This document shows, in pieces, positions 1 to 64,000 of a DNA stretch of 64,000 bases (positions within the stretch are counted from its first letter, which is position 1; each line of letters starts with the position of its first letter). The stretch is taken from the NCBI GenBank assembly GCA_963796455.1, contig CAWCLO010000003.1:128001-192000 (forward strand). The letters run 5' to 3'. Below the pieces are notes generated by a model. The model searched no databases. It saw only the letters and a list, made by a program, of their open reading frames with translations, and was not told where the DNA came from. Position numbers and translations under genes: made by a program. This stretch comes from Candidatus Sulfomarinibacteraceae bacterium (GTDB lineage: Bacteria > Acidobacteriota > Thermoanaerobaculia > Thermoanaerobaculales > Sulfomarinibacteraceae).

Positions 1-1107
1 TCGTCCATTCTCGATGACCAGGGCTGACGGTCGTCCTTTGTAATGTGACTGCAGCATTCCCGTATCGATCAAAAAGACGCGGCCGCCAAAACGGCTGCCG
101 ATGTTTTTGTCGCCCTGGACGGTGTGGCCGCTGACAACATGCCGGGCGCCGATTTCGTCGAGCAGGTGGGCGATCTCTTCGCCCCGGGTCGCCTCATCCC
201 ACCTGGCAGAGCCTCGAAACCACAGCGGGCCGCCGGGGGTCTGCGAAATCCAGGCGTGAGAGCCGACGATGCCCTCGAGGGCCGGGTCCGGCCGGTTCCC
301 CGAGCCCTCTTTGTTTTGACGAAGATAGGCATCGAGCATCACATTGAGGTCGGCGGTCACGGGGACCAGGTTCTTCTTGATCATATAAGCGCGGACCTTG
401 TCGTATGCCGCAATTTCCGCAGCCACATCACGATTGATTTCGTCGATCGTGATCCCTTTCAGCTCCGGTCCGATCCCGGCGTGGACAAAAAGCACCCCAT
501 CGATCAGTACCGAAACCGGCAAGGTGCGGAGCCATTTCCCATACACCCCATCGGCGCCCAGAGCGGCAATATATTCGAGATAGCCGGGGGGGTAGGTCTC
601 CATCCATTGAGCCTTGACCTCGTTGTTGAACTCCGGAGTCCCGACACCCTCGGCCGCCGCGCGAACCTGCCAGTACTTTTTGAAATTCTTATAGCCGTCC
701 TTACGGCGCTTTTCCGATTGATCATCCGCGAACTCGGCATAAACATCCGGATTGACGTCACGGAAAAAGCCGATCAGATTCATCGCTTCGTGGTTGCCGA
801 GCAGACAAATCACCTTGCCCCCGGCCGCAGCGGCCTCGCCCTGGAGGCGAATCAAAAGATCCATCACCTCGCGAACATCGAGACCACGATCGAGGAGATC
901 GCCCGTCTGGACCAGGGTCGTATCGCCACCGATCCAATGGGTATCGGAGTCAATCAACTCGGCGTGCTGCAGGATGGCGACCAGCCCTTCATAGCTGCCG
1001 TGCACATCGCCGACCGCCACAATTCGTTCACCGGCGGCGGCACCCGGTGCAAACGCGATAATTAGCGTGAGCGTCGGGAACAGAACATATTTCTTGTATT
1101 TCTTCAC
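1..1107 (-). CDS. Secreted calcineurin-like metallophosphoesterase (Shewanella-like phosphatase type); 3' end runs off the window
   Basis: Not in the ORF track; translated by hand from GTG at 1107 (GAGGAG SD): signal peptide VKKYKKYVLFPTLTLIIAFAPGAAA, then GDVHG, GDLLDRG, GNHE and IDTG motifs. Confidence 0.85.
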   Translation of the reverse strand, partial: MKKYKKYVLFPTLTLIIAFAPGAAAGERIVAVGDVHGSYEGLVAILQHAELIDSDTHWIGGDTTLVQTGDLLDRGLDVREVMDLLIRLQGEAAAAGGKVICLLGNHEAMNLIGFFRDVNPDVYAEFADDQSEKRRKDGYKNFKKYWQVRAAAEGVGTPEFNNEVKAQWMETYPPGYLEYIAALGADGVYGKWLRTLPVSVLIDGVLFVHAGIGPELKGITIDEINRDVAAEIAAYDKVRAYMIKKNLVPVTADLNVMLDAYLRQNKEGSGNRPDPALEGIVGSHAWISQTPGGPLWFRGSARWDEATRGEEIAHLLDEIGARHVVSGHTVQGDKNIGSRFGGRVFLIDTGMLQSHYKGRPSALVIENGR

Positions 1108-1234
1108 GATCAAACTCCTCGAAAGTGTAACCCGTCACGTCCTCGTCGTCTTCCGGGGAATCGGATCGGCTCGGAATCCGGGCAGATCCCGCTTGCCAAC
1201 CGGTCCGCACAGAATGCCTCAACGACTCAGTGAC

Positions 1235-2695
1235 TCAGTCCTTGGTCTTGATCATCATCGACCCTACGGCCATGATGAGCGTACTGATCACGAGGGCACA
1301 GGTCGCGGGCACAGCCGGGTTGTTGTGGTAGTGGGTTATGCCGCCGTAGTACATCCCGAAATGAACCAACAGGGCCACGCTCGCCGCGATCAAGACCAAC
1401 GGTGCCGAGCTGCGACGGGAAAAGATGCCGAAAAGCACCGGCGCAAAGGTGGCGGCAAAAACAGCATAGATTCCGTTCTGGGCAAAAATGGCTACCGACA
1501 ACGGCTGATCGACGATCTGCCACCAGGCCAGAAGGAGGGTGATCGGCGCCAGGACCAGCAGAAAGATCCTCCCCACGAGGAGCAGTTGGCCGCGCAGCTT
1601 GTCCTCCGCCACCCCACGGGCCCTCGCGATGGTTCCGTAGAAGTCGTTACCAAAAATCGTCGAGAGGGCGAGGATCACGCCCTCGAGGGTCGAAAACCCG
1701 GCCGCCAGGACACCGAGCATGATGAAAGCGCGGAGACCGGGAGCAAAGCCCGCCGTAATGTACTCGGCCACCACCTGATCCGGCCGGAAATCGGCACCGA
1801 TCTCGAGCCGGGCGTAGAGCCCGACCAGCATCACCGAGGTAAAGACCGTGCCCGCAATCATCGCGGTCACGAGATAGGTGTTGACATCACGTTCAGATCG
1901 CAGATAAAGCGATTTCGAAATGATGTGTGGCTGCATGATGATGGCGAGTCCGATGATGAAGTTGGCAACAACCACCTCGAAAAAATCCCGAAACAGCAGA
2001 CTGTCCGGGTTGGTCATGCTGCCGTAGTGCGGAGCCACAGCATCCAGGGTCGAAAAGAAACCACCCAGGCCGTCGGCGAAGATCGCAGCTCCCGAAGCGA
2101 CCAGAATCAGCGCGACCGCCAGCATGGTGATGGCCTGGACACTGTTCGACCACACGTGGAGACTGGCGCCACCGAAGAGGATATATCCAAAGGTGAAGAC
2201 GACCACCATGATCAGGGCCGGCCACAAACCGATCTGGAGCACGGCCATCATCACGACGACGATCGCGGTGACGATCAGAACCAGGAAGGTGATCTGGAGC
2301 ATGCTGACGAGAGCAAAGAAGATGGTCAGCCGCCGGTCGCCAAATCTTTCGCCGAGCCACTGCGGGACGGTGAGGACAGTGAACTGGTCTCCGACCCTTC
2401 GGAAGCGCTTGCTGGTGACAACCAGACCGATGAAAATCCCGGCGGGCGCGGCAAGACCATAACCCACGATGCCGGCCCATCCATAGGCGTGGATCAGCCC
2501 CGGATTGATCACGAAGGTCGCAACAGAGGTCATGTTGGCCGCCAGGGACAAACCGACGAAGAACGGAGGCACCTGCCTCGAACCGACCGAAAACGACTCG
2601 ATGTCCGTTGAGCGCCGGCGGCCGCGCCACGCGAGCCATACGATCACCGAGGCATAAGCGATCAGGAGGGTCCAGGGGAGGAAGGTTTCGGGCAT
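1235..2695 (-). CDS. Sodium:solute symporter family permease (PanF/PutP-like)
   Basis: 486 aa, many TM helices, SSS-type motifs (GLSLAANMTS, TVPQWLGERF, LAAGFSTL). Confidence 0.85.
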   Translation of the reverse strand: MPETFLPWTLLIAYASVIVWLAWRGRRRSTDIESFSVGSRQVPPFFVGLSLAANMTSVATFVINPGLIHAYGWAGIVGYGLAAPAGIFIGLVVTSKRFRRVGDQFTVLTVPQWLGERFGDRRLTIFFALVSMLQITFLVLIVTAIVVVMMAVLQIGLWPALIMVVVFTFGYILFGGASLHVWSNSVQAITMLAVALILVASGAAIFADGLGGFFSTLDAVAPHYGSMTNPDSLLFRDFFEVVVANFIIGLAIIMQPHIISKSLYLRSERDVNTYLVTAMIAGTVFTSVMLVGLYARLEIGADFRPDQVVAEYITAGFAPGLRAFIMLGVLAAGFSTLEGVILALSTIFGNDFYGTIARARGVAEDKLRGQLLLVGRIFLLVLAPITLLLAWWQIVDQPLSVAIFAQNGIYAVFAATFAPVLFGIFSRRSSAPLVLIAASVALLVHFGMYYGGITHYHNNPAVPATCALVISTLIMAVGSMMIKTKD

Positions 2696-2755
2696 TTAAG
2701 AGGTCCTCTCGTGCTGATTTACAGTGCAGTCGATTTCACTGAGTTCACGGAAAAT

Positions 2756-2878
2756 TTGAGTTCGGAGTTCGGAGTTCGGAATGCTGAAGATCGGGCCTTG
2801 CGGTGCGTCACCTGTTGCCCACCATTTCGCTCTCAAGCCGGCAATCCGGCAACTCAGAATTCCGAATTCCGAACTCAA
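2756..2878. repeat. Inverted pair of heptamer arrays (GAGTTCG)n ... (ATTCCGA)n
   Basis: 2756-2787 TTGAGTTCGGAGTTCGGAGTTCGGAATGCTGA is the imperfect reverse complement of 2853-2878 CTCAGAATTCCGAATTCCGAACTCAA. Confidence 0.9.
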
Positions 2879-2880
2879 CA

Positions 2881-3795
2881 CTATCCGAGCTCCCCCTGCC
2901 ACTTCATCAGACAGGAAACGATCTGCGATCGAGCATTGAGATTCAGGGCGCGGGCTCGACGTTCGACAGCCAACAGGTCCGCCGCCAGGCGGACAAGCTC
3001 TTCAGACTCTTCTTCGGCACGGGTTTCCGCCGCCATCTCCATGGCGCCGGCCGCTACCACCGCAAAGGGCCTGACCTCGGCCGGGAGCGCGTACGGGAGC
3101 TGGAGGAGCTCTTTGCTGCCCCCCTGGAGACCGGCGGATAGAGCCTTCTTGACATCCCCCACGACACTCTCGAGATCTTCAGATGATTGCGCAGACGCGA
3201 GCTCGGGTATGGCCATCTCGGCAAAAAGATCGCGGGCGATCGCGACCGGCCCGGGTAGGACGAGCTGTTGGCAACGGGAACGGATGGTCGGAAGAACGGC
3301 CATGGGGTTCGAGGCCAACAGAATCAAGAACGCGTGCGCGGGTGGTTCCTCGAGGACTTTGAGAAAGGCGTTGGCCGCCTCTTTCTGAAAATGTTCCACT
3401 TCCACACCATCGAGGATCCACACTCGCCGCCGGCCCTCGAAGGGACGCCCCGGAATGGTCGTGACGATGTCGCGGATCCGATCGATTTTAATGATGTTTT
3501 TCTTACCGCTCGGCTGCACCGCCTCCACATCAGGGTGCAGGCCCACGCGCAAACGATCGGCGCAGTTGCTCTGGGCCCACGGTTGATCCGCGCCCTCACA
3601 GGTCAGCAGAGCGGCAATTTCGACGGCCGCCAACTCGCGACCGAGACCCGGCGGGCCGATCAGAAGCAAGGCGTGCGGAAGACGGTCCCGGTCGCGCGCC
3701 CGAAGGATTTTTTCGAGCATCGGCCGCACGACTTCTCCCCAACGCTCCCGGTCGAGAGCGGCCTCACCCCACCAGGGGACCCGGTCGCCGCTCAC
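2881..3795 (-). CDS. holB: DNA polymerase III subunit delta'
   Basis: HALLLIGPPGLG, HPD, AANAFLKVLEEPP, LPTIRSRC; directly downstream of tmk. Confidence 0.9.
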   Translation of the reverse strand: MSGDRVPWWGEAALDRERWGEVVRPMLEKILRARDRDRLPHALLLIGPPGLGRELAAVEIAALLTCEGADQPWAQSNCADRLRVGLHPDVEAVQPSGKKNIIKIDRIRDIVTTIPGRPFEGRRRVWILDGVEVEHFQKEAANAFLKVLEEPPAHAFLILLASNPMAVLPTIRSRCQQLVLPGPVAIARDLFAEMAIPELASAQSSEDLESVVGDVKKALSAGLQGGSKELLQLPYALPAEVRPFAVVAAGAMEMAAETRAEEESEELVRLAADLLAVERRARALNLNARSQIVSCLMKWQGELG

Positions 3796-4427
3796 GACAA
3801 CTCCGCGGGAATCACTCTGAGTATTCGGGTAAATACCTCATCGGGCTCACCATCGGCAGCCACGACCCGGAATCGATTCGGCGACGCTTCGGCCAATTCC
3901 AGAAAGCCCTCGCGAACGCGTTGGTGAAAGGCACTCGGCTCGTCGTCGAGTCGGCTCTCGGCGCCATCCCCGTCGGCATTTCGGACCCGCGCCCGCTCCA
4001 GACCCGATTCGTGGTCGAGATCCAGGACCACCGTCAGATCGGGCTCGAGGCCGTCGGTGGCGATCCGATTGAGATCGATGGTTCGATCGACCCCGACCCC
4101 GCGAACCAGACCCTGGTAGACGACCGATGAATCCGCAAACCGATCGCAGAGCACGACCCGCCCGAGTTCCAGCGCCGGTCGAATCACTCTCTGGACGTGA
4201 TCCCGTCGTGCCGCCTCGAGGAGAAAGAGCTCGGTCAGACCATCCGGCTCCATCGCGGGATCGAGCAGCAGCGCCCGCGCCGCCTCGGCAACCGGCGTGC
4301 CTCCGGGCTCCCGGGTGACCACCACCATCAGTCCTCGCGCACGCATATGCTCCGCCAGGAGCTCGATCTGGGTGCTCTTGCCGGTCCCCTCACCGCCTTC
4401 AAAACTGATGAACCAACCCTTGATCAT
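3792..4427 (-). CDS. tmk: Thymidylate kinase
   Basis: FISFEGGEGTGKSTQ, TREPGGT, LCDRF; start placed at ATG 4427, 6 nt after TATAAT. Confidence 0.95.
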   Translation of the reverse strand: MIKGWFISFEGGEGTGKSTQIELLAEHMRARGLMVVVTREPGGTPVAEAARALLLDPAMEPDGLTELFLLEAARRDHVQRVIRPALELGRVVLCDRFADSSVVYQGLVRGVGVDRTIDLNRIATDGLEPDLTVVLDLDHESGLERARVRNADGDGAESRLDDEPSAFHQRVREGFLELAEASPNRFRVVAADGEPDEVFTRILRVIPAELS

Positions 4428-4499
4428 TGAGGGATTATAGCCGCACCCCAACGTCGCATCGAACCACAACGAAATCGAGGCAGAGAAACGCGGGCATCC

Positions 4500-5335
4500 C
4501 TCATCGCAGCCACCAAGACAAACGGGAACCAAGGCATCGCGATGCAGCGCAATTTGCCCACAGATCACGCAGATGACAGCCTGATTGCGAAGGCGTCAGC
4601 CATCTCTGCAATCGAAACGCGTCAGCTTCGGGGTTTTTCAACGCAAAGGCGCAATGGCAGCCGAACTGCTGGATCGATATTGCCAAGAGTCGTATTGAAC
4701 GCAGAGGCGCAGAGGACTTCCCGGAAGACTCCTGCGCAGTCGCGCAGGTCTCGCCTCCTTCCTCCCCCTTTCTTCAATCAAGGGAGGATGTCACCGATGC
4801 AAGGCAGATCCGGCATGCCGTAGGCTTGCCGGTCGGTGGGAAGCGGGGTGACTCCGAGCGCTGGCGATCAGAGGCGCCCCGCTTCTCACCGGCGACGGGC
4901 GATCGAAGATCGTCTGTCGATCTGCCGACACTGATGGCAACACCGCTCAATTTCGCCTACCAGACCTTGGCGTCTTTGCGACTTTGCGTTCTTTGCGTTC
5001 TTCGCGGTTCAACCATGTGCACGCGAGACGCGTGCACCACCATGGTGGTGCAGCCGTCTCGGCTGCACTCCGGTCGTGCCTTTGCGATGGCTTCTGTGTT
5101 TTTCTGTGTGTTCTGTGAGCCTTTGCGCCAGCTCTCTGTGTTCTCTCTCTCTGTGTCTCCGTGCCTCTGTGGTTTTCTTGGTGTGACGCCTTCGTGTCTT
5201 TGTGTCTTCGTGGTTGCGACGAGTATGCGATGGATCTGGGTCCATCTGGGTGATCTGTGGGCAAATCCGATCCGTTTCCTGTCGATAGCGATGATCAAAT
5301 CTGCGTTCATCTGCGTTATCTGCGGTTTCTCCTGA
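4500..5335. mobile_element. Non-coding composite repeat element, family 2 copy 1 (9-mer arms, structured core, REP doublet)
   Basis: 17-bp IR ATTTGCCCACAGATCAC (4552)/GTGATCTGTGGGCAAAT (5250); the right end ATCTGCGTTATCTGCGGTTTCTCC is near-complementary to the left end of the copies at 29691 and 32393; 4731-5115 is homologous to 32643-33028. Confidence 0.7.
5027..5068. repeat. GTGG-tagged REP doublet
   Basis: GTGCACGCGAGACGCGTGCACCAC-CATG-GTGGTGCAGCCGTCTCGGCTGCAC; repeated at 32929-32970. Confidence 0.75.
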
Positions 5336-5401
5336 ACAAGGATCTTCCGCATCGGACAGGAGGGCGAGCCCTGGGTCTCTGTGGCTGTCCGAAGGTGGGA
5401 T

Positions 5402-6286
5402 TCAACCCTGACCGATGACCTTCAAGAACGCTTCTTCAGCCCGGTAGGACGACCGCACGAAGGGGCCGGCGAAGATCTCCAGACCGAGTTCCGTACCGGC
5501 GGTCTCGAGTTCTGCAAACTCCTCCGGCGTCCAAAAACGCTCCACCGGCACCTGTTGTGGGGTCGGCTGGAGGTACTGACCGATTGTGACGGCCTGGCAG
5601 CCGGCCTCTCGCAAATCGCCGAGCACCTCGAGGATCTCGTCACGGGTCTCACCGAGACCGACCATCAACCCGGATTTTCGAAGCATTGTGGTGTCGCGTT
5701 CGGCAACCCGCCGTAGCACGTCGAGAGCCCACTCATATCGTCCCGACCGGCGAACCTCACGATACAACCGCGGGATGGTCTCCACGTTGTGGTTGTACAC
5801 CTCGGGGCCGGCGTCGATGATCCGATCGACAGAAGCCATGTCGCCGCGAAAATCAGGGGTCAGAACTTCAATCTTGGGGGGAGACTCGAGCTCCCGAAGA
5901 CCCTCGATGCAGGCCACAAAACCGCCGGCCCCACCATCCGGGAGATCGTCACGATCGACGGCGGTGATCACCACGTGTTCGAGCTTCATTTCGACCACCG
6001 CCTCGACCAGTTGCCGAGCTTCGCCCGGATCGATGGCGGAAGGCCGACCGTGAGCGATCGAACAGTAGGAACAATTGCGCGTGCAGACGCGGCCGTTGAT
6101 CAAGAATGTGGCCGTGCCGCGCGAAAAGCACTCGGAGCGATTGGGGCAACGGGCCTCCTCGCAAACCGTGTGCAATCCTCCCGACCGCATCCGCTTCTTG
6201 ATCTCGTGCAGCTCACCGAGCTGGAGACGGCGCGCCCGTATCCACTCCGGCAGCGCCGGTCCCGGTCCGCGGCCGCCAAAGGTCAA
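5402..6286 (-). CDS. lipA: Lipoyl synthase
   Basis: CEEARCPNRSEC, CTRNCSYC radical-SAM motif, C-terminal RSSY. Confidence 0.97.
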   Translation of the reverse strand: MTFGGRGPGPALPEWIRARRLQLGELHEIKKRMRSGGLHTVCEEARCPNRSECFSRGTATFLINGRVCTRNCSYCSIAHGRPSAIDPGEARQLVEAVVEMKLEHVVITAVDRDDLPDGGAGGFVACIEGLRELESPPKIEVLTPDFRGDMASVDRIIDAGPEVYNHNVETIPRLYREVRRSGRYEWALDVLRRVAERDTTMLRKSGLMVGLGETRDEILEVLGDLREAGCQAVTIGQYLQPTPQQVPVERFWTPEEFAELETAGTELGLEIFAGPFVRSSYRAEEAFLKVIGQG

Positions 6287-6849
6287 GGTGAGACCACCCA
6301 GGAATCGGGGAAACCGGAAGAGCTCATCCGCTGCGCCACACGATCGGCGGACGCGCGGTCGGGGAAGGGGCCGATCCGGAGCTTGTACAGCGTCACGTTG
6401 TTGTCGTCGACGGTGGTGAGATGTTGGTGATCGCCGGCAAATCCGAGTTTTTCCAGTTTGTCCCGCGCCTGCGCGATCGGCACAGACTGCGACGACGCCA
6501 GAACCTGGACGAAGAACTCGGTCTCGACCTTCGTAGCGGTGGGCGCAGGGGTCGGGGGTCGCGTCGGTTCCGGAGTCGAGGTCGCGGTCGGCTCCGGCGG
6601 TGGTGTCGATGTCGGCCGCGCCTCAGGCTGTGGCACCTCGGTCGGAATCACGACCTCGGGAATCTCGGTTTCGGTCGGAGCCGCCTGCAGGGCGGTCATG
6701 GTTTCCGTCTGACCGGTCTCACTCGAAATGACCGACCAGGCCGCGCCATAGCCGAGAGCGAAGGCCAGAACCATCACCAGGGCCAACGCCACCAGGAGCA
6801 CGGTCAACCAGCGTGCGGTGAGTTCAATCACGTAATAGCTTCGACTCAT
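6283..6849 (-). CDS. SPOR-domain membrane protein (cell division, FtsN/DedD-like)
   Basis: N-terminal TM, Pro/Thr linker, C-terminal FFVQVLA...YKLRIGPFPDRASA. Confidence 0.85.
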   Translation of the reverse strand: MSRSYYVIELTARWLTVLLVALALVMVLAFALGYGAAWSVISSETGQTETMTALQAAPTETEIPEVVIPTEVPQPEARPTSTPPPEPTATSTPEPTRPPTPAPTATKVETEFFVQVLASSQSVPIAQARDKLEKLGFAGDHQHLTTVDDNNVTLYKLRIGPFPDRASADRVAQRMSSSGFPDSWVVSP

Positions 6850-6913
6850 AATCAGATCTCGATTTTCCGGCGGCCGTTCTCCCGTCCCATTTCGGAGAAC
6901 AGCAGACCGCTGC

Positions 6914-7684
6914 TTATTCTTTCGTGTCCAGCATGCCCGTCAGGGCCTCCATCATCTTGATCGGCACCGGGAACACGATGGTCGTGGCGTTCTCGGTGGA
7001 GATCTCGGTCAGCGTCTGCAGGTAACGGAGTTGAATCGTGATCGGGTTGCCCTCCATGACGTCAGCCGCCTGGGCAAGTTTCTGCGAAGCCTCGTACTCA
7101 CCCGATGCGTGGATGATCTTGGCCCGCTTCTCACGTTCGGCCTCGGCCTGCTTGGCGATGGCCCGTTGCATGTCCGGCGGCAGGTCGACGTGCTTGACCT
7201 CGACCATCGAGACCTTGACACCCCACGGATCGGAGTGCTGGTCGATGATCTCCTGCAGGCGAACGTTGACCTCTTCGCGTTTGCTCAAAAGGTCGTCGAG
7301 ATCGACCTCGCCGAGCACTGCCCGCAAGGTGGTCTGGGCGAGCTGAGAGGTCGCGTAGACGTAGTTCTCCACATCCACCACCGCCTTGATCGGATTCATG
7401 ACCCGGAAATAGACCACCGCGTTGACCTTGACCGAGACGTTGTCGCGGGTGATCACGTCCTGTGGCGGGATGTCGTGAACGACGGTCCGCAGACTCATCT
7501 TGACCATCCGGTCGATCGGCCAGAAGACAAAGACGAAACCAGGGCCCTTGGGCTCTTGCAGTACGCGTCCAAGGCGGAAGATCACACCCCGCTCGTATTC
7601 GTTGAGGATGTTGATCCACTTGAAAATGATAAAAACACCGAAGAAGATCACCAAACCGAGGCCGGATCCGAGAACTCCCATCAT
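6914..7684 (-). CDS. SPFH/stomatin (slipin) family protein
   Basis: [42 protein letters not shown]. Confidence 0.95.
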
Positions 7685-8985
7685 GCACTCCCTTTCTCTG
7701 GGTCGCCGACGGCGACCACATCTATCCGACGGTCGCGAACCGCGACCACCCGCACCTGATCACCATCGTCGATTGGCGAACCGATATTATGCGCATCCCA
7801 ATACTCACCGTGCACCACCACCTTGCCCTTGGGCGAGATGGCGCCGATCGCCCGGCCGATTTCCCCGACCATTCCCTCAGGCCCGGTCATGGGGCGCTCT
7901 CGGTGCACTTTGAGGACGCGGTTGAGCAAGAAGACCGTCAAAAAGGCCACTGCCACGGCGGTTGGGAAGACTACCCCGAAGCTCACCCGCATGGCCGGTA
8001 TGGGCCCATCGAAGAGCATCAGGGAACCAAGGACGAAGGAGATCACACCGCCGATGGTCAAGAGACCATAACTGGCAACCTTGACCTCGAGGATGAAAAG
8101 AACCACGGCCACGAATATCAGCGCCACTCCGGCCCAGCTCACCGGCAGTACCGAAACCGAATAGAGCCCCAACAACAGGAAGATGACTCCGACGACTCCA
8201 GGCAGGATCCCGCCGGGATGGCTGATCTCGACATAGAGCCCGAGAGCCCCGAGAGCCATCAGGAGGTATGCAATATTGGGGTTTGCCAGCACCGAGAAAA
8301 GCCGTTCCGCAAAGCTCGGTTCAAAATCTACGGTCTGCAGCGGAGCGATCTCCAGAGTCTCCATTTTACCGTCGAATCGCTTGACTTCGACGCCCTCGAG
8401 GCGCTCCATCAAATCCGAGAAATCGGTTGCGATGAAATCGATCAGACCTTCCTCGAGCGCTTCCTCGGCAGTCAGGGAGATGCTTTCGCGAACCGTGCGC
8501 TCCGCGGTCTCCGGGTTGCGCCCCCGGCCTTCAGCCATTGATCGCACCATGGCCGCGGCGTCATTTGTAACCTTGTCGCGGACATCCTCGGGGAGATTCT
8601 CTCCCTGTCCACCAACCGGGTGGGCGGCACCGGTGTTGGTGCCGGGCGCCATTACCGCCACGTCGGCCGAGATGAGGATGAAGAAACCCGCAGAGGCGGC
8701 CCTCGCCCCGCCGGGGGTCACATAGACGACGACGGGAACCGGCGATGTCATGATCGCGCTGGTAATGTCCCGGGTCGTGTCGATCAGCCCTCCCGGGGTG
8801 TCCAACTCCATTACGACCAGAGAGGCTTGCATCTCAGCGGCCTCACTCAGGACCCTCTCGATGTACTGTTGCGATGCCGGCTGGATCGTGTCCTCGACCC
8901 GCATCCGAACCACCTCACCGGCCAGTGCCGGAACCGAAGCAGAAAGGAGGACCAACAGGAGAAGCCACAAAATTGAACGTCGCAT
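7681..8985 (-). CDS. nfeD: NfeD-family membrane-bound ClpP-class serine protease
   Basis: [25 protein letters not shown]-terminal OB domain [10 protein letters not shown]; paired with slipin; start set at MRRSILW. Confidence 0.92.
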
Positions 8986-9186
8986 ATCGAAGATGATAGG
9001 CCCACTCGGGGCTGGCGACAAGGACCGGGCGCCCGATCCGCGGTGTATCGAGGTTTTTCGAGCCCCGTGATTGCCTTCGATTCGCCGTTGTTCCGGCTGT
9101 ATTGCCATGACACCACCTCTCCGACAGAGTTTTTTGTTGCTATCGACTACGTTGTTGGTTGATCTGGAATTCCGCGGAGGAGCAGG

Positions 9187-11157
9187 CTATTGTTTCATCG
9201 CTTTGGCGACGGTGGCCCACAATTCGCGGACGGCCTGCCGTGGCAGCCCCGACCCATTGTCGTCGGAATAGAGTTCGCGCTCGGCCTGCCAGGCGAGCTC
9301 GGCTACCGCAGGTCCAGCCGCCGGCCACTGCGATCGGGCACGTCGTGCGATCCACCGAATGGTGGCTCGACCCGGCACCTCGACTCCGCGCCGTTGCAGT
9401 TTTCTGGCAACCCGCGCAACCGCACGAGCCGCCGGCGGGCCGACATAGCGAGCCCGAAGCCCGCGCCCGATTTTCCGACGGACGATCCAGAAGAACGCGG
9501 CACTCAACACCACGAGCGCCGCCAGCCACAGCAGGCGGCGCCATTCGAGATGCCGCACCATAAACGCCATCCCGTCTGCCGCAGCCGTCAACAACTGGAT
9601 CTGTTCGCCGAGCCCGAAAGTGAGGACATAGCGGTCCCAGCTCGATTGCACCCAGTCCCAGGCCATCCGAACCCGCTCCCGCCCCCGCGGCCTGACCAGA
9701 GCGGGCACTGCGCCTTCCGGTGTCGGGTCATACTGGATCCAGGACTTTCCAGCCCCCACCCTCGCCTCGACCCAGGCATGGGCGTTGGCTTCGCGGACGG
9801 TCGCCCCGTCGCCGGAGGAGGAGAGATCACCGCCACTGTATCCAGTCACCATTCGCGCCGGGATACCGATGCCATCGAGCATGGCGACCATCGCACCGGC
9901 AAAATACTCGCAGTGACCCGTTCGCTCCTCGAGGAGAAACCACGCCACCGGGTCGGCGCGGATATGGTTCATCCCATTGAGCGAATAACCGAAATTCAGT
10001 TGCAGATAACTTTCAATGGCTGCGGCCTTTTCGCGATCGGTCCTGAGACCCGCAACCACCTCCTCGGTGATCCGTCGAACCTCGGGGTGAAGTTCGAAGC
10101 GGGGAGGACCGGTTCGTGCCGGGTCCTTCCGGGTTGGGAATTGATCCCGCGCGACCCATACTCGATACACCATCGGCCCACGCACCCTTTGTGACAGAAC
10201 CACTCCGCCAGACGGATCGGTGAGCACGGGAACCGGCGCCGCCAGGGCGATGGTGCCCTCGGGCAGGAAGAGATATCGCCTGGGACGGAGAAGCTCGAGT
10301 TCGAGCTCCGCAGCGCCATCCAGTCGATACTCGACTCCGAGGGGCCAGACCAACCCCCCGCGGCGGACTGGAGAGAGAATAGCCCCCCGCGGAGCCCAGG
10401 AATTGTTGGTCACCCTTTCGAGTGAGGCCGCACGGAGCCGCATCCATCGGTCATCGAGTTCCCCATCGCTGATCATGCGCACCAGAATGGCCGCCTCGTG
10501 CGACTCTCTGATGGCGCCGACCCCTGCAAGATCGACGTGGCTCGAGAAACCGGTCACGCTCGAAGCACCCCCACGACCCGCGACCCACGGCGATCGCAGC
10601 CTGGGCAGGGCCAGGAAAATCGGCACTGAGAGCAATAACGCCACCATGGCGGCCGACACGACGTGGCGCGGCCGTGGCAACATCACCCGGTCGAGCGCCG
10701 GAGCGCCCTCGATCCCCGCGAGGTGGGTCCTCATGCCGACAAACCACCAGAGCACCGCTGAAAGCGTGAAATAGATGACGACCACCACGTGGGTCGAGGA
10801 CGTGAGCGCCACGACCCAGACGAGAAAGGTCGGTAACAGGGCCCCAAAGAAGGTTCGCCGGTCACTGACGACTATGGCCCGAACCGAGGTCAGGAGCAAC
10901 AGAAGATGACCGAGCGGTCGCAACGGACCCACCCGCAGTCCGCCCGCGGCAAAGACCGCCACGATAATGCCGATTCCAATCAAGTTGAGAGCCCAGGTCG
11001 GGAGCCGAATTCTGATCGCCGGCCAGAGCGTCAGGAGAGCACCCACGCACATCGCCATCACCCAGAACGGCGGCAATATGATGTACAAAAGTGGCAGCGG
11101 TGCCAAAGCCCACAAAAGCACGATCCCGAGCAGGCGGCGATAGGATTGGGCGCTCAC
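9187..11157 (-). CDS. Membrane transglutaminase-like protein (DUF3488/TgpA type)
   Basis: N-terminal TM block; GHCEYFA, AHAWVE, YDPTP catalytic triad motifs. Confidence 0.9.
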   Translation of the reverse strand: MSAQSYRRLLGIVLLWALAPLPLLYIILPPFWVMAMCVGALLTLWPAIRIRLPTWALNLIGIGIIVAVFAAGGLRVGPLRPLGHLLLLLTSVRAIVVSDRRTFFGALLPTFLVWVVALTSSTHVVVVIYFTLSAVLWWFVGMRTHLAGIEGAPALDRVMLPRPRHVVSAAMVALLLSVPIFLALPRLRSPWVAGRGGASSVTGFSSHVDLAGVGAIRESHEAAILVRMISDGELDDRWMRLRAASLERVTNNSWAPRGAILSPVRRGGLVWPLGVEYRLDGAAELELELLRPRRYLFLPEGTIALAAPVPVLTDPSGGVVLSQRVRGPMVYRVWVARDQFPTRKDPARTGPPRFELHPEVRRITEEVVAGLRTDREKAAAIESYLQLNFGYSLNGMNHIRADPVAWFLLEERTGHCEYFAGAMVAMLDGIGIPARMVTGYSGGDLSSSGDGATVREANAHAWVEARVGAGKSWIQYDPTPEGAVPALVRPRGRERVRMAWDWVQSSWDRYVLTFGLGEQIQLLTAAADGMAFMVRHLEWRRLLWLAALVVLSAAFFWIVRRKIGRGLRARYVGPPAARAVARVARKLQRRGVEVPGRATIRWIARRARSQWPAAGPAVAELAWQAERELYSDDNGSGLPRQAVRELWATVAKAMKQ

Positions 11158-12161
11158 CGATGAACCGTTCTTCGTGACGAGAACACGACCGTCCGTTCGG
11201 CGGCGACCTCGGCCGGATCTGCCGCGCTCATGGGCAGCGCTTCGACCTCAGCCAGCGGCCGTAAAAGGGCCGGCGCCCTGCGCGAAGACCTGACCGGTTT
11301 GACCACGATGGGGCCGACAACGACTCCAACCATGGCTCCCTCCCTCAAACGCTGCACGATTCCGGTAGCCACTTCGGAAATCATCCGTTCGAGACGTTCC
11401 AATTGCCGCGGATCGGAGGGGTCCTCGAGTCTTGGATCGAGAACGAAGTAGACCGGTTTTTCCGCTGAGCGTTGCCGTTCAACGACGACCAGCCGCTGTT
11501 GTCTGGCGGTCTGCTTCCAGTGCACCGCTCGCACGTCGTCACCCTCTCTGAAATCTCTCAGCTGGGTGACCTCCCCTTCTCGTCCCCTCGATTCGAGGGC
11601 GTCGGGTGCGCGCCGGCCGCCGCCGCGGCGAACCGCCAGCGCAGAGGTCGGCAACAAACGTGGGTAGACCAGCACCCGGCTGTTCGACGCGAGGGCCTTC
11701 GATTTGAGGAAGAACCCGAGTGGCAGGAGCACATCGAGCCGCCACGGTCCCAACTCGTGCCAGCCCCGGCTGTCCATCACGATCTCGATCGAGTGCCGAC
11801 AGCGGCTTCTCGCATTCAACAGCGACTCGATGATGACAGCGTCTCCACGTCCATCGCGAACCACGAGGCCGTAAGCCGGAAAATGCCCGGACGTGTTGTG
11901 GAGTTGAAAATCGACCATCGCCGGCCGACCCGCATAGATCTCAGGGGGCATTTCGATCTCGGCTTCGATCGCTCCAAGGACCTGGCGCGACCATGCGCCC
12001 GCGACCACGTAGCTTCCCAGGGACAGACCGAGCAGTGCCATGAGCGCGTTGTTTCCGGTGTTGACCGCGGCCATACCGAGCACCACGCACGCCACCAGAT
12101 AGCCAAAGCCCCAGCGCGTGAGACGAAGACGGAAATCGGGGAAAGATTGGGCCCAGCTCAT
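11154..12161 (-). CDS. DUF58 domain protein
   Basis: AAVNTGNN, LVYPR, LRDFREGDDVRAVHWKQTAR; lies between MoxR and the transglutaminase. Confidence 0.9.
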   Translation of the reverse strand: MSWAQSFPDFRLRLTRWGFGYLVACVVLGMAAVNTGNNALMALLGLSLGSYVVAGAWSRQVLGAIEAEIEMPPEIYAGRPAMVDFQLHNTSGHFPAYGLVVRDGRGDAVIIESLLNARSRCRHSIEIVMDSRGWHELGPWRLDVLLPLGFFLKSKALASNSRVLVYPRLLPTSALAVRRGGGRRAPDALESRGREGEVTQLRDFREGDDVRAVHWKQTARQQRLVVVERQRSAEKPVYFVLDPRLEDPSDPRQLERLERMISEVATGIVQRLREGAMVGVVVGPIVVKPVRSSRRAPALLRPLAEVEALPMSAADPAEVAAERTVVFSSRRTVHR

Positions 12162-12165
12162 CGCA

Positions 12166-12313
12166 GAATTTCGAATTTGGAAATTGGGATTTGGGATTTT
12201 CCGCTTGCCTCAGCCGCTGATTCAGAGAAAGGCTGTCGAGACGGGGCGCCCGCCGCAACCCACAAGACTTCCGATCTACCAAATCCGAAATCCGAAATCC
12301 GAAGTCCGAAATC
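12166..12313. repeat. Inverted pair of heptamer arrays (ATTTGGG/ATTTCGA) ... (AAATCCG)n
   Basis: 12166-12200 versus 12281-12313 AAATCCGAAATCCGAAATCCGAAGTCCGAAATC. Confidence 0.85.
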
Positions 12314-12324
12314 AGGGCGTCGGG

Positions 12325-13284
12325 TCATCTTGGGACCGGAACCGACTCCAGGACCGAGCGAACGACGGCGCGTTCGGCGCGGCTCCTCTCCCACCCGTCT
12401 CCGACCACCGGATCGGCATGCAAAAGGCGGTGGGCAAGTACCGACTCCGCTGTGTCCTGGAGGTCATCCGGCAACACGAAGGCCCTTCCTCTGACCAGAG
12501 CCAATGCCTGAGCCGACCGCTGCCACGCGAGGCAGCCGCGGGTCGACACTCCGAGCGCGAGAGCATCATGGGAACGGGTGGCCTCGACCACATCGAGGAG
12601 ATATGCAAGCAGATTGTCTGCGACGTGGACTTCGGTGACCAGACCCTGCATCTCGATCACCTCGCGGGCGTTGACCACCGGTTCGAGTTGTTCGAGTTGG
12701 GGCTCCGCTCCGCTGGTCTTGAGCAGATCGAGTTCTTCGTCACGCCCCGGATAGCCCATCGAAAGCCGCATGAGAAAGCGGTCGAGTTGCGACTCGGGCA
12801 ATGGATAGGTCCCGGTGCTCTCGACCGGATTCTGCGTCGCGACGACAAAAAACGGTTCGGCGAGGAGGTGGCGGGTCTTTTCAACCGTCACGGCATGTTC
12901 ACTCATTGCCTCGAGCAGGGCCGACTGGGTGCGGGGGGCCGCGCGATTGATTTCATCAGCGAGCACGACATTGGCAAAAATCGGCCCTTGAAGAAACTCG
13001 AAGACCTCCTGCTCCTGGCGATAGACCGAAATGCCGATGATGTCTGACGGCAGCGTGTCCGAGGTGAACTGGATGCGGTGAAAATCGAGATCCAAGGACC
13101 GCGCCAGGGCCTGTGCGAGGGTCGTTTTCCCGACTCCCGGCACGTCCTCGAGCAGGACGTGGCCGCGCGCCAGAAGGGCGGCGATCAGAGCATCGACGAT
13201 CTCCGTCTTACCGCGAATCACCCGGACGACGGATGCATGCAGACGTTCCAGACGTTTCAAAACGGTGTCCGACACTGGATTCAT
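12325..13284 (-). CDS. MoxR-family AAA+ ATPase
   Basis: LLEDVPGVGKTT, RIQFTSD, LADEINRA, ATQNP, LPESQLDRF. Confidence 0.95.
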   Translation of the reverse strand: MNPVSDTVLKRLERLHASVVRVIRGKTEIVDALIAALLARGHVLLEDVPGVGKTTLAQALARSLDLDFHRIQFTSDTLPSDIIGISVYRQEQEVFEFLQGPIFANVVLADEINRAAPRTQSALLEAMSEHAVTVEKTRHLLAEPFFVVATQNPVESTGTYPLPESQLDRFLMRLSMGYPGRDEELDLLKTSGAEPQLEQLEPVVNAREVIEMQGLVTEVHVADNLLAYLLDVVEATRSHDALALGVSTRGCLAWQRSAQALALVRGRAFVLPDDLQDTAESVLAHRLLHADPVVGDGWERSRAERAVVRSVLESVPVPR

Positions 13285-13369
13285 GGAATCTCCTCGTGGG
13301 AGGGGCATCCGAGACGCCCTTCTTACCAGTATACGGAAGCGGGAACATAGCGTTGCCGCTTGATTCGCC

Positions 13370-13870
13370 CGAGAGGGAAAGGGGGAATCGCACAGTCGCT
13401 CGATTCTCGATTCTCGATACTAGATGCTGGACGCTGGATGCTGGATGCTGGATGCTGGACTACTCTTGTCCAAGACGGTGTCTCGGAGAGCTTTCAGGGA
13501 CAGCGACGGGGAACAGGAGTCAGCGGCAGCGACCAGCGGCTGGGACAGTGAACAGCACCCATAGCTTCGGGGCTCCGACCTTGGTGGTGCGGCCGTCGCG
13601 GCCGCACGGTGTGCAGGCGAGACGCCTACACCACAACGACTGTTCCTTCCGTTGAACAACCCGGAGGTGGCCACGCCGTCACTGCACCTGGCCGCTGCCG
13701 CTGAACACTGATCGCGGTTCCCTGTCGCTGATCTCTGCCGCTGACGCTGGATACTGTCGCTGCCGCTGTGATTCCCGTTCATGTTTCCGAAAGGAGGAAG
13801 GGAAAACAACTCCCTTGCCGGCCGAAGGCTCAATCCCCCTTCTCCCTTTCCCCCCCTTCTCCCTTTCTCC
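13370..13870. mobile_element. Family 1 repeat-bounded element, gene-less copy A with a REP doublet in the core, nested in GCTGGAT heptamer and AAAGGGRG octamer layers
   Basis: End motif ACTCTTGTCCAAGACGGTGTCTC at ~13462; CAGCGA-rich left arm and TCGCTG-rich right arm; retains TTGAACAACCCGGAGGTGGCCAC (13652); REP doublet 13584-13633. Confidence 0.7.
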
Positions 13871-13922
13871 TCGCCCCAACACTCGAAGCGGCAATGTGGC
13901 ATTTCGGGGGTACGATATCCCC

Positions 13923-14816
13923 ATGACCCGCGGAATTGACGACCACATGCACGAATTCCTCGCCCATCTGTCGATCGAGAGGAATCTCAGCCCGCGAACC
14001 ATCGAGTCCTACCGCCGCGATCTCCGCCAATTCAGCAAATGGCTCGCAGATCACGGCACGGAGCTGGCCGCGGTCGAACGTGCCACTCTCCGCGACTACC
14101 TCGGTTCACGACGGGATGCCGGTCTTTCGGCACGATCATCGGCACGCGCCCTGTCGGCTCTGCGCAGCTTTTTCAAATACCTCGTACTGACCGAGGACTT
14201 GAGCTCCGACCCCACCACCAACCTGCGATCTCCGAGCCTGTGGCAGACCGTCCCGCACGCCCTCTCCTCGGACGAGATCGAGACGCTCCTGGCCGCGCCG
14301 AATACCAAAAGTACCCTCGGCATGCGCGATCGGGCGATGCTGGAAACCTTGTATGCAACCGGTCTCAGGGTGTCGGAACTGGTCGGCCTCACCGTGGACC
14401 GGGTTCGCCTCGATCCCGGTTTTGTTCGAATCATCGGTAAAGGCCGCAAGGAACGCCTGGTGCCGCTCGGGGAATCGGCGGTTTCCTGGATCGACCGTTA
14501 TCAGGTGGGGGCGCGACCCGAATTGAATCGGAAGCGCCTCCCGGTTCTTTTCTTGAACCACCGCGGCGGCGGGCTCACCCGGCAGGGTTTCTGGAAAATC
14601 CTGCGCGGCCACGCGATCACCGCGGGGATCTCGTCGAATGTGAGCCCCCACGTGGTCCGCCATTCATTCGCGACCCACCTGGTGGAAAACGGCGCCGATC
14701 TGCGCGCCGTCCAGATGATGCTCGGACACTCGTCACTCACCACCACCGAGATCTACACCCATGTCGCGCGCGAACGGCTTCGTCGTCTTTACGACGAGAA
14801 GCATCCGCGGGCATAG
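13923..14816 (+). CDS. xerD: Site-specific tyrosine recombinase XerD
   Basis: RDRAMLETLYATGLRVSEL, GKGRKERLVP, SPHVVRHSFATHL, LGHSSLTTTEIYTHV, C-terminal HPRA. Confidence 0.95.
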   Translation: MTRGIDDHMHEFLAHLSIERNLSPRTIESYRRDLRQFSKWLADHGTELAAVERATLRDYLGSRRDAGLSARSSARALSALRSFFKYLVLTEDLSSDPTTNLRSPSLWQTVPHALSSDEIETLLAAPNTKSTLGMRDRAMLETLYATGLRVSELVGLTVDRVRLDPGFVRIIGKGRKERLVPLGESAVSWIDRYQVGARPELNRKRLPVLFLNHRGGGLTRQGFWKILRGHAITAGISSNVSPHVVRHSFATHLVENGADLRAVQMMLGHSSLTTTEIYTHVARERLRRLYDEKHPRA

Positions 14817-14831
14817 CGGGAGGTCGGAAGC

Positions 14832-15575
14832 ATGGTTTTCGGATTTCAGGTTTTCCCCAGAATCTTTGGAACGGACTGCGACGGTTGGAAATCCGAAATC
14901 CGAAATCCGAAATCCGAATTCGCGTTCCTCATGATCTTGATCCTTGGCATGGCTTTTTTCCCCACTTCGGCTGACGCCAAGCTGGTTATCTTCACCGACG
15001 GCAGGGTCCTCAAGGTGGCCGACGCCCGGCTCGACGGGGCGGAACTCGTGCTCGAGTTGCGCGGTGGTGGAAGCCTCAGCGTTTCCGCGGTCCGGGTCGA
15101 TCGGGTGATCGCGGACGAGGTCGATGACAAATCGATCGACCCCTTCGAAGATCCCTCATGCCGTCACGGCTGGCGCGATGACCCCCTTCCGCCGGGTCTC
15201 CCCTTTCGCGATTCCATGACGAGAGCCGCACGGGCCGCCGGTCTCAACCCATATCTGGTGGCCGCGGTGGTCAGAACCGAATCAGCCTTCGATCCCCTCG
15301 CCGTGTCAAAAGCGGGTGCAGCGGGTCTCATGCAATTGATGCCCGCTGCAGCAGCCGATCGTGAGGTCGAGGATGTCTTTGATCCCGAAGACAACCTCCG
15401 CGGCGGCGCCGAACATCTCCGCTTGATGATCGATCGTTTCGAGTCGCTCACCCTCGCCCTGGCCGCGTACAACGCCGGTGCCACGACGGTTGAACGTTAT
15501 GGCGATATTCCTCCCTATCGCGAGACGAGGAACTACGTGCGGAAGGTGCTGGCTCTCTTCTGTCCCGAGGGATAA
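14832..15575 (+). CDS. Lytic transglycosylase (SLT domain)
   Basis: AVVRTESAF, SKAGAAGLMQLMP, ALAAYNAG, PPYRETRNYV; SD GGGAGGT before ATG 14832 (alternative start 14931). Confidence 0.9.
   Translation: MVFGFQVFPRIFGTDCDGWKSEIRNPKSEFAFLMILILGMAFFPTSADAKLVIFTDGRVLKVADARLDGAELVLELRGGGSLSVSAVRVDRVIADEVDDKSIDPFEDPSCRHGWRDDPLPPGLPFRDSMTRAARAAGLNPYLVAAVVRTESAFDPLAVSKAGAAGLMQLMPAAAADREVEDVFDPEDNLRGGAEHLRLMIDRFESLTLALAAYNAGATTVERYGDIPPYRETRNYVRKVLALFCPEG
14835..14921. repeat. Inverted heptamer cassette inside the 5' end of the SLT gene
   Basis: GTTTTCGGATTTCAGGTTTTCC ... GGAAATCCGAAATCCGAAATCCGAAATCCGAATTC. Confidence 0.8.
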
Positions 15576-15584
15576 AAAAGCGAG

Positions 15585-16150
15585 CCTGGATGCTGGATCA
15601 CTTTTGTCCAAGACAGAGTCTCGGATTGCGTACAGGGACAGCGACAGAATTCAGCGCCAGCGAACAGTCACCAGCGGCAGTGTTCAGTCATCAGCGTCAG
15701 CGATCAGCGACCGGGGCAGGGACTGAACTCGCCGAACGGATGGCCTGATCGGCTATCGACTTCAGCGGAGCGGGAACTCTCATCACGAGTTTGATCGCGA
15801 TGCCTGCTGCTTCGAGGGCTTTCGAGTGGGCAATGAGACTGGTGTTCGTGGCGGCTGAGGACATGGTCACCTCCGGGTCGTTCATGCCCATACCCACAAG
15901 CCGGTGTGGTGGCCGATGTCAAGGATGCCCTGCACCCTGCCTGTCCTTGACATCGGCCGCCCACCGGCTACCCCTTCTGTTGAACGACCCGGAGGTGGCC
16001 ACTTCGTCGCCTGCTCCTGACCGCTGCGCTCTCTCCGTCGCTGAACACTGACCGCTGTCCCTGTTCGCTGATTCCTGTCGCTGTCGCTGGACACTGTCGC
16101 TGTCGCTAGAATTCGGACACGGACGCGGACACGCGCACGGGGCAACCGCA
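15585..16150 (-). mobile_element. Family 1 element copy B carrying a truncated four-helix-bundle gene
   Basis: End motif ACTTTTGTCCAAGACAGAGTCTC at ~15600; CAGCGA/TCGCTG arms; leader hairpin 15864-16001. Confidence 0.75.
15716..15864 (-). pseudogene. Four-helix-bundle protein, 3'-truncated (first ~50 codons)
   Basis: MSSAATNTSLIAHSKALEAAGIAIKLVMRVPAPLKSIADQAIRSASSVPA matches the full copies, then runs into the repeat arm. Confidence 0.85.
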
Positions 16151-16207
16151 ATTCAGGCACTGGAAATAGGATTCGTGGCTGGTACACTTCGCCCGAGGAG
16201 ACGGACC

Positions 16208-16663
16208 ATGAAAAATCGAAACGCGGCGCTCGTGCTTTGCGTGATGTTCGCAACTCTGACCCTTGTATCCGGCTGCGGTGAGAAAGAGACGCCCGAACAG
16301 CGCGTCGAACGAATGCGCTACAACCACGAGATCTACCCGGTTGCCGCCAAAACGCTCTATGACGCCGACGGCCAGCCAACTCTCCTGGTCGATCTTCAGG
16401 TCGCGAATCAGGGTGGCGAGCCGCTGGCGAACCTGACGGTCCTGGTCACGATTCTGGGGCCTGACGGCTCGCAGAAACACCAACAACGGGTGACACTCGA
16501 CATGGAGGGCGTCCGGCCTGGAATCGGAGCCCGGGTTTCGGCTGCGCTACAAGGTGTGGAGCTGCTCGACGACGACGAGGTGACCGTCGAGCTCGAACAC
16601 AGCCTTTCCCCCGAAGTCCTTCGTGGGCTGCCGGAATTTGCGGAGGTGTCGGGTTCTAGTTGA
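16208..16663 (+). CDS. Putative lipoprotein
   Basis: GAGGAG SD; signal peptide with lipobox LVSG-C. Confidence 0.8.
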   Translation: MKNRNAALVLCVMFATLTLVSGCGEKETPEQRVERMRYNHEIYPVAAKTLYDADGQPTLLVDLQVANQGGEPLANLTVLVTILGPDGSQKHQQRVTLDMEGVRPGIGARVSAALQGVELLDDDEVTVELEHSLSPEVLRGLPEFAEVSGSS

Positions 16664-16937
16664 TCGGCCCTGAGGGGAGTTCGGAAAGGCCGAAGCGTTC
16701 CATCAGAATGCTCCGCATACAGGGAAGGACGTCGGTTTCAAACACTGCCACCGCGTCCGGTGCGAGCCGCTCAACGGCCTTGTGGGTCGCCTCGATCAGA
16801 CGGAGGCCTTCGCAAAGCCGGAGATCGGGATCTTCCCGCAGCGTATTACAGGTAACATCGAGCATGAGCTCGCACCGTGCATCGACAAGCGATCGGAATT
16901 CGTCAGTGATCATTCTCAAAGCGTCCATCTCCGTCAA
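16656..16937 (-). CDS. Hypothetical protein (~90 aa, helical)
   Basis: Fills the gap between the lipoprotein gene and suhB with protein-like composition; start uncertain (16928 or 16937). Confidence 0.6.
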   Translation of the reverse strand: MTEMDALRMITDEFRSLVDARCELMLDVTCNTLREDPDLRLCEGLRLIEATHKAVERLAPDAVAVFETDVLPCMRSILMERFGLSELPSGPIN

Positions 16938-16939
16938 CC

Positions 16940-17764
16940 ATGGAGCCCAGCGTGCTATTTCAAGATCCTGAATCCTTCTTAAACGAGATCCAACGCATCG
17001 CCGAGCTCGGCGCCGACCAATTGATGGTCCACTGGCGCAACCTCACGCCGGACCAGATCAGCCACAAAGCACGAAACGATCTGGTCTCAGCCGCCGATTT
17101 CGCTTCGGAGCAGGCGATCGTCAACGCCATCCAAAAACAATTTCCCGATCACAATATTCTCTCCGAAGAAGCGGGTTGGAACGCCAGTTCGGAAAACGGC
17201 CCGACATGGATCATCGATCCTCTCGACGGAACCACCAATTTCGTTCAGGGCATCCCTCAGTTCGCGGTCTCCGTCGGCGTGGCGGTCAACGGTCGGGTCG
17301 ATTTCGGTGTGATCATCGATCCGTGTAAAAAAGACACTTTTGCGGCGGCCCGCGGTCTCGGTTTCCACTGGAATGGAAAGCGCTGCACGGTCAGCAGCCG
17401 CGCCGGTCTCGAAGGGGCGGTTCTCGCAACCGGCTTTCCATTCAAGGCACACCGGCTCCTCGACCCCTATCTGGATATTTTCCGAGACGTATTTCTCCGT
17501 TGCAAGGCAATCCGGCGCCCCGGTGCGGCCGCCCTTGACCTCGCCTATACGGCCTGCGGGCTCTTTGACGGCTTCTTCGAATTCAAGCTCTCGGCCTGGG
17601 ACATCGCCGCCGGCGCGATCATGATCGAGGAGGCCGGTGGCATCATCAGCGATATGGCGGTCGGCGGCGATTTCATGGCGAGCGGTGATGTTGTGTGCGG
17701 TTCTCCCGGGGTATATCGCCAACTGCACGAGGTCATCAGCACCCACGTCGAGAAGTGGCAGTAA
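16940..17764 (+). CDS. suhB: Inositol monophosphatase family protein
   Basis: WIIDPLDGTTNFVQG, RRPGAAALDL, WDIAAG. Confidence 0.93.
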   Translation: MEPSVLFQDPESFLNEIQRIAELGADQLMVHWRNLTPDQISHKARNDLVSAADFASEQAIVNAIQKQFPDHNILSEEAGWNASSENGPTWIIDPLDGTTNFVQGIPQFAVSVGVAVNGRVDFGVIIDPCKKDTFAAARGLGFHWNGKRCTVSSRAGLEGAVLATGFPFKAHRLLDPYLDIFRDVFLRCKAIRRPGAAALDLAYTACGLFDGFFEFKLSAWDIAAGAIMIEEAGGIISDMAVGGDFMASGDVVCGSPGVYRQLHEVISTHVEKWQ

Positions 17765-17872
17765 CCCAAGAAACCCTTCGGACATTGGCCGTTCTCGAGC
17801 TCTGCACCTCCTGGATTCGAGCAATATCGAGAAGCCCGGACAAAAGGTGTTGTGCATCACTGTTAAAGTATT

Positions 17873-18394
17873 GTGAATGCTGCGCGCCAAGCTATACTTC
17901 AGCCCGTGACCGAAGCCAAACTCAGCCACGGAGCCATGCGCGACAAAGTCCAAGAGGCTATTTCCTGGACGCGCAAAAGCGAATACGATCACGCCATCGG
18001 CGTTTTCGAGGACTACCTGGCGATCCTGGCATCCGATGGTGATCTCCAGAGCAAACGCTTTGCGGCGGCCGCATTCTCCTACTATGGCCTCTGTATGGCC
18101 ATGGTCCGGCATAAGTACGCTGACGCCATCAAGTACTGCAACATATCGCTCAAAGCCAACTTCATGGAGCCGGAACACCGCATCAACCTGGCCCTCGTCT
18201 ACCTCGAGCGCGACGACCGCAAGAACGCTGTCGAAAACCTCGAGGCCGGCCTCCGCTTGGCGCCCTCGAACAAGCGCATCCACTCGATCTTCGCCGATAT
18301 CGGGCGCCGCAAAGCGGTCACCTTCACCTTCCTGTCCCGAAGGAATCCCATCAACGTCTGGTTCGGTAAACTGCGCGAACCAAAACCCGAGTGA
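17873..18394 (+). CDS. TPR-containing protein
   Basis: TPR-like helices (FSYYGLCMA, INLALVYL, LEAGLRLAP); start uncertain. Confidence 0.75.
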   Translation: MNAARQAILQPVTEAKLSHGAMRDKVQEAISWTRKSEYDHAIGVFEDYLAILASDGDLQSKRFAAAAFSYYGLCMAMVRHKYADAIKYCNISLKANFMEPEHRINLALVYLERDDRKNAVENLEAGLRLAPSNKRIHSIFADIGRRKAVTFTFLSRRNPINVWFGKLREPKPE

Positions 18395-18446
18395 ACTCGA
18401 GTTGAGACCTTGATCGCAAGATCAACCGAGAACCTACAATTGCCTC

Positions 18447-18475
18447 TTGCCAGCAGGTCGATCGGGGTTTATCCT
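18447..18475 (+). promoter_or_regulatory. Sigma70-type promoter of nifJ
   Basis: TTGCCA (18447-52), 17-nt spacer, TATCCT (18470-75). Confidence 0.65.
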
Positions 18476-18480
18476 ACGCA

Positions 18481-18498
18481 TTGTGAATTTGTTCACGT
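18481..18498. promoter_or_regulatory. Rex-like operator
   Basis: TTGTGAA-TTTG-TTCACGT versus the Rex consensus TTGTGAA-N4-TTCACAA, over the predicted transcription start. Confidence 0.6.
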
Positions 18499-18569
18499 AA
18501 TCTGAGATTGCGTGTCCGCTGCACCGAGTGATCTTAAGCCGCCCGCGAGACATTCCCCGGAGGTTATCC

Positions 18570-21500
18570 ATGACAAAACGACGTACCGTAATGATTGACG
18601 GCAATGAAGCGACCGCGTCGGTCGCGCACCGCATCAATGATGTCTGTGCGATCTACCCGATCACGCCCTCATCGAATATGGGTGAGTTCGCCGACGAGTG
18701 GTCGGCACAGGGCAAGACCAATATCTGGGGCATCGTCCCCGATGTCGTCGAGATGCAGTCCGAAGGTGGGGCTGCCGCGGCCGTCCACGGTTCCCTGCAG
18801 GCCGGAGCACTGACCACGACCTTTACCGCGTCACAGGGTCTGCTTCTGATGATTCCGAGCATGTACAAGATCGCCGGCGAACTGACATCGGCGGTCTTCC
18901 ACGTCTCGGCCCGAACTCTGGCGACCCACGCCCTTTCGATCTTTGGAGACCACTCCGACATCAACGCCGTCCGCCAGACGGGTTGGGGCCTGATGGCCTC
19001 CGGTTCGGTGCAAGAAGCACACGACATGGCGTGTATCACTCAGATGGCGACCCTCGCCAGCCGGATTCCCTTCGTTCATTTCTTCGATGGATTTCGGACC
19101 TCGCACGAGGTATCGAAAATCGAAATGCTCGAGGACGACGATCTGCGCGAACTGATCGACGACGACCTCATTCGGGCACACCGCGATCGGGCGCTCTCTC
19201 CGGACCGTCCGGTGGTTCGCGGCACCTCACAGAACCCCGACACCTTCTTCCAGGCCCGCGAGGCGATCAACCCCTTCTATGAGGCCTGCACCGGACACGT
19301 CATCGAAGCGATGGAGGCCTTTGCCAAGAGGATCGGTCGCGAGTACCACCTCTTCGACTATGTCGGCGCCCCGGATGCCGAACGCGTCGTGGTGATCATG
19401 GGCTCGGGTGCAGAAGCTGTCCACGAGATGGTCGATTGGATGAACGCCAAGGGCGAAAAGGTCGGTGTTCTCAAGGTCCGCCTCTATCGTCCGTTCTCGG
19501 CCGAGCATTTCCTCGCTGCGCTGCCGAAGACGACGAAGAAAATTGCCGTGATGGACCGCACCAAGGAGCCCGGCTGCCTCGGCGATCCCCTCTACCTCGA
19601 TGTCGTCACCGCCATGCACGAAGCTCGCACCATGGGCAAAAGCCCATTTGCATCAGAGCCGATCATCGTTGGCGGCCGCTACGGATTGTCGTCGAAAGAG
19701 TTCAACGACATGATGGTCAAATCGATCTTCGACAACCTCGGTACCGACGAGCCTCGCAATCATTTCACCATCGGTATCGTCGATGACATCAGCCACACCT
19801 CGCTGCCGATGGACGATGACTTCACCATTGCCGGCGACGACGTTTTCCGCGGGCTCTTCTACGGCCTCGGCTCTGACGGCACCGTCGGCGCCAACAAAAA
19901 CTCGATCAAGATCATCGGCGAAGAAACCGACAACTATGCCCAGGGCTATTTCGTCTATGACTCCAAAAAAGCGGGGGCGGTCACCGTTTCCCACCTCCGC
20001 TTCGGCCCCGAACCGATCCGTTCGTCCTATCTGATCCGCAAGGCCAAGTTTGTCGCCTGCCACCAGTGGGTGTTCATCGAGAAACTCGACATGCTCGCCT
20101 ACGCTCAACCGGGCGCGACCTTCCTGGTCAACTCGCCCTATGCGGCTGACGAAACCTGGGACCACTTCCCACGCGAGGTCCAGCAGGCAATCATCGATCT
20201 GGATCTCAAGGTCTACTGCATCGACGCCACCGAGGTCGCCCGCGAAACCGGAATGGGTCGCCGCACCAACACCATCATGCAGACCTGTTTCTTTGCCATC
20301 TCGGGCATCCTGCCCCGCGACGAGGCAATAGAAAAAATCAAGAACGCGATCAAGAAGACCTATGGCGCCAAGGGCGACGAGATCGTCCAGCTCAACTTCA
20401 ACGCGGTGGACGGCACGCTGGCCAACCTCCACGAGGTCAAGGTTCCGGACACGGTGAATGCGACCTTCACCCGGCCGCCCACCGTCTCGGATGAGGCACC
20501 CGATCTGGTCAAGAAGGTCACCGCATTGATGCTCGAGGGCAAGGGCGACCTCCTGCCCGTCTCGGCCTTCCCGCCCGATGGCACGTGGCCGCTTTCCACC
20601 ACCCAGTGGGAAAAACGCAACATTGCCATCGACATCCCGGTTTGGGATGAAGGGCTCTGCATCCAGTGCAACAAGTGCGCGTTGGTGTGCCCGCACGCGG
20701 CCATCCGCGCCAAGGTCTACGACCCGGCGGCCCTCGAGGGAGCACCGGATACCTTCAAGGCGGTCGACTACAAGGCCAAGGACTTTGCCGGCTCCAAATA
20801 CACCATCCAGATCGCACCCGAGGATTGCACCGGCTGCGAGCTCTGCGTTCGGGTCTGCCCGGCCAAAGACAAGTCGAATCCCAAACACAAGTCGCTCGAC
20901 ATGATGCCGCAGATGCCGCTCCGCGAACAGGAGCGCGAGAATTACGCCTTCTTCCTCGATCTGCCCGAGGTCGATCGCACCAAGGTCAAGCTCGACGTCA
21001 AGGGCGCACAGTTCCTGCAACCGCTCTTCGAGTACTCGGGCGCCTGCGAAGGCTGCGGCGAGACGCCCTACGTCAAACTGCTCACCCAGCTCTTCGGCGA
21101 CCGGCTCCTGATCGGCAACGCCACCGGCTGTTCCTCGATCTATGGCGGCAACCTGCCGACCACGCCGTATGCGGTGGACCAGAACGGGCGAGGCCCGGCC
21201 TGGAACAACTCCCTGTTCGAGGACGCCGCCGAGTTTTCGCTCGGTTTCCGGCTCGCCATCGACCAGACCGAGGTTGCCGCGCGGCGGCTGCTCAAGGACC
21301 AGGCCTCGGCGGTCGGCAGCGAGCTGGTTGACGAGATCCTCGTTGCCGATCAGCTCTCGGAAGAGGGGATCGCACAACAGAGGGAACGCATCGAAACACT
21401 GAAGAACAAGCTCAGCGGCATCGACAATGCTGGAGCAAACACCCTCGCACACATCGCCGACTACTTGGTTCGCAAGAGCGTCTGGGCGGTCGGCGGTGAC

Positions 21501-22148
21501 GGTTGGGCCTACGACATCGGATACGGCGGCCTCGACCACACCCTCGGCATCGGTCGCAACGTCAACCTCCTGGTGCTCGATACCGGCGTCTACTCGAATA
21601 CCGGCGGCCAGGCCTCGAAGGCGACGCCGCTCGGCGCCGTCGCCAAGTTCGCCATGGCGGGCAAGGGTATCCCCTCCAAGGACCTCGGGATGATGGCCAT
21701 GGCCTATGGTCATGTCTATGTGGCTTCAGTGGCCTTCGGCGCCAAGGACAGTCAAACCGTCCGCGCCTTCCTCGAAGCCGAGTCCTACGACGGCCCGTCG
21801 ATCATCATTGCCTACTCGCACTGCATCGCGCACGGCTACAACATGGCGGACAGCCTCGACCATCAGTTGATGGCGGTCGAAAGCGGCGCCTGGCCGATGT
21901 ACCGCTTCGATCCTCGCCGGACCGCGATGGGCGAGAACCCACTCAAGCTCGATTCGCGGGCGCCGAAAATCTCCTTTGAGGAGTACGCCCTCTCCGAGAC
22001 CCGGTTCCGGATGCTCATGAAGGTCAACCCCGAGCGCTCGAAGAGATTGCTCGAGGAAGCACAACGGGTCGTCCAGGCAAAATACGACATGTACAAACAA
22101 CTCGCCAACCTGCACTACGGCTCGAACGCCGATAGCGAAACGAATTGA
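18570..22148 (+). CDS. nifJ: Pyruvate:ferredoxin (flavodoxin) oxidoreductase
   Basis: IYPITPSS, EMQSEGGAA, two CxxCxxCxxxCP motifs, GGDGWAYDIG TPP motif; SD GGAGG. Confidence 0.98.
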   Translation: MTKRRTVMIDGNEATASVAHRINDVCAIYPITPSSNMGEFADEWSAQGKTNIWGIVPDVVEMQSEGGAAAAVHGSLQAGALTTTFTASQGLLLMIPSMYKIAGELTSAVFHVSARTLATHALSIFGDHSDINAVRQTGWGLMASGSVQEAHDMACITQMATLASRIPFVHFFDGFRTSHEVSKIEMLEDDDLRELIDDDLIRAHRDRALSPDRPVVRGTSQNPDTFFQAREAINPFYEACTGHVIEAMEAFAKRIGREYHLFDYVGAPDAERVVVIMGSGAEAVHEMVDWMNAKGEKVGVLKVRLYRPFSAEHFLAALPKTTKKIAVMDRTKEPGCLGDPLYLDVVTAMHEARTMGKSPFASEPIIVGGRYGLSSKEFNDMMVKSIFDNLGTDEPRNHFTIGIVDDISHTSLPMDDDFTIAGDDVFRGLFYGLGSDGTVGANKNSIKIIGEETDNYAQGYFVYDSKKAGAVTVSHLRFGPEPIRSSYLIRKAKFVACHQWVFIEKLDMLAYAQPGATFLVNSPYAADETWDHFPREVQQAIIDLDLKVYCIDATEVARETGMGRRTNTIMQTCFFAISGILPRDEAIEKIKNAIKKTYGAKGDEIVQLNFNAVDGTLANLHEVKVPDTVNATFTRPPTVSDEAPDLVKKVTALMLEGKGDLLPVSAFPPDGTWPLSTTQWEKRNIAIDIPVWDEGLCIQCNKCALVCPHAAIRAKVYDPAALEGAPDTFKAVDYKAKDFAGSKYTIQIAPEDCTGCELCVRVCPAKDKSNPKHKSLDMMPQMPLREQERENYAFFLDLPEVDRTKVKLDVKGAQFLQPLFEYSGACEGCGETPYVKLLTQLFGDRLLIGNATGCSSIYGGNLPTTPYAVDQNGRGPAWNNSLFEDAAEFSLGFRLAIDQTEVAARRLLKDQASAVGSELVDEILVADQLSEEGIAQQRERIETLKNKLSGIDNAGANTLAHIADYLVRKSVWAVGGDGWAYDIGYGGLDHTLGIGRNVNLLVLDTGVYSNTGGQASKATPLGAVAKFAMAGKGIPSKDLGMMAMAYGHVYVASVAFGAKDSQTVRAFLEAESYDGPSIIIAYSHCIAHGYNMADSLDHQLMAVESGAWPMYRFDPRRTAMGENPLKLDSRAPKISFEEYALSETRFRMLMKVNPERSKRLLEEAQRVVQAKYDMYKQLANLHYGSNADSETN

Positions 22149-22159
22149 GGGAGGGAGCT

Positions 22160-23149
22160 ATGGACCTCAAAACCAAATATCTCGGACTCGAGCTCGCCAA
22201 CCCGATCGTCAGCGGTTCATGCCCTCTCGGCGCCAGCCTCGACACGATCCGTCATCTCGAAGATGCCGGCGCGGCCGCGATCGTCCTGCCGTCGCTCTTC
22301 GAGGAAGAAATCATGGGCGCCGTCCAGGCGCAGATGGAAATGGAATCGGCCGGAGCCGGTTTTGCCGAGGCGTCGTCCTACATGCCCAATCCGGAGGGAT
22401 ACCACGTCGGACCCGACAAGTATCTCGACCATCTCCGGGCTGCGAAGGAAGCGGTTTCGATCCCGATCATCGCCTCCCTCAACGGTTCCTCGGCGGGCGG
22501 CTGGACAAACTACGCCCAGAAGATGGAACAGGCGGGTGCGGATGCCATCGAGCTCAACACCTACTACCTCGCCACAAAGGCCGATGAGGACGGCGCCAGT
22601 GTTGAACAGCGCACCCTCGACATCGTCGCCGATGTGGCCAAGGCGGTGAAGATTCCGGTGGCCATCAAGCTGTCGCCGTTTTTCTCGTCGCTGGCGAATC
22701 TTGCCAAGAAGATCGAAGCGAATGGCGCCAAGGGTCTGGTCATTTTCAACCGCTTCTATCAGCCCGATCTCGACATCGAAGAACTCGATGTGGTGCCGAA
22801 CCTGCGCCTCTCTTCCGCCGACGAACTGCGGATGCGGCTGCGCTGGCTGGCGATCCTCTCGTGCCAGACCGAGATGTCGCTCGCCGCGACCGGTGGCGCC
22901 CACAACGCGGTGGATGTCATCAAGGCCGTGATGACCGGCGCCCATTCGGTGCAGATGGTCTCGGCGCTCTTGATTCACGGTCCCGAACACATCAAACGCA
23001 CCCTCGAGGCAATCGATTTCTGGCTGACCGAACACGAGTATGAGTCCCTCGCCCAGATGCAGGGATCGATGAACATGGCCAAAGTCCCGGATGCCGCCAA
23101 GCTGACCCGCGCCAACTACATGAAAATGCTGGACAGCTGGCAGCAGTGA
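22160..23149 (+). CDS. Dihydroorotate dehydrogenase-like flavoprotein (nifJ-associated type)
   Basis: MDLKTKYLGLELANP, SLFEE, IASLNG, AIKLSPFFS, FNRFYQPD, LAATGG. Confidence 0.9.
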   Translation: MDLKTKYLGLELANPIVSGSCPLGASLDTIRHLEDAGAAAIVLPSLFEEEIMGAVQAQMEMESAGAGFAEASSYMPNPEGYHVGPDKYLDHLRAAKEAVSIPIIASLNGSSAGGWTNYAQKMEQAGADAIELNTYYLATKADEDGASVEQRTLDIVADVAKAVKIPVAIKLSPFFSSLANLAKKIEANGAKGLVIFNRFYQPDLDIEELDVVPNLRLSSADELRMRLRWLAILSCQTEMSLAATGGAHNAVDVIKAVMTGAHSVQMVSALLIHGPEHIKRTLEAIDFWLTEHEYESLAQMQGSMNMAKVPDAAKLTRANYMKMLDSWQQ

Positions 23150-23170
23150 CGCACTTCCAGCTGAGTGATC

Positions 23171-23198
23171 AGGGGCGGCTTCGGCCGCCCCTTTTTTG
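23171..23198 (+). terminator. Rho-independent terminator
   Basis: GGGGCGGC-TTCG-GCCGCCCC followed by a T-run. Confidence 0.9.
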
Positions 23199-23998
23199 AT
23201 ACTCGATGCTGGATCACTCTTGTCCAAGACAGAGTCTCAGACAGCGACCGGGGACAGGGACGGGTAACGGCGGACAGCGTCAGCGAACGGTTGTCAGGGT
23301 CAGCGATCAGCTATCAAAAGCAGCGACCGGTAACGGCGCTCACATTTTCGGGTTCAAGAGCCGCCAGGTCATCGCTCGGACCTGATCGAACGCCTTCATC
23401 GCGTCAAGGGCTGCTGTTCGGCTGATTGCCCCGGCGTGGGCGAGGAGCATTAAGTGGCTGTCGACCTCTTTGGCCGAGGCGTAGGCGATTCTCCAGTGGT
23501 TCAACCGGTCTCTACCGAATCGGCCGTGCCCTTCGGCCATGTTCGCAGGGACCGAACTTACCGACCGGATCACCTGATCGGCTATGGACTTCAGTGGAGC
23601 TGGAACCCTCATCACAAGCTTGATCGCGATTCCTGCTGCTTCGAGGGCTTTCGAGTGGGCAACGAGGTTGGTGTTCGGGACGGCGTTGGACATGGTCACC
23701 TCCGGGTCGTTCATGCCCATACCCACAAGCCGGTGTGGCGGCCGATGTCAAGGATGCCCTGCACCCTGCCTGTCCTTGACATCGGCTGCCCACCGGCTAT
23801 CCCTTCTGATGAACGACCCGGGGGTGAGCACTACGCCGCAGGAACTCCAGACTACTGCCGCTGCTCTCCGTCGCTGAACACTGATCGCTGCCCCTGATCA
23901 CTGATTGCTGACCGCTGTTCCCTGTCCCTGTCGCTGCCACTGCAATTCCGGCACAGGCGCGGGGGAACCGTGAATCGAGCACCTAGTATTGAATATCC
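23198..23998 (-). mobile_element. Family 1 element copy C carrying an intact four-helix-bundle gene
   Basis: End motif ACTCTTGTCCAAGACAGAGTCTC at ~23216; repeat arms; leader hairpin 23693-23830; right end CTGCAATTCCGGCAC. Confidence 0.75.
23340..23693 (-). CDS. Four-helix-bundle protein (23S rRNA IVP / Avd-like family), 117 aa
   Basis: ADQVIRSVSSVPANMAEGHGR...RIAYASAKEVDSHL family-type signature; SD GGAGGTG just upstream of the ATG. Confidence 0.9.
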   Translation of the reverse strand: MSNAVPNTNLVAHSKALEAAGIAIKLVMRVPAPLKSIADQVIRSVSSVPANMAEGHGRFGRDRLNHWRIAYASAKEVDSHLMLLAHAGAISRTAALDAMKAFDQVRAMTWRLLNPKM

Positions 23999-24055
23999 CT
24001 TCTCGCTCGCCGCCTCCTGGCTGTGTATTGGTATTCTCCTGCAAGGGGGCAACGA

Positions 24056-25456
24056 TTGACCACTCGCGACTATTCTGCACTGCTTGCCGAACTGGCTGAC
24101 GAATTGAGGGCTCATTCGCCACGATCCGCGGCAATTCACGAGGCGGCACAGCAGCACATGATCGACGGCGGCAGCCACACCATCAGGCTCTCACAACCGT
24201 TTCCGCCCCGGATCGTCTCCGCACGAGGGGGCTGGTTAACGGATGAAGACGGACACCGGATCCTCGATCTGTGGCAGGGGCACCTGGCAAATGTCCTCGG
24301 GCACAACCCCGAGGTCGTCACCAGAAATCTGGCGGTCGCCTTTGCCGACGGCTTCGGGCTCCAGACCGGCATGGCCGATCGGCTCCAGGTCGAGGTCGCC
24401 GAGATCCTGTGCCGGCAAACCGGCGCCGAACGGGTCCGACTGACCACCTCCGGCACATTGGCCAACATGTACGCGGTCATCCTGGCCCGTGCATTCACCG
24501 GTCGCAGCAAGGTACTGAAGGTGGGCGGCGGTTGGCACGGCGGGCAACCCTGGTCCCTCAAGGGCTCGTTCTTCGACGCCCGTCAAGGTTCAGGTTTTGG
24601 AAGTATCGATTCGGAGGGATTGCCATCCTCCCTGACCGACGAAGTGATCGTCACGGGCTTCAACGATCCGCAACGGCTTCAGGACGATTTTGATCTTTGG
24701 GGAAACCAGATCGCATGCTTCGTCGTGGAGCCCCTGATCGGTGCCGGGGGTCTGATCCCGGCAAATGGTGAGTACCTGAACCTGGCCCGCGATCTCACCC
24801 AGCATCACGGAGCGCTACTGATTTTCGACGAGGTCATCAACGGATTCCGGTTTCACGCCGGCAATCTCGGGGCCTTGTACGGGATCGATCCCGATCTCAC
24901 GGTCTACGGCAAGGCAATCGGCGGTGGCATGCCGGTGGCCGCGGTGGCCGGAAGAGGCACGATCATGGACCAGGCCGGGCGGTCGCAGGGATGCAGGGTC
25001 TTCTTTTCCGGCGGCACCTACTGCGCCCACCCATCGTCAATGCTTGCGGCCAAGACCTACATGGGCCACCTCATCGAGCATGAGGCCGAAATCTACCCGA
25101 AGCTCGGGCGTCTTGGAGAGGGCATGCGATCCGCGATGGTGAAAGCCTTTGAAGACGAGGGCATCCCGACCCAAGCCACCGGTGCGAGCGGAGACCTTCC
25201 CTTCGGCAGTTCCTTGGGAATGATTCATTTCCCATACGACGAGTCCGCCGGGTTCGACACACCGGAGGCGTTGTTTGATCCCGCTCGCTCTGATGTCGCA
25301 CTCCGTGACATGGTGCTCGGCCCCGCCCTGCTCCTGGAAAACGTGAACCTCTTGGTCGGCCACGGAGCAGTTTCGACCGCCCATACTGACGAGGATATGG
25401 TCCTCCTCGAGGAGGCCTGCCGCAGCGTTGCCCGGCGTGTCAGGGTTTACCGCTGA
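24056..25456 (+). CDS. Class III PLP aminotransferase (glutamate-1-semialdehyde aminomutase-like)
   Basis: LGHNP, TTSGT, GGWHG, LIFDEVINGFR, YGKAIGGGMP, GGTY. Confidence 0.88.
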   Translation: MTTRDYSALLAELADELRAHSPRSAAIHEAAQQHMIDGGSHTIRLSQPFPPRIVSARGGWLTDEDGHRILDLWQGHLANVLGHNPEVVTRNLAVAFADGFGLQTGMADRLQVEVAEILCRQTGAERVRLTTSGTLANMYAVILARAFTGRSKVLKVGGGWHGGQPWSLKGSFFDARQGSGFGSIDSEGLPSSLTDEVIVTGFNDPQRLQDDFDLWGNQIACFVVEPLIGAGGLIPANGEYLNLARDLTQHHGALLIFDEVINGFRFHAGNLGALYGIDPDLTVYGKAIGGGMPVAAVAGRGTIMDQAGRSQGCRVFFSGGTYCAHPSSMLAAKTYMGHLIEHEAEIYPKLGRLGEGMRSAMVKAFEDEGIPTQATGASGDLPFGSSLGMIHFPYDESAGFDTPEALFDPARSDVALRDMVLGPALLLENVNLLVGHGAVSTAHTDEDMVLLEEACRSVARRVRVYR

Positions 25457-25527
25457 CGTCATTTCAGGATATGTGGAGTGGTGCCAGATGCTGCAGATCA
25501 TCACTCCGACATCGGGGCGCACGAGAC

Positions 25528-25608
25528 GGAGAATCCGCAGATCACGCAGATGAACACAGATCAATTCGGGCTCGACATTCTGCGCCTATCTGCGGTATCT
25601 GCGGTTTT
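25528..25608. repeat. Minimal inverted 9-mer cassette (family 2 arms)
   Basis: GGAGAATCCGCAGATCACGCAGATGAACACAGAT ... ATCTGCGGTATCTGCGGTTTT between convergent genes. Confidence 0.8.
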
Positions 25609-25638
25609 GAGAAGGGTTCGGGAGGGTGACAGGGAGGG

Positions 25639-28251
25639 TCAGAGCCTCGAGCGGACCTCGGCCAGGATGGCTTCAAAAGCGGGATCACCGAGCAACAGAT
25701 CGAAATCGTCATCCTCGAAAATCCGTTGGTTGGCCCAACCGACATCGAGGGCGCGATGCAGGGTGGAGACGGCGCCGTCACCGTCACCACTGAGAGCCTG
25801 AATACAGGCCTGGTCGTAGAGGTTCCAACCAGCAGAGGGATGGTTGGATCCAAATATCTCGTTACGAATGGCAAGCGCCCGTCGGTACCATTGCAGCGCC
25901 TCGGCGTACTCCTGCTGCTGGTAGTAGTGAAATCCGAACAACTCGATGGTCCGAACCACACCCAGGTGTTTTGATCCGTGGGCCTTCTCGGCGATTTGTA
26001 GCGTCCGGTCGAGTGCCGCGCGGGCACCCTCCGAATCCCCCTGGTTGACCAAGCACAACGCATACGGCCCCAGGGTCCAGATGAGGTCGGGGTGGTCGGG
26101 ACCCAGGGAGCGCTCTCCGATCGCGAGAGCGCGCGCGAATTTCTGATTGGCTTCTGCAAGATTCCGTTTTCGTCGATCGAGTTCCGCCAAAAGGGTGAGT
26201 GGCGACATCAAATTGGGGTGATCGGGGCCGAGGGCTCGTTCCTGGATCTCGAGCGAGCGTTCAAGCTGGGTTCGTGCCTGATCGAGACGGATCGTTTCCA
26301 TATAACAACGACCGAGGGCAGCGTGGAGCCCGCCGACCGTTGGATGGTCGGGACCGTATCTCCCCTCATAGAGCTCCAAAGATCTCACGATGATCTGTTC
26401 TGCGGCGTCGTAGTCCGCCAAATCCATCAGCATGCCGGCGTACGGCCAGGCAGTGTGAACGACTATCGGGTCGTTCTCCATGCCTGCTTCGCGGAGAATG
26501 TCCATCGAGCGCTCGAAGGCCGTACGGGCAGAGCCATATTCACCGATACGTAGACAGGCGCTCCCAACGAAACCGAGACTCGAAGCCACCGCCCAGTGGT
26601 CGGGGCCCAGGGATTGTTCGTAGACAGTCGCGGCCCGTTCGAAGAGGGAACGCGCCGCCTCGTAATCTGCAGCCCAGTATTCGAGCCAACCGAGAGAAAC
26701 GCAACTTTCCGCCACCTCCGAGTGGGTGGGGCCCAGGTGCTCCTCACGGAGGGAAAGTGCGTCCTCGAGCAGAGGCCTGGCCTCTTCGTACCGGCCCATG
26801 TTTCGGTATGCATTGCCGACAGTCCCCAGCAATTGCGCTCGCATCAACGGTTGGTCTGTGAGTTCGTCCTGAATCCGCTCAACACCCCGGTCGAGCATCG
26901 CGGTGGTCGACGGGACCTGTCCCAGCTGGAACTCAGGATCGAAATCCGCAAACATTCCAACCAGCATTTCCGAGACCTTGCTTGCCGTCTCCGCCTCGCG
27001 CTGCGCTCTCACCAGACCGAAGGAGGTACCGATGACCCCCGCCACCAGGGCGAATGCAACGACAGCGCCGGCCGCCACCCCGACGCGATGGCGGCTGACG
27101 AATTTGCGCAGTCGGTACCACGAGCTCGGGGGGCTCGCCTCCACCGGTTCGTCACGCAGATACCGGCCGACGTCGGCCGCCAAACTGGATGGCGAGGCGT
27201 AACGACGCGTGCGGTCTTTCTCCAGGGCTTTCATGACGATCCAATCGAGGTCGCCACGGAGGGTCCGGGCCAGACCCTGGATGTCGGTTCGACGTCGCTC
27301 CGCCGCCAACTGTGAAGCGTTTCCGAGGCTCGTGACGCGGGTGCTCGGTCGCGGCGGTTCTTCTTCACGGATGCGCCGCCGCATCTCGTCAAAACCGGCC
27401 GTTCGGAGTTCTTCACCATCAAATGGCTGGCTCCCGGCGAGCAACTCGTAGAGGACGACGCCCAGCGAATAGACATCCGATCGGGTGTCCACATCGAGGC
27501 TCGTGAGATCGGCCTGCTCAGGGCTCATGTACTCCGGAGTCCCGATCCATTGCCCGAGTTCGGTGAAGAGTGTCCTCTCGGTGAGCCGCTGCGAAGTCGC
27601 CTTGGCGACGCCGAAATCAATGATTTTCGGAACCGCTCGGCCATCATCGACCGCCACCAGAATGTTCGAGGGCTTGATGTCTCGGTGGATCACTCCCTTC
27701 TGGTGGGCGTGCTGTACTCCATCACAGACCTGACAAAAAAGATCCAGCCGCCGTCGCATGTCGAGCCGATTGGTATCGCAGAAGCTCGTGATGGGCACGC
27801 CCTTGACGAACTCCATGGCAAAGAACGGACGGCCCTCATCGGAGGACCCCGCCTCGAAGGCCTTGGCGATATTCGGATGGTTCATCAGAACCAGCGCTTG
27901 GCGTTCCGACTCGAATCGGGCCAGTACCTCCTTGGTGTCCATCCCCCACTTGATGAGCTTGAGGGCGACCCGCCGCCTGACCGGTTGCTGTTGCTCGGCC
28001 TCCCAGACTTCTCCCATTCCGCCTTCACCGATTTTTTGCAGCAAGCGGTACGATCCAAGGATCGCCGGTGGAATCGGATCGGTCTCGGAAAAACTCGAGT
28101 CGTCAACGGCCAGCAATGCCTCGATTTCTTCCCTGAGAGCGTCATCTCCGGAGCACATCTCTTCGAGCCGGGCCGAGCGATCCTCGGTAGGGTGCTCACA
28201 CAACTCGAGGAACATCTTCTTGACCAGGGCGTGTCGTTCAGAGGAAGTCAC
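25639..28251 (-). CDS. Hanks-type Ser/Thr kinase with TM segment and TPR repeats
   Basis: IGEGGMGEVW, VALK, HRDIKPSN, DFG, GTPEYMSPEQ; repeated LGPDHP TPRs. Confidence 0.95.
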   Translation of the reverse strand: MTSSERHALVKKMFLELCEHPTEDRSARLEEMCSGDDALREEIEALLAVDDSSFSETDPIPPAILGSYRLLQKIGEGGMGEVWEAEQQQPVRRRVALKLIKWGMDTKEVLARFESERQALVLMNHPNIAKAFEAGSSDEGRPFFAMEFVKGVPITSFCDTNRLDMRRRLDLFCQVCDGVQHAHQKGVIHRDIKPSNILVAVDDGRAVPKIIDFGVAKATSQRLTERTLFTELGQWIGTPEYMSPEQADLTSLDVDTRSDVYSLGVVLYELLAGSQPFDGEELRTAGFDEMRRRIREEEPPRPSTRVTSLGNASQLAAERRRTDIQGLARTLRGDLDWIVMKALEKDRTRRYASPSSLAADVGRYLRDEPVEASPPSSWYRLRKFVSRHRVGVAAGAVVAFALVAGVIGTSFGLVRAQREAETASKVSEMLVGMFADFDPEFQLGQVPSTTAMLDRGVERIQDELTDQPLMRAQLLGTVGNAYRNMGRYEEARPLLEDALSLREEHLGPTHSEVAESCVSLGWLEYWAADYEAARSLFERAATVYEQSLGPDHWAVASSLGFVGSACLRIGEYGSARTAFERSMDILREAGMENDPIVVHTAWPYAGMLMDLADYDAAEQIIVRSLELYEGRYGPDHPTVGGLHAALGRCYMETIRLDQARTQLERSLEIQERALGPDHPNLMSPLTLLAELDRRKRNLAEANQKFARALAIGERSLGPDHPDLIWTLGPYALCLVNQGDSEGARAALDRTLQIAEKAHGSKHLGVVRTIELFGFHYYQQQEYAEALQWYRRALAIRNEIFGSNHPSAGWNLYDQACIQALSGDGDGAVSTLHRALDVGWANQRIFEDDDFDLLLGDPAFEAILAEVRSRL

Positions 28252-28847
28252 GATCGATCCCCGCTGCCGGAGAGTTCGAGCTTGAGCCAGGCCTGGGCAT
28301 GGCGCCAGTCATACTCGACGGTTCGAATGGAAACTCCGAGCACCTCGGCCACCTGATCGACCGTGAGACCGCCAAAAAAGCGCAGCGTGACCACTTTGGC
28401 TTCACGCTCATCGAGTTCAGCCAGACGCTCGAGAGCCGCGTTGAGATCGAGCAGGCTCTCCGGCTCGAGACTGCCGCCGGCAAATTCGTCAAAGGCGCCC
28501 GACAGGGTCACGCTCTGCCACCCTGCGCCACGTTTGATCGCACCGCGTTCGCGGGCGTGATCCACCAACAGGCGTCGCATGACCCGCGCCCCGACGGCAA
28601 AGAAATGGGTTCGGCCCTTCCAATCGGCCCGGGTCTGATCGACAAGTTTGAGATAGGCCTCGTGGACCAGCGCGGTCGGTTGCAGGGTGTGCCCGGGGGT
28701 CTCACGGCTCATATAGCCCCTGGCAAGGCGGCGCAACTCGTCATAGACCACGGGAAAGAGCTTCTCTGACGATGCCGAACCATCGCCGTCCCCCCGACTG
28801 AGCCGGCAGACGATCTCCGTCACGCTGGCTTTTGGGTCGACCGTCAT
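28248..28847 (-). CDS. ECF sigma factor (kinase-associated type)
   Basis: VYDELRRLA, HTLQPTALVHEAYLKL, MRRLLVDHAR, LRFFGGL; overlaps the kinase start. Confidence 0.93.
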   Translation of the reverse strand: MTVDPKASVTEIVCRLSRGDGDGSASSEKLFPVVYDELRRLARGYMSRETPGHTLQPTALVHEAYLKLVDQTRADWKGRTHFFAVGARVMRRLLVDHARERGAIKRGAGWQSVTLSGAFDEFAGGSLEPESLLDLNAALERLAELDEREAKVVTLRFFGGLTVDQVAEVLGVSIRTVEYDWRHAQAWLKLELSGSGDRS

Positions 28848-28991
28848 CAGATGTTGCTCCAGACCCGCACATTCTATGGGAATCACCGCACTCGTCCCAC
28901 CATAGCCCACTCAGAAGTACGCGGAGAAAACCGGCACGTTGCAATTTGCAGGGTTTTTCTCGAATTTCCGCGTTAATCAGTGGAGGTGCTC

Positions 28992-29645
28992 ATGAAACAG
29001 AAAACCTGTGTCTTCGGAGTCATTGTTCTTCTTTGTATCGCCACCGCACCCGCCCAGGCTGCGGATCCCGGTTGGCGGGTGCGGGTCTTTGCCGCCGGCT
29101 TCGATCCCGATCTCGACGTCGTCGTACCCGCCGAAAACCCCGAGGAGGTCCGGGTCACCGCCGACAGTGATCTCGGATTCGGCGCCAGCCTCGAGTACCA
29201 GTTCAGCAGTCTCCTCGGGGTCGAGTTGGGGATCATGCAGGCAAGCCCAGAGATCAAGCTGACCGCCGAGGATATCCCGGGCTACGGCGACATTCACCTG
29301 ACGGACTCCATGTCGACAACCGCCGTCAGCCTCGACCTCAACTTCCATCTGACACCCAACAGCCAGTCGTTTGACTTCTATCTCGGCGCCGGTCTGGTCA
29401 ACCTGTCCTACGGGAACCTGAGCTACCTCGAACCGGACGGGGACACGTTGGTTCTCCAGACAAGCAACGATCTCGGTTATTCCGCCAAGGCCGGCATCGG
29501 GATTTCCCTCGGCAAGAACAGCAAATGGGCGGCCTTTGGCAGCCTCCGTTACATCTGGTCGGATTTGGAGGTCACGCAGGAAGAAACAGCGACCTTCGAT
29601 TTCAATATCGTGAACGTCACGGTTGGCATCGCCTACAGCTTCTGA
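28992..29645 (+). CDS. Outer-membrane beta-barrel protein (OmpW/OmpA-like)
   Basis: SD GGAGGTG, signal peptide, alternating beta-strands, C-terminal VGIAYSF. Confidence 0.85.
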   Translation: MKQKTCVFGVIVLLCIATAPAQAADPGWRVRVFAAGFDPDLDVVVPAENPEEVRVTADSDLGFGASLEYQFSSLLGVELGIMQASPEIKLTAEDIPGYGDIHLTDSMSTTAVSLDLNFHLTPNSQSFDFYLGAGLVNLSYGNLSYLEPDGDTLVLQTSNDLGYSAKAGIGISLGKNSKWAAFGSLRYIWSDLEVTQEETATFDFNIVNVTVGIAYSF

Positions 29646-29740
29646 GGACGGATCATGGGCGCGGGCCCGTGCCCGTGTCCGTGCCCGGACGGAGAAACCG
29701 CAGATCACGCAGATCGACGCGGATGCCAGGCTCATTGCGA
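29472..29740 (+). repeat. ~270-bp direct repeat, copy 1 (3' end of the OMP gene plus the family 2 left arm)
   Basis: Matches 32174-32442 with 7 mismatches by manual comparison. Confidence 0.95.
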
Positions 29741-29817
29741 AAGCATCGGCCATCACTTCAATCGAACTGCATTGGCGTCCGGGGTCCTCAACGCAACGGC
29801 GCAATCAATCGGCGGCA

Positions 29818-29843
29818 AGGGGCGGCTTCGGCCGCCCCTGTTG
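29818..29843 (+). terminator. Terminator-like hairpin
   Basis: AGGGGCGGC-TTCG-GCCGCCCCT-GTT, same stem as at 23171. Confidence 0.6.
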
Positions 29844-30089
29844 GGTGCAGGTTGCACCGAGCAACACAAAGTCACAATTGGTGGAATCAGTGATCTGTCA
29901 ATCGTCCTTTTCGGTCGGAGTGATAGAGGACGATTCTGCGATATGGTGGGGGTCCGACGATCGGCGTCCGAACGCTCTAGGGAGTAACGGTTTTCAACTC
30001 ACCCGAAATCTCTGGTCATCGAAGCCCAATGAAGGCTGGTCGGTCTTTCCGAGGCGCCCCCTCTGACGCCTCCGGCATAGGATAGATCC

Positions 30090-30869
30090 ATGCCGGCACC
30101 ATCCGCCACCAGCGTCTACGTTCAGAATTTCTTTGTGAGCCTGTGGTCCGCGGTGCGCGACCTGCTGCCGATTTTTGTGGTCATCGTGGTCTTCCAGGCA
30201 TTCGTCCTGCGCCAGCCTTTTCCCAACGTGGCTGAGGTACTGGTCGGAGCCTTGTTCGTGGTGGTCGGTCTGATGTTTTTCGTGCAGGGGCTGGAGATGG
30301 GTCTGTTTCCCATCGGTGAGGCGATGGCCTACGCTTTTGCGCGCAAGGGCAGTCTGACGTGGCTCCTGGTCTTTGGTTTTTTGCTCGGCTTTTCCACAAC
30401 GATCGCAGAACCGGCGCTGATCGCGATCGCCGGGGAGGCGGCGAACGTCGCGGCCGAGGCGGATTTCATCGGGTCGGACGACCGTGCCCGTTCCGTTTAC
30501 GCCCTCCAGCTGCGGCTGACCGTCGCTCTGTCCGTCGGTGTGGCGATCGTACTCGGCATATTCCGTATTCTGCGCGGGTGGCCGGTCCAGATCCTGATCA
30601 TCGGCGGATACGTCATTGTCACTCTTTTGACTTTTTTCGCACCCGCCATGATCATCGGGATCGCCTTCGATTCCGGCGGCGTCACGACGTCCACTGTGAC
30701 TGTACCGCTGGTAACCGCTCTCGGTGTCGGCCTGGCCACTTCGATCCAAGGCCGAAACCCGCTGATTGACGGTTTTGGTCTGATCGCACTCGCATCGCTC
30801 CTGCCGATGATCTTTGTGATGCTTTTAGGTATCGTCCGGTTTGGTCCTCAGATTCCAGGGGTCGGATGA
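30090..30869 (+). CDS. DUF1538 membrane protein
   Basis: TTIAEPAL, AFDSGGVTTSTVTVP, DGFGLIALASL. Confidence 0.9.
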   Translation: MPAPSATSVYVQNFFVSLWSAVRDLLPIFVVIVVFQAFVLRQPFPNVAEVLVGALFVVVGLMFFVQGLEMGLFPIGEAMAYAFARKGSLTWLLVFGFLLGFSTTIAEPALIAIAGEAANVAAEADFIGSDDRARSVYALQLRLTVALSVGVAIVLGIFRILRGWPVQILIIGGYVIVTLLTFFAPAMIIGIAFDSGGVTTSTVTVPLVTALGVGLATSIQGRNPLIDGFGLIALASLLPMIFVMLLGIVRFGPQIPGVG

Positions 30870-30891
30870 ATAGCGGAAGGAGGGTTTTGTC

Positions 30892-31671
30892 GTGATCGAA
30901 GGCCTCTCCGGTGCGCTACTCGCGACAGCCCGTGACGTGTTCGCGGTCACCGCGCTGCTCCTGAGCTTTCAGTTCTTTGTGCTGCGGAAGCCGATTCCAC
31001 ACTTGAAACGAATGCTCGTCGGTTTCATATTCGTTGTTGTCGGGCTGGCGTTCTTCCTCATGGGCCTCGAGATGGCGCTTTTTCCCCTTGGGCAGCACAT
31101 GGCCACCGAACTATCGTCCCCGGAGTTCGTCTTCGGGACCCTTGCGACGCCCGAGTCACCGCCGTGGTGGAAGTACGGTTGGATCTACCTCTTTGCCGCG
31201 ATCATCGGTTTCTCCACAACCCTGGCGGAACCCGCCCTGATTGCCGTCGCATTCAAGGCCAATGAGGCCTCGCGAGGGACGATCCGGCCCTGGGGGCTTC
31301 GATTGGTCGTCGCCGTCGGTGTGGCCGCAGGCATTTCGCTCGGCACCTTCCGCATCGTCACCGGCACCCCGTTGGTGTGGTTCATCGCGACCGGTTATCT
31401 GGTCGTTCTGGTGCAGACCTTTTTCGCACCGAAGTCGATCATTCCGCTGGCCTACGATTCGGGCGGCGTCACGACCTCCACCGTGACGGTCCCGCTCGTG
31501 ACCGCGCTCGGCCTCGGTTTGAGCGCGACCATACCCGGCCGAAACCCCGCGCTCGACGGTTTCGGGCTGATCGCATTCGCCAGTCTGTTCCCGATGATCA
31601 CGGTCATGGGTTACGCCCAAATCGCCGGGTGGTGGGACCGCATGCGCCTGAAATACCCCGAGGAGGGATGA
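30892..31671 (+). CDS. DUF1538 membrane protein (paralog)
   Basis: TTLAEPAL, AYDSGGVTTSTVTVP, DGFGLIAFASL. Confidence 0.9.
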   Translation: MIEGLSGALLATARDVFAVTALLLSFQFFVLRKPIPHLKRMLVGFIFVVVGLAFFLMGLEMALFPLGQHMATELSSPEFVFGTLATPESPPWWKYGWIYLFAAIIGFSTTLAEPALIAVAFKANEASRGTIRPWGLRLVVAVGVAAGISLGTFRIVTGTPLVWFIATGYLVVLVQTFFAPKSIIPLAYDSGGVTTSTVTVPLVTALGLGLSATIPGRNPALDGFGLIAFASLFPMITVMGYAQIAGWWDRMRLKYPEEG

Positions 31672-31672
31672 C

Positions 31673-32002
31673 ATGAATTTCAAAGTTATCGTCGCCGCAC
31701 TCAAACCGGACGTCACCGACAGGGTGGTTGAAGCGGCAAAAGCCTGCGGCATCTCCGGCGCGACCATCGTGCCGGGCCGCGGAACCGGAATGCACGACGC
31801 CAAGACTTTTCTCGGTCTGACCCTCGAGATGCAGACCGATGTCGTCATCTTTCTGGCAGAGGAAGATCTGATCCAACCTGTGATGACGGCAATTCGCACT
31901 GCCGGCAGACTGGACGAGCACGGCACGGGCGTGGTTTTTGTTCTGGGAGTGGATGAGGTGGCCGGCATCAAGGAAGAGATCGTCCGCCGCGGGTCGGAGT
32001 GA
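31673..32002 (+). CDS. P-II-like regulator
   Basis: GATIVPGRGTG, GTGVVFVLGVDEVAG; typical partner of DUF1538. Confidence 0.88.
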   Translation: MNFKVIVAALKPDVTDRVVEAAKACGISGATIVPGRGTGMHDAKTFLGLTLEMQTDVVIFLAEEDLIQPVMTAIRTAGRLDEHGTGVVFVLGVDEVAGIKEEIVRRGSE

Positions 32003-32008
32003 CCCGGC

Positions 32009-32135
32009 ACGCCCTGTCCGAGACCCGGTTCCGGGTGTTCGTGAAGGTCCACCCTGACATTTGAAGAGCCTCCTCGTGGTCGGGGGACTGGTGATAGTGG
32101 AAACCCAGACGTTCAAAGGACCGGCCCACATCGAC
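32009..32135 (+). pseudogene. Degenerate remnant of a nifJ 3' end
   Basis: 32009-32057 matches nifJ 21985-22033 at 43/49 nt; weaker similarity continues (FKGPAHID versus YKQLANLH). Confidence 0.75.
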
Positions 32136-32173
32136 GTGCGCCGTGCGAGAGGCCCGTTCGGCGATTGCGCACG

Positions 32174-32347
32174 CTCGGTTATTCCGCCAAGGCCGGCATC
32201 GGGATTTCCCTCGGCAAGAACAGCAAATGGGCGGCCTTTGGCAGCCTCCGTTACATCTGGTCGGATTTGGAGGTCACGCAGGAAGAAACAGCGACCTTCG
32301 ATTTCAATATCGTGAACGCCACGGTTGGCTTCGCCTACAGCTTCTGA
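32174..32347 (+). pseudogene. Duplicated 3' end of the OMP gene (direct repeat copy 2)
   Basis: LGYSAKAGIG...VGFAYSF*, 2 nt differences from 29472-29645. Confidence 0.9.
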
Positions 32348-32389
32348 GGACGGATCATGGACGCGGGCCCGTGCCCGTGTCCGTGACCG

Positions 32390-33062
32390 GACGGAGAAAC
32401 CGCAGATCACGCAGATAGACGCAGATGCCAGGCTCGTTGCGAAGACATCAGCCACCGCTGCAAACAAACCACGTCCGCCTCCCGAGTTCTTAACGCAGAG
32501 ACGCAAAGGCGCAACGACGCAGAGGGCTTCCCGGCAACATCCCCAGTCCGGCGAGATCCTGGCCGCCCTGGGCGGCCAGGTACCGCTGGGTCAGGAAACC
32601 GCTCCGAAAACCAACTCTCGTCGCGGTTTCCTGACCCAGCGGCCTGCGCAGTCGCGTAGGTCTCGCCTCCTTCCTCTCCTATTCTTCAATCATGGGAGGA
32701 AGTCACCGAAGCAAGGCAGAACCGGCATGCCGGAGGCGTGCCGGAGGGTGGGAAGCGGGGTGACTCCGAGCGCTGGCGATTGGAGTCTCCCCTCTTCTCA
32801 CCGGCGACGGGCGATCGGAGATCGTCTGGCGATCTGCCGACACTGATGGCACCCTCGCACAAGATCTGCAACTTCACCTTGGCGTCTTTGCGACTTTGCG
32901 TTCTTTGCGTTCTTTGCGGTTCAACCATGTGCACGCGAGACGCGTGCACCACCATGGTGGTGCAGCCGTCCCGGCTGCACTCCGGTCGTGCCTTTGCGAT
33001 GGCTTCTGTGTTTTTCTGTGTGTTCTGTGGGCGTTCTTCCGCCTTTTCTACTCTGTGGTTCT
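32390..33062. mobile_element. Family 2 composite element copy 2 (longer version)
   Basis: Left arm GGAGAAACCGCAGATCACGCAGAT; perfect 20-bp IR 32583-32642; palindrome 32558-32580; 32643-33028 homologous to 4731-5115. Confidence 0.7.
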
Positions 33063-33148
33063 TTCTCCCGTGCTCCTTTGCCGGATTCGAACTTGGACGC
33101 GGACTCGGACGCGTACGAGGGTCCTCGGGATCGGGATCGGCTCAAGAA

Positions 33149-33802
33149 TCAGCCGGAAACGTAGGGATTGGTGGAGCGCTCGCGGCCGATCGTCGTATCG
33201 GGTCCGTGACCGCAGATCACTCGGGTCTCATCGGGCAGAGTGTAGAGCTGCTCTCGGATCGAGCGCTCCAGAACATCAAAGGACCCGCCCGGCAGGTCGG
33301 TCCGGCCGATGGACCCGGCAAAGAGCACGTCACCCACCACCGCCGTCGCGCCTTGCTCCGGCGAGAGAATAAAGCAGACCCCACCGGGTGAATGGCCAGG
33401 GGTGTGGCGCACCTCAACGTTGAGGTTTCCAATAGTGAGCGTCTCGCCGTGTTTCAGATCGAGATCCGGTTCGGGTGGCGCCTCCACCTCGAGCCCGAAC
33501 ATCTGGGCCTGCATTGGAGCATTGCGATAGAGATCGATCTCGTCGGGGTGGAGGCCGACCGGCAAACGGCCTCCGAGCAGGCGGTGGATCTCGGCGGTGG
33601 CTCCGACGTGGTCGAGGTGCCCGTGGGTGTGGAGAATCATAGTGGGTCGCAAACCCGAATCACGAACACGCTCGGCGATCCGCTCACCCTCTTCACCCGG
33701 GTCGATGACGACCAGCTCACCCGCTTCGGCATCACCCAGCAACACACAGTTGGCTTGAATCGGACCGACTGCAAAAACATCAAGAAAGAGCGAAGGCGTC
33801 AT
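33149..33802 (-). CDS. MBL-fold metallo-hydrolase (glyoxalase II-like)
   Basis: THGHLDHVG, TPGHSPG, GDVLFAGSIGRTD, GHGP. Confidence 0.93.
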   Translation of the reverse strand: MTPSLFLDVFAVGPIQANCVLLGDAEAGELVVIDPGEEGERIAERVRDSGLRPTMILHTHGHLDHVGATAEIHRLLGGRLPVGLHPDEIDLYRNAPMQAQMFGLEVEAPPEPDLDLKHGETLTIGNLNVEVRHTPGHSPGGVCFILSPEQGATAVVGDVLFAGSIGRTDLPGGSFDVLERSIREQLYTLPDETRVICGHGPDTTIGRERSTNPYVSG

Positions 33803-33809
33803 TAGCCCC

Positions 33810-34757
33810 TTACCCGTGGAGAATTTCGGAGTTCGGATTTCGGGTTGCGGGTTTTCGTCTCCACCCGCTCAGTGGCTGAGGTTGCCGGCACTCCGAATTC
33901 CGAATTCCGAATTCCGAACTCATTTGAAATACCCTTTCCACCAGAAGCCCCATCATCTTGACCAATTTAGGTTTCGCCTTCTCACCCTCTTCGAGAACCT
34001 CGGTATGGGTCAACGGTCGATCCACCAGACCGGCAGCCGGGTTGGCGGCAAAGGACAGAACCAAGATCTTCAGCCCCATGTGGTGGGCTGCGATGACTTC
34101 CGGGACGGTCGACATACCGACCACCGTTCCGCCGAGCTTCTGCAGCATGCGAATTTCTGCCGGTGTTTCGAAGGAGGGGCCGAGCAGGGCCGCATAAACG
34201 CCTTCGCGGACATCGAAACCGGCTTCCGAGGCCGTTGCAAGCGCCACCCGCCGAAGATCGGCGTCATAAACCTCGGACATGTCAGGGAACTGGGGACCGA
34301 ATGCTGTGCCCCATTCCCCTACGAGTGGGTTGGAACCCTGGAGATTGATGTGGTCGGCAATGACCACCAGGGACCCGGCCACGACTGCAGGATCCAACGA
34401 ACCCGTGGCATTGGTCGCGATCATCGTCTCCGCACCGAGCAGACCCGCAAGCCTCACCGGCGCCACCACCTCCTCCGGCCGGTAGCCCTGGTAGAGATGG
34501 AAGCGACCATTGAGAACCATCAGGGTCTCGACGCCGCGGCGCCACAGCGTGATGCTCTGGCGATGGCCCATGAGGGTCTGGATATGGAAGGGAAAAACGG
34601 TCTGGAGATCGATCTCCTCGCGCGCCGTCCAGCCGGGAATCTCGAGGCTGAGGCCGGAGCCGGCCACCAAGAGACCGCGCACTTTTCCCGGAGAATGGTG
34701 TTCTCGGAAATCGTTCGCAACCTGCCGCATCTGATCGGGTGTCAACTGAGCGCCCAT
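33810..34757 (-). CDS. Purine-nucleoside phosphorylase (trimeric type) with a repeat-derived C-terminal tail
   Basis: GSGL, GRFHLYQG, TNATG, DHIN, GPSFETPAE, VGMSTVPE. Confidence 0.93.
   Translation of the reverse strand: MGAQLTPDQMRQVANDFREHHSPGKVRGLLVAGSGLSLEIPGWTAREEIDLQTVFPFHIQTLMGHRQSITLWRRGVETLMVLNGRFHLYQGYRPEEVVAPVRLAGLLGAETMIATNATGSLDPAVVAGSLVVIADHINLQGSNPLVGEWGTAFGPQFPDMSEVYDADLRRVALATASEAGFDVREGVYAALLGPSFETPAEIRMLQKLGGTVVGMSTVPEVIAAHHMGLKILVLSFAANPAAGLVDRPLTHTEVLEEGEKAKPKLVKMMGLLVERVFQMSSEFGIRNSECRQPQPLSGWRRKPATRNPNSEILHG
33821..33925. repeat. Inverted heptamer cassette overlapping the PNP 3' end
   Basis: GAATTTCGGAGTTCGGATTTCGGG ... CTCCGAATTCCGAATTCCGAATTCCGAACTC. Confidence 0.9.
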
Positions 34758-34780
34758 GGCGCGAAGACTAACACAAAAGG

Positions 34781-34900
34781 AAATTCCGGATTTCAAATTT
34801 CGGATTTCGGAATTTCAGCCTGCCCCCCAGTCAATCGCCGGGTAAATCGAAAGGGATCAGGAAGATAAATTCCCAAATGCGAAATCCTAAATCCAAAATC
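34781..34900. repeat. Inverted heptamer cassette (degenerate)
   Basis: GGATTTCAAATTTCGGATTTCGGAATTTC ... AAATTCCCAAATGCGAAATCCTAAATCCAAAATC. Confidence 0.75.
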
Positions 34901-34961
34901 TGCGTCCGGTGATCTCCATCTCTACCAACGCCCCGTCAGTTCTGCTAGTGTTGCGCCCGCA

Positions 34962-37900
34962 ATGGCACGAATTCGTCTGCACTCGGTGAAGCTGTCGGGC
35001 TTCAAGTCTTTTCCTGATGAGGTGGAACTCGCCTTTCCGGGAAGGGTGTCGGCGATTATCGGACCGAACGGATGCGGCAAGTCCAATCTGGTGGACGCTA
35101 TCCTCTGGGTTCTGGGCGAACAGAGCCCCTCGCTCATGCGCCTCAAACAGATGGGGGATGTGGTCTTCTCCGGTGCCAAATCGCGACCGGCGGCGGGCTC
35201 GGCGGAGGTCACTCTTGTCCTGGCATCGGACGAGGGTCACTGGAAAGAAACCGACGGCCGGCTCGAGGTTCGGCGCCGCGTCTTCCGGACCGGTCCTTCC
35301 GAATACCGGCTCAACGGGCGCACCGTACGACTGAAGGACATCTTCGATGAACTTGCCGGCGTCGGTCTCGGCACCCGTGCCTACTCCATCATCGAACAGG
35401 GCCGGGTCGGTCAGGTGCTTTCAGCGCGCCCGATCGACCGCCGGGCGCTGCTCGAGGAAGCCGCCGGAATCACCCGCTATAAGGCCCGCAAGCACGAATC
35501 TGAGCTCAAGCTCGAGCACACCCGCCAGAATCTTCTCCGCCTCGATGACGTGATCTCCGAGGTCGACCGGACGCTGCGCCAGATCAAACGCCAGGCCAAA
35601 CAGGCCGAACGTCACCAGAAGCTCGAAATCGAACTCGTCGAACACCTGCGACGTCTCTTCACCATCGAGGCCCACAGCCTCGACGCACAGCGAACCGAAG
35701 TGACCCGCCGGCGCGCGATGGGCCAGAATGAGGTCGCTGCCGCCGCTGCGGCCCTCGGTGGCTGCGACGCAGACCTCGGCGGGGCCAGAAAAGAGCTCGA
35801 GGTAGCCCGTCACGAGACTGAAGCGGCTCGCGAAGAGGTCGCGACCCTGCTCGGTTCCCGCGAGCGCCTGGAGGCCTTTCTCGAACGCTCCGCCGACATG
35901 CTCGACACGCTGCGTGCGTCGCTCGACCACACCAAGACCGAGACAGCCACCCTTGGTTCCTCTCGCGGTACCCTCGAGACCGCACTCACAGAGGCCGGCA
36001 GCCGCCATGAGGATCTGCTGACCAATCTCGAACGGATGCAAAAGGACGTCGCCGCCGCACGCACATCCTACGAGGAGACGGACGGACGACGCGGGGAGGC
36101 CGAACAGGCCGCCGCGAAACAACGGCAGGATCTTCTCCGGACCATCTCATCGCTGACCGAGAGCCGCAATCGTCTCGGCGATTTCGAGCGCGAAAAAGAC
36201 CGTCTCACCTACACCCTGAGTCAACTCGACCGCGATCAGAAACGGCTCATGGAGCGTCACCAGGAACTCGGTGAAAACGTCGGACAGGCCGCCGAGAAGA
36301 GTCGGGCCGCAGCGGCAAGCGCCAAAGAGATCGCAACACGCCGTCGTGAAATTTCCGACCGCCGAGCCCGCCTCCAGGAGGAAGCGACCACCGTCAAACA
36401 CGACAACGAGTCCCTCGGCCACTCTTTGTGGGATCTCCGCCACCGGCTCCAGGGAGTCGAACGCCAGATCGCACGACATGCAGCCGCGGCCGACGCGATG
36501 AGTGACATGATCCCCACCGATCTCGTGATCGGTCAGCTTGGTGACTTCCTCCACCCCGACGCCGAGCTCGCACCGCTGCTCGACCGCGCGTGGCGGGAAT
36601 GGCTCGAGCTCCCCGTCGTCCGTGCTCAGGCCCTTTCGAGCGAACAGCTCATGATTGCCAGAGAACTCGAAGGGCGCGTGCGGCTGGTGGCGGCGGACGA
36701 GGTGCCCGAGGCGGCGCCGGCGGCGGTGCCGAACGGTGCCCGCGACCTCCTCGCCGAGGCCGGTGTCGAGCCCAGACACCGCGGTTGGCTGACCCGCTCA
36801 TTGCCGCCGACATACTTTGTTGACGACGCACGACGGGCCGCGGCAATCGCCGACGAAAACCCGACCGCGATCGTGGTCAGCTCAGACGGGGTACTCCGAC
36901 AGGGGCGGGTTCTAGAACCCACCACCGCTGGAGACCGTCATCCCGGTGCTTTGGTCCTCCGCACCCATCAGCTTGAACTGCGAAAAAATATCGACGAGTT
37001 CACGGCTCGCACCGAGAGTTCGTCCGACCGCCTGCGAGAAGTCAGCGCCGAGTTGGAGGGCCAGACCCTGAGCCTGTCCAGCCTCGATGCCGAACTGGTG
37101 GATGCAGAACAAGAACGGGCGAGGACCGCGGCGATCGCAGACTCCCTGGCGCAGGATCTCGGCCGGGTCGAACGGGAGCTGGAGTCACTGGCGGCTGAAA
37201 AAGACCGCAACCTGGCGACCGCCACGGAGATCGACAACCGCCACCAGCGCCTTGAAATCGAGGTTGGAGAACTTGACCAACGCAGCCATGATCTCGAACA
37301 CGCCGTCGAGGACGCAGCCAACAAACTCGCGGTCCGGCGTGAAGAGACCGCCGAGAGACTTCGCGAACTTGACAGATGGCTCGCCGAAGAGCGGCTGGCC
37401 AAAGAACGAACCGAGGCCGCCCGGATCGAGGTCGAACGCGTAAAGAGCGAAATCGCCGCACTTGAAACCAGGGTGGGCGCGCTCGGGACCGAAGCCGAAC
37501 GGCTCGGCGCCGAAAAGGAAAACACCGAAAGAGAGGTGGTTCGGTCACGCACTCGTCTGGCGGAGGAACAGGGGCTGCTCGCCGCAGCGAGAGAACACGA
37601 ACGCCGGCAGGCCGAGGGAGTCGAGAACATCGCCAATCGTGTGGAAACGCTGGAAAAAGAGGTCCGTAAGCGGCGTGAACTGCACGACCAGGAACGCGAG
37701 AAACTGCACGCGATCGAGGTCGAGCTGACCCGCACCGAAGGAGAATGGGAGCGACTTCGAGAGCACGCGGCGGACGAACTGGGGATCGGACCGGAAGAGC
37801 TGCTTGCCGCCGAGCCCGATACCGAGGAAGACGCCGATGTCCTGCGCACCGACATCGACGGTATCCGGGCCAAACTGGAACGTCTCGGCCCTGTCAATCT

Positions 37901-38480
37901 CCTGGCGCTCAAGGAACTCGACGAACTGCAGGAACGATCGGAGTTTCTGGGTGGCCAGCGCAAGGACCTCGTGGAGGCCCTCAAAGCCCTGGACGAGACG
38001 ATTCGCGAAATCGACGCCACCTGCACCGAACGTTTTGTCGCGACATTCGAAAAGGTCAACGCAGTCTTTGCCGAAACCTTCAGCACGCTTTTCGGTGGCG
38101 GCACGGCCCGTCTCGATCTGGTGGACGAGGACGACCCGCTGGAGTCCGGAATCGATATCACCGCGCAACCTCCCGGCAAACGGAACCAGTCGGTGCAGTT
38201 GTTGTCCGGTGGCGAGAAGGCCTTGAGCGCTCTGTCTCTTCTGCTGGCGCTTTTCCGCATCAAGCCTTCCCCCTTCTGCATCCTCGATGAGGTCGACGCG
38301 CCCCTCGATGACGCCAATGTCGGCCGTTTTTCAGATCTCGTGAAGGCGATGACCGAACACACCCAGTTTGTCCTCATCACCCACAACCGCCGCACCATGG
38401 CCCACGCCGATCTGCTTTATGGCGTGACGATGGAAGAGCCCGGTGTCTCCAAGGTCGTTTCGGTGCGGGTGGAAGAGTGA
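34962..38480 (+). CDS. smc: Chromosome segregation protein SMC
   Basis: GFKSF, GPNGCGKSN, long coiled coils, LLSGGEK, ILDEVDAPLD. Confidence 0.97.
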   Translation: MARIRLHSVKLSGFKSFPDEVELAFPGRVSAIIGPNGCGKSNLVDAILWVLGEQSPSLMRLKQMGDVVFSGAKSRPAAGSAEVTLVLASDEGHWKETDGRLEVRRRVFRTGPSEYRLNGRTVRLKDIFDELAGVGLGTRAYSIIEQGRVGQVLSARPIDRRALLEEAAGITRYKARKHESELKLEHTRQNLLRLDDVISEVDRTLRQIKRQAKQAERHQKLEIELVEHLRRLFTIEAHSLDAQRTEVTRRRAMGQNEVAAAAAALGGCDADLGGARKELEVARHETEAAREEVATLLGSRERLEAFLERSADMLDTLRASLDHTKTETATLGSSRGTLETALTEAGSRHEDLLTNLERMQKDVAAARTSYEETDGRRGEAEQAAAKQRQDLLRTISSLTESRNRLGDFEREKDRLTYTLSQLDRDQKRLMERHQELGENVGQAAEKSRAAAASAKEIATRRREISDRRARLQEEATTVKHDNESLGHSLWDLRHRLQGVERQIARHAAAADAMSDMIPTDLVIGQLGDFLHPDAELAPLLDRAWREWLELPVVRAQALSSEQLMIARELEGRVRLVAADEVPEAAPAAVPNGARDLLAEAGVEPRHRGWLTRSLPPTYFVDDARRAAAIADENPTAIVVSSDGVLRQGRVLEPTTAGDRHPGALVLRTHQLELRKNIDEFTARTESSSDRLREVSAELEGQTLSLSSLDAELVDAEQERARTAAIADSLAQDLGRVERELESLAAEKDRNLATATEIDNRHQRLEIEVGELDQRSHDLEHAVEDAANKLAVRREETAERLRELDRWLAEERLAKERTEAARIEVERVKSEIAALETRVGALGTEAERLGAEKENTEREVVRSRTRLAEEQGLLAAAREHERRQAEGVENIANRVETLEKEVRKRRELHDQEREKLHAIEVELTRTEGEWERLREHAADELGIGPEELLAAEPDTEEDADVLRTDIDGIRAKLERLGPVNLLALKELDELQERSEFLGGQRKDLVEALKALDETIREIDATCTERFVATFEKVNAVFAETFSTLFGGGTARLDLVDEDDPLESGIDITAQPPGKRNQSVQLLSGGEKALSALSLLLALFRIKPSPFCILDEVDAPLDDANVGRFSDLVKAMTEHTQFVLITHNRRTMAHADLLYGVTMEEPGVSKVVSVRVEE

Positions 38481-38489
38481 AGTAAGGAT

Positions 38490-39165
38490 CTGGAACCACT
38501 CTTGTCCAAGACAGAGTCTCAGACAGCGTTCAGGGACAGCGACGGCGAACAGTAGTCAGGGGCAGCGTTCAGTCATCAGCGGCAGCGAACAGCGGCCGGG
38601 GCAGCGATAGCACCAGTGATCAGCTCTCACTTCGTCGGGTTCAGCAAACGCCAGGTCATCGCACGGACCTGATCGAATGCGTTCATCGCTTCACTGGCTC
38701 CGTTCGGGCTGATCGCCCCGGCGTGGGCGAGGAGCTCCAAGTGGCTGTCGACCTCTTTCGCCGAAGCGTAGGCGATCCTCCAGTCGTTCAACCGGTCTCT
38801 ACCGAATCGACCGTACCCTTCTGCCAGGTTCGCAGGGACTGAATTTGCCGACCGGATTACCTGATCGGCAATGAACTTCAGCGGAGCTGGAACCCTCATT
38901 ACAAGCTTGATCGCGATGCCTGCTGCTTCGAGGGCTTTCGCGTGGGCAACGAGGTTGGTGTGCTTGGCGGCGTTGGCCATGGTCACCTCCGGGTCGTTCA
39001 TGCCCAGTCCCACAAGCCGGTGTGGCCACGCCGCCACTGCACCTGATCGCTGGCCCTGAACACTGATTGCTGCCCCCTGTCCCTGTTCGCTGTTGCCTGT
39101 CGCTGTCGCTGGTAGCTGACGCGGATTCCTGTCGCTGATCGCAGATGCTGTCCGCCGCCCCTGAT
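38490..39165 (-). mobile_element. Family 1 element copy D carrying an intact four-helix-bundle gene, leader hairpin deleted
   Basis: End motif ACTCTTGTCCAAGACAGAGTCTC at ~38498; repeat arms; leader joins CCGGTGTGG directly to CCACGCCG. Confidence 0.75.
38627..38980 (-). CDS. Four-helix-bundle protein (23S rRNA IVP / Avd-like family), 117 aa
   Basis: ADQVIRSANSVPANLAEGYGR...RIAYASAKEVDSHL; about 20 of 117 residues differ from the 23340 copy. Confidence 0.9.
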   Translation of the reverse strand: MANAAKHTNLVAHAKALEAAGIAIKLVMRVPAPLKFIADQVIRSANSVPANLAEGYGRFGRDRLNDWRIAYASAKEVDSHLELLAHAGAISPNGASEAMNAFDQVRAMTWRLLNPTK

Positions 39166-39193
39166 CGGCCCAGGGTTTGTTACCCTCCACCTC

Positions 39194-39988
39194 ATGCCGG
39201 AATCGAGCAGACAATGGCGGCTGATCATCGACGGCGCCCTCCCGGGCGCCTCGAACATGGCCCGCGACGTGGCCACCCTCGAGGCCGTCTCGAAGGGTGA
39301 GTCCCCACCCACCCTGCGTCTTTACGGTTGGACCCCACCCTGCCTGACCCTCGGCCGGCACCAGGGCATCGAGGCGGCGGACACGGATTTCTGTCACGAC
39401 GAAGGCATCGACGTGGTGCGTCGCCCGACTGGCGGCAGGGCGCTGCTTCACCACCTTGAACTGACCTACTCGGTGGTCGCTCCTCTCGACCAGGGGCCGC
39501 TGCCGCGCGGCCTCCAGGAGGCCTACGGGACCATCTGTGGGGTATTGGTTCAGGCGATGCGAGATCTCGGCGTCGACGCCGAACTGACAGGCGGCGAAGT
39601 CAACCTGCAGCTTCCGGGCCCGAGAACCGCTGTCCCCTGTTTCGAAGCACCGGCCGGCGGAGAGATCGTTGTTCGAGGAAAGAAACTCATCGGTTCGGCC
39701 ATGCGCTCGCACAAAGGCGTGATCCTCCAACACGGCGCCATCCTGCTCGACTGGGACAGCCGCCTTCAGGCGGGCTCGATGGGTCTGGCCGACGACCACG
39801 GCCTCCGACCCCACATCACCACGCTCTCGGACGAACTCGAAGGAACCATCAGCCGCGACGAGCTGCAGAAGGTGATCCTCTCCGGCTTCAGCGACGTGCT
39901 CGATATCAGCTGCGTCGAAGCTCGGCCGAGCCCGTCCGAAGAACATCGAATGGGCGGGTTGGCGGATTCATTCGTCGTCAAAGGATGA
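39194..39988 (+). CDS. Lipoate-protein ligase / octanoyltransferase (LplA/LipM family)
   Basis: NMARD, LRLYGW, VRRPTGGRALLH, KKLIGSA, LQHG. Confidence 0.92.
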   Translation: MPESSRQWRLIIDGALPGASNMARDVATLEAVSKGESPPTLRLYGWTPPCLTLGRHQGIEAADTDFCHDEGIDVVRRPTGGRALLHHLELTYSVVAPLDQGPLPRGLQEAYGTICGVLVQAMRDLGVDAELTGGEVNLQLPGPRTAVPCFEAPAGGEIVVRGKKLIGSAMRSHKGVILQHGAILLDWDSRLQAGSMGLADDHGLRPHITTLSDELEGTISRDELQKVILSGFSDVLDISCVEARPSPSEEHRMGGLADSFVVKG

Positions 39989-41180
39989 TCCGGCGGCATC
40001 GCCGGTGCCTTCCCGGATCCTCGGTCTGATCGCGGGCAGGAGGGCCAGACCAGGCAGGGCGAGCGCGGTTGTCAGGGCAAAAAACACGGCATAACCCAGA
40101 CTCTCGACTCCGATTCCCGTAAAGGCGCCGGCCACATCGCGGGTGAGCGCGAACATCGCGGAAAGAACCGCGTACTGGGTCGCCGCGTGCTCTTTGTCGC
40201 AGAGGTTCATGAGGAAAGAGAGAAAAGCGGCGGTGCCGAGACCCTGCGTGAAGGACTCGATGACGGACGCCACATAGATGCTTTCGCGCGGCAGCGCCAC
40301 CGCCGCGAAAAGCACATAGCCGAGGTTTGAGACCATCTGCGCGAGGCCGAGCCACAGGAGCGACTTGAAGATCCCGATACGGTTGACGATCCAACCTCCG
40401 GTCAAGGCGCCGAGAATGGTCAAAATCGTCCCCAGGGTCACCGAAATGAAGCCGATCTCAGTCAGCGAATACCCGCGGTCCACCCAGAAGGGTTTCACCA
40501 TGCGGCCGAGGGTCGAATCGCCCACCTTGTAAAGGAGGATGAAAAGCACCACCGGAACCATCCGCCATCGGAATATCCATTGCAGAACCGGGCGGATGGC
40601 GTGCCGACGTTTCGATGAATCCAGCGCCACGCGAGGACTCGCCCAACCGACCACGGCGAGCCCGAAGAAAACAACTGCGAGCATCACCCAGAGCAGGCCC
40701 CAACCGGTGAAATCAGCCAGCATCAAGAATCCACCGCCGCCGACAAAATACGCGGCGCGGGCTGCAGAGACCCTGGTGCCGTTGATGCTGCCCACGGTAT
40801 CCGGCGTCGACACATCCACCGCATAGGCGTCGATCGCGATGTCCTGGGTCGCCGATGCGGTCGTGAAGAGCAGCAGGAGAGCCCACATCAGGTATGAAGG
40901 ATTGGAAGCGTCCTGCGGCACCAGGGCGAGGGTCGTCGCCCCGAGAACGAAAAGGGCTGCGGTGATCCAGTGCTGACGGGTGCCGAAACGGTCCACCAGC
41001 GGCGCCCAGAGCAGCTTCCACGTCCATGGCAGGGATAGCAGGCTCATGAACCCGATTTCGCGCAGCGAAACGCCATGGACCCGGAAAAAGACCGGCCACA
41101 CGTCATAGGCGATGCCGAAGGGCAAGCCCTCGGCAAAATACAGGATCGATGATCCAGAAGAGGACTTTGCTTTTTGTCAC
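39968..41180 (-). CDS. ampG: AmpG-like MFS muropeptide permease with an apparent +1 frameshift near codon 10
   Basis: LYFAEGLPFG, WKLLWAPLVD, SATQDIAIDAY, ATQYA; the likely GTG start at 41180 is out of frame with the body. Confidence 0.8.
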
Positions 41181-41268
41181 AGGGCGATCTTACCGCTGCC
41201 GCCGGCCGCGGTCAGCCAGGTTCCTCAGAGTATCCTAATCAGGGGTTTTCCGTGATGCTCCAGAAAAA

Positions 41269-41330
41269 GGCGGCACAGGCGCCGCCACTACCCAGATGGC
41301 CCTGGGTAGGGGCGGCGCCGTGCCGCCCGG
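41269..41330. repeat. GTAG-tagged REP doublet
   Basis: GGCGGCACAGGCGCCGCCACTAC ... GTAGGGGCGGCGCCGTGCCGCCC, head to head. Confidence 0.7.
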
Positions 41331-41396
41331 TCTCAATCAGCCGCGAGAAATTTATTCTCGGTGGAGAAGTTCGAATGACGCTATCGAAGTCGAGTT

Positions 41397-43940
41397 CTAA
41401 CCCTCGACCGGAATCGTCGCGATATCCTTACGGCGCAGGAACAAAGCGATCATGATCCCCACAACCACCAGAATCGTCCCGATCCACACCAGTGAGATCA
41501 GCGGCTTGGTGGAGACATCGATCACCAGGCTCGATGGCTTGGCCGGCTCGGGTGCCAGCGAAGGATCGTAGACCTGGAGCTGGACCGTGCCTTTTTCGGC
41601 ATCGATCCGGCCCGGGCTCAAGGAGATACCGCCGGTCCCCGGCACGACTGCCGAGGTGACTTGCGGTTCGCCGCCCATGCCACCTCGGTAGGTAGGGATA
41701 ACCTCGAAGCTCTGGCCCTGATGTTCGACCGAAAAGACAACGCCGAAATTGATCTTGCCGGCTTCCGGATCGAAGTCCGAGAGATCAAAATCGTCAAAGG
41801 TGATGTGGAGCTGACCATAGTCGAGGGTCTCGCCCTTGGAGAGAACCACCGTACGACCGACTCCGCCGCCGAGACCGACGATCTCGACTCGAACGACACC
41901 CTGGTCGACGCTCATCCCGGTGGCCTGCAGCCTCGCGCCCGAAAGGCCCGGGATCTCGACCGCCACCGTTTGCACCTCTTCGTTGGCTGAGACCATCGAA
42001 GGCTCGAGGACGACCGTTTCGGCACCCGGCCGCTCGAGCTCGATGACGACACCGACGGTGAGCGCTCCCGGAACCGCGTTCTGGCGCGTGAGATCAAATC
42101 CCTTGAAGGTCAGGGTCCAGTCGCGGAATGCGGAGGGCTGGTCCTTGGTCAGCATCAGACGCGCCGAGACCGGGGCCTCTTCGCCCGGTTCGAACTCGAC
42201 CGGGGCGACATAGAGATCGTTGCTGAAGAATGATTTGATGTCGGGGTTCGCGATCAGCTGATTGGTCTTCTGGTTGACCCACATCTTGGGTTTGAGAATG
42301 AAGTTTCCACCCTTTGGCGAGGTCACCTCGACCACCATCGCATCGCGCGCCTGCGGGGTCGGTTTTTCGACGCCGCGGAAGGTCATCGTGTAACCGAGCA
42401 CCTCCGCCGGTTGGTCCTGGGCGAGCCGTACCTTGTGCTCTTTACCCAGCCAGCCCGTGGTCAAAAACGCGAGCAGGAGAAGACCGAGGCCGACGTGGGC
42501 GACGGGCCCGCCGGCCATCCGCCAGCGACCGTTGCGCGCATATTCGGAGAATGCCCAGCTGTTGGCCACGATGTTGAACAGAGCCGCCCCGATATAAATG
42601 ATCGATGGCAGGCCCCGGAGCCCGAACGCGATTCCCGCACCCAACAAGACCGCTGTGATGACGAGAGTGATCGCGAGGTAGCGCTGCCAACCCTTTCGGG
42701 CGCGGCTCCAGCCGAGAAACGGCGTGCCGCCGACGAAGAGCGCAAAGACCACCGCCAGCCAGAATCCCATACGATTGTAGAAATCAGGCCCGACCTGAGC
42801 CGGCGCACCCCAGATCCTCGAGAGCAATGGCGCCGAGGTCCCAAGCAGAACTACCAGACCGATCAACACGGTCAGCAGGATCCCGACCACAAAGAAAATT
42901 GTTCTCGACATGAAGGGCTCGTCGCCGACCTCAGCCGGAATCTCACGCCACCTGTAGGCCAGAAGCCCGATCGACAGGACCAGGAAGAAGCCCATGATGA
43001 AAACCAGAAACCCGGTGATTCCAAGATCCACGAATGAGTGGACCGAGAAATCCGCCAGCACACCGGAGCGCGTCAAAAAGGTCGCGTAGACCACCAACAG
43101 GAAGGCTGACACCGCGAGCACCAGGTTAAGCCTGCGAAATCGGCTGCGGCCGCGCTGCAATACCATTCCGTGAGTCAAGGCGAGGGTCGCCAACCAGGGC
43201 ACGAGCGAAGCGTTCTCGACCGGGTCCCAGCCCCAATAACCGCCCCAACCGAGGGTTTCATAGGCCCAGTAACCGCCGAGCATGATCGCCGTACCGAGAG
43301 TCGCCAGCGATAAAAGCACCCACGGCAGTGAGATCTTGGTCCATTCGTCGTAGCGTTTCATCCATAAAGCCGCGATGGCAAAGGAAAAGGGCACCGCAAG
43401 CGATGCATAACCGATGAACATGATCGGCGGGTGAATCACCATCCACGGATTCTGCAACAGTGGATTGAGTCCCTGACCGTCCATTGGCGTCATGCCGGTG
43501 GTCAATCCCTGGTGGAATCGGAAGGGATCCTGTTTGACGAGCAGCATAACCAGCGAAAGAATCGTCAGGTTGTAAACCACCATGACCCGCGGTTCGTACT
43601 TCCTCGCGTATCGCATCAAAGGCAACCCGAGCAGCACACCCCAGAAGGTCCAGAGCATGAAGCTGCCTTCCTGGCCTCCCCAGAAGGTGGAGATCAGATA
43701 TTTCAGCTCCAACAGATTGTCGGAGTAGGCCCACACATAGTGGAGGCGGTAGTCGTGGGTGACCAGGAGGTACATCAGTAACCCCGAGCCCACCACTATC
43801 GCCGCGGTCATGAGCAGATAGCTCTGCCGCGCCGGGGAGCGCCAACGCTCGGGGTTCTTGATCGAAAGCCAGTAGGTCACCGTTGACGCCACACCGGCGA
43901 GCAACGCCGTCCACATCAGGAGGGTTCCTGGAAGGTACAT
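41397..43940 (-). CDS. ccmF: Cytochrome c heme lyase CcmF with a long C-terminal extension
   Basis: WGGQEGS, GLNPLLQNPWMVIHPP, WGGYWGWDPVENAS, TRSG, SVHSF. Confidence 0.95.
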   Translation of the reverse strand: MYLPGTLLMWTALLAGVASTVTYWLSIKNPERWRSPARQSYLLMTAAIVVGSGLLMYLLVTHDYRLHYVWAYSDNLLELKYLISTFWGGQEGSFMLWTFWGVLLGLPLMRYARKYEPRVMVVYNLTILSLVMLLVKQDPFRFHQGLTTGMTPMDGQGLNPLLQNPWMVIHPPIMFIGYASLAVPFSFAIAALWMKRYDEWTKISLPWVLLSLATLGTAIMLGGYWAYETLGWGGYWGWDPVENASLVPWLATLALTHGMVLQRGRSRFRRLNLVLAVSAFLLVVYATFLTRSGVLADFSVHSFVDLGITGFLVFIMGFFLVLSIGLLAYRWREIPAEVGDEPFMSRTIFFVVGILLTVLIGLVVLLGTSAPLLSRIWGAPAQVGPDFYNRMGFWLAVVFALFVGGTPFLGWSRARKGWQRYLAITLVITAVLLGAGIAFGLRGLPSIIYIGAALFNIVANSWAFSEYARNGRWRMAGGPVAHVGLGLLLLAFLTTGWLGKEHKVRLAQDQPAEVLGYTMTFRGVEKPTPQARDAMVVEVTSPKGGNFILKPKMWVNQKTNQLIANPDIKSFFSNDLYVAPVEFEPGEEAPVSARLMLTKDQPSAFRDWTLTFKGFDLTRQNAVPGALTVGVVIELERPGAETVVLEPSMVSANEEVQTVAVEIPGLSGARLQATGMSVDQGVVRVEIVGLGGGVGRTVVLSKGETLDYGQLHITFDDFDLSDFDPEAGKINFGVVFSVEHQGQSFEVIPTYRGGMGGEPQVTSAVVPGTGGISLSPGRIDAEKGTVQLQVYDPSLAPEPAKPSSLVIDVSTKPLISLVWIGTILVVVGIMIALFLRRKDIATIPVEG

Positions 43941-43999
43941 GGGTTCTCCTCGTATTCGCGAATCGAGACGGGATCAGCCGCCCGCCTCGATTGGCGGGA

Positions 44000-44416
44000 T
44001 CAGGTTTCGGATCCGTAGCTTTTGACGTCGTCCTCGAGACCCTGGTATTTGGAGGGACACTTCACCAGCAGCTGTTCGGCATGGAATTGGCCGTCGCTGT
44101 AGGCGCCGACGGCGACGATCTGAATCGCCTCCTCGAAGTTGCCGGGTTTGACCCCTTTGTAGACCACGGTCATGGTGGCGCCGTCTTCTTCAACCATATC
44201 GAAGCGCAGCTCCTCGGTGGCATCGACGTACTCGGTGGAGTTTTCGACCAACCCACCCGCAACCTGCACTTTTCGGCCGCTTTGGGTGGCCTCATCGAAA
44301 CTGACGTAGGGTGTCAGATTCGATTTGAAGGAGGTCGTTCCATAGGCTAGAAACGCCACCACCAGAACTCCGCCAACCGCATACCAAATACGACGTTGTC
44401 GTCGTGAATCCGTCAT
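44000..44416 (-). CDS. ccmE: Heme chaperone CcmE (CxxxY variant)
   Basis: N-terminal TM, OB fold, LLVKCPSKY. Confidence 0.92.
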   Translation of the reverse strand: MTDSRRQRRIWYAVGGVLVVAFLAYGTTSFKSNLTPYVSFDEATQSGRKVQVAGGLVENSTEYVDATEELRFDMVEEDGATMTVVYKGVKPGNFEEAIQIVAVGAYSDGQFHAEQLLVKCPSKYQGLEDDVKSYGSET

Positions 44417-44521
44417 TCAATCCTCCAATCGACTGACCTTGCGATCGAGCCGAAAAACATAGGCGAACAGTCCAACCCAGATCATCAGGGTGACCACTGC
44501 GATACCCATGAGGTCAGTCAT
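44417..44521 (-). CDS. ccmD: CcmD-like small membrane protein (34 aa)
   Basis: Not in the ORF track: MTDLMGIAVVTLMIWVGLFAYVFRLDRKVSRLED exactly fills the ccmC-ccmE gap. Confidence 0.85.
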   Translation of the reverse strand: MTDLMGIAVVTLMIWVGLFAYVFRLDRKVSRLED

Positions 44522-45190
44522 CTAAAGCTCCTCTTGCTCACGCCGCTGCCGAATGGCCTCGATCCGACAGCCGATAGTATATAACCATACGTACAAACAC
44601 GTAAATCCTACAAGCGATGCCATCAGCACCTGCGTGTAGCGCGAATCGAAGTCGTTGGAACCACGGGTGTTTATGATGGTGTCCGGGTGGAGCGACCAGT
44701 AGATCCTCGGCACCACAAAGACCAGGAACGGCACGGTTACGAAGGCAAGGATGGCATAAACCGCCGACAGACTCGCTCGCCTCTCAGGGTCCTCGATCGC
44801 TCCACGAAGCGCCAGATAGGCGGCGTAGATCAACAATAAAATGGTGATCGAGGTCTGGCGCGGGTCCCAATTCCAATAGGCGTTCCACATGATCCGAGCA
44901 AAAACGGAACCGGTGGTGGTCGCCAGCACCGCAAAGAGCAGACCCAGTCCTGCGCTCACCGAAGCCCTGATGTCGTCCTTTGGATCCCTGCGCCAGAGAT
45001 ATCGAACCGACGCCACACAGGAAACCAAGAACGCCAGGACCGCAATCCACGCCATGGGCACATGGAAAAAGACGATCCGCGATGATTCTCCGATGAAACC
45101 TTCGGCCGGCTGCACATAGAAAAATGCAGCCAGGATGACCCCGCCGAGCCACACCAGAAGAACCCATTTCAGTATTTCTGACACCCGCAT
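44522..45190 (-). CDS. ccmC: Heme exporter protein CcmC
   Basis: FFHVP, WNAYWNWDPRQT, SLHP. Confidence 0.93.
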   Translation of the reverse strand: MRVSEILKWVLLVWLGGVILAAFFYVQPAEGFIGESSRIVFFHVPMAWIAVLAFLVSCVASVRYLWRRDPKDDIRASVSAGLGLLFAVLATTTGSVFARIMWNAYWNWDPRQTSITILLLIYAAYLALRGAIEDPERRASLSAVYAILAFVTVPFLVFVVPRIYWSLHPDTIINTRGSNDFDSRYTQVLMASLVGFTCLYVWLYTIGCRIEAIRQRREQEEL

Positions 45191-45272
45191 CTTCTACTTC
45201 AACCTCTCTGGTTTCGAAAACATGCCATGATCGGCGGAAATAATACCCCAAAGAGCCCGATCGGTGTGAAAA

Positions 45273-45953
45273 TCAGTCCGACCAGACCACGGGGAAGAGC
45301 GCCGCCGACACCACGGTCATGATCCCGCCCATCGACAAAACCGCCCGAAGGGCCGATGCGAGGGTCTCCGCGGACCCATCTGCTGCGGCTGCAGTACCCT
45401 GGATGAGGAAAATGATCAGAGGCAAGAGGAGCGGCAAGGAAAGAACCGAAAACAGGGCCCCGCGCGTCATCGCCCTGGCGATGATCGCAGCGATGATGGT
45501 CGTGATCACCGCCAATGCAAAGCCCCCGGAAACCAACAGCAGCACGAACTCTCCGACCATCACGATTTGATACCCCATCAGGACACAGAACAGCGGCACC
45601 AGAATCGCCATCAGCAAAAAGATCAGAATCAGGTTAAAAAGAAGCTTGCCTACCCAGACTGCATGGGCCGAGGCCGCCAAACGCAGCAGCGGCGCGGTGT
45701 GGCTCTCTTCCTCCTTGACGAAGGAACGGTCGAGCCCGGCCAGGGCGGCGAAGAGAATCACGATCCACAACAAAACGGCGAGCAGAAAGGGGCGGTCGTC
45801 GACCGAGATCCTGTACGGCCCGACGGTGTAGGACACCGCCGCCAGGACCGTGAGGGCAAACAGTCCCAACGAATTGAGAGCGACCCGGGTCCGGAACTCG
45901 GTGCGCAGATCCTTGGCGGCAACCGCCAGCGCCTCAACCACCAAGCGCCACAC
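45273..45953 (-). CDS. ccmB: Heme exporter protein CcmB
   Basis: KDLRTEFR, RSFVKEEE, LSLPLLLP; GTG start overlapping ccmA. Confidence 0.9.
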   Translation of the reverse strand: MWRLVVEALAVAAKDLRTEFRTRVALNSLGLFALTVLAAVSYTVGPYRISVDDRPFLLAVLLWIVILFAALAGLDRSFVKEEESHTAPLLRLAASAHAVWVGKLLFNLILIFLLMAILVPLFCVLMGYQIVMVGEFVLLLVSGGFALAVITTIIAAIIARAMTRGALFSVLSLPLLLPLIIFLIQGTAAAADGSAETLASALRAVLSMGGIMTVVSAALFPVVWSD

Positions 45954-46563
45954 GGCGTTCCCCCCATTCCATTTCGCGCCGGTCGTTGGTAGCCAGGAGC
46001 ACCGTCTTGCCCTCGACGGCAAGGCCTCGAACATGGCCTTCGAGCCAATCTTTGCCCTCCGGATCGAGATTGGATCCCGGTTCGTCGAGAACCAGCACCA
46101 AGGGGTCGTGGAGCACCGCCTGGGCAATCTTCAGCCGTTGTGCCATGCCGGTGGAAAAGCCACGCACGGGAGTCTTTCGTGCGGGATCCAACCCGACCAT
46201 CTCGAGACACTCCCGGCACCGGTCTCGAGCGCCGTCGATGCCTCGGACGCGGGCAAAGAAGCGCAGGTTCTCCATCGCATCGAGCTCTTCATAGACAGCC
46301 ATCGAAGGCGCCACGACACCCAGGTGATGACGCCACGATCCACGTTCGAGATCGGCCTCACCCTGAAAATGGTGGATCGAACCCCGAGTGGGCCTCAACA
46401 GACCGCAGAGGATGGACAAAAGGGTCGATTTGCCGGAACCGTTGGGCCCGGTGATCACCAATACTTCCCCGGGAACGGCTTCACCGCTCACCGAGCGAAA
46501 AATGACCCGCAGATCGTAGCGCTTGGCCACGTCTGCGAACGAGATTCGAATGCCTTCCGCCAT
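45934..46563 (-). CDS. ccmA: Heme exporter ATP-binding protein CcmA
   Basis: GPNGSGKST, FSTGMAQR, VLDEP; first gene of the ccm operon. Confidence 0.9.
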   Translation of the reverse strand: MAEGIRISFADVAKRYDLRVIFRSVSGEAVPGEVLVITGPNGSGKSTLLSILCGLLRPTRGSIHHFQGEADLERGSWRHHLGVVAPSMAVYEELDAMENLRFFARVRGIDGARDRCRECLEMVGLDPARKTPVRGFSTGMAQRLKIAQAVLHDPLVLVLDEPGSNLDPEGKDWLEGHVRGLAVEGKTVLLATNDRREMEWGERRVALGG

Positions 46564-46607
46564 CGCGAGGAACAATAGCATTCCCGGCGGTCGGGGGGAC
46601 ACAAGAC

Positions 46608-46950
46608 GCAGAATTCAGGGACAGCGACAGGGAACGGCAGACAGCGGCGGCGATCAGTGTGCAGCGGCAGAGATCAGGGGCAGCAATCAGGTGCAGTGAC
46701 GGCGTGGTCACCTCCGGGTCGTTCAACAGAAGGAACAGCCGTTGTGGTGTAGGCGTCTCGCCTGCACACCGTGCGGCCGAGACGGCCGCACCACAAATGC
46801 CGGAGCCCCGAAGATATGACTGCTGTTCACTGTCCCGGCCGCTGATCGCTGACCCTGATGACTGAACGCTGCCGCTGACTCCTGTTCGCTGTCGCTGAAT
46901 TCTGTTGCTGGCGCTGAACTCTGACGCTGTCGTCCCTGTCCCGGACAGCA
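46608..46950. mobile_element. Family 1 element, gene-less copy E (inverted relative to copy A)
   Basis: TGGTCACCTCCGGGTCGTTCAACAGAAGG at 46705; REP doublet 46744-46794 homologous to 13584-13633; repeat arms. Confidence 0.7.
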
Positions 46951-47002
46951 GTGATGGTCGGTGTTCGATCGGGCCCCATAACCCGAACGACCAAACGGGT
47001 CC

Positions 47003-47075
47003 TTGAGGCTTGAGGCGCCGATTCAGTCGCCGCATCACCACGATTGTCAAGCCCCAAGCCTCAGGTCCCAGGCCC
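47003..47075. repeat. Inverted heptamer cassette (TTGAGGC)n ... (CAAGCCY)n
   Basis: TTGAGGCTTGAGGC ... CAAGCCCCAAGCCTCAGGTCCCAGGCCC. Confidence 0.6.
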
Positions 47076-47159
47076 TTTGAGGCGAGTCCCGTCCCCTCCA
47101 TTGGGCACCATGTGTCGGGAGCGCGAACTAGGCTAGAATCGCCAGCGAAGGAGGCGCCA

Positions 47160-48221
47160 ATGCGTGCAGTTATTACGGGGACAGGAATGTACATCCCGGA
47201 GGCTACGGTCGACAATCACGCCCTCGCTCGCGTGATGGACACCTCCGATGAGTGGATCCAGATCCGAACCGGAATCGCCAGAAGGCAGTATGCCGCGCCC
47301 GACCAGGCGACCTCCGATCTTGCGGTCCCGGCCGCCCGCCAGGCAATCGAGAAGGCCGGCCTCCAGGCTTCGGACATCGACTACCTGGTGGTCGCCACCA
47401 TGACTCCCGATTTCTTTTTCCCCGGTTCGGCCCCCTTTCTCCAGCGCAAACTCGGGCTCGAACACATTCCATGTCTCGACATCCGCCAACAATGCGCCGG
47501 CTTCGTCTACGGATTGCAACTCGCCGACGCGCTGATCCGGTCCGGCCAGCACCGCCGGGTTCTGGTGGTCGGGGCCGAGGCCCACGCCTCCCTGGTTCCC
47601 TGGAGCGACCAAACGTGGCGAATCGCTCTGGGTGAGGAAGCCGGAGAGATCTCGACGGAGGAGTACGAAGAAAACACCTCGACTCGAGACAGGGTGGTTC
47701 TTTTCGGCGATGGCGCCGGAGCGGTTGTGGTGGAAGCTTGTGAGGAAGATGACAAAGGAGTCATCGACTGTCTGCTGCACACCAACGGCGACCAGGCCGA
47801 GCGGCTGTGGACCAAGGCCGCCGGCAGCGCCTTCCGGCCCTATATCCGTCAGGACATGATCGATTCCGGCGATGTCGTGCCCATCGTGGAGGGGCGAAAG
47901 GTTTACGCACTGGCCGTCACTTTCATGCCGCAGGTCACCCTGGAGATCCTGGAGAGAAACGGCCTCACCACCGACGATCTGGATCTCGTCATCATGCACC
48001 AGGCCAACTTGAGGATCAACGAAGGCGTCCAGAAACGACTCGAGCTACCCGACGACAAAGTGTTCAACAATATTCAGAACTACGGCAACACGACCGCCGG
48101 TACCATCCCCATCGCCTACCACGAGGCACTCGAGCAGGGACGTGCCAAGGAAGGTGATCTGGTGTGCTTTGTCGGTCTCGGGAGTGGGCTGAATTGGGGA
48201 GCTATTCTGTATCGATGCTGA
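47160..48221 (+). CDS. fabH: 3-oxoacyl-ACP synthase III
   Basis: DTSDEWI, QQCAGF, LFGDGAGA, HQAN, YGNT (Cys-His-Asn triad). Confidence 0.93.
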   Translation: MRAVITGTGMYIPEATVDNHALARVMDTSDEWIQIRTGIARRQYAAPDQATSDLAVPAARQAIEKAGLQASDIDYLVVATMTPDFFFPGSAPFLQRKLGLEHIPCLDIRQQCAGFVYGLQLADALIRSGQHRRVLVVGAEAHASLVPWSDQTWRIALGEEAGEISTEEYEENTSTRDRVVLFGDGAGAVVVEACEEDDKGVIDCLLHTNGDQAERLWTKAAGSAFRPYIRQDMIDSGDVVPIVEGRKVYALAVTFMPQVTLEILERNGLTTDDLDLVIMHQANLRINEGVQKRLELPDDKVFNNIQNYGNTTAGTIPIAYHEALEQGRAKEGDLVCFVGLGSGLNWGAILYRC

Positions 48222-48239
48222 GCCCACCCAGGAGGACGA

Positions 48240-48393
48240 TGAGGCAATGGGGCTATGGAGCTATGGGGCTATGGGGCTCTCAGGCTTCAGGATCGGGAGA
48301 CCAGGCGGAGAGAATCCTCAAAGCCCCATTACCAGGGCGGGTAGCAACCGGTCATAGCTCCATAGCCCCATACCGCCATGCCCCATTGCCTCA
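48240..48393. repeat. Inverted octamer cassette (GGGGCTAT)n ... (ATAGCCCC)n
   Basis: TGAGGCAATGGGGCTATGGAGCTATGGGGCTAT ... ATAGCTCCATAGCCCCATACCGCCATGCCCCATTGCCTCA. Confidence 0.9.
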
Positions 48394-48513
48394 GAGCCTT
48401 TCGCACCCGAAACCTATCAATAATCGAAACTTATGCTACCCTTGCCCGGTCAGCGGTTTGGTCGCTCGATCGCCGAGCACCCCGCTATTTCTTCATCAAG
48501 AACAGGAGACGTC

Positions 48514-50427
48514 GTGACCCGACGCATGCTCATCAACGCCCAGCGCCCCGACGAGGTGCGCATCGCCACCATGTCCGGCAAGATTCTCGACCGATACGAG
48601 GTTGCCGCCACCGAATCCGGTCTTTGCCGCGGCAATATCTATCGCGGCAACGTGGCCAATATCCAACCATCGCTCGATGCCGCCTTCGCAGATTTCGGCG
48701 AGGAGCGGGATGGTCTGTTGCGCGCGGCCGATGTGGTTCCCTCCCAGTACTACAAGAAACCCGACAACAAGGGCAAATACCCCCGCGTCGACCAGATACT
48801 GCAACGCGGCCAGCCCGTTCTGGTTCAGGTCGTGCGGGACGGTGTCGGCCGCAAGGGCGCCTTGCTGACTACCAACATCAGTATTGCCGGCCGCTATCTG
48901 GTTCTGATGCCCTTTGATGATGTCAGGGGCGTATCGCGCAAGGCCGAGGACGAAGAACGGGAACTCGTCAAGGATCGGGTGGCAAAACTCGAACTCCCGG
49001 AAGGATTCGGCGTCATTCTCCGGACCAACGCCCTCGACCAACCACAGAAAACGCTCAACCGCGATCTCAACGCCCTGCTCCGCCTGTGGAAGAAGATCCG
49101 AGCAGAATCCAAAACCGGCAAGGGCCCGAAGTTGCTTTACAGCGACCAGGACCTGATCGTTCAGGCGCTCCGCGACTCGCTCGACTCGTCGATTTCCGAG
49201 ATCCTTGTCGATGACGAAAAGGCATTCTCCAAGGCGCGCGGATACATGCAGACATTCATGCCGCGGGCGGGCAACCGGCTCGTGCACTACACCGATCGAA
49301 TGCCCCTCTTCAGCAAGTATGAGCTCGAGGAACAGATCGATCGCATCTACCAACGCAAGGTCGATCTCCCAAGCGGCGGGTCGATCGTTATTGACGGAAC
49401 CGAGGCGCTGACCGCCGTCGATGTCAACTCTGGAAGGGCCAACAAGGCCGGAAGCCAGGAAGAAACGGCCTACAACACCAATCTCGAAGCCGCCCGTGAG
49501 GTCGCCCGACAGCTCCGCATGCGCGACATCGGCGGTCTCGTGGTCGTGGATTTCATCGACATGCGCTCCCCCAAACACCGTCGCGAGGTCGAAAAGGTGA
49601 TGCGGGATGCGCTCAAGGACGACAAGGCGAGGACCAACGCCAGCCGTCTGTCGGAAAACGGCCTCTTGGAAATCAATCGTCAGCGCTTGAAAAAAGCGCT
49701 CCAGCTCCGCACCCACCGCGCCTGTCCGACCTGCAGCGGCACCGGCAGTATCGCCAGCCCGGAGCTTGTCGGGCTCAATATTCTGCGGCGGATCGAAACC
49801 CGCGCCGTGACCGGTCGTCTCGGTGGCGCCCGTGTCGAGCTGCACCCGGAACTTGCAGATGCCCTCCAGAATGAACGCCGCCAGGAGCTTGCAGCACTCG
49901 AACGTGAGTTCGATATTCAGGTGGAGATCATCGCCGCCCCGGATCTCCACCGCGCCGAAGAACGCATCGTTTGGAACGAGCGCTTGAAAAGCGAGGAGTC
50001 CACCGCTTCACCTGCGGTGAGCGCCGCCGATCTGGCCGAAGGCATGGGTCGCCAGAAAGCGCCGCGTCGAAAACAGAAGACCGAGGCAGCTGAGCCTGTC
50101 GAAGCTGCTGCGAGCGAAGACAGTCCGCCGGCCGGCGACAGCCCGAAGCCCCGACGCCGACGCCGGGGCGGACGGCGACGGAAGAAAAGCGCCAGTGCCG
50201 AGGCCGAGAGCACTGCCTCCTCCCCAGACAACGGCACTTCAAAAGACGCCGAACCGGCTCCCGCAGAGACGGAAGAGACAGTCGAGGCAAACGGACAAGA
50301 GAGCAAGACTCCGGCAAAGAAGAGTCGCCGTCGTCGTCCGAGGAGATCCAAGAAAAAGCCGGCAAAGACAGAATCTGCGGCTGAAGAGCCGCCGGCGACG
50401 CCTTCATTTGATCCCTTTGCGTATTAG
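48514..50427 (+). CDS. rne: Ribonuclease E/G family endoribonuclease
   Basis: GNIYRG S1 domain, TEALTAVDVNSG, RDIGGLVVVDFIDM, CPTC; disordered Arg-rich tail. Confidence 0.92.
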   Translation: MTRRMLINAQRPDEVRIATMSGKILDRYEVAATESGLCRGNIYRGNVANIQPSLDAAFADFGEERDGLLRAADVVPSQYYKKPDNKGKYPRVDQILQRGQPVLVQVVRDGVGRKGALLTTNISIAGRYLVLMPFDDVRGVSRKAEDEERELVKDRVAKLELPEGFGVILRTNALDQPQKTLNRDLNALLRLWKKIRAESKTGKGPKLLYSDQDLIVQALRDSLDSSISEILVDDEKAFSKARGYMQTFMPRAGNRLVHYTDRMPLFSKYELEEQIDRIYQRKVDLPSGGSIVIDGTEALTAVDVNSGRANKAGSQEETAYNTNLEAAREVARQLRMRDIGGLVVVDFIDMRSPKHRREVEKVMRDALKDDKARTNASRLSENGLLEINRQRLKKALQLRTHRACPTCSGTGSIASPELVGLNILRRIETRAVTGRLGGARVELHPELADALQNERRQELAALEREFDIQVEIIAAPDLHRAEERIVWNERLKSEESTASPAVSAADLAEGMGRQKAPRRKQKTEAAEPVEAAASEDSPPAGDSPKPRRRRRGGRRRKKSASAEAESTASSPDNGTSKDAEPAPAETEETVEANGQESKTPAKKSRRRRPRRSKKKPAKTESAAEEPPATPSFDPFAY

Positions 50428-50535
50428 GCTTTGGGGCTATGGGGCTATATGGGGCATTGGGGCTCAAGCCGACGGCTTCAGCGGCCTGCCATAGCCTCAC
50501 TGCCAGGCCGAGTCAGCGGCCGATCATAGCCTCAC
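50427..50535. repeat. Degenerate GGGGCTAT inverted cassette
   Basis: GGGGCTATGGGGCTATATGGGGCATTGGGG ... CCATAGCCTCA ... CATAGCCTCA. Confidence 0.7.
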
Positions 50536-50573
50536 AACCCGCTGACTCGATGGCGTAAAAATCCCCACCACGA

Positions 50574-51113
50574 CTACCCCTCATCCACGTGGGGAAACAC
50601 CTTGGTATCGACTCCGACCTCGTCGCCGATGAATTCGAGCGCCTCGCGGAGATCATCAACACCGAGCTGGGGCGGCACCCTGACCATTGCCGACATCGAA
50701 AAGAGCGGAGTGCCGCTCATCGGTGCCGCCGAAACTTCGGTGGTCATGGTCTCGATATTGATCCCCTGCTCGGCGAGATAGCGCGTGACCTGGTGGATGA
50801 TCCCCATGTGGTCTGCGCCCAGAACCGTTATGGCACACGGCACGGCCGATGTTTCTTCCGGTTCGGCGACCTCGCTGAGACGGGTGTGGATGTCGTATCG
50901 CGCATAGTGCACTTCCGCCAGTGCCGCGCGAAGTTCTTCAATTGAGCTCTCCGCCGCGGTCACGAACATCAGCAACGCAAAATCGCCACCCAGTCGCACC
51001 ATCCGGGTTGACTCGACATTGCCCTCGAAGCGGAGGATCAACTCCGCCATCTCGTCAACGACGCCGACCCGATCCCGCCCCGAGGCTGTGAGCACCAATT
51101 GTTTGCGCTTCAA
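50574..51113 (-). CDS. ACT-domain protein (GcvR-like)
   Basis: Two ACT repeats: GRDRVGVV and GADHMGII. Confidence 0.88.
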   Translation of the reverse strand: MKRKQLVLTASGRDRVGVVDEMAELILRFEGNVESTRMVRLGGDFALLMFVTAAESSIEELRAALAEVHYARYDIHTRLSEVAEPEETSAVPCAITVLGADHMGIIHQVTRYLAEQGINIETMTTEVSAAPMSGTPLFSMSAMVRVPPQLGVDDLREALEFIGDEVGVDTKVFPHVDEG

Positions 51114-51174
51114 TGATCCCTCCTCAATGAAGGCACCTTTCCATGGTATCTCACGCTGGATTGGGAAACCGGGA

Positions 51175-51463
51175 TGGGAAAGGGAGAAAGGGGGAAAGGG
51201 AGAAAGGGAGACCGAGTATTCAGCCTCGTTTGGGGCAGGGACAATGAGCTGGCAGCCCACTTTCAAGATGTCATCCTGAGCGAAGCGCCCTTGGCGCGAA
51301 GTCGAAGGATCTGCGGCTCGAGGTCTTTGTTGTCCACCTCATAGATCCTTCGACTACGCCCCCTGTGGGGCTCCGCTCAGGATGACATCGGGAGACGACA
51401 TTCACATACAGGAGAATTCGGTGCCGGGCGTTTCTCCCTTTCTCCCTCTCCCCCTTTCTCCCC
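51175..51463. repeat. Inverted (AAAGGGAG)n ... (CTCCCTTT)n cassette enclosing a TGTC-type palindromic REP
   Basis: Purine arm 51175-51212, pyrimidine arm 51430-51463; inner IR GATGTCATCCTGAGCG/CGCTCAGGATGACATC (51267-51389) with GTCGAAGGATCT/AGATCCTTCGAC. Confidence 0.85.
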
Positions 51464-51466
51464 AGC

Positions 51467-51498
51467 AAAGAAAAGGGCGGGGCCGAAGCCCCGCCCTC
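51467..51498 (-). terminator. Rho-independent terminator
   Basis: Minus strand GAGGGCGGGGC-TTCG-GCCCCGCCCTTTTCTTT. Confidence 0.85.
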
Positions 51499-51519
51499 GA
51501 ATTTCCTTGATCTGTTGAG

Positions 51520-52422
51520 TTATTTCGCCATCAACTTGATCGTACCGCTGAAGCTGGTCAGCGAAATGCTCGGGCCGCCGTGACCGGTGTTGAAGCTCAA
51601 CTCTTTCCCAGGAGTGTACTTACTCGTGCGTTGCGCCTCCGGACCGAACTCGTTTTTGATCGAGCCCGAGAAGGTGCTCAGATCGTAGGACGCGGGCGCA
51701 TTGGAGTCGACCAGGAGCGTGATGGTCCCGCTCATGGTTTCCATGTCCACATCGACTTCCGCGCTGGGCACCGCGTAGCAGTCGATGTTGCCCGACACCG
51801 TTTCCATGCTCGCCTCGCCGAGAGAACCGCCGTTGATGATGATCTTGCCGCTCACGTTTTCGGCATCGAAATCACCGAGGGCCGTGTCGACTTCGATTTC
51901 ACCACTCACCGATTCGATCGACGTGCCCGAGGGGGCGGTTTCCACATTCACCGAACCGCTCACCGCCTCGATGTCGAGACCTTCGGGTTGGCCGCGGACG
52001 ATCACCGCACCGCTGACGGTCTCGATATCCACCCAACTCGTCATTCCGGAGACCGAGATCGACGAGCTCACCGTCTCCACCGAAAGAGGTGAGTCTGCCG
52101 GCAGGCGGATCACGAGATCGGTGTTGGTGATCTGCTTTCCGTGATAGTCCTCGTCAAACTCGACTTCGATATGGATCTCACCATCCTCTTCATCGACGCT
52201 GATATCGAGTTCTTCCACCCCATCGCCAAGAGTGCCCGTCACTTCGAGCGTGCTGTTGTTCCAGGCTTCAAAAGTCAGCGAACCGGCCAGATTCTCGACC
52301 TGGATCTCGGCTCCGGGCGCCACCGGGACGCTCTCGTTGACCGTTTGGCCCGCCGATGCGGCAGCAGCGGCCGCAACAACCAGCACCATCACCAGAGTTG
52401 CCAATTTCGTCGTGTCTTTCAT
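51520..52422 (-). CDS. Secreted DUF4097 beta-strand-repeat protein
   Basis: Signal peptide; repeated ETVSG/EAVSG/ENVSG motifs. Confidence 0.88.
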   Translation of the reverse strand: MKDTTKLATLVMVLVVAAAAAASAGQTVNESVPVAPGAEIQVENLAGSLTFEAWNNSTLEVTGTLGDGVEELDISVDEEDGEIHIEVEFDEDYHGKQITNTDLVIRLPADSPLSVETVSSSISVSGMTSWVDIETVSGAVIVRGQPEGLDIEAVSGSVNVETAPSGTSIESVSGEIEVDTALGDFDAENVSGKIIINGGSLGEASMETVSGNIDCYAVPSAEVDVDMETMSGTITLLVDSNAPASYDLSTFSGSIKNEFGPEAQRTSKYTPGKELSFNTGHGGPSISLTSFSGTIKLMAK

Positions 52423-52453
52423 GCTCACCTCCACTCCCATTCGAACGGGATTA

Positions 52454-53110
52454 TTAAACTTCAGCTGGTAGCCGCACAGCGCGTTGCAGGAGACCGATCT
52501 GCTGCCGATAGGCGCCGGCGAGTTGTTTCATCAAAAATTCGTCCTCGGGGTTCTCACTCAAGGCCCCCGCAATTCGTGCCATGGCCTCTTCGATGACCTG
52601 CATGTTTTCGGTCAAGATCTTCTGCGTATCAGGCGACAATTCATGCCGCCTCGCCTCGAGCGCATCGAGAAGCCCGTCCCGGGTGACCAGGTAGTCGTCT
52701 ACTCCAAGCTCCGCAAAGGAAGCGAGAAGGATGGTTGATTCGTCGATTTCAATCGGCGCCGGAAGCTGGGCGACCGGCATCGCCTGATGGCGCCCGACCA
52801 GGTAGGCCGTGGCGACCGATGCCATGATCAGGAGGGCGGCGGCGGCAGCCAGCAGAGCACGTCGCCCGAATGAGGCACGTACGATTTTCGCCGATTCGAT
52901 CTCGTTGGCGATAGCCGGCCACAGGTCATGGGGTGGTTGCGCTGACCGCGGCATTCGATCGACCCGGGCACGCAATTCGCCCACCAACTCGATCTCGTCG
53001 CCACAGGTGGCACATCCACCGAGATGGTCTTTGATCGCCTTCGCGGTGGCCGAATCGAGACAACCATCGAGGAAATCGTCGATACGATCGAGGACGTCGT
53101 TGCAGTTCAT
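52454..53110 (-). CDS. Zinc-finger (zf-HC2) anti-sigma factor
   Basis: MNC...HLGGCATC, single TM; follows the ECF sigma gene. Confidence 0.88.
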   Translation of the reverse strand: MNCNDVLDRIDDFLDGCLDSATAKAIKDHLGGCATCGDEIELVGELRARVDRMPRSAQPPHDLWPAIANEIESAKIVRASFGRRALLAAAAALLIMASVATAYLVGRHQAMPVAQLPAPIEIDESTILLASFAELGVDDYLVTRDGLLDALEARRHELSPDTQKILTENMQVIEEAMARIAGALSENPEDEFLMKQLAGAYRQQIGLLQRAVRLPAEV

Positions 53111-53712
53111 GTTTTTAACGCCTTTCGCAGGAGCTTTCGGGCCCGGTGGAGTTGCGCCTTGGATGTTCCAACCGCCACCCCGGTGATCTCAGCGATCTCC
53201 CGGTGCCGAAATCCCTCGATGTCGTGGAGGACAAAGATCGTTCTCGCGCGATCGGGGAGCGCCGTCACTGCCCGTTCAAGATCGAGCGCATCTCCGGGCC
53301 AACCGTTCAAACCCTGGACTTCGTTCAGCACCGCATCGCTCACCGCATTGATCCGTGCCTCGCGCCGCGCCGCACTGCGTCGGTTGCCGAGCACCACGTT
53401 GACGGTCACGCGATGAAGCCACGTCGAGAACGCGCTCGATCCCCGAAAGGACCCCAGTTTCTGCCATGCCCGGACAAAGGCCTCCTGCGCCAGCTCTTCG
53501 GCCATCGAGGGATCGCCCGACATCCGCAGACACAAAAGATAGACCCTGCCGGAGTTGGCTCGATAGAGCTCCTCGAAAGCAGCCACATCCCCCCTGGCGG
53601 CACGTTGGACGAGCTCGCGGTCTGACGGCTGGTGGGAGTCGACAACGATTTTCGGCATCGGCGGCCTCACCGGCTCGGTCAACGGGTTCAAGAGCTGCGT
53701 TTCCACACCCAT
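53107..53712 (-). CDS. ECF RNA polymerase sigma factor
   Basis: GDVAAFEELY, QEAFVRAW, FSTWLHRV, GTSKAQLHRAR; start uncertain. Confidence 0.92.
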   Translation of the reverse strand: MGVETQLLNPLTEPVRPPMPKIVVDSHQPSDRELVQRAARGDVAAFEELYRANSGRVYLLCLRMSGDPSMAEELAQEAFVRAWQKLGSFRGSSAFSTWLHRVTVNVVLGNRRSAARREARINAVSDAVLNEVQGLNGWPGDALDLERAVTALPDRARTIFVLHDIEGFRHREIAEITGVAVGTSKAQLHRARKLLRKALKT

Positions 53713-53876
53713 TGAGATGCCGGAGGTGACCGAATGGTTGTACTGCGGAATCGGCGATCCCGCAAGGCTCGGTCCCCGGATCATTGTTCCGCCACATTTC
53801 TCACTTTGGTCCACCGGCTTCGGAATCTTCTCCACTCGACGGGGGTTGATGGCAGAGAGGTCGATGGAGGGAAACA

Positions 53877-54267
53877 ATGTACGACTCGGAAGCCCAAACT
53901 CGGGGGGTGGTGGTGGCTGTCAAGTCAAGCTATGTTCCCGAACGATCACAGCCGCTGCAACAGCGGTGGTTTTTTTCTTTACAGGATTCGGATTTCCAAC
54001 AACGGCCCGGACCCGGTTCAGCTTCTCAATCGCCACTGGGTCATCACCGACGCCAACGGAAATGTCGAAGAAGTGCGCGGTCCCGGAGTGATCGGTGAAC
54101 AACCCCAATTGGCACCCGGCGAGTCCTTTGAATACACCTCCTTCTGTCCCCTTTCGACCCCATTTGGAACCATGGAGGGCAGCTACGAGATGGTCACCGA
54201 GCAGGGTGAGCATTTTCTTGCCAATATCGGACTCTTCACCCTCAGTCAACCGATGGCGGTGAATTAA
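53877..54267 (+). CDS. apaG: ApaG protein, split by a +1 frameshift in a T7 run
   Basis: N-part MYDSEAQTRG...SYVPERS...WFF and C-part YRIRISN...RHWVITD...GPGVIGEQP...MEGSY lie in different frames. Confidence 0.85.
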
Positions 54268-54270
54268 CGA

Positions 54271-55185
54271 CTACACGCTCTCGGCGAGCACCGTCTCGAC
54301 ATCGTCTGGGTCGATCCATTCGATCGCGATGCCCCGCTTCTCCATGCCCCGGAACCAGGTCTGTTGCCGCTTGGCAAAACGGCCGATCGCGCGCTCGAGA
54401 TCGGCCTGCATGCGGTCGCGGCTCTTTTTTCCAAGCAGATAGGCTGCGACTTCACGGTATTCGAGACCGAGATCGTGGAGGCGCTTCGGCTCGAGACCGC
54501 TATCGAGCAGCGTCCGGACTTCATCGATGAGCCCTTCATCGAGACGAGCGACCAGACGGCGCCGAATTCTTGCCTGCAGCGTCTGCCGCTCGATAGCGAA
54601 GCCGAAGACCGAATAGGAGATCTCGAGCCCGGGCCCACTGCTCGACTCCACCGGGCCCTGTCGTCTGGCTTCGGCAATCTCGAGCTCACGAATCAACCTG
54701 CGGCGGCTCGCGAAATCGATCACCTCCGGGTCGGCCATCTCGCGACGGGCCATCAAAACCAGTTCATCGGTCGCCAGCCTGTCCAGGCGCTGCCGAAGCG
54801 AAGCGTTCTGCGGCACATCGACGATTCGATAGTCCCGGACCACCGATTCGACGTAGAGCCCGGTCCCGCCAACCATCACCAGGGGAATCGCCCCCGTCGC
54901 GAAGCCCTCTCGTTCGGAGAAAGAACGAAAAACCGAATAACAATCTTTTTGGAAACGAAAAAGCGTATAGACCTCGTCGGGTTCGGCGATATCGATGAGG
55001 TGGTATGGAACCGGAGGTGTAACCTGCGAGTACTCGTCGAGATCCTTGCCGGTGCCGATATCGAGACCGCGATAAACCTGACGCGAGTCGGCGGATACGA
55101 TTTCCGAACCCAGACGATGGGCCACCTCGACGCCAAGCCGGGTCTTGCCGCTCGCGGTTGGCCCGACAATCACAATGACTCTCAT
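54271..55185 (-). CDS. miaA: tRNA dimethylallyltransferase
   Basis: GPTASGKT, SADSRQVYRGLDIGTGK, VGGTGLY, FAKRQQTWFR. Confidence 0.95.
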   Translation of the reverse strand: MRVIVIVGPTASGKTRLGVEVAHRLGSEIVSADSRQVYRGLDIGTGKDLDEYSQVTPPVPYHLIDIAEPDEVYTLFRFQKDCYSVFRSFSEREGFATGAIPLVMVGGTGLYVESVVRDYRIVDVPQNASLRQRLDRLATDELVLMARREMADPEVIDFASRRRLIRELEIAEARRQGPVESSSGPGLEISYSVFGFAIERQTLQARIRRRLVARLDEGLIDEVRTLLDSGLEPKRLHDLGLEYREVAAYLLGKKSRDRMQADLERAIGRFAKRQQTWFRGMEKRGIAIEWIDPDDVETVLAESV

Positions 55186-56375
55186 TGCTCGAACTGTCCC
55201 CGGAGTCGTTCGTCGAGACGCTCCACCTCCGGCCGGTCCATGCCTGCCAGAAGTACCCCGTAACGCAGGGGACGGCCAGCGTCGAACCCAAGGGGCGAGG
55301 TGAGCAGGACGCCACACCGCCGGAGCGGATCGAAGGCATCGTCGCCCAAAGCCACGACCAGGTCATCGAACGACGAGGGCAAACGCAGCTTTCGAGCTGA
55401 AAAGAGACGCCAGTAGACCACCCTGTCCCGCCCCCAATCACGCCACAGGCTCTTTCCGGGGGCAGACATACAGCCGCGCGCGTTGATGTCGACAAGTGCG
55501 CGCAGCCGGGGCAGACCATCGTCGTCCCACACAAAGCTATCGATACAAACCGGACCTTTGTACCCGTCGCGCGCAAGCCGACGAGCAGCCGTTTTCACGG
55601 CTGTCCCGATCTTCTCGCGCCACGGCTCCACCGTTCTCGAATCGAGATCAAAGATCGCCCCGATAAAGGCGCCGTCGGCGGTATTGACGACCTCGTGAAT
55701 CTGCAATCCGTGAATCGATCCATCACCCGACACCTCGAAGACCGAGGCGAGATCGAGCACGCGCGGACGGAATCGTTCAAGCACGACACACGGGTTCTCG
55801 ACCAGCATTCCTTCGATGACGCGTCGATCGGCCTCGCTCAATGGGAGAGATCGGAGTCTGCGATTCCCCAATCCGGAATTCCCGTGCTCCGATTTGACCA
55901 TCCACTCGACCCCGGATGAAGGCTGCCCGGCCAGGAAATCCACCACTGATTCGACGGAGGTGAAAACACCGAGGACCTCTTTTCCATCACCGATCGCAGT
56001 CTCGACCTCAGCGGCAAAGCGACGTCCATTCACTCGGCGCACGACATCGAGAAGGGGATGATCAACCGGCTCCGCGTAGCGACGATTGAGCTCGGATGCC
56101 TGCAGATTCCAGCCGAAGGGCCTGAGAGTGGCATGCCGCCGGATCGATGGCGCAACACTGACCTTCGGATGCTCGATGCCGCAATCTTTGAAATAGCGGG
56201 CGAAATCTCGATCCACCTCCCGATCGAGGAGGATCGAGTCTCCGCCTCGAGCCAGGAGCAGAAAATGCCACGGCAATTCGGCGGCCTGACGCTCTCGCGC
56301 TCGCCCGAAGGGTCTGACGCCACCCCGACGCAGACTGAGGTCAAAATCCGCATTGATGAAATGCTCCCGGCCCAT
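55182..56375 (-). CDS. Uncharacterised ATP-grasp-like protein
   Basis: WMVKSEHGNSGLG, VLERF, GYKGPVCIDSF, DINAR resemble ATP-grasp motifs; ATGA overlap with miaA. Confidence 0.65.
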   Translation of the reverse strand: MGREHFINADFDLSLRRGGVRPFGRARERQAAELPWHFLLLARGGDSILLDREVDRDFARYFKDCGIEHPKVSVAPSIRRHATLRPFGWNLQASELNRRYAEPVDHPLLDVVRRVNGRRFAAEVETAIGDGKEVLGVFTSVESVVDFLAGQPSSGVEWMVKSEHGNSGLGNRRLRSLPLSEADRRVIEGMLVENPCVVLERFRPRVLDLASVFEVSGDGSIHGLQIHEVVNTADGAFIGAIFDLDSRTVEPWREKIGTAVKTAARRLARDGYKGPVCIDSFVWDDDGLPRLRALVDINARGCMSAPGKSLWRDWGRDRVVYWRLFSARKLRLPSSFDDLVVALGDDAFDPLRRCGVLLTSPLGFDAGRPLRYGVLLAGMDRPEVERLDERLRGQFEQ

Positions 56376-56539
56376 CGGCCCCAGAGTAACCCAGGTCGAC
56401 CTGACGCAATGTACAATGACGCCAGCAGCAACAATGGAATCAAGGACCTCGAAAACATGGCATGAAGCTGTGGTTGGGCGGTGCGCCCAGGTCGCATTGT
56501 TTGTTGAGCGGATCGTTTCAGCGTCATCGGGAGGGCATT

Positions 56540-59104
56540 TTGATCGGCAGCACGGTCTCTCATTACCGCATCCTGGAACGACTGGGCGGTGGCGGCATGG
56601 GCATCGTTTACAAGGCCCAGGACACCCGCCTCGATCGTGCCGTTGCGCTCAAGTTTCTGCCCGCGGAATGGGTTCAGGAACAACTTCTTCGAGAACGCTT
56701 CAAGCGCGAGGCACGGGCGGCCTCCTCCCTCGATCACCCCAACATCTGCACCATTTTCGACATCGGAGAAACACCGGAAGGCCAACTCTTCATCGCCATG
56801 GCGCACTGTTCCGGCGAGACCCTGAAACACCGGATCCTGCGTGGGCCGCTCGCGGTCGAAGACGCGGTGGAGATAACGATCCAGATCGCCGACGGCCTCG
56901 AGAACGCCCACGAGGCGGGCATCGTCCACCGCGACATCAAACCGGCCAACCTGCTTTTTGACGACCGCAAACAAATCAAAATCGTCGATTTCGGCCTCGC
57001 AAAGCTCGCCGGAGAGGCCGCCGTCACCCTCGAAGGCTCGGTGGTAGGCACACCGGCCTATATGTCACCCGAGCAGGCCACCGGTGAGACGCTCGACGGC
57101 CGCAGCGATATCTGGGCCGTGGGCGCGGTGCTGTACGAGATGCTGACCGGCCGCCGGGCCTTTGCCGCCGGACACGACCGCGCCATCCTGCTCGCCATCA
57201 CCAGCACCGACCCGACGCCGATCGACGATCTTCGTCCTGAAGTCCCCGGCGAGTTGCTGCGAATCGTCGGCAGGTGCCTCGAACGCGAGCCTGCAGAACG
57301 TTATCAGCACGCACGCCATCTGGTGGCCGAACTGAAGCGCTTCCGGGGCGAATCCACCCCCGCAGAAATCGTGACTCAAACGATGCCGTCCTCGATGGTC
57401 GTGCGCCGCCCGAGAAAATTGCGCCGCTGGCTGCCGGCCATCGCAGGGGTCGCGATCCTCGCTGCCGGGGTCTTTCTCTACCCCTTGCTGATTCGTCCTG
57501 CAAAACAACACCTTGTTGTCTTGCCCTTCAATTGTCCGGCTGCTGACGTGCAGTCCCAGATCATGTGCGTCGGATTGCTCGACACAGTGACTGCAAAACT
57601 CTCCGAGTTGAGGAGGTTCCAAGACTCACTCTCGGTCGTTCCGGCTAGCGAGATCCGCAGCCGCCGGGTCAACAGCGCCGATCTGGCGCACAAGATATTC
57701 GGCATCGATCTGGTGATCTCGGGGAGCGTCCTTGCAGAAGAAGAGACCCTCCGCATCCCGATCGAACTGGTTGATGCAATGCGCTTGCGTCAATTGCGCT
57801 CTCGCACCATCACCACCGAGAAGACGGCGGATTTCGTGCTCCAGGACCGTGTCGCGGAGGTGATCGAAGAGATGCTCGACATCGAACTCCGCGATCATGA
57901 GCGCAATGCCATGCAGATCGGCGGCACCCGCAACGCGGAAGCGGCGGAGCTCTTTCTCGAGGCGCGCGGGCGATCCAGCGACAACCCGTCGGAGAACCAG
58001 CTCTCTCAGGCAATCCGCCTCTACCGCGAGGCACTCGACCTCGACCCGGATTATGCGGAAGCCATGATCCAGCTGGCGCACTCGTGTCATCAACGTTATC
58101 TGTCGAGCCGAGATCCGATCTGGCTCGAACACGGTACGACTTATGCCCGGCGAGCGGTCGATGTGGCGCCGGATCTGCCGGCTGCGCACGCCGCCGCCGG
58201 ACATCTGGCTCTGGAATCGGGAGATCCCTCCTTTGCCATCGATCACCTTCAGCGCGCGGTCGCCCTCGATCCGCTGGATCTCGTGGCCTCGATGCTTCTC
58301 GCCACGGCTTATCGAGCCACCGGAGACGAAGAAAATGCCCAGGCGGTGGTGGATCGCGCCATCCGTACCGGTCCCGAGGACTGGCGCACCTTCTATGCAT
58401 TCGGCAAGTTTTTCTACAAGCGCCACGACCTCGCCCAGGCCGCAGAATACTTTCGCCGGGTCGTGGAATTGCTGCCCGATTTCAGCATCGGTCACACCGC
58501 CCTGGGCAGCACGCTCTTTTATCTCGGTGACCGCGCCGGCGCCCGCGAGCATCTCGAGCGGGCCTGTGCCATCGGCTGCGGTTATGAGGGCCTGAACAAT
58601 CTCGCGACCCTCGAGTTCTACGACGGCCGATCGGCCGCGGCCGCGGATCTCTACCGGCGCGCCCTCGATCTCGACGATCGCGACTACAGCGTCTGGAACA
58701 ACCTCGCCGAGGCCACGGCAGGCCTCGAACCAGCGCAAACGGAACGCGTTCAGGCGGCCTACCGGCGGGCCGCAGAGCTGGCGGAAAAAGTGCTCGAAGA
58801 GCGCGAAGACGATGTGACGGTGTTGGTGGACCTGGCTTCCTTCAATGCACATCTCGGGGACGAGGCGGAGGCTCGTCGCCTCCTCGAGCGGGTCGCCTCG
58901 TTGGACGTCAAAGACCCCAACATCATGGTTGCCCTCGCCGACGTATTCGAAAGGCTCGGCGAGCGCAACCTGGCGATGGATTGGATCAAACGCGCGGTCG
59001 AGGCGGGATACCCGATCCAGATCATCCTGGACTATGCCGGTTTTGCCGAGTTGAAGACCGACCGGCGATTTGAAGAATTGGTCGAAGCCGCCACGATCGA
59101 GTAG
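56540..59104 (+). CDS. Ser/Thr kinase with TM segment, TolB-N-like region and TPRs
   Basis: LGGGGMGIVYKA, HRDIKPAN, DFGLAK, GTPAYMSPEQ, LVVLPF, TPRs; TTG start after GGGAGG. Confidence 0.93.
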   Translation: MIGSTVSHYRILERLGGGGMGIVYKAQDTRLDRAVALKFLPAEWVQEQLLRERFKREARAASSLDHPNICTIFDIGETPEGQLFIAMAHCSGETLKHRILRGPLAVEDAVEITIQIADGLENAHEAGIVHRDIKPANLLFDDRKQIKIVDFGLAKLAGEAAVTLEGSVVGTPAYMSPEQATGETLDGRSDIWAVGAVLYEMLTGRRAFAAGHDRAILLAITSTDPTPIDDLRPEVPGELLRIVGRCLEREPAERYQHARHLVAELKRFRGESTPAEIVTQTMPSSMVVRRPRKLRRWLPAIAGVAILAAGVFLYPLLIRPAKQHLVVLPFNCPAADVQSQIMCVGLLDTVTAKLSELRRFQDSLSVVPASEIRSRRVNSADLAHKIFGIDLVISGSVLAEEETLRIPIELVDAMRLRQLRSRTITTEKTADFVLQDRVAEVIEEMLDIELRDHERNAMQIGGTRNAEAAELFLEARGRSSDNPSENQLSQAIRLYREALDLDPDYAEAMIQLAHSCHQRYLSSRDPIWLEHGTTYARRAVDVAPDLPAAHAAAGHLALESGDPSFAIDHLQRAVALDPLDLVASMLLATAYRATGDEENAQAVVDRAIRTGPEDWRTFYAFGKFFYKRHDLAQAAEYFRRVVELLPDFSIGHTALGSTLFYLGDRAGAREHLERACAIGCGYEGLNNLATLEFYDGRSAAAADLYRRALDLDDRDYSVWNNLAEATAGLEPAQTERVQAAYRRAAELAEKVLEEREDDVTVLVDLASFNAHLGDEAEARRLLERVASLDVKDPNIMVALADVFERLGERNLAMDWIKRAVEAGYPIQIILDYAGFAELKTDRRFEELVEAATIE

Positions 59105-59135
59105 GCGACTCGACAACAAACTGGACGGAGGACAA

Positions 59136-59534
59136 ATGGACTATAAGGACGAAAACCACATCACCATCGACGTGAATCCCGAGAAAAAACCAATGGTCGG
59201 AAAAATCGAGGTCGATGCGGTCAGCCGGACCGCCAGCGTCACGGCGGAAGGCGGCGACGTGGTGGTCTTCCTACCGGTGCGTGGAGGGCTCGTGGAACGC
59301 TCGACCAACGAGAACGCGAAATTCGCGAACCGGGAGAAGATCGGCACCTTCTATGGATTCGCATTCGATGTGGAGGCCGGGCAGACCGCGCAATTCAGGG
59401 TCGAGGTCGAAAACACCGAGGAGCTGATCGTTCACTATCTGGTCAGGTGTCATTCCGGTGACACCGGCGGCTACTGGGCGAAAGGCGACGCTTCTCCGCC
59501 ACGGATGATCATCCCGCCTGTTCCACCAGGCTGA
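59136..59534 (+). CDS. Hypothetical beta-rich protein
   Basis: SD GGAGG; 132 aa, fills the gap after the kinase. Confidence 0.65.
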   Translation: MDYKDENHITIDVNPEKKPMVGKIEVDAVSRTASVTAEGGDVVVFLPVRGGLVERSTNENAKFANREKIGTFYGFAFDVEAGQTAQFRVEVENTEELIVHYLVRCHSGDTGGYWAKGDASPPRMIIPPVPPG

Positions 59535-59536
59535 GT

Positions 59537-60157
59537 TCAATCGAACTGAATTTGCAGGGCCCGCTGAACGGCGGGTCTCTGGCCGATGGCATCGAGCCAC
59601 CTCGCCGTGGCCGGGTAGTCATCGATATCGATGCTGAATCGTGCGTGGTTCTTCATCCACGGGTAACAGGCGATGTCGGCTATGGAGTATTCGCCCGCAA
59701 GATACCGCCGGTTTCGAAGCTGGCTCTCGACCACGCCATAGAGGCGCTCGGCTTCGGTGATGAATCGTTCCACCGCAAAGGGCACCGGCTCCGGCGCCCG
59801 ATGAAGGAAATAGCCCGCCTGGCCGAGGAAGGGGCCGATACCGCCCACCTGGAACATCAGCCAGGACAGAGTCTGCCACCTCCCCGCCGGATCAGACGGC
59901 AGCAACATGCCGCTTTTCTCGGCGAGATAGAGCAGGATGGCGCCCGACTCGAAGATCGCGATCGGATTGCCGTCCGGGCCCGCCGGGTCCACGATGGCCG
60001 GTATCTTTCCATTTGGGTTGATGGTCAGGTACCTGGGTGATTTCTGTTCGCCCTCGTCGAGGTTGATTGCGTGGAGGCGGTATTCAATCCCGGTTTCTTC
60101 CAGCATGATGTGGATCTTGTGCCCATTGGGCGTGGACCAGGTGTAGAGGTCGATCAT
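59537..60157 (-). CDS. Glutathione S-transferase (YfcG-like)
   Basis: TPNG, NPNGKIPAI, FESGAIL, YSIADIA. Confidence 0.93.
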   Translation of the reverse strand: MIDLYTWSTPNGHKIHIMLEETGIEYRLHAINLDEGEQKSPRYLTINPNGKIPAIVDPAGPDGNPIAIFESGAILLYLAEKSGMLLPSDPAGRWQTLSWLMFQVGGIGPFLGQAGYFLHRAPEPVPFAVERFITEAERLYGVVESQLRNRRYLAGEYSIADIACYPWMKNHARFSIDIDDYPATARWLDAIGQRPAVQRALQIQFD

Positions 60158-60204
60158 ATATTCTCCTCGTCTGCTGCAACACTCTACCTTTGCTCTTCTA
60201 CTCC

Positions 60205-60735
60205 CGCTCGATCGATGCTGGATGCTCGATGCTCGATCAATCTTTTCCAAGACAGCGTTTTCAACAGCGTTCAGGGACAGCGGCGGGGATCAGCAGACAG
60301 CGTCAGCGAACAGGAGTCAGCTATCAGCGGCAGTGAGCAGCGACAGGGGACAGCGACAGGGAACAGCGTTCAGCCATCAGTGTTCAGGGGCAGCGGTCAG
60401 GAGTACAGGCGGCGATGGAGGTCTTCGCTCACGTCCGTGCCATCCCCCGGCGGCTGTTGAACCCGAAGAACCGAGTGCTGTTTGCTGCCGCTGGTGGCTG
60501 AACGCTGACGCTGACTACTGTTCGCTGTCACTGATTCCTGTTCGCCGACCCTGATTACCGTCGCTGCCGCTGCAATTCGGGCACGGACACGGGCCACCGC
60601 AAACCGGATATGCCAAAAACCAACCCGTAGACCTCGTGTTGTTAAACGGACAACTTCAAATGAAGATTTTTCTTGGACAGAAGTGGATTCCGATGGCGAT
60701 AGCGATAGAAGCGATAGCGATAGCGATAGCGAACA
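60205..60735. mobile_element. Family 1 element, gene-less copy F
   Basis: Degenerate end motif TCTTTTCCAAGACAGCG (60241) and an inverted motif TCTTGGACAGAAGTG (60671); long CAGCGA/TCGCTG arms; (GCGATA)n at 60697-60732. Confidence 0.65.
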
Positions 60736-60804
60736 CACAGTGACAGCAACGGACTCATAAGCGGCGTTACAATGCTTCTGCAGACCGAGCGAAGGAGGCA
60801 AACC

Positions 60805-61464
60805 ATGGGCAAAAAAATCGGGGTCGTTCTCTCCGGTTGCGGCGTCTACGATGGCGCAGAAATCCACGAATCGGTGATCACCCTGCTGGCCATCGACCGG
60901 CATGGGGCCGAGGCCATCATGTGTGCACCCAACAGACCTCAGCTCCACGTCGTCAACCATTTGACGGGAGAGGTGGAGGAAGGCGAAGAACGCAACGTCC
61001 TCGTCGAGTCGGCCCGAATTGCGCGCGGCGCAGTCAAGGATGTCATAGATATGTCGGCCGACGAATTGGACGGATTGATTCTCCCGGGTGGTTTCGGCGC
61101 GGCAAAGAATCTCTGTGATTTCGCCGTCTCCGGCGCGGAGTGTGCCGTCGATCCGGGCGTCGCCGCCCTGGTCCGCGAGGTCCACGAACAAGGCAAACCC
61201 GTCGCCGCGGTCTGTATCGCGCCCGCTCTCCTGGCCAAGGTCCTTGGCGGCGAGGGGCCCGAACTGACGATCGGCAACGACGCCGACACCGCCGGCGCGA
61301 TGGAGAGCATGGGCGCGACACACGTCGCCTGCCCGGTGGAGGACTTCGTGGTTGATCATGAGCGCAAACTGGTGAGCTCGCCAGCCTACATGCTCGCGGG
61401 CAACATTTCCGAGGCGGCCGAAGGGATCGAGAAGACGGTCGCTGCGCTGATCGAGATGGCTTAG
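60805..61464 (+). CDS. elbB: ElbB/ES1 (DJ-1/PfpI family) glyoxalase
   Basis: LSGCGVYDGAEIHE, ESARIARG, PGGFGAAKNL, CIAP, PAYM. Confidence 0.95.
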   Translation: MGKKIGVVLSGCGVYDGAEIHESVITLLAIDRHGAEAIMCAPNRPQLHVVNHLTGEVEEGEERNVLVESARIARGAVKDVIDMSADELDGLILPGGFGAAKNLCDFAVSGAECAVDPGVAALVREVHEQGKPVAAVCIAPALLAKVLGGEGPELTIGNDADTAGAMESMGATHVACPVEDFVVDHERKLVSSPAYMLAGNISEAAEGIEKTVAALIEMA

Positions 61465-61480
61465 GGGGCTCCAGGCCCCC

Positions 61481-61520
61481 GGGGCTATGGGGCTATGGGG
61501 CTATGGGGCTATGGGGCTAT
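61481..61520 (+). repeat. Perfect tandem repeat (GGGGCTAT)5
   Basis: Direct reading; same unit as at 48240 and 50427. Confidence 0.95.
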
Positions 61521-61564
61521 GGGCGTTGAGCGTAGAACCGACAACCCATGACGGATTGCCCGGG

Positions 61565-62383
61565 CTACCAATAGCGCTCCACAAAGACCTCTCCAGGTTC
61601 TTTGCGGCTGTGTTCGCGATAACCCTCGGATTGCAGGAGCGTCGCCATGTCATCGATCATCGCCGGGTTGCCGCAGAGAAAGACCCGGGTGTTCTGGGCG
61701 GTCGGGACAAAACCCCAGGCCTTGCCGACCTCGCCATCCCGCCACAGATCCTGGACATAGCCGGTGCGTCCGCCCCAGGGGACCGATTCTTCGGCCGGCC
61801 GGCTGATGATCGAAAAATAACTCAGGGCCGCACATTGTGCGTCCATCGTCAGGAGCTCCGATTGATAACCGAGGTCCCACGAGTGCCGCGCTCCCAGAAG
61901 AACCGCAATGCGGCGATGATTCTCGGCGGGCAGGATCGTCCTCAACATGCTCATATACGGTGCGAGCCCGGTCCCAGTCGCCACCAGAACGAGGTTTGCG
62001 TCGGATGAGACTTCGTCAAGAGTGAATTTTCCCGTGATCTTCGGCCCCAGCCACACCCGATCACCCGGCCGCAGGGCGAAGAGCCGGGGGGTGAGCGAAC
62101 CCGACCGAACAAGCGTGATATAGAACTCGATGTACTCCCTCGCAACCGACGACGAGGCGATCGAATAGGCGCGCCGGATCAGCCGACCCGGTTTGGGCGG
62201 CATCTCCTCGGCAACATCGGCAAGTTCACACCTCGGTGCCTCGGGAGACAAACCCAGCACGGCAAATTGGCCCGGCGTGAATTCAGGCAACTCCCAGTCG
62301 TCAGGCGCGACCCTCAGGACGATCAGACCAGGGGCAGCCTCGATTCGCTCGGTGACGACGGCATTCAGTTCATTCTTCTGCAT
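61565..62383 (-). CDS. fpr: Ferredoxin-NADP+ reductase (bacterial type)
   Basis: RRAYSIAS, GSLTPRL, ATGTGLAPY, FLCGNP, C-terminal ERYW. Confidence 0.93.
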   Translation of the reverse strand: MQKNELNAVVTERIEAAPGLIVLRVAPDDWELPEFTPGQFAVLGLSPEAPRCELADVAEEMPPKPGRLIRRAYSIASSSVAREYIEFYITLVRSGSLTPRLFALRPGDRVWLGPKITGKFTLDEVSSDANLVLVATGTGLAPYMSMLRTILPAENHRRIAVLLGARHSWDLGYQSELLTMDAQCAALSYFSIISRPAEESVPWGGRTGYVQDLWRDGEVGKAWGFVPTAQNTRVFLCGNPAMIDDMATLLQSEGYREHSRKEPGEVFVERYW

Positions 62384-62424
62384 CAATCCCACCCATATTC
62401 GCAGAAAGAGTACACTGCCCCGCG

Positions 62425-63177
62425 ATGTTCGGTCTCGAGACAATCTTTGAATCGCTCCCTCAATTTCTGATCGTCTGTCTTGTTCTGGCCGTCGCCGAGG
62501 CGGTTTATGTGCTGTTGGGCTTTGGCGCCGGGCTGATTGCGGTGGGAGCCCTGGCCCTGGTCCTGCCCGAGCTTCGCGACGCCGTCGTTCTGATCCTGTT
62601 GGTCAATTTGCCGGCCGAACTCTATGTGGTGACCCGATCGTGGAAAAAGATCGAATGGCGCGGGGTGCTCTTTCTGTTCGCCGGGGTTGCGGTCGGTATT
62701 CCGATCGGATCTTGGCTGCTGCGCTCCGGCGAACCCCAATTTCTGCTCACCGTGCTCGGTCTTTTCCTGGTGGCGGTCGGAGTTGTCTTCATCGTCCGAC
62801 CGCGGACGGAACGACAACCATCCACTCCCTGGGTCGCACCACCCGTGGGATTGCTGTCGGGCATTTTCACCGGTCTCTTCGGAACCGGCGGCCCACCCTT
62901 GATCGTCTACTACCAACTCTCCGGAGTGGACAAGACGATCTTCCGCGGCAATCTGATGGCCCTTTTCCTCCTCATGACAACGGTGAGAGTGCCCTCCTAC
63001 GCCGCCCTCGGACTCATCACCGGACCAAGGACGTGGTCCGCCCTCCTGGTATTGCCGGCCGTGCTCGTCGGCGCCCTGGTGGGAAATCGAATTCACCTTC
63101 GTCTCGACGAGACGAGCTTCCGCCGTTTGGTGAGCACCGCAATGATCGTCATCGGGCTGCTTCTCCTCGTCCCCTGA
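62425..63177 (+). CDS. TauE/SafE family membrane transporter
   Basis: GFGAGL, GLFGTGGPP, about 8 TM helices. Confidence 0.88.
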   Translation: MFGLETIFESLPQFLIVCLVLAVAEAVYVLLGFGAGLIAVGALALVLPELRDAVVLILLVNLPAELYVVTRSWKKIEWRGVLFLFAGVAVGIPIGSWLLRSGEPQFLLTVLGLFLVAVGVVFIVRPRTERQPSTPWVAPPVGLLSGIFTGLFGTGGPPLIVYYQLSGVDKTIFRGNLMALFLLMTTVRVPSYAALGLITGPRTWSALLVLPAVLVGALVGNRIHLRLDETSFRRLVSTAMIVIGLLLLVP

Positions 63178-63228
63178 AGGTCGAAGATATACTCTTGATG
63201 AGATTCTTTTCGAGAGGGTGTCTGCCGC

Positions 63229-64000
63229 ATGACCACCACCATTGAGCCAAGTGAAGAGCAAGCCGCCAGCGAAGAGCGGCTCACTTTCAGCCGTCTCGAT
63301 CTCGTATTGATGGCGGCGGTCCTGCTCTTCTACCTGCTCACCAGGCTCATCGCAATCGACGACTTCCCGATCTTTTTCTTCTGCGACGAGGCGACTCAAG
63401 CCAATCTCGCCAGCGAACTGGTGGATCGCGGATTCCGAGACGGCGAAGGCAACCTCTTCCCGGCGTTTTTTCGCAATGTGAAGGTCTACAACCTGGGATT
63501 CTCGATCTGGGTCCATGTACCTGCAGTCGTTCTTTTCGGCAAAAGCATCACGGCGGTGCGTGCCACCTCCGTTGTTATCGGTCTCTTCGGAGCAGCCGCG
63601 ATCATGCTGGCCCTCAAGTTCGGGTTTCGGAGCAGATTGTGGTGGATCGGCGGCCTCGTTCTGGCCGCCCTGCCGGGCTGGTTTCTCCACTCCCGAACCG
63701 CGTTCGAAACCGCGATGATGGTGGGCTTCTACGCCTGTTTCATTCTCACTTATCTCCTCTACAGATTGTATTCTCCGCGCTGGCTTCCCGCCGCCATCAT
63801 CTTCGGGGGAGCCACCTTTTACAGCTACTCAAACGGTCAGGGCGTGATGTTCGTGACCGTTCTTTTGCTGCTGCTGACCGATTGGCGGTACCACTGGCGG
63901 GTCCTCAAGGAACATCGTTGGGTGGTGATCGCCGGCTTGGTCACGGCCATACTCGTTGCAGGTCCATACCTTCGATTCCGATTCGTCCTCCACCCGGAGA
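63229..64000 (+). CDS. GT-C (ArnT/PMT-like) glycosyltransferase, partial
   Basis: Not in the ORF track; hand translation MTTTIEPSEE...LLTRLIAIDDFPIFFFCDEA...AVRATSV...HSRTAFET, a TM helix followed by a DE motif. Confidence 0.75.
   Translation, partial: MTTTIEPSEEQAASEERLTFSRLDLVLMAAVLLFYLLTRLIAIDDFPIFFFCDEATQANLASELVDRGFRDGEGNLFPAFFRNVKVYNLGFSIWVHVPAVVLFGKSITAVRATSVVIGLFGAAAIMLALKFGFRSRLWWIGGLVLAALPGWFLHSRTAFETAMMVGFYACFILTYLLYRLYSPRWLPAAIIFGGATFYSYSNGQGVMFVTVLLLLLTDWRYHWRVLKEHRWVVIAGLVTAILVAGPYLRFRFVLHPE

Follow-up and report, generated by a model that had tools for sequence, protein, structure and literature searches.

The window, a stretch of 64 kb of DNA, holds six intergenic cassettes, all of them at the places where the initial annotation had put them. 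Their arms are rich in CAG-units, with a word density of up to 21 per 80 nt as compared with 4–7 in each of 30 Markov resamples of the window, a lenient control because the words were chosen from the cassettes themselves. The arms had been described as hexamer repeats; the CAG-units stand, but they are mixed 6- and 7-nt units (408 versus 425 spacings) rather than pure hexamers. The cassettes are also longer than first outlined, as they reach approximately 90–130 bp past the second arm, up to a second terminal repeat; of the window copies, the one at 60238-60685 alone has this repeat complete. As annotated, the shared end motif is present in five copies (at 13461, 15599, 23215, 38497 and 60238), the shared core is present in five and absent from the 60205 copy (copy 6), the two intact ORFs, each of 117 aa, have 20 residue differences between them, and each of the three gene copies of the window runs antisense to both neighbours. 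A search of the window against Rfam gave no matches. The features are:

13461..13780, − strand: copy 1, gene-less derivative, second end missing; one IS4-type end (13461-13476) and both arms, with a 3' remnant of the gene (~13566), a REP-like insert (~13575-13640) and the upstream leader half-stem (13653-13673)
15599..16150, − strand: copy 2, with IS4-type end (15599-15614), arm and second arm; second end missing
15700-15864, − strand: 5' part of the gene in copy 2
15862-16001: complete leader of copy 2, with a −35-like box at 15947-15952 on the + strand
23215..23975, − strand: copy 3, with intact gene and leader, both arms and one IS4-type end (23215-23230), immediately following a terminator (23171-23192)
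23340..23693, − strand: four-helix-bundle gene of copy 3, 117 aa
23691..23830, + strand: leader hairpin of copy 3
23712..23714, − strand: conserved upstream ATG of copy 3, in frame, 21 nt 5' of the main start
23776..23781, + strand: −35-like hexamer TTGACA of copy 3, in the 3' arm of the template-strand hairpin
23798..23803, + strand: −10-like TA of copy 3 (hexamer TATCCC, without −7T), at the internal-loop edge, 16 nt past the −35 box
38497..39165, − strand: copy 4, with IS4-type end (38497-38512), arm and second arm; second end missing
38627-38980, − strand: intact 117-aa gene of copy 4, whose leader has lost its 5' half and kept its 3' half
46608..46953, + strand: copy 5, gene-less, with the same REP-like insert as copy 1; its core is inverted relative to the sole surviving end (46938-46953)
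60238..60685, − strand: copy 6, gene-less, 448 bp, with both IS4-type ends, subterminal segment (60594-60648) and gene 3' remnant (~60460); an intact target duplication is absent

Genome-wide, we counted approximately 225 arm-bearing loci, dispersed on the chromosome and found on 9 of 10 contigs, together with 59 genes of the four-helix-bundle family (PF05635/TIGR02436) that are close to full length. Full elements span ~820–890 bp, contain the 117-aa ORF as their sole gene and carry no transposase; like the six window copies, all 59 are intergenic, lying between predicted protein genes, and a hand tally of these 59 copies revealed no replication-strand bias (33 versus 26). In a tree with 83 copies from relatives the 59 copies form a single clade, and they are mostly old, with a median nearest-neighbour distance of ~22 of 345 nt. 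Arm pairing is not copy-specific, an arm fitting its own partner no better than it fits the arms of other copies (mean rank 0.47). Different short-repeat arms flank four further four-helix genes of the genome. A covariance-model search of 150 other genomes of the phylum, with 20 candidates scored per genome, had no hits, and the six relative loci compared with Rfam gave one sub-threshold match, to Acido-Lenti-1. We found no prior description of this cassette in the literature searched, mostly open-access articles.

The end motif corresponds to one terminal inverted repeat of the IS4 type. Among 93 inward end pairs, a 9-bp target duplication was exact in 20 and had at most one mismatch in 39, whereas shuffled controls gave means of 2.4 and 7.9 (maxima of 7 and 14) and other duplication lengths from 4 to 13 gave at most one exact case; 9 bp falls in the expected one-helix-turn range (8–13 bp). 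The duplication was exact in 16 of 31 cases in the related genome G006. We had also considered the end motif as a further nested hairpin without duplications, a candidate dropped once the 9-bp duplications were found. A cognate IS4 transposase occurs in one of 25 genomes of the genus (G017), in an IS4 copy (L127, 1016-2426) which is bounded by the same ends as the cassettes and has no intact duplication of its own. It scores 251 bits against NF033592 (cut-off 115), with the YREK signature (Y-2-R-3-E-6-K) visible in the ORF. No cognate transposase was found in the genome under study, which is 90.5% complete. Genome G034 has 49 exact matches to the IS4-type ends and just three gene matches, which argues that the protein is not needed for movement of the ends. 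Neither is the RAYT/Y1 family (six matches), which explains the REP-like insert in cassettes; 55 of 84 matches to the REP-like motif fall inside them.

Judging from these ends and duplications, the cassette is an IS-derived, non-autonomous mobile insertion cassette of the IS4 family, and its mover is a DDE transposase rather than the RT/HUH-type partner that had been suggested. It keeps both IS4 terminal repeats and a 3' subterminal segment, has lost the transposase and would be pasted in trans, with a 9-bp duplication and mostly into heptamer arrays of the ATGC(A/T)GG type. The initial view, that copies with and without the gene belong to one spreading element whose partner acts in trans, is supported by the duplications, the cognate IS4 in a relative, the single clade of 59 copies, and the 23 of 45 syntenic junctions at which the cassette is absent here, the relatives being too diverged for base-level empty sites. 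Among the joints listed from four metagenome contig sets, none skipped a cassette.

In relatives, the same core lies between ISL3 ends of the form GG(C/T)TCATCCGG. Twelve such copies have both ends, with an 8-bp duplication which is exact in five and within one mismatch in ten, and the same ends flank ISL3 transposases at two of eight loci. This exchange of IS4 and ISL3 ends had been overlooked in the initial annotation, as had the promoter-like geometry of the leader.

The protein encoded at 23340..23693 scores 52 bits against PF05635 (cut-off 33.8) and 55.5 against TIGR02436 (cut-off 24), and the other intact ORF of the window also exceeds both cut-offs, in agreement with the proposed family assignment. 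The predicted model of the copy 3 protein matches 2GSC/2RLD (TM ~0.82) and resembles Avd (4DWL; TM 0.78, E 0.1, 9% identity). Net charge ranges from +2 to +10 among copies, and the five-chain entries 2GSC/2RLD suggest that this basic protein is probably pentameric. To our knowledge, the S23p/four-helix-bundle family, although very common, has no established function outside DGRs. The gene is under purifying selection (dN/dS 0.14), with the ORF intact at 117 aa in 58/59 copies; shared alleles have an omega of 0.12–0.18 and no stops, and singletons one of 0.60–0.76. The copies are short-patch mosaics, as r2 falls from 0.16 at 1–5 nt to 0.02–0.04 beyond 30 nt, a decay reached in 0 of 1000 permutations.

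Upstream of the gene lies a leader hairpin of ~140 nt, whose lower stem contains the Shine-Dalgarno sequence and the start codon. In copy 3 the template (+) strand folds, as DNA, with −55.1 kcal/mol (z −10.1), and the sense-strand leader RNA with −88.1 kcal/mol (z −7.7), burying GGAGG and AUG. In the leader stem, 97% of cells are paired and 17/45 pairs have two-sided changes; compensatory changes in near-perfect palindromes can, however, come from template switching without selection. On the template strand we found a conserved promoter-like geometry in 40 leaders from 15 genomes, related sequences whose counts are not independent: TTGAC in 38, a spacer of 16 or 17 between the −35 and TA in all 40, and CTA at −13 to −11 in all 40. 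The TA abuts the edge of an internal loop, a bubble of ~11–15 nt. A T at −7 occurs in only 2/40 leaders, as compared with 14–18 for T at −10, −9, −8 and −6. A pattern scan found the TA kept in 30/34 distinct leaders, and in 12 of the 16 that depart most from the alignment, with a milder −7T depletion (6/34). On the sense strand, TA at that spacing was found in 0/58 and 0/57 leaders. GNA-triloops were found in 14/39 leaders, a count left unused because the finder was crude and the loops are divided between both strands. A conserved ATG lies 14 nt from the −12 base in 54/59 copies here and 12 nt from it in 33 of 61 measured relative copies; we infer that the upstream ATG at 23712..23714 is a candidate transcript 5' end.

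Taken together, these data argue for a two-layer element, an IS4-derived vehicle carrying a conserved core passenger whose expression would be gated by single-stranded DNA, a reading which, as a whole, we lean towards on balance. The conservation of the passenger core (CAG-unit arms, ~140-nt hairpin and Avd/S23p-like gene) is shown by comparison of copies, and the Avd-like passenger on this IS-derived cassette is probably ssDNA-gated. The leader looks like a promoter that works only on a single-stranded template, a candidate identified from sequence. In duplex DNA the gene would have no sigma70-type promoter, and read-through RNA would hide the ribosome site. When the template strand becomes single-stranded, which may happen during DNA uptake, transfer, replication or in repair gaps, it would fold so as to present a −35 box, a 16–17-bp spacer, a T-12:A-11 fork and a pre-melted bubble, as in Frpo, from which RNA polymerase could produce an mRNA whose leader is short and whose ribosome site is free. 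That the gene is transcribed from the folded template strand is, in our judgement, reasonably likely. ComEC and DprA are present here and in 10–11 of 14 control genomes, and being so common they provide no evidence for uptake. More tentatively, the basic, probably pentameric protein might bind its own copy's arms in single-stranded form and aid the survival or recombination of that copy; action of this kind would account for both the selection on spreading copies and the mosaic haplotypes. A bolder version, which we rather doubt, sees in the core a hitherto undescribed kind of selfish unit, which would sense its own ssDNA via the pre-melted fold-back promoter, bind its own arms with an Avd-like ring, protect or recombine the strand while DNA is taken up or repaired and hitch-hike on whichever IS ends are available, with 23S intervening-sequence (IVS) ORFs and the repeat-flanked four-helix genes found in many bacteria as its relatives or relics.

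The same IS4/ISL3 vehicle could instead carry a hairpin that acts as sense-strand RNA, IVS-like, hiding the ribosome site or being cut by RNase III, with the gene as mostly silent cargo kept uniform via conversion from donors selected elsewhere. The stable sense fold, the free recombination among copies and the nearly neutral singleton changes are in line with this, as is the Coxiella S23p ORF, apparently not made in vivo according to PMC4990558. So are the alternative leaders without a −35 stem, found in 12 of 34 fetched copies in G006, yet spreading and intact. We consider this explanation unlikely, as it predicts neither the invariant TTGAC, 16–17-nt spacer and TA on the opposite strand nor the −7T depletion, nor that wobbles among upper-stem mismatches would favour the antisense strand (19 on the template strand versus 5 on the sense strand). 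Furthermore, unbiased conversion purges no amino-acid changes, whereas shared alleles show an omega of ~0.13 and no stops.

The TTGACA-N16/17-TA motif points away from the gene in duplex DNA, and might thus be a weak ordinary promoter firing outward for neighbours or antisense RNA, the hairpin being a by-product. By a crude purpose-built gene caller, 19 of the 59 copies lie antisense and 7 sense in tandem contexts, a ratio which would suit outward firing, although 24 copies lie between convergent genes (the other 9 between divergent ones); with these counts, antisense placement, proposed from the window copies, does not hold as a general rule. What makes such a promoter improbable is that −7T is absent from 78/78 element-type sites, whereas 146 of the genome's 463 other TTGACN-N16-18-TA sites have it, that a consensus promoter scan requiring −7T found none, and that in 47/54 and 41/49 folded leaders the T/A step marks the end of the stem, which would be superfluous for a duplex promoter.

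We give equally little credence to a domesticated, host-beneficial multigene family encoding a protein for stress or defence whose dose is set by copy number, in which transposition is historical. Strong purifying selection with few stops would fit, and at 22 of 45 syntenic junctions both genomes have a cassette, as compared with 224 of 2516 spacers overall; orientation is, however, opposite at 11 of these 22, suggesting that hot spots were hit independently. Moreover, the number of gene matches per genome varies within the genus between 0 and 98, with 0–1 in some genomes that are at least 95% complete, and copies group into genome-specific clades.

Retroelement-like spread by the Avd-like protein together with a trans-acting reverse transcriptase, in the manner of DGRs, is very improbable even though the fold resembles Avd, which binds a non-coding RNA segment and enables bRT (PMC6182149), and a cDNA would be the strand bearing the promoter-like fold: the insertions are explained by DDE-type ends and duplications, adenine-biased variation among copies was not seen, RVT_1 had no match in this genome or in G004 (45 gene matches), and reverse transcriptase, present in G001, G011 and G012 (0–1 gene matches), does not track copy number over the 25 genus genomes.

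The analysis places an S23p/four-helix gene in a defined, high-copy cassette whose ends can be identified and whose transposase family has a name, and it adds a signal of selection and a precise hypothesis for the promoter; each step is amenable to in vitro work with short DNAs and a 13-kDa protein. If true, a chromosomal, transposon-borne promoter active only as ssDNA would take Frpo-type control beyond plasmid leading regions.

Of the known systems, mobile insertion cassettes, in which a passenger gene replaces the transposase and is moved in trans (PMC3913671), are close to the vehicle; MIC231 of Bacillus cereus, mic elements and IS4-family MITEs likewise have inverted IS ends and a target duplication (IS4 features were compared with PMC2266710). 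Here, in contrast, a genome has ~60 gene copies and ~225 loci, and one passenger rides on two IS families; selection acts on it in all the copies that spread, and it comes with repeat arms and a fold-back leader. The passenger resembles Frpo/ssi of the F and ColIb-P9 leading regions, where a long ssDNA stem-loop rebuilds −35 and −10 before a gene (PMC9849209, PMC11541004, both citing Masai and Arai 1997), in its stable, conserved template-strand stem-loop with a −35 rebuilt in the stem at sigma70 spacing. Compared by geometry, it differs in being chromosomal, multicopy and inside a transposon, outside any plasmid leading region and without oriT or a known single-strand stage. In place of a full −10 it has the internal loop; with no canonical −10 box (TAnnnT), it may work like Frpo yet is not classed as a member. 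ORF-bearing 23S rRNA intervening sequences of Coxiella and Leptospira share the protein family within a self-complementary element, whose mobility is an old and unproven proposal (PMC4990558); the cassettes differ in having IS ends, duplications and an ORF that is conserved rather than decaying, and neither the six window copies nor the 59 full copies lie within an rRNA helix. Avd of DGRs shares the four-helix fold, whereas here there is no RT, TR/VR context or adenine mutagenesis. Finally, the heptameric intergenic repeats described for Xanthomonas and Nostoc (PMC4692102) are abundant 7-mers near gene ends, as here, but their units differ, and in this genome the heptamers are the preferred insertion target.

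The cassette family is real. The six cassettes, five end motifs and five cores that the initial annotation claimed for the window (G000:C3:128001-192000, G000 being the source genome and C its contigs) are present as described, and the two 117-aa genes it called intact were confirmed, with 20 differences between them. In the source genome (5.02 Mb, 90.5% complete), an arm-word scan returned 398 dense segments, with 163 pairs facing inward and 9 neighbours facing outward, a module scan gave 225 arm-bearing clusters (together 112.6 kb), and searches for the gene gave 108 segments by tblastn, of which 59 reach 110 aa or more, and 73 TIGR02436 matches. Cluster density per 100 kb was 0-1.7 on C2, C6 and C9 versus 6-8 on C1, C3, C7 and C8; C6, C2, C9 and C4 400-800 kb are element-poor. 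Four-helix gene matches numbered 0 to 52 per genome in a draw of 30 relatives, and in a tree with 83 copies fetched from relatives, which are part of all matches found there, the 59 source-genome copies group as a single clade (support 0.95). Named records supplied at least 85 loci with the leader, the gene start lying downstream in at least 45; among the matches listed, the titles of records with both leader and gene were mostly Ca. Sulfomarinibacteraceae, Thermoanaerobaculia, Holophagae and Acidobacteriota.

On the gene strand, a cassette is ordered as follows:
Terminal repeat, ~90-bp subterminal segment, short hexamer run, arm of 6/7-nt CAG units
Then ~140-nt leader, gene, reverse arm, second terminal repeat

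The anchored upstream arms all differ from each other (40/40; median identity 73%), and arm pairing is generic, copy-specific pairing not being seen. Two copies have a REP-like double hairpin in place of the gene (window 13575-13640 and 46740-46800); 55 of the 84 genome matches to its motif fall within cassettes, and similar palindromes border two Y1/RAYT-like genes (C4:210157 and C1:952748). Seven or eight partial copies across the source genome have one internal deletion in common, which spans ~50 to ~310 of the core, so defective forms have spread or been converted too. The gene-less copy at 13461-13780 is adjoined by a XerC/D-type tyrosine recombinase gene (13815-14816), taken as a host gene, and the window also has two Ser/Thr kinase-TPR genes (25639-28251 and 56462-59104).

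A 9-bp duplication was exact in 20 of 93 inward end pairs of the source genome and had at most one mismatch in 39 (~10 of the 93 are spurious, being very short or long); the shuffle control reached maxima of 7 and 14, respectively. Several near-matching duplications lie outside heptamer arrays, and in the relative G006 the duplication was exact in 16 of 31. In the relative G017 the cassette ends also border an IS of 1411 bp that encodes an IS4 transposase; G017 is the one genus genome of 25 with such an IS4, and a cognate transposase was not found in the 90.5% complete source genome. The IS4 table in PMC2266710 agrees with a 9-bp duplication and CA-ends. Judging from these sequence footprints, the transposase-less cassette was evidently inserted by DDE transposition, and the features that could be tested place it among the IS4-derived cassettes.

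IS ends and gene core are separable layers with exchangeable ends. The relative G034 yielded 49 exact IS4-type end matches, most of them on elements of ~390 bp that carry other cargo, and three gene matches; such ends are lacking in G004 (45 gene matches) and G014 (13). In six relatives the core lies between a second end type, which also flanks ISL3 transposases, with an 8-bp duplication (exact in 5/12, at most one mismatch in 10/12, counted without shuffle control).

We placed 45 of the 83 relative copies at junctions syntenic with the source genome, some mapped intervals covering more than one junction; the source genome lacks a cassette at 23 of these and has one at 22 (same orientation at 10, opposite at 11, both at 1), and 224 of its 2516 spacers overall hold one. 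Repeated independent insertion into hot spots fits these counts. At the smc-lplA junction in the window, one of six syntenic relatives has the gene and five have other repeats; the site after a dihydroorotate-dehydrogenase-family gene has the gene in 1 of 21, and IS4 ends round other cargo in 3 of 21. The antisense orientation to host genes seen in the window does not hold as a rule genome-wide (19 antisense-tandem, 7 sense-tandem, 24 convergent, 9 divergent; background spacers 1059 tandem, 309 convergent, 487 divergent): the window's pattern is partly chance, and gene 3' ends are preferred.

Reading frames of 117 aa occur in 58 of the 59 source-genome copies (mean dS 0.35, dN 0.049), which were chosen by unbroken alignment, leaving out about six frameshifted tblastn copies. 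Omega was 0.12-0.18, with no stops, for alleles common to several copies and 0.60-0.76 for singleton alleles; the protein is, on this sequence evidence, under selection. Singleton changes at four-fold sites comprised 6 transitions and 15 transversions, a low ratio that possibly reflects imports from diverged donors. Linkage falls away within ~30 nt and only 11 of 56 internal branches of the gene tree are well supported, so the copies exchange short patches, and recombination among them is evident from sequence. The modelled protein (pLDDT 92) matches 2GSC and 2RLD, and Avd more weakly. The suggested RT partner was not borne out, no RT link being found in the source and genus genomes, and no adenine-biased variation was seen among the source-genome copies. 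Four of the TIGR02436 matches are four-helix genes of other subfamilies (C4:1278079, C1:983116, C9:2705, C10:733016); these and three GxxExxY loci (C1:453963, 750134, 748392) each lie between their own inverted short-repeat arms, whose units also occupy many spacers, and no -35 hairpin was found at any of the seven (260 nt folded).

The leader shows stronger conservation than synonymous sites do (median identity 95.5% among source-genome copies) and covaries across genomes, and its fold is evidently conserved: on the template strand, a lower stem of ~22 bp is separated from the upper stem by an internal loop that mostly measures 11-12 by 12-15 nt. Among 40 leaders taken from 15 genomes (at most four per genome), the 3' arm of this hairpin carries TTGAC(A), 16 or 17 freely covarying bases and an invariant TA, whose A is the first unpaired base of the loop; the pattern was never seen on the sense strand of leaders. 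Stem wobbles numbered 19 on the template versus 5 on the sense strand, with 23 other mismatches. At the fork on the upstream side of a ~13-nt bubble, sigma70 reads T-12 as a paired base and A-11 as a flipped one; it requires -7T chiefly for melting and favours pyrimidine-purine at -1/+1. In the leaders -7T is scarce (2/40), and the far side of the loop has a final pyrimidine, then an in-frame ATG (58/59 source-genome and 60/63 relative copies). However, the ATG spacing in the source genome is 14 nt, not 12, the upper stem is absent in 12 of 34 fetched G006 copies, and palindromes can covary mechanically, all of which count against a promoter. At loci L047, L053, L092 and L125 (G006, G017, G036) the leader is of a second type, in which a structured insert of ~110 nt without an Rfam match occupies the position of the conserved ATG; in G006 this goes with loss of the -35 stem. 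At L216, from a record titled Methylomirabilota, the leader is a near-perfect palindrome without a bubble, and each side has a gene-like start.

We consider it rather probable that the leader drives transcription gated by single-stranded DNA, in which case the gene would be transcribed via the folded leader when the DNA is single-stranded. More tentatively, the four-helix protein might act on the copy that carries its own gene.

Literature searches did not find a description of the cassette. By sequence and fold, the leader would be a putative promoter working like Frpo, the single-stranded-DNA promoter of plasmid leading regions (PMC11541004, PMC9849209), although it differs from Frpo in having neither a canonical -10 nor a leading-region setting. 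The cassette, which shows neither an RT link nor an adenine bias, is not a diversity-generating retroelement, and it is not an rRNA intervening sequence.

Follow-up and report, generated by a model that had tools for sequence, protein, structure and literature searches.

Promoters of single-stranded DNA (ssDNA) of the Frpo/ssi type were reportedly the subject of work by Masai and Arai in 1997. They lie in the leading regions of F, ColIb-P9 and pESBL, and consist of a long stable stem-loop of the template strand that restores -35 and -10 signals immediately ahead of a gene (PMC11541004, PMC9849209, PMC12672017). Two other described systems are close in part. The 5' leader of IS200 and the RNA-OUT control of IS10 use an inverted repeat that buries the Shine-Dalgarno sequence (SD) in a two-armed RNA (PMC4513863). 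The ORF-bearing intervening sequences of 23S rRNA have complementary flanks and encode proteins of the S23p/PF05635 family (PDB 2GSC, 2RLD), four-helix bundles whose function is given as unknown in PMC4990558.

The window analysed here, a stretch of 64,000 nucleotides, is part of contig C3 of a Candidatus Sulfomarinibacteraceae genome (G000; 5.0 Mb, 90.5% complete). It contains at 15864..16001 a hairpin whose plus strand is the template strand of a four-helix-bundle gene. The feature is real, and its fold, conservation and geometry are established. From its layout it appears to work like Frpo/ssi and is a candidate for that class, with a predicted activity. Like those promoters as described, it has a long stable template-strand stem-loop directly before a gene and a -35 box at promoter spacing. 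Unlike them, it is chromosomal, occurs in dozens of copies, precedes a four-helix-bundle gene and not a conjugative leading region, and has its -10 signal reduced to TA at a ready-made fork. It resembles the IS200/IS10 controls in burying the SD, but its ORF belongs to TIGR02436/PF05635 with no transposase gene behind the hairpin, its promoter boxes are split between the arms, and its wobble pairs favour the non-coding strand. With the rRNA intervening sequences it shares the protein family and the complementary flanks; here, however, the element is intergenic, the protein is under purifying selection, and four other PF05635 genes of the genome are hairpin-less. An identity as rRNA intervening sequence, which would call for a place in an rRNA helix and excision by RNase III, was rejected: of all copies, the nearest lies 7.7 kb away from a 16S motif, and its distance to the 23S motif is 11.8 kb.

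Repeat search, folding and covariation define the whole hairpin, and a sequence check puts its three nested inverted repeats exactly where the first-pass annotation had placed them. The outer arm on the gene side (15864..15884, plus strand, as for all hairpin parts below) is the predicted template side of the downstream duplex; its minus strand carries GGAGG at 15870-15874, leading into the second ATG at 15862-15864. This SD-led ATG is the start named in the first-pass annotation; a further in-frame ATG lies 21 nt upstream (15883..15885, minus strand). It sits at the edge of the predicted bubble, and its A (15885) is the putative transcription start. The template side of the internal loop (15885..15898), the predicted bubble, is unpaired and pyrimidine-rich. 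It is followed by the gene-side inner arm (15899..15925), which has TGTCAA at 15917-15922 and would provide the template side for both -35 box and spacer. The middle repeat GCCGGTG/CACCGGC occupies 15900-15906 and 15962-15968, and the inner repeat arms occupy 15911-15925 and 15944-15958. Between them is an 18-nt apex (15926..15943) that is nearly invariant across the copies within this genome; in relatives the apex is branched, 18-38 nt long, and terminates in a mini-hairpin with a 3-nt loop. The far arm has TTGACA at 15947..15952, the predicted non-template -35 box, and a -10-like hexamer, TACCCC, at 15969..15974, in which the T is paired, the A is unpaired and conserved, and there is no T at -7. 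Repeat search and folding put the unpaired non-template side of the internal loop at 15970..15980, and the far outer arm, which would be the anti-SD in read-through RNA, at 15981..16001.

The same fold had been noted at 23693-23830, and a second full hairpin is indeed present there (23693..23830, plus strand; TTGACA at 23776, TA at 23798), although two copies proved a great underestimate, as the genome holds 68 full hairpins. RNA and DNA folds of both strands give z-scores of -7.7 to -12.3 against 200 shuffles, and the plus strand is the better folder in both window copies. An Rfam search of the hairpin gave no match. The remark that no good -10 accompanies TTGACA is true in the gene direction only, where no consensus promoter was found on duplex DNA; a conserved -10-like TA lies 16 nt past the TTGACA at 15947, on the arm directed away from the gene.

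The layout was compared in 271 pooled leaders, of which 253 were parsed and then reduced to 81 at 85% identity. Along the plus strand, the far arm reads TTGACA or a near variant, then a paired spacer, then TA. The spacer is 16 or 17 nt in 80 of the 81 leaders, and its pairing is kept across 67 different spacer sequences. TTGACA, noticed earlier in both arms of the inner stem, is kept on both arms across the leaders, and is intact on the gene arm in 67/81 as against 51/81 on the far arm. The TA at -12/-11, with T paired and A unpaired, is found on the far arm in 76/81; the corresponding gene-arm position is TA in 0/81. The -10 box is reduced to this TA, as the -7 T of TAnnnT occurs in only 8/81 leaders, compared with 49/79 of the host's double-stranded promoter-like sites (background 23%), and this depletion makes the far arm a poor ordinary promoter. 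At the loop edge on the gene arm, 74/81 leaders have C/T-ATG, with its A at +1 (47), +2 (11) or +3 (15) when the paired T sets the count. For this genome, the first ATG has its A at +3 by the template count and at -1 by the other. The bubble is 72% pyrimidine on the plus (template) strand over the 81 leaders. Transcription generally prefers a pyrimidine ahead of a purine start. Past the loop is an outer stem of 21-24 bp (21 bp here), whose gene-side arm continues into the gene's template. At -33/-31, the far (non-template) arm is off consensus in 13 of 80 leaders and the gene (template) arm in none, with one miscalled row dropped; judged by eye, the changes are scattered over several separate parts of the tree.

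This arrangement can be set beside what is known of RNA polymerase. According to PMC2613000, the polymerase recognises the -10 box solely through the non-template strand, a stable complex forms on a fork that has a lone -11 A, the -7 T matters for fork binding, and the sigma contacts at -33 and -31 are with the template strand. Open-complex scaffolds used for crystal structures were unpaired from -11 to +2 (PMC4593229). The layout of the folded plus strand matches that of an open promoter complex. It recurs in a family with different stems (f2), in which the TA is on the far arm in 20/20 parsed leaders (21 found) and on the gene arm in 0/18, and in whose type A copies the first ATG is the sole start codon. 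Three copies of a further type share the layout of f2 and the main family. An invertible promoter between the outer repeats was rejected, because the TA arm is on the gene side in 0/81 leaders and all copies have one orientation.

Covariation was assessed in an alignment of 52 rows. It joins the window copy to 51 relatives chosen from a non-redundant set of 80, from which 29 had been removed by hand for cleanness. In it 96.1% of cells are paired and 21/46 pairs are changed on both sides; 0/500 shuffles were as high, and slid controls fell to 23-46%. The stems therefore covary in the larger alignment that the first-pass annotation had called for. Its claim of a strand bias fared less evenly. 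All four transition mismatches in the two window copies do give G.T on the plus strand, but two are not independent, being family-wide states (60/68 and 39/68 copies). The bias is weak in this genome, with 15 distinct wobble events on the plus strand against 7 on the other (p 0.13, not significant). Among 138/147 leaders, there are 55 genome-level events on the template strand against 23 (p 0.0004), or 31 against 17 if distinct positions are counted instead (p 0.06). For the 81 non-redundant leaders, the inner stem has 43 on the template strand against 21 (p 0.008), so the bias survives moderately, with all of these p-values overstated since the sequences are related. Mutation input is not skewed toward this bias, because C>T (19/26) and G>A (18/22) are symmetric at fourfold sites of the gene. 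The apex has a 3-nt loop in 76/81 leaders, and GNA loops are seen in 33 leaders for the template strand and in 10 for the gene strand; the apex of this genome's copies has no GNA loop. GNA triloops are a DNA feature. A single leader of the 271 (L077, in G003:C42) has its apex inverted between the inner arms, like a terminal-hairpin flip-flop.

Each of the 68 hairpins is intergenic and chromosomal and precedes, on the same strand, a TIGR02436/PF05635 four-helix-bundle gene or its remains, 57/68 being intact. Between gene copies dN/dS is 0.16 and dS 0.36, and deviation from consensus affects 1.6% of cells in stem columns versus 5.8% in loop columns, so that selection keeps the protein as well as the fold. 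The cassette core consists of a CAG array, the hairpin, the gene and a CTG array. At the first site (limits approximate) the CAG-type array of 6-7 nt repeats is at 15631..15722, 3' of the gene, and the CTG-type array, its inverse, is at 16002..16108, 5' of the gene (both plus strand). The ORF there (15697..15885, minus strand; 62 codons from the first ATG) is internally deleted and runs into the repeat array; the second half of the gene is lost, and the stop follows 55 codons from the SD-led ATG. The ORF at 23340..23714 (minus strand) is intact, with 124 codons from the first ATG and 117 from the second, and scores over the cut-off for both TIGR02436 and PF05635. A third copy at 38627..39030 (minus strand) has an intact ORF and a hairpin deleted down to the gene-side arm. 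This deletion lies between short shared sequences and offers the promoter model a test made by nature.

Close relatives of the protein are in records of Thermoanaerobaculia, Sulfomarinibacteraceae or Acidobacteriota. The core is absent from the orthologous gap in 4/5 relatives at the 15864..16001 site and in 5/5 at the 23 kb site. In G006 (L311, C1) a differently deleted cassette copy lies in the same orientation at the same site behind the slt gene. The neighbours in the window, at 13815-14816 and 14832-15575, are an ordinary xerD and a gene for a lytic transglycosylase. Other families of short tandem repeats occupy intergenic gaps at 5299-5332, 12267-12313, 14875-14921, 25525-25607, 48226-48291 and 61458-61531. 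Four single four-helix genes of other subfamilies (G000 C4:1278094, C1:983149, C9:2726 and C10:733004) are the PF05635 genes without the hairpin; they have inverted 6-8 nt repeat arrays of their own. The genome also has 6 matches to Y1/RAYT transposases. In G040 (L282, L289, L300, L306) two different four-helix cassettes stand tail to tail in convergent pairs, each with its own fold-back leader where the sequence covers it. The orientation of the gene has no replication-strand bias (40 leading vs 28 lagging, p 0.18), and a bias to the lagging-strand template was rejected, being absent among the 68 copies. No relatives were found on plasmids, phages or viral contigs, and a phylum sample had relatives in 4/301 genomes, with at most 15 candidates scored per genome.

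Taken together, the leader of this multicopy cassette is likely to be a Frpo-like ssDNA promoter, one that would form only by fold-back of the template strand. As duplex, the gene has a -35 box and a start but lacks a -10 box, and it would therefore be silent. Folding of the template strand would bring in the missing TA from the far arm, at a fork that is already open. RNA polymerase, presumably with the housekeeping sigma, would engage the -35 box in its paired form together with the fork at -12/-11, initiate on the first ATG's A or close to it, within the preformed bubble, and pass through the outer stem into the gene. RNA made in this way would not include the far arm, which would leave its start sites accessible. 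In read-through RNA the fold would bury the ribosome site, giving an off state. Possible exposers of the strand are a copying intermediate, DNA uptake, repair or cruciform extrusion; polymerase binding, transcription and the single-strand source are all features that we infer. A transcription start downstream of the upstream arm, an outcome listed by the first-pass annotation as counting against its own proposal, is what this model predicts.

The same fold could instead act as RNA, burying the ribosome site in incoming transcripts, with TTGACA-N16/17-TA of the far arm as a weak outward promoter, a reading that we regard as somewhat unlikely. Opening the SD region costs 25.2 kcal/mol in read-through RNA versus 8.4 in a transcript starting at the first ATG (57 copies), which supports computationally, for RNA with both arms, the earlier claim that the upstream arm hides the ribosome site. 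Opening energies were used because mean unpaired probability failed to separate the SD (0.31 in the short RNA vs 0.29 in read-through RNA; first ATG 0.93 vs 0.12). G307 has five copies with SD-burying hairpins and no TTGACA, and IS200 and IS10 (PMC4513863) provide the precedent. TA and TTGACA share one arm and could work on duplex DNA, as do the antisense promoters of insertion sequences. Against this, the wobble pairs and GNA triloops favour the opposite strand, conservation of TTGACA is stronger on the gene arm (67 vs 51 of 81), something that an outward promoter would not need, and the -7 T is depleted. The outward RNA would also begin past the inner stem and have no overlap with the mRNA, and the gene would be left without any promoter although its protein is under purifying selection. 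IS10 and IS50 are themselves shielded from outside promoters. The annotation had posed a choice between translational silencing and a structured antisense RNA or ssDNA recognised by the element; occlusion is supported computationally, structured ssDNA is the better option, and the evidence favours host RNA polymerase over recognition by the element.

It is improbable that the fold is instead a single-strand origin, where the polymerase makes a short second-strand primer and the gene is transcribed from elsewhere. The geometry would be the same as for an ssDNA promoter, the outer stem ends after 21-24 bp, and Frpo is reported to act in both transcription and priming (PMC12672017). However, the predicted start is an in-frame ATG, the sole start codon in f2 type A, no other gene promoter was found, and no copying intermediate was seen. 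More doubtful still are two further roles for the fold, as an antisense RNA resembling an open promoter in the manner of 6S RNA or as a site to which the four-helix protein binds. The strand bias would fit antisense RNA equally, the downstream neighbour is directed toward the element in 44/68 copies, and PF05635 resembles Avd of diversity-generating retroelements (DGRs), according to PMC10053308. Strand-specific retention of -35 bases and the 3-nt GNA loops, however, fit DNA, the hairpin has no counterpart in Rfam, and no reverse transcriptase was found in the genome, at its 90.5% completeness. A DGR/Avd-type retroelement, or retro-mobility by a resident reverse transcriptase, was rejected in G000, which has no PF00078 match. 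Reverse transcriptase is present in 11/24 other genomes of the genus. Adenine-biased changes were not seen, variable columns being about as frequent at A, C and G.

The cassettes are carried in part by a frame derived from IS4. An 18-bp terminal repeat of this frame is at 15599..15616 (plus strand), with the partner end missing at the 15864..16001 copy, and the terminal repeat of the second cassette copy is at 23215..23232 (plus strand). The genome has 255 end motifs, compared with 4 for the reversed control, and 72 end pairs, 21 with exact 9-bp target duplications. The upstream end accompanies 40/68 hairpins, the downstream end 45/68 and both ends 30/68. Identical 18-bp ends flank an intact 425-codon transposase of the IS4 family (NF033592) in G017 (L343, C434, 151-1428), which is a candidate for the mover of the frame; a transposase of this type was searched for in the present genome and not found. 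The 18-bp terminal repeats, the 9-bp target duplications and the ends in common with an IS4 transposase are like those of non-autonomous IS4-family cassettes (MITE/MIC), but only 30/68 copies here carry both ends. In 79 leaders from 17 other genomes, IS4-type ends are clear in G006 only, and most relatives' cores are bare or within a different frame. The frame is therefore a carrier, and the hairpin did not originate with it but belongs to the gene. The same IS4 frame holds other short cargo (~310 or 387 nt) in G008, G020, G021, G024 and G005 (L344, L345, L346, L348, L350, L351; L318). A second, unrelated terminal-repeat frame surrounds the core in L011, L030, L055, L066, L073 and L086, where it is inserted in AACGTT-type arrays.

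Some observations count against an ssDNA promoter. One is the missing -7 T, in view of its part in fork binding (PMC2613000); others are the G307 hairpins without TTGACA, the non-significant strand bias within this genome, the failure to find relatives on plasmids, phages or viral contigs, and the even replication-strand orientation. The 130 matches examined include 108 partial copies with the CAG array. Among these derivatives, 65 without the ORF have multiplied, 63 of them without the TA, and 10 partial copies share one deletion of the gene arm. Since box-less copies have multiplied, spread does not always depend on the promoter; the IS4 frame or recombination may be the cause in these cases. 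The ORF-less derivatives carry another palindrome where the gene and most of the hairpin would stand, and the window has examples at 13461-13740 and 46609-46953. The template-side -35 box is lost in 4/9 sampled copies of G008, three of them among the 18/271 unparsed leaders. In the phylum sample G231 has the full layout, G192 a similar one with CA for TA, and G307 the five SD-burying hairpins mentioned above. RNA runs added little, as five had less than a tenth of the words and four gave only short contigs of relatives without strand, start or level.

Literature tying ssDNA promoters to four-helix-bundle genes was not found among the full-text matches listed, a scope that leaves aside most subscription papers. 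If the ssDNA-promoter model is true, a promoter active only on ssDNA would reveal the timing of the gene's expression, and would be a sign that the cassette spreads through a single-stranded stage. The range of ssDNA promoters would then reach beyond plasmid leading regions and take in chromosomal repeats, with a split design that relies only on the -35 box and the -12/-11 fork. More tentatively, the cassettes may be a class of mobile element with an ssDNA stage, in which the folded template strand would recruit the host polymerase to make the mRNA and perhaps a second-strand primer, and whose protein would act in cis on that molecule. Such an element, if it exists, would account for the retention of gene and fold alike, both intact, in dozens of copies.
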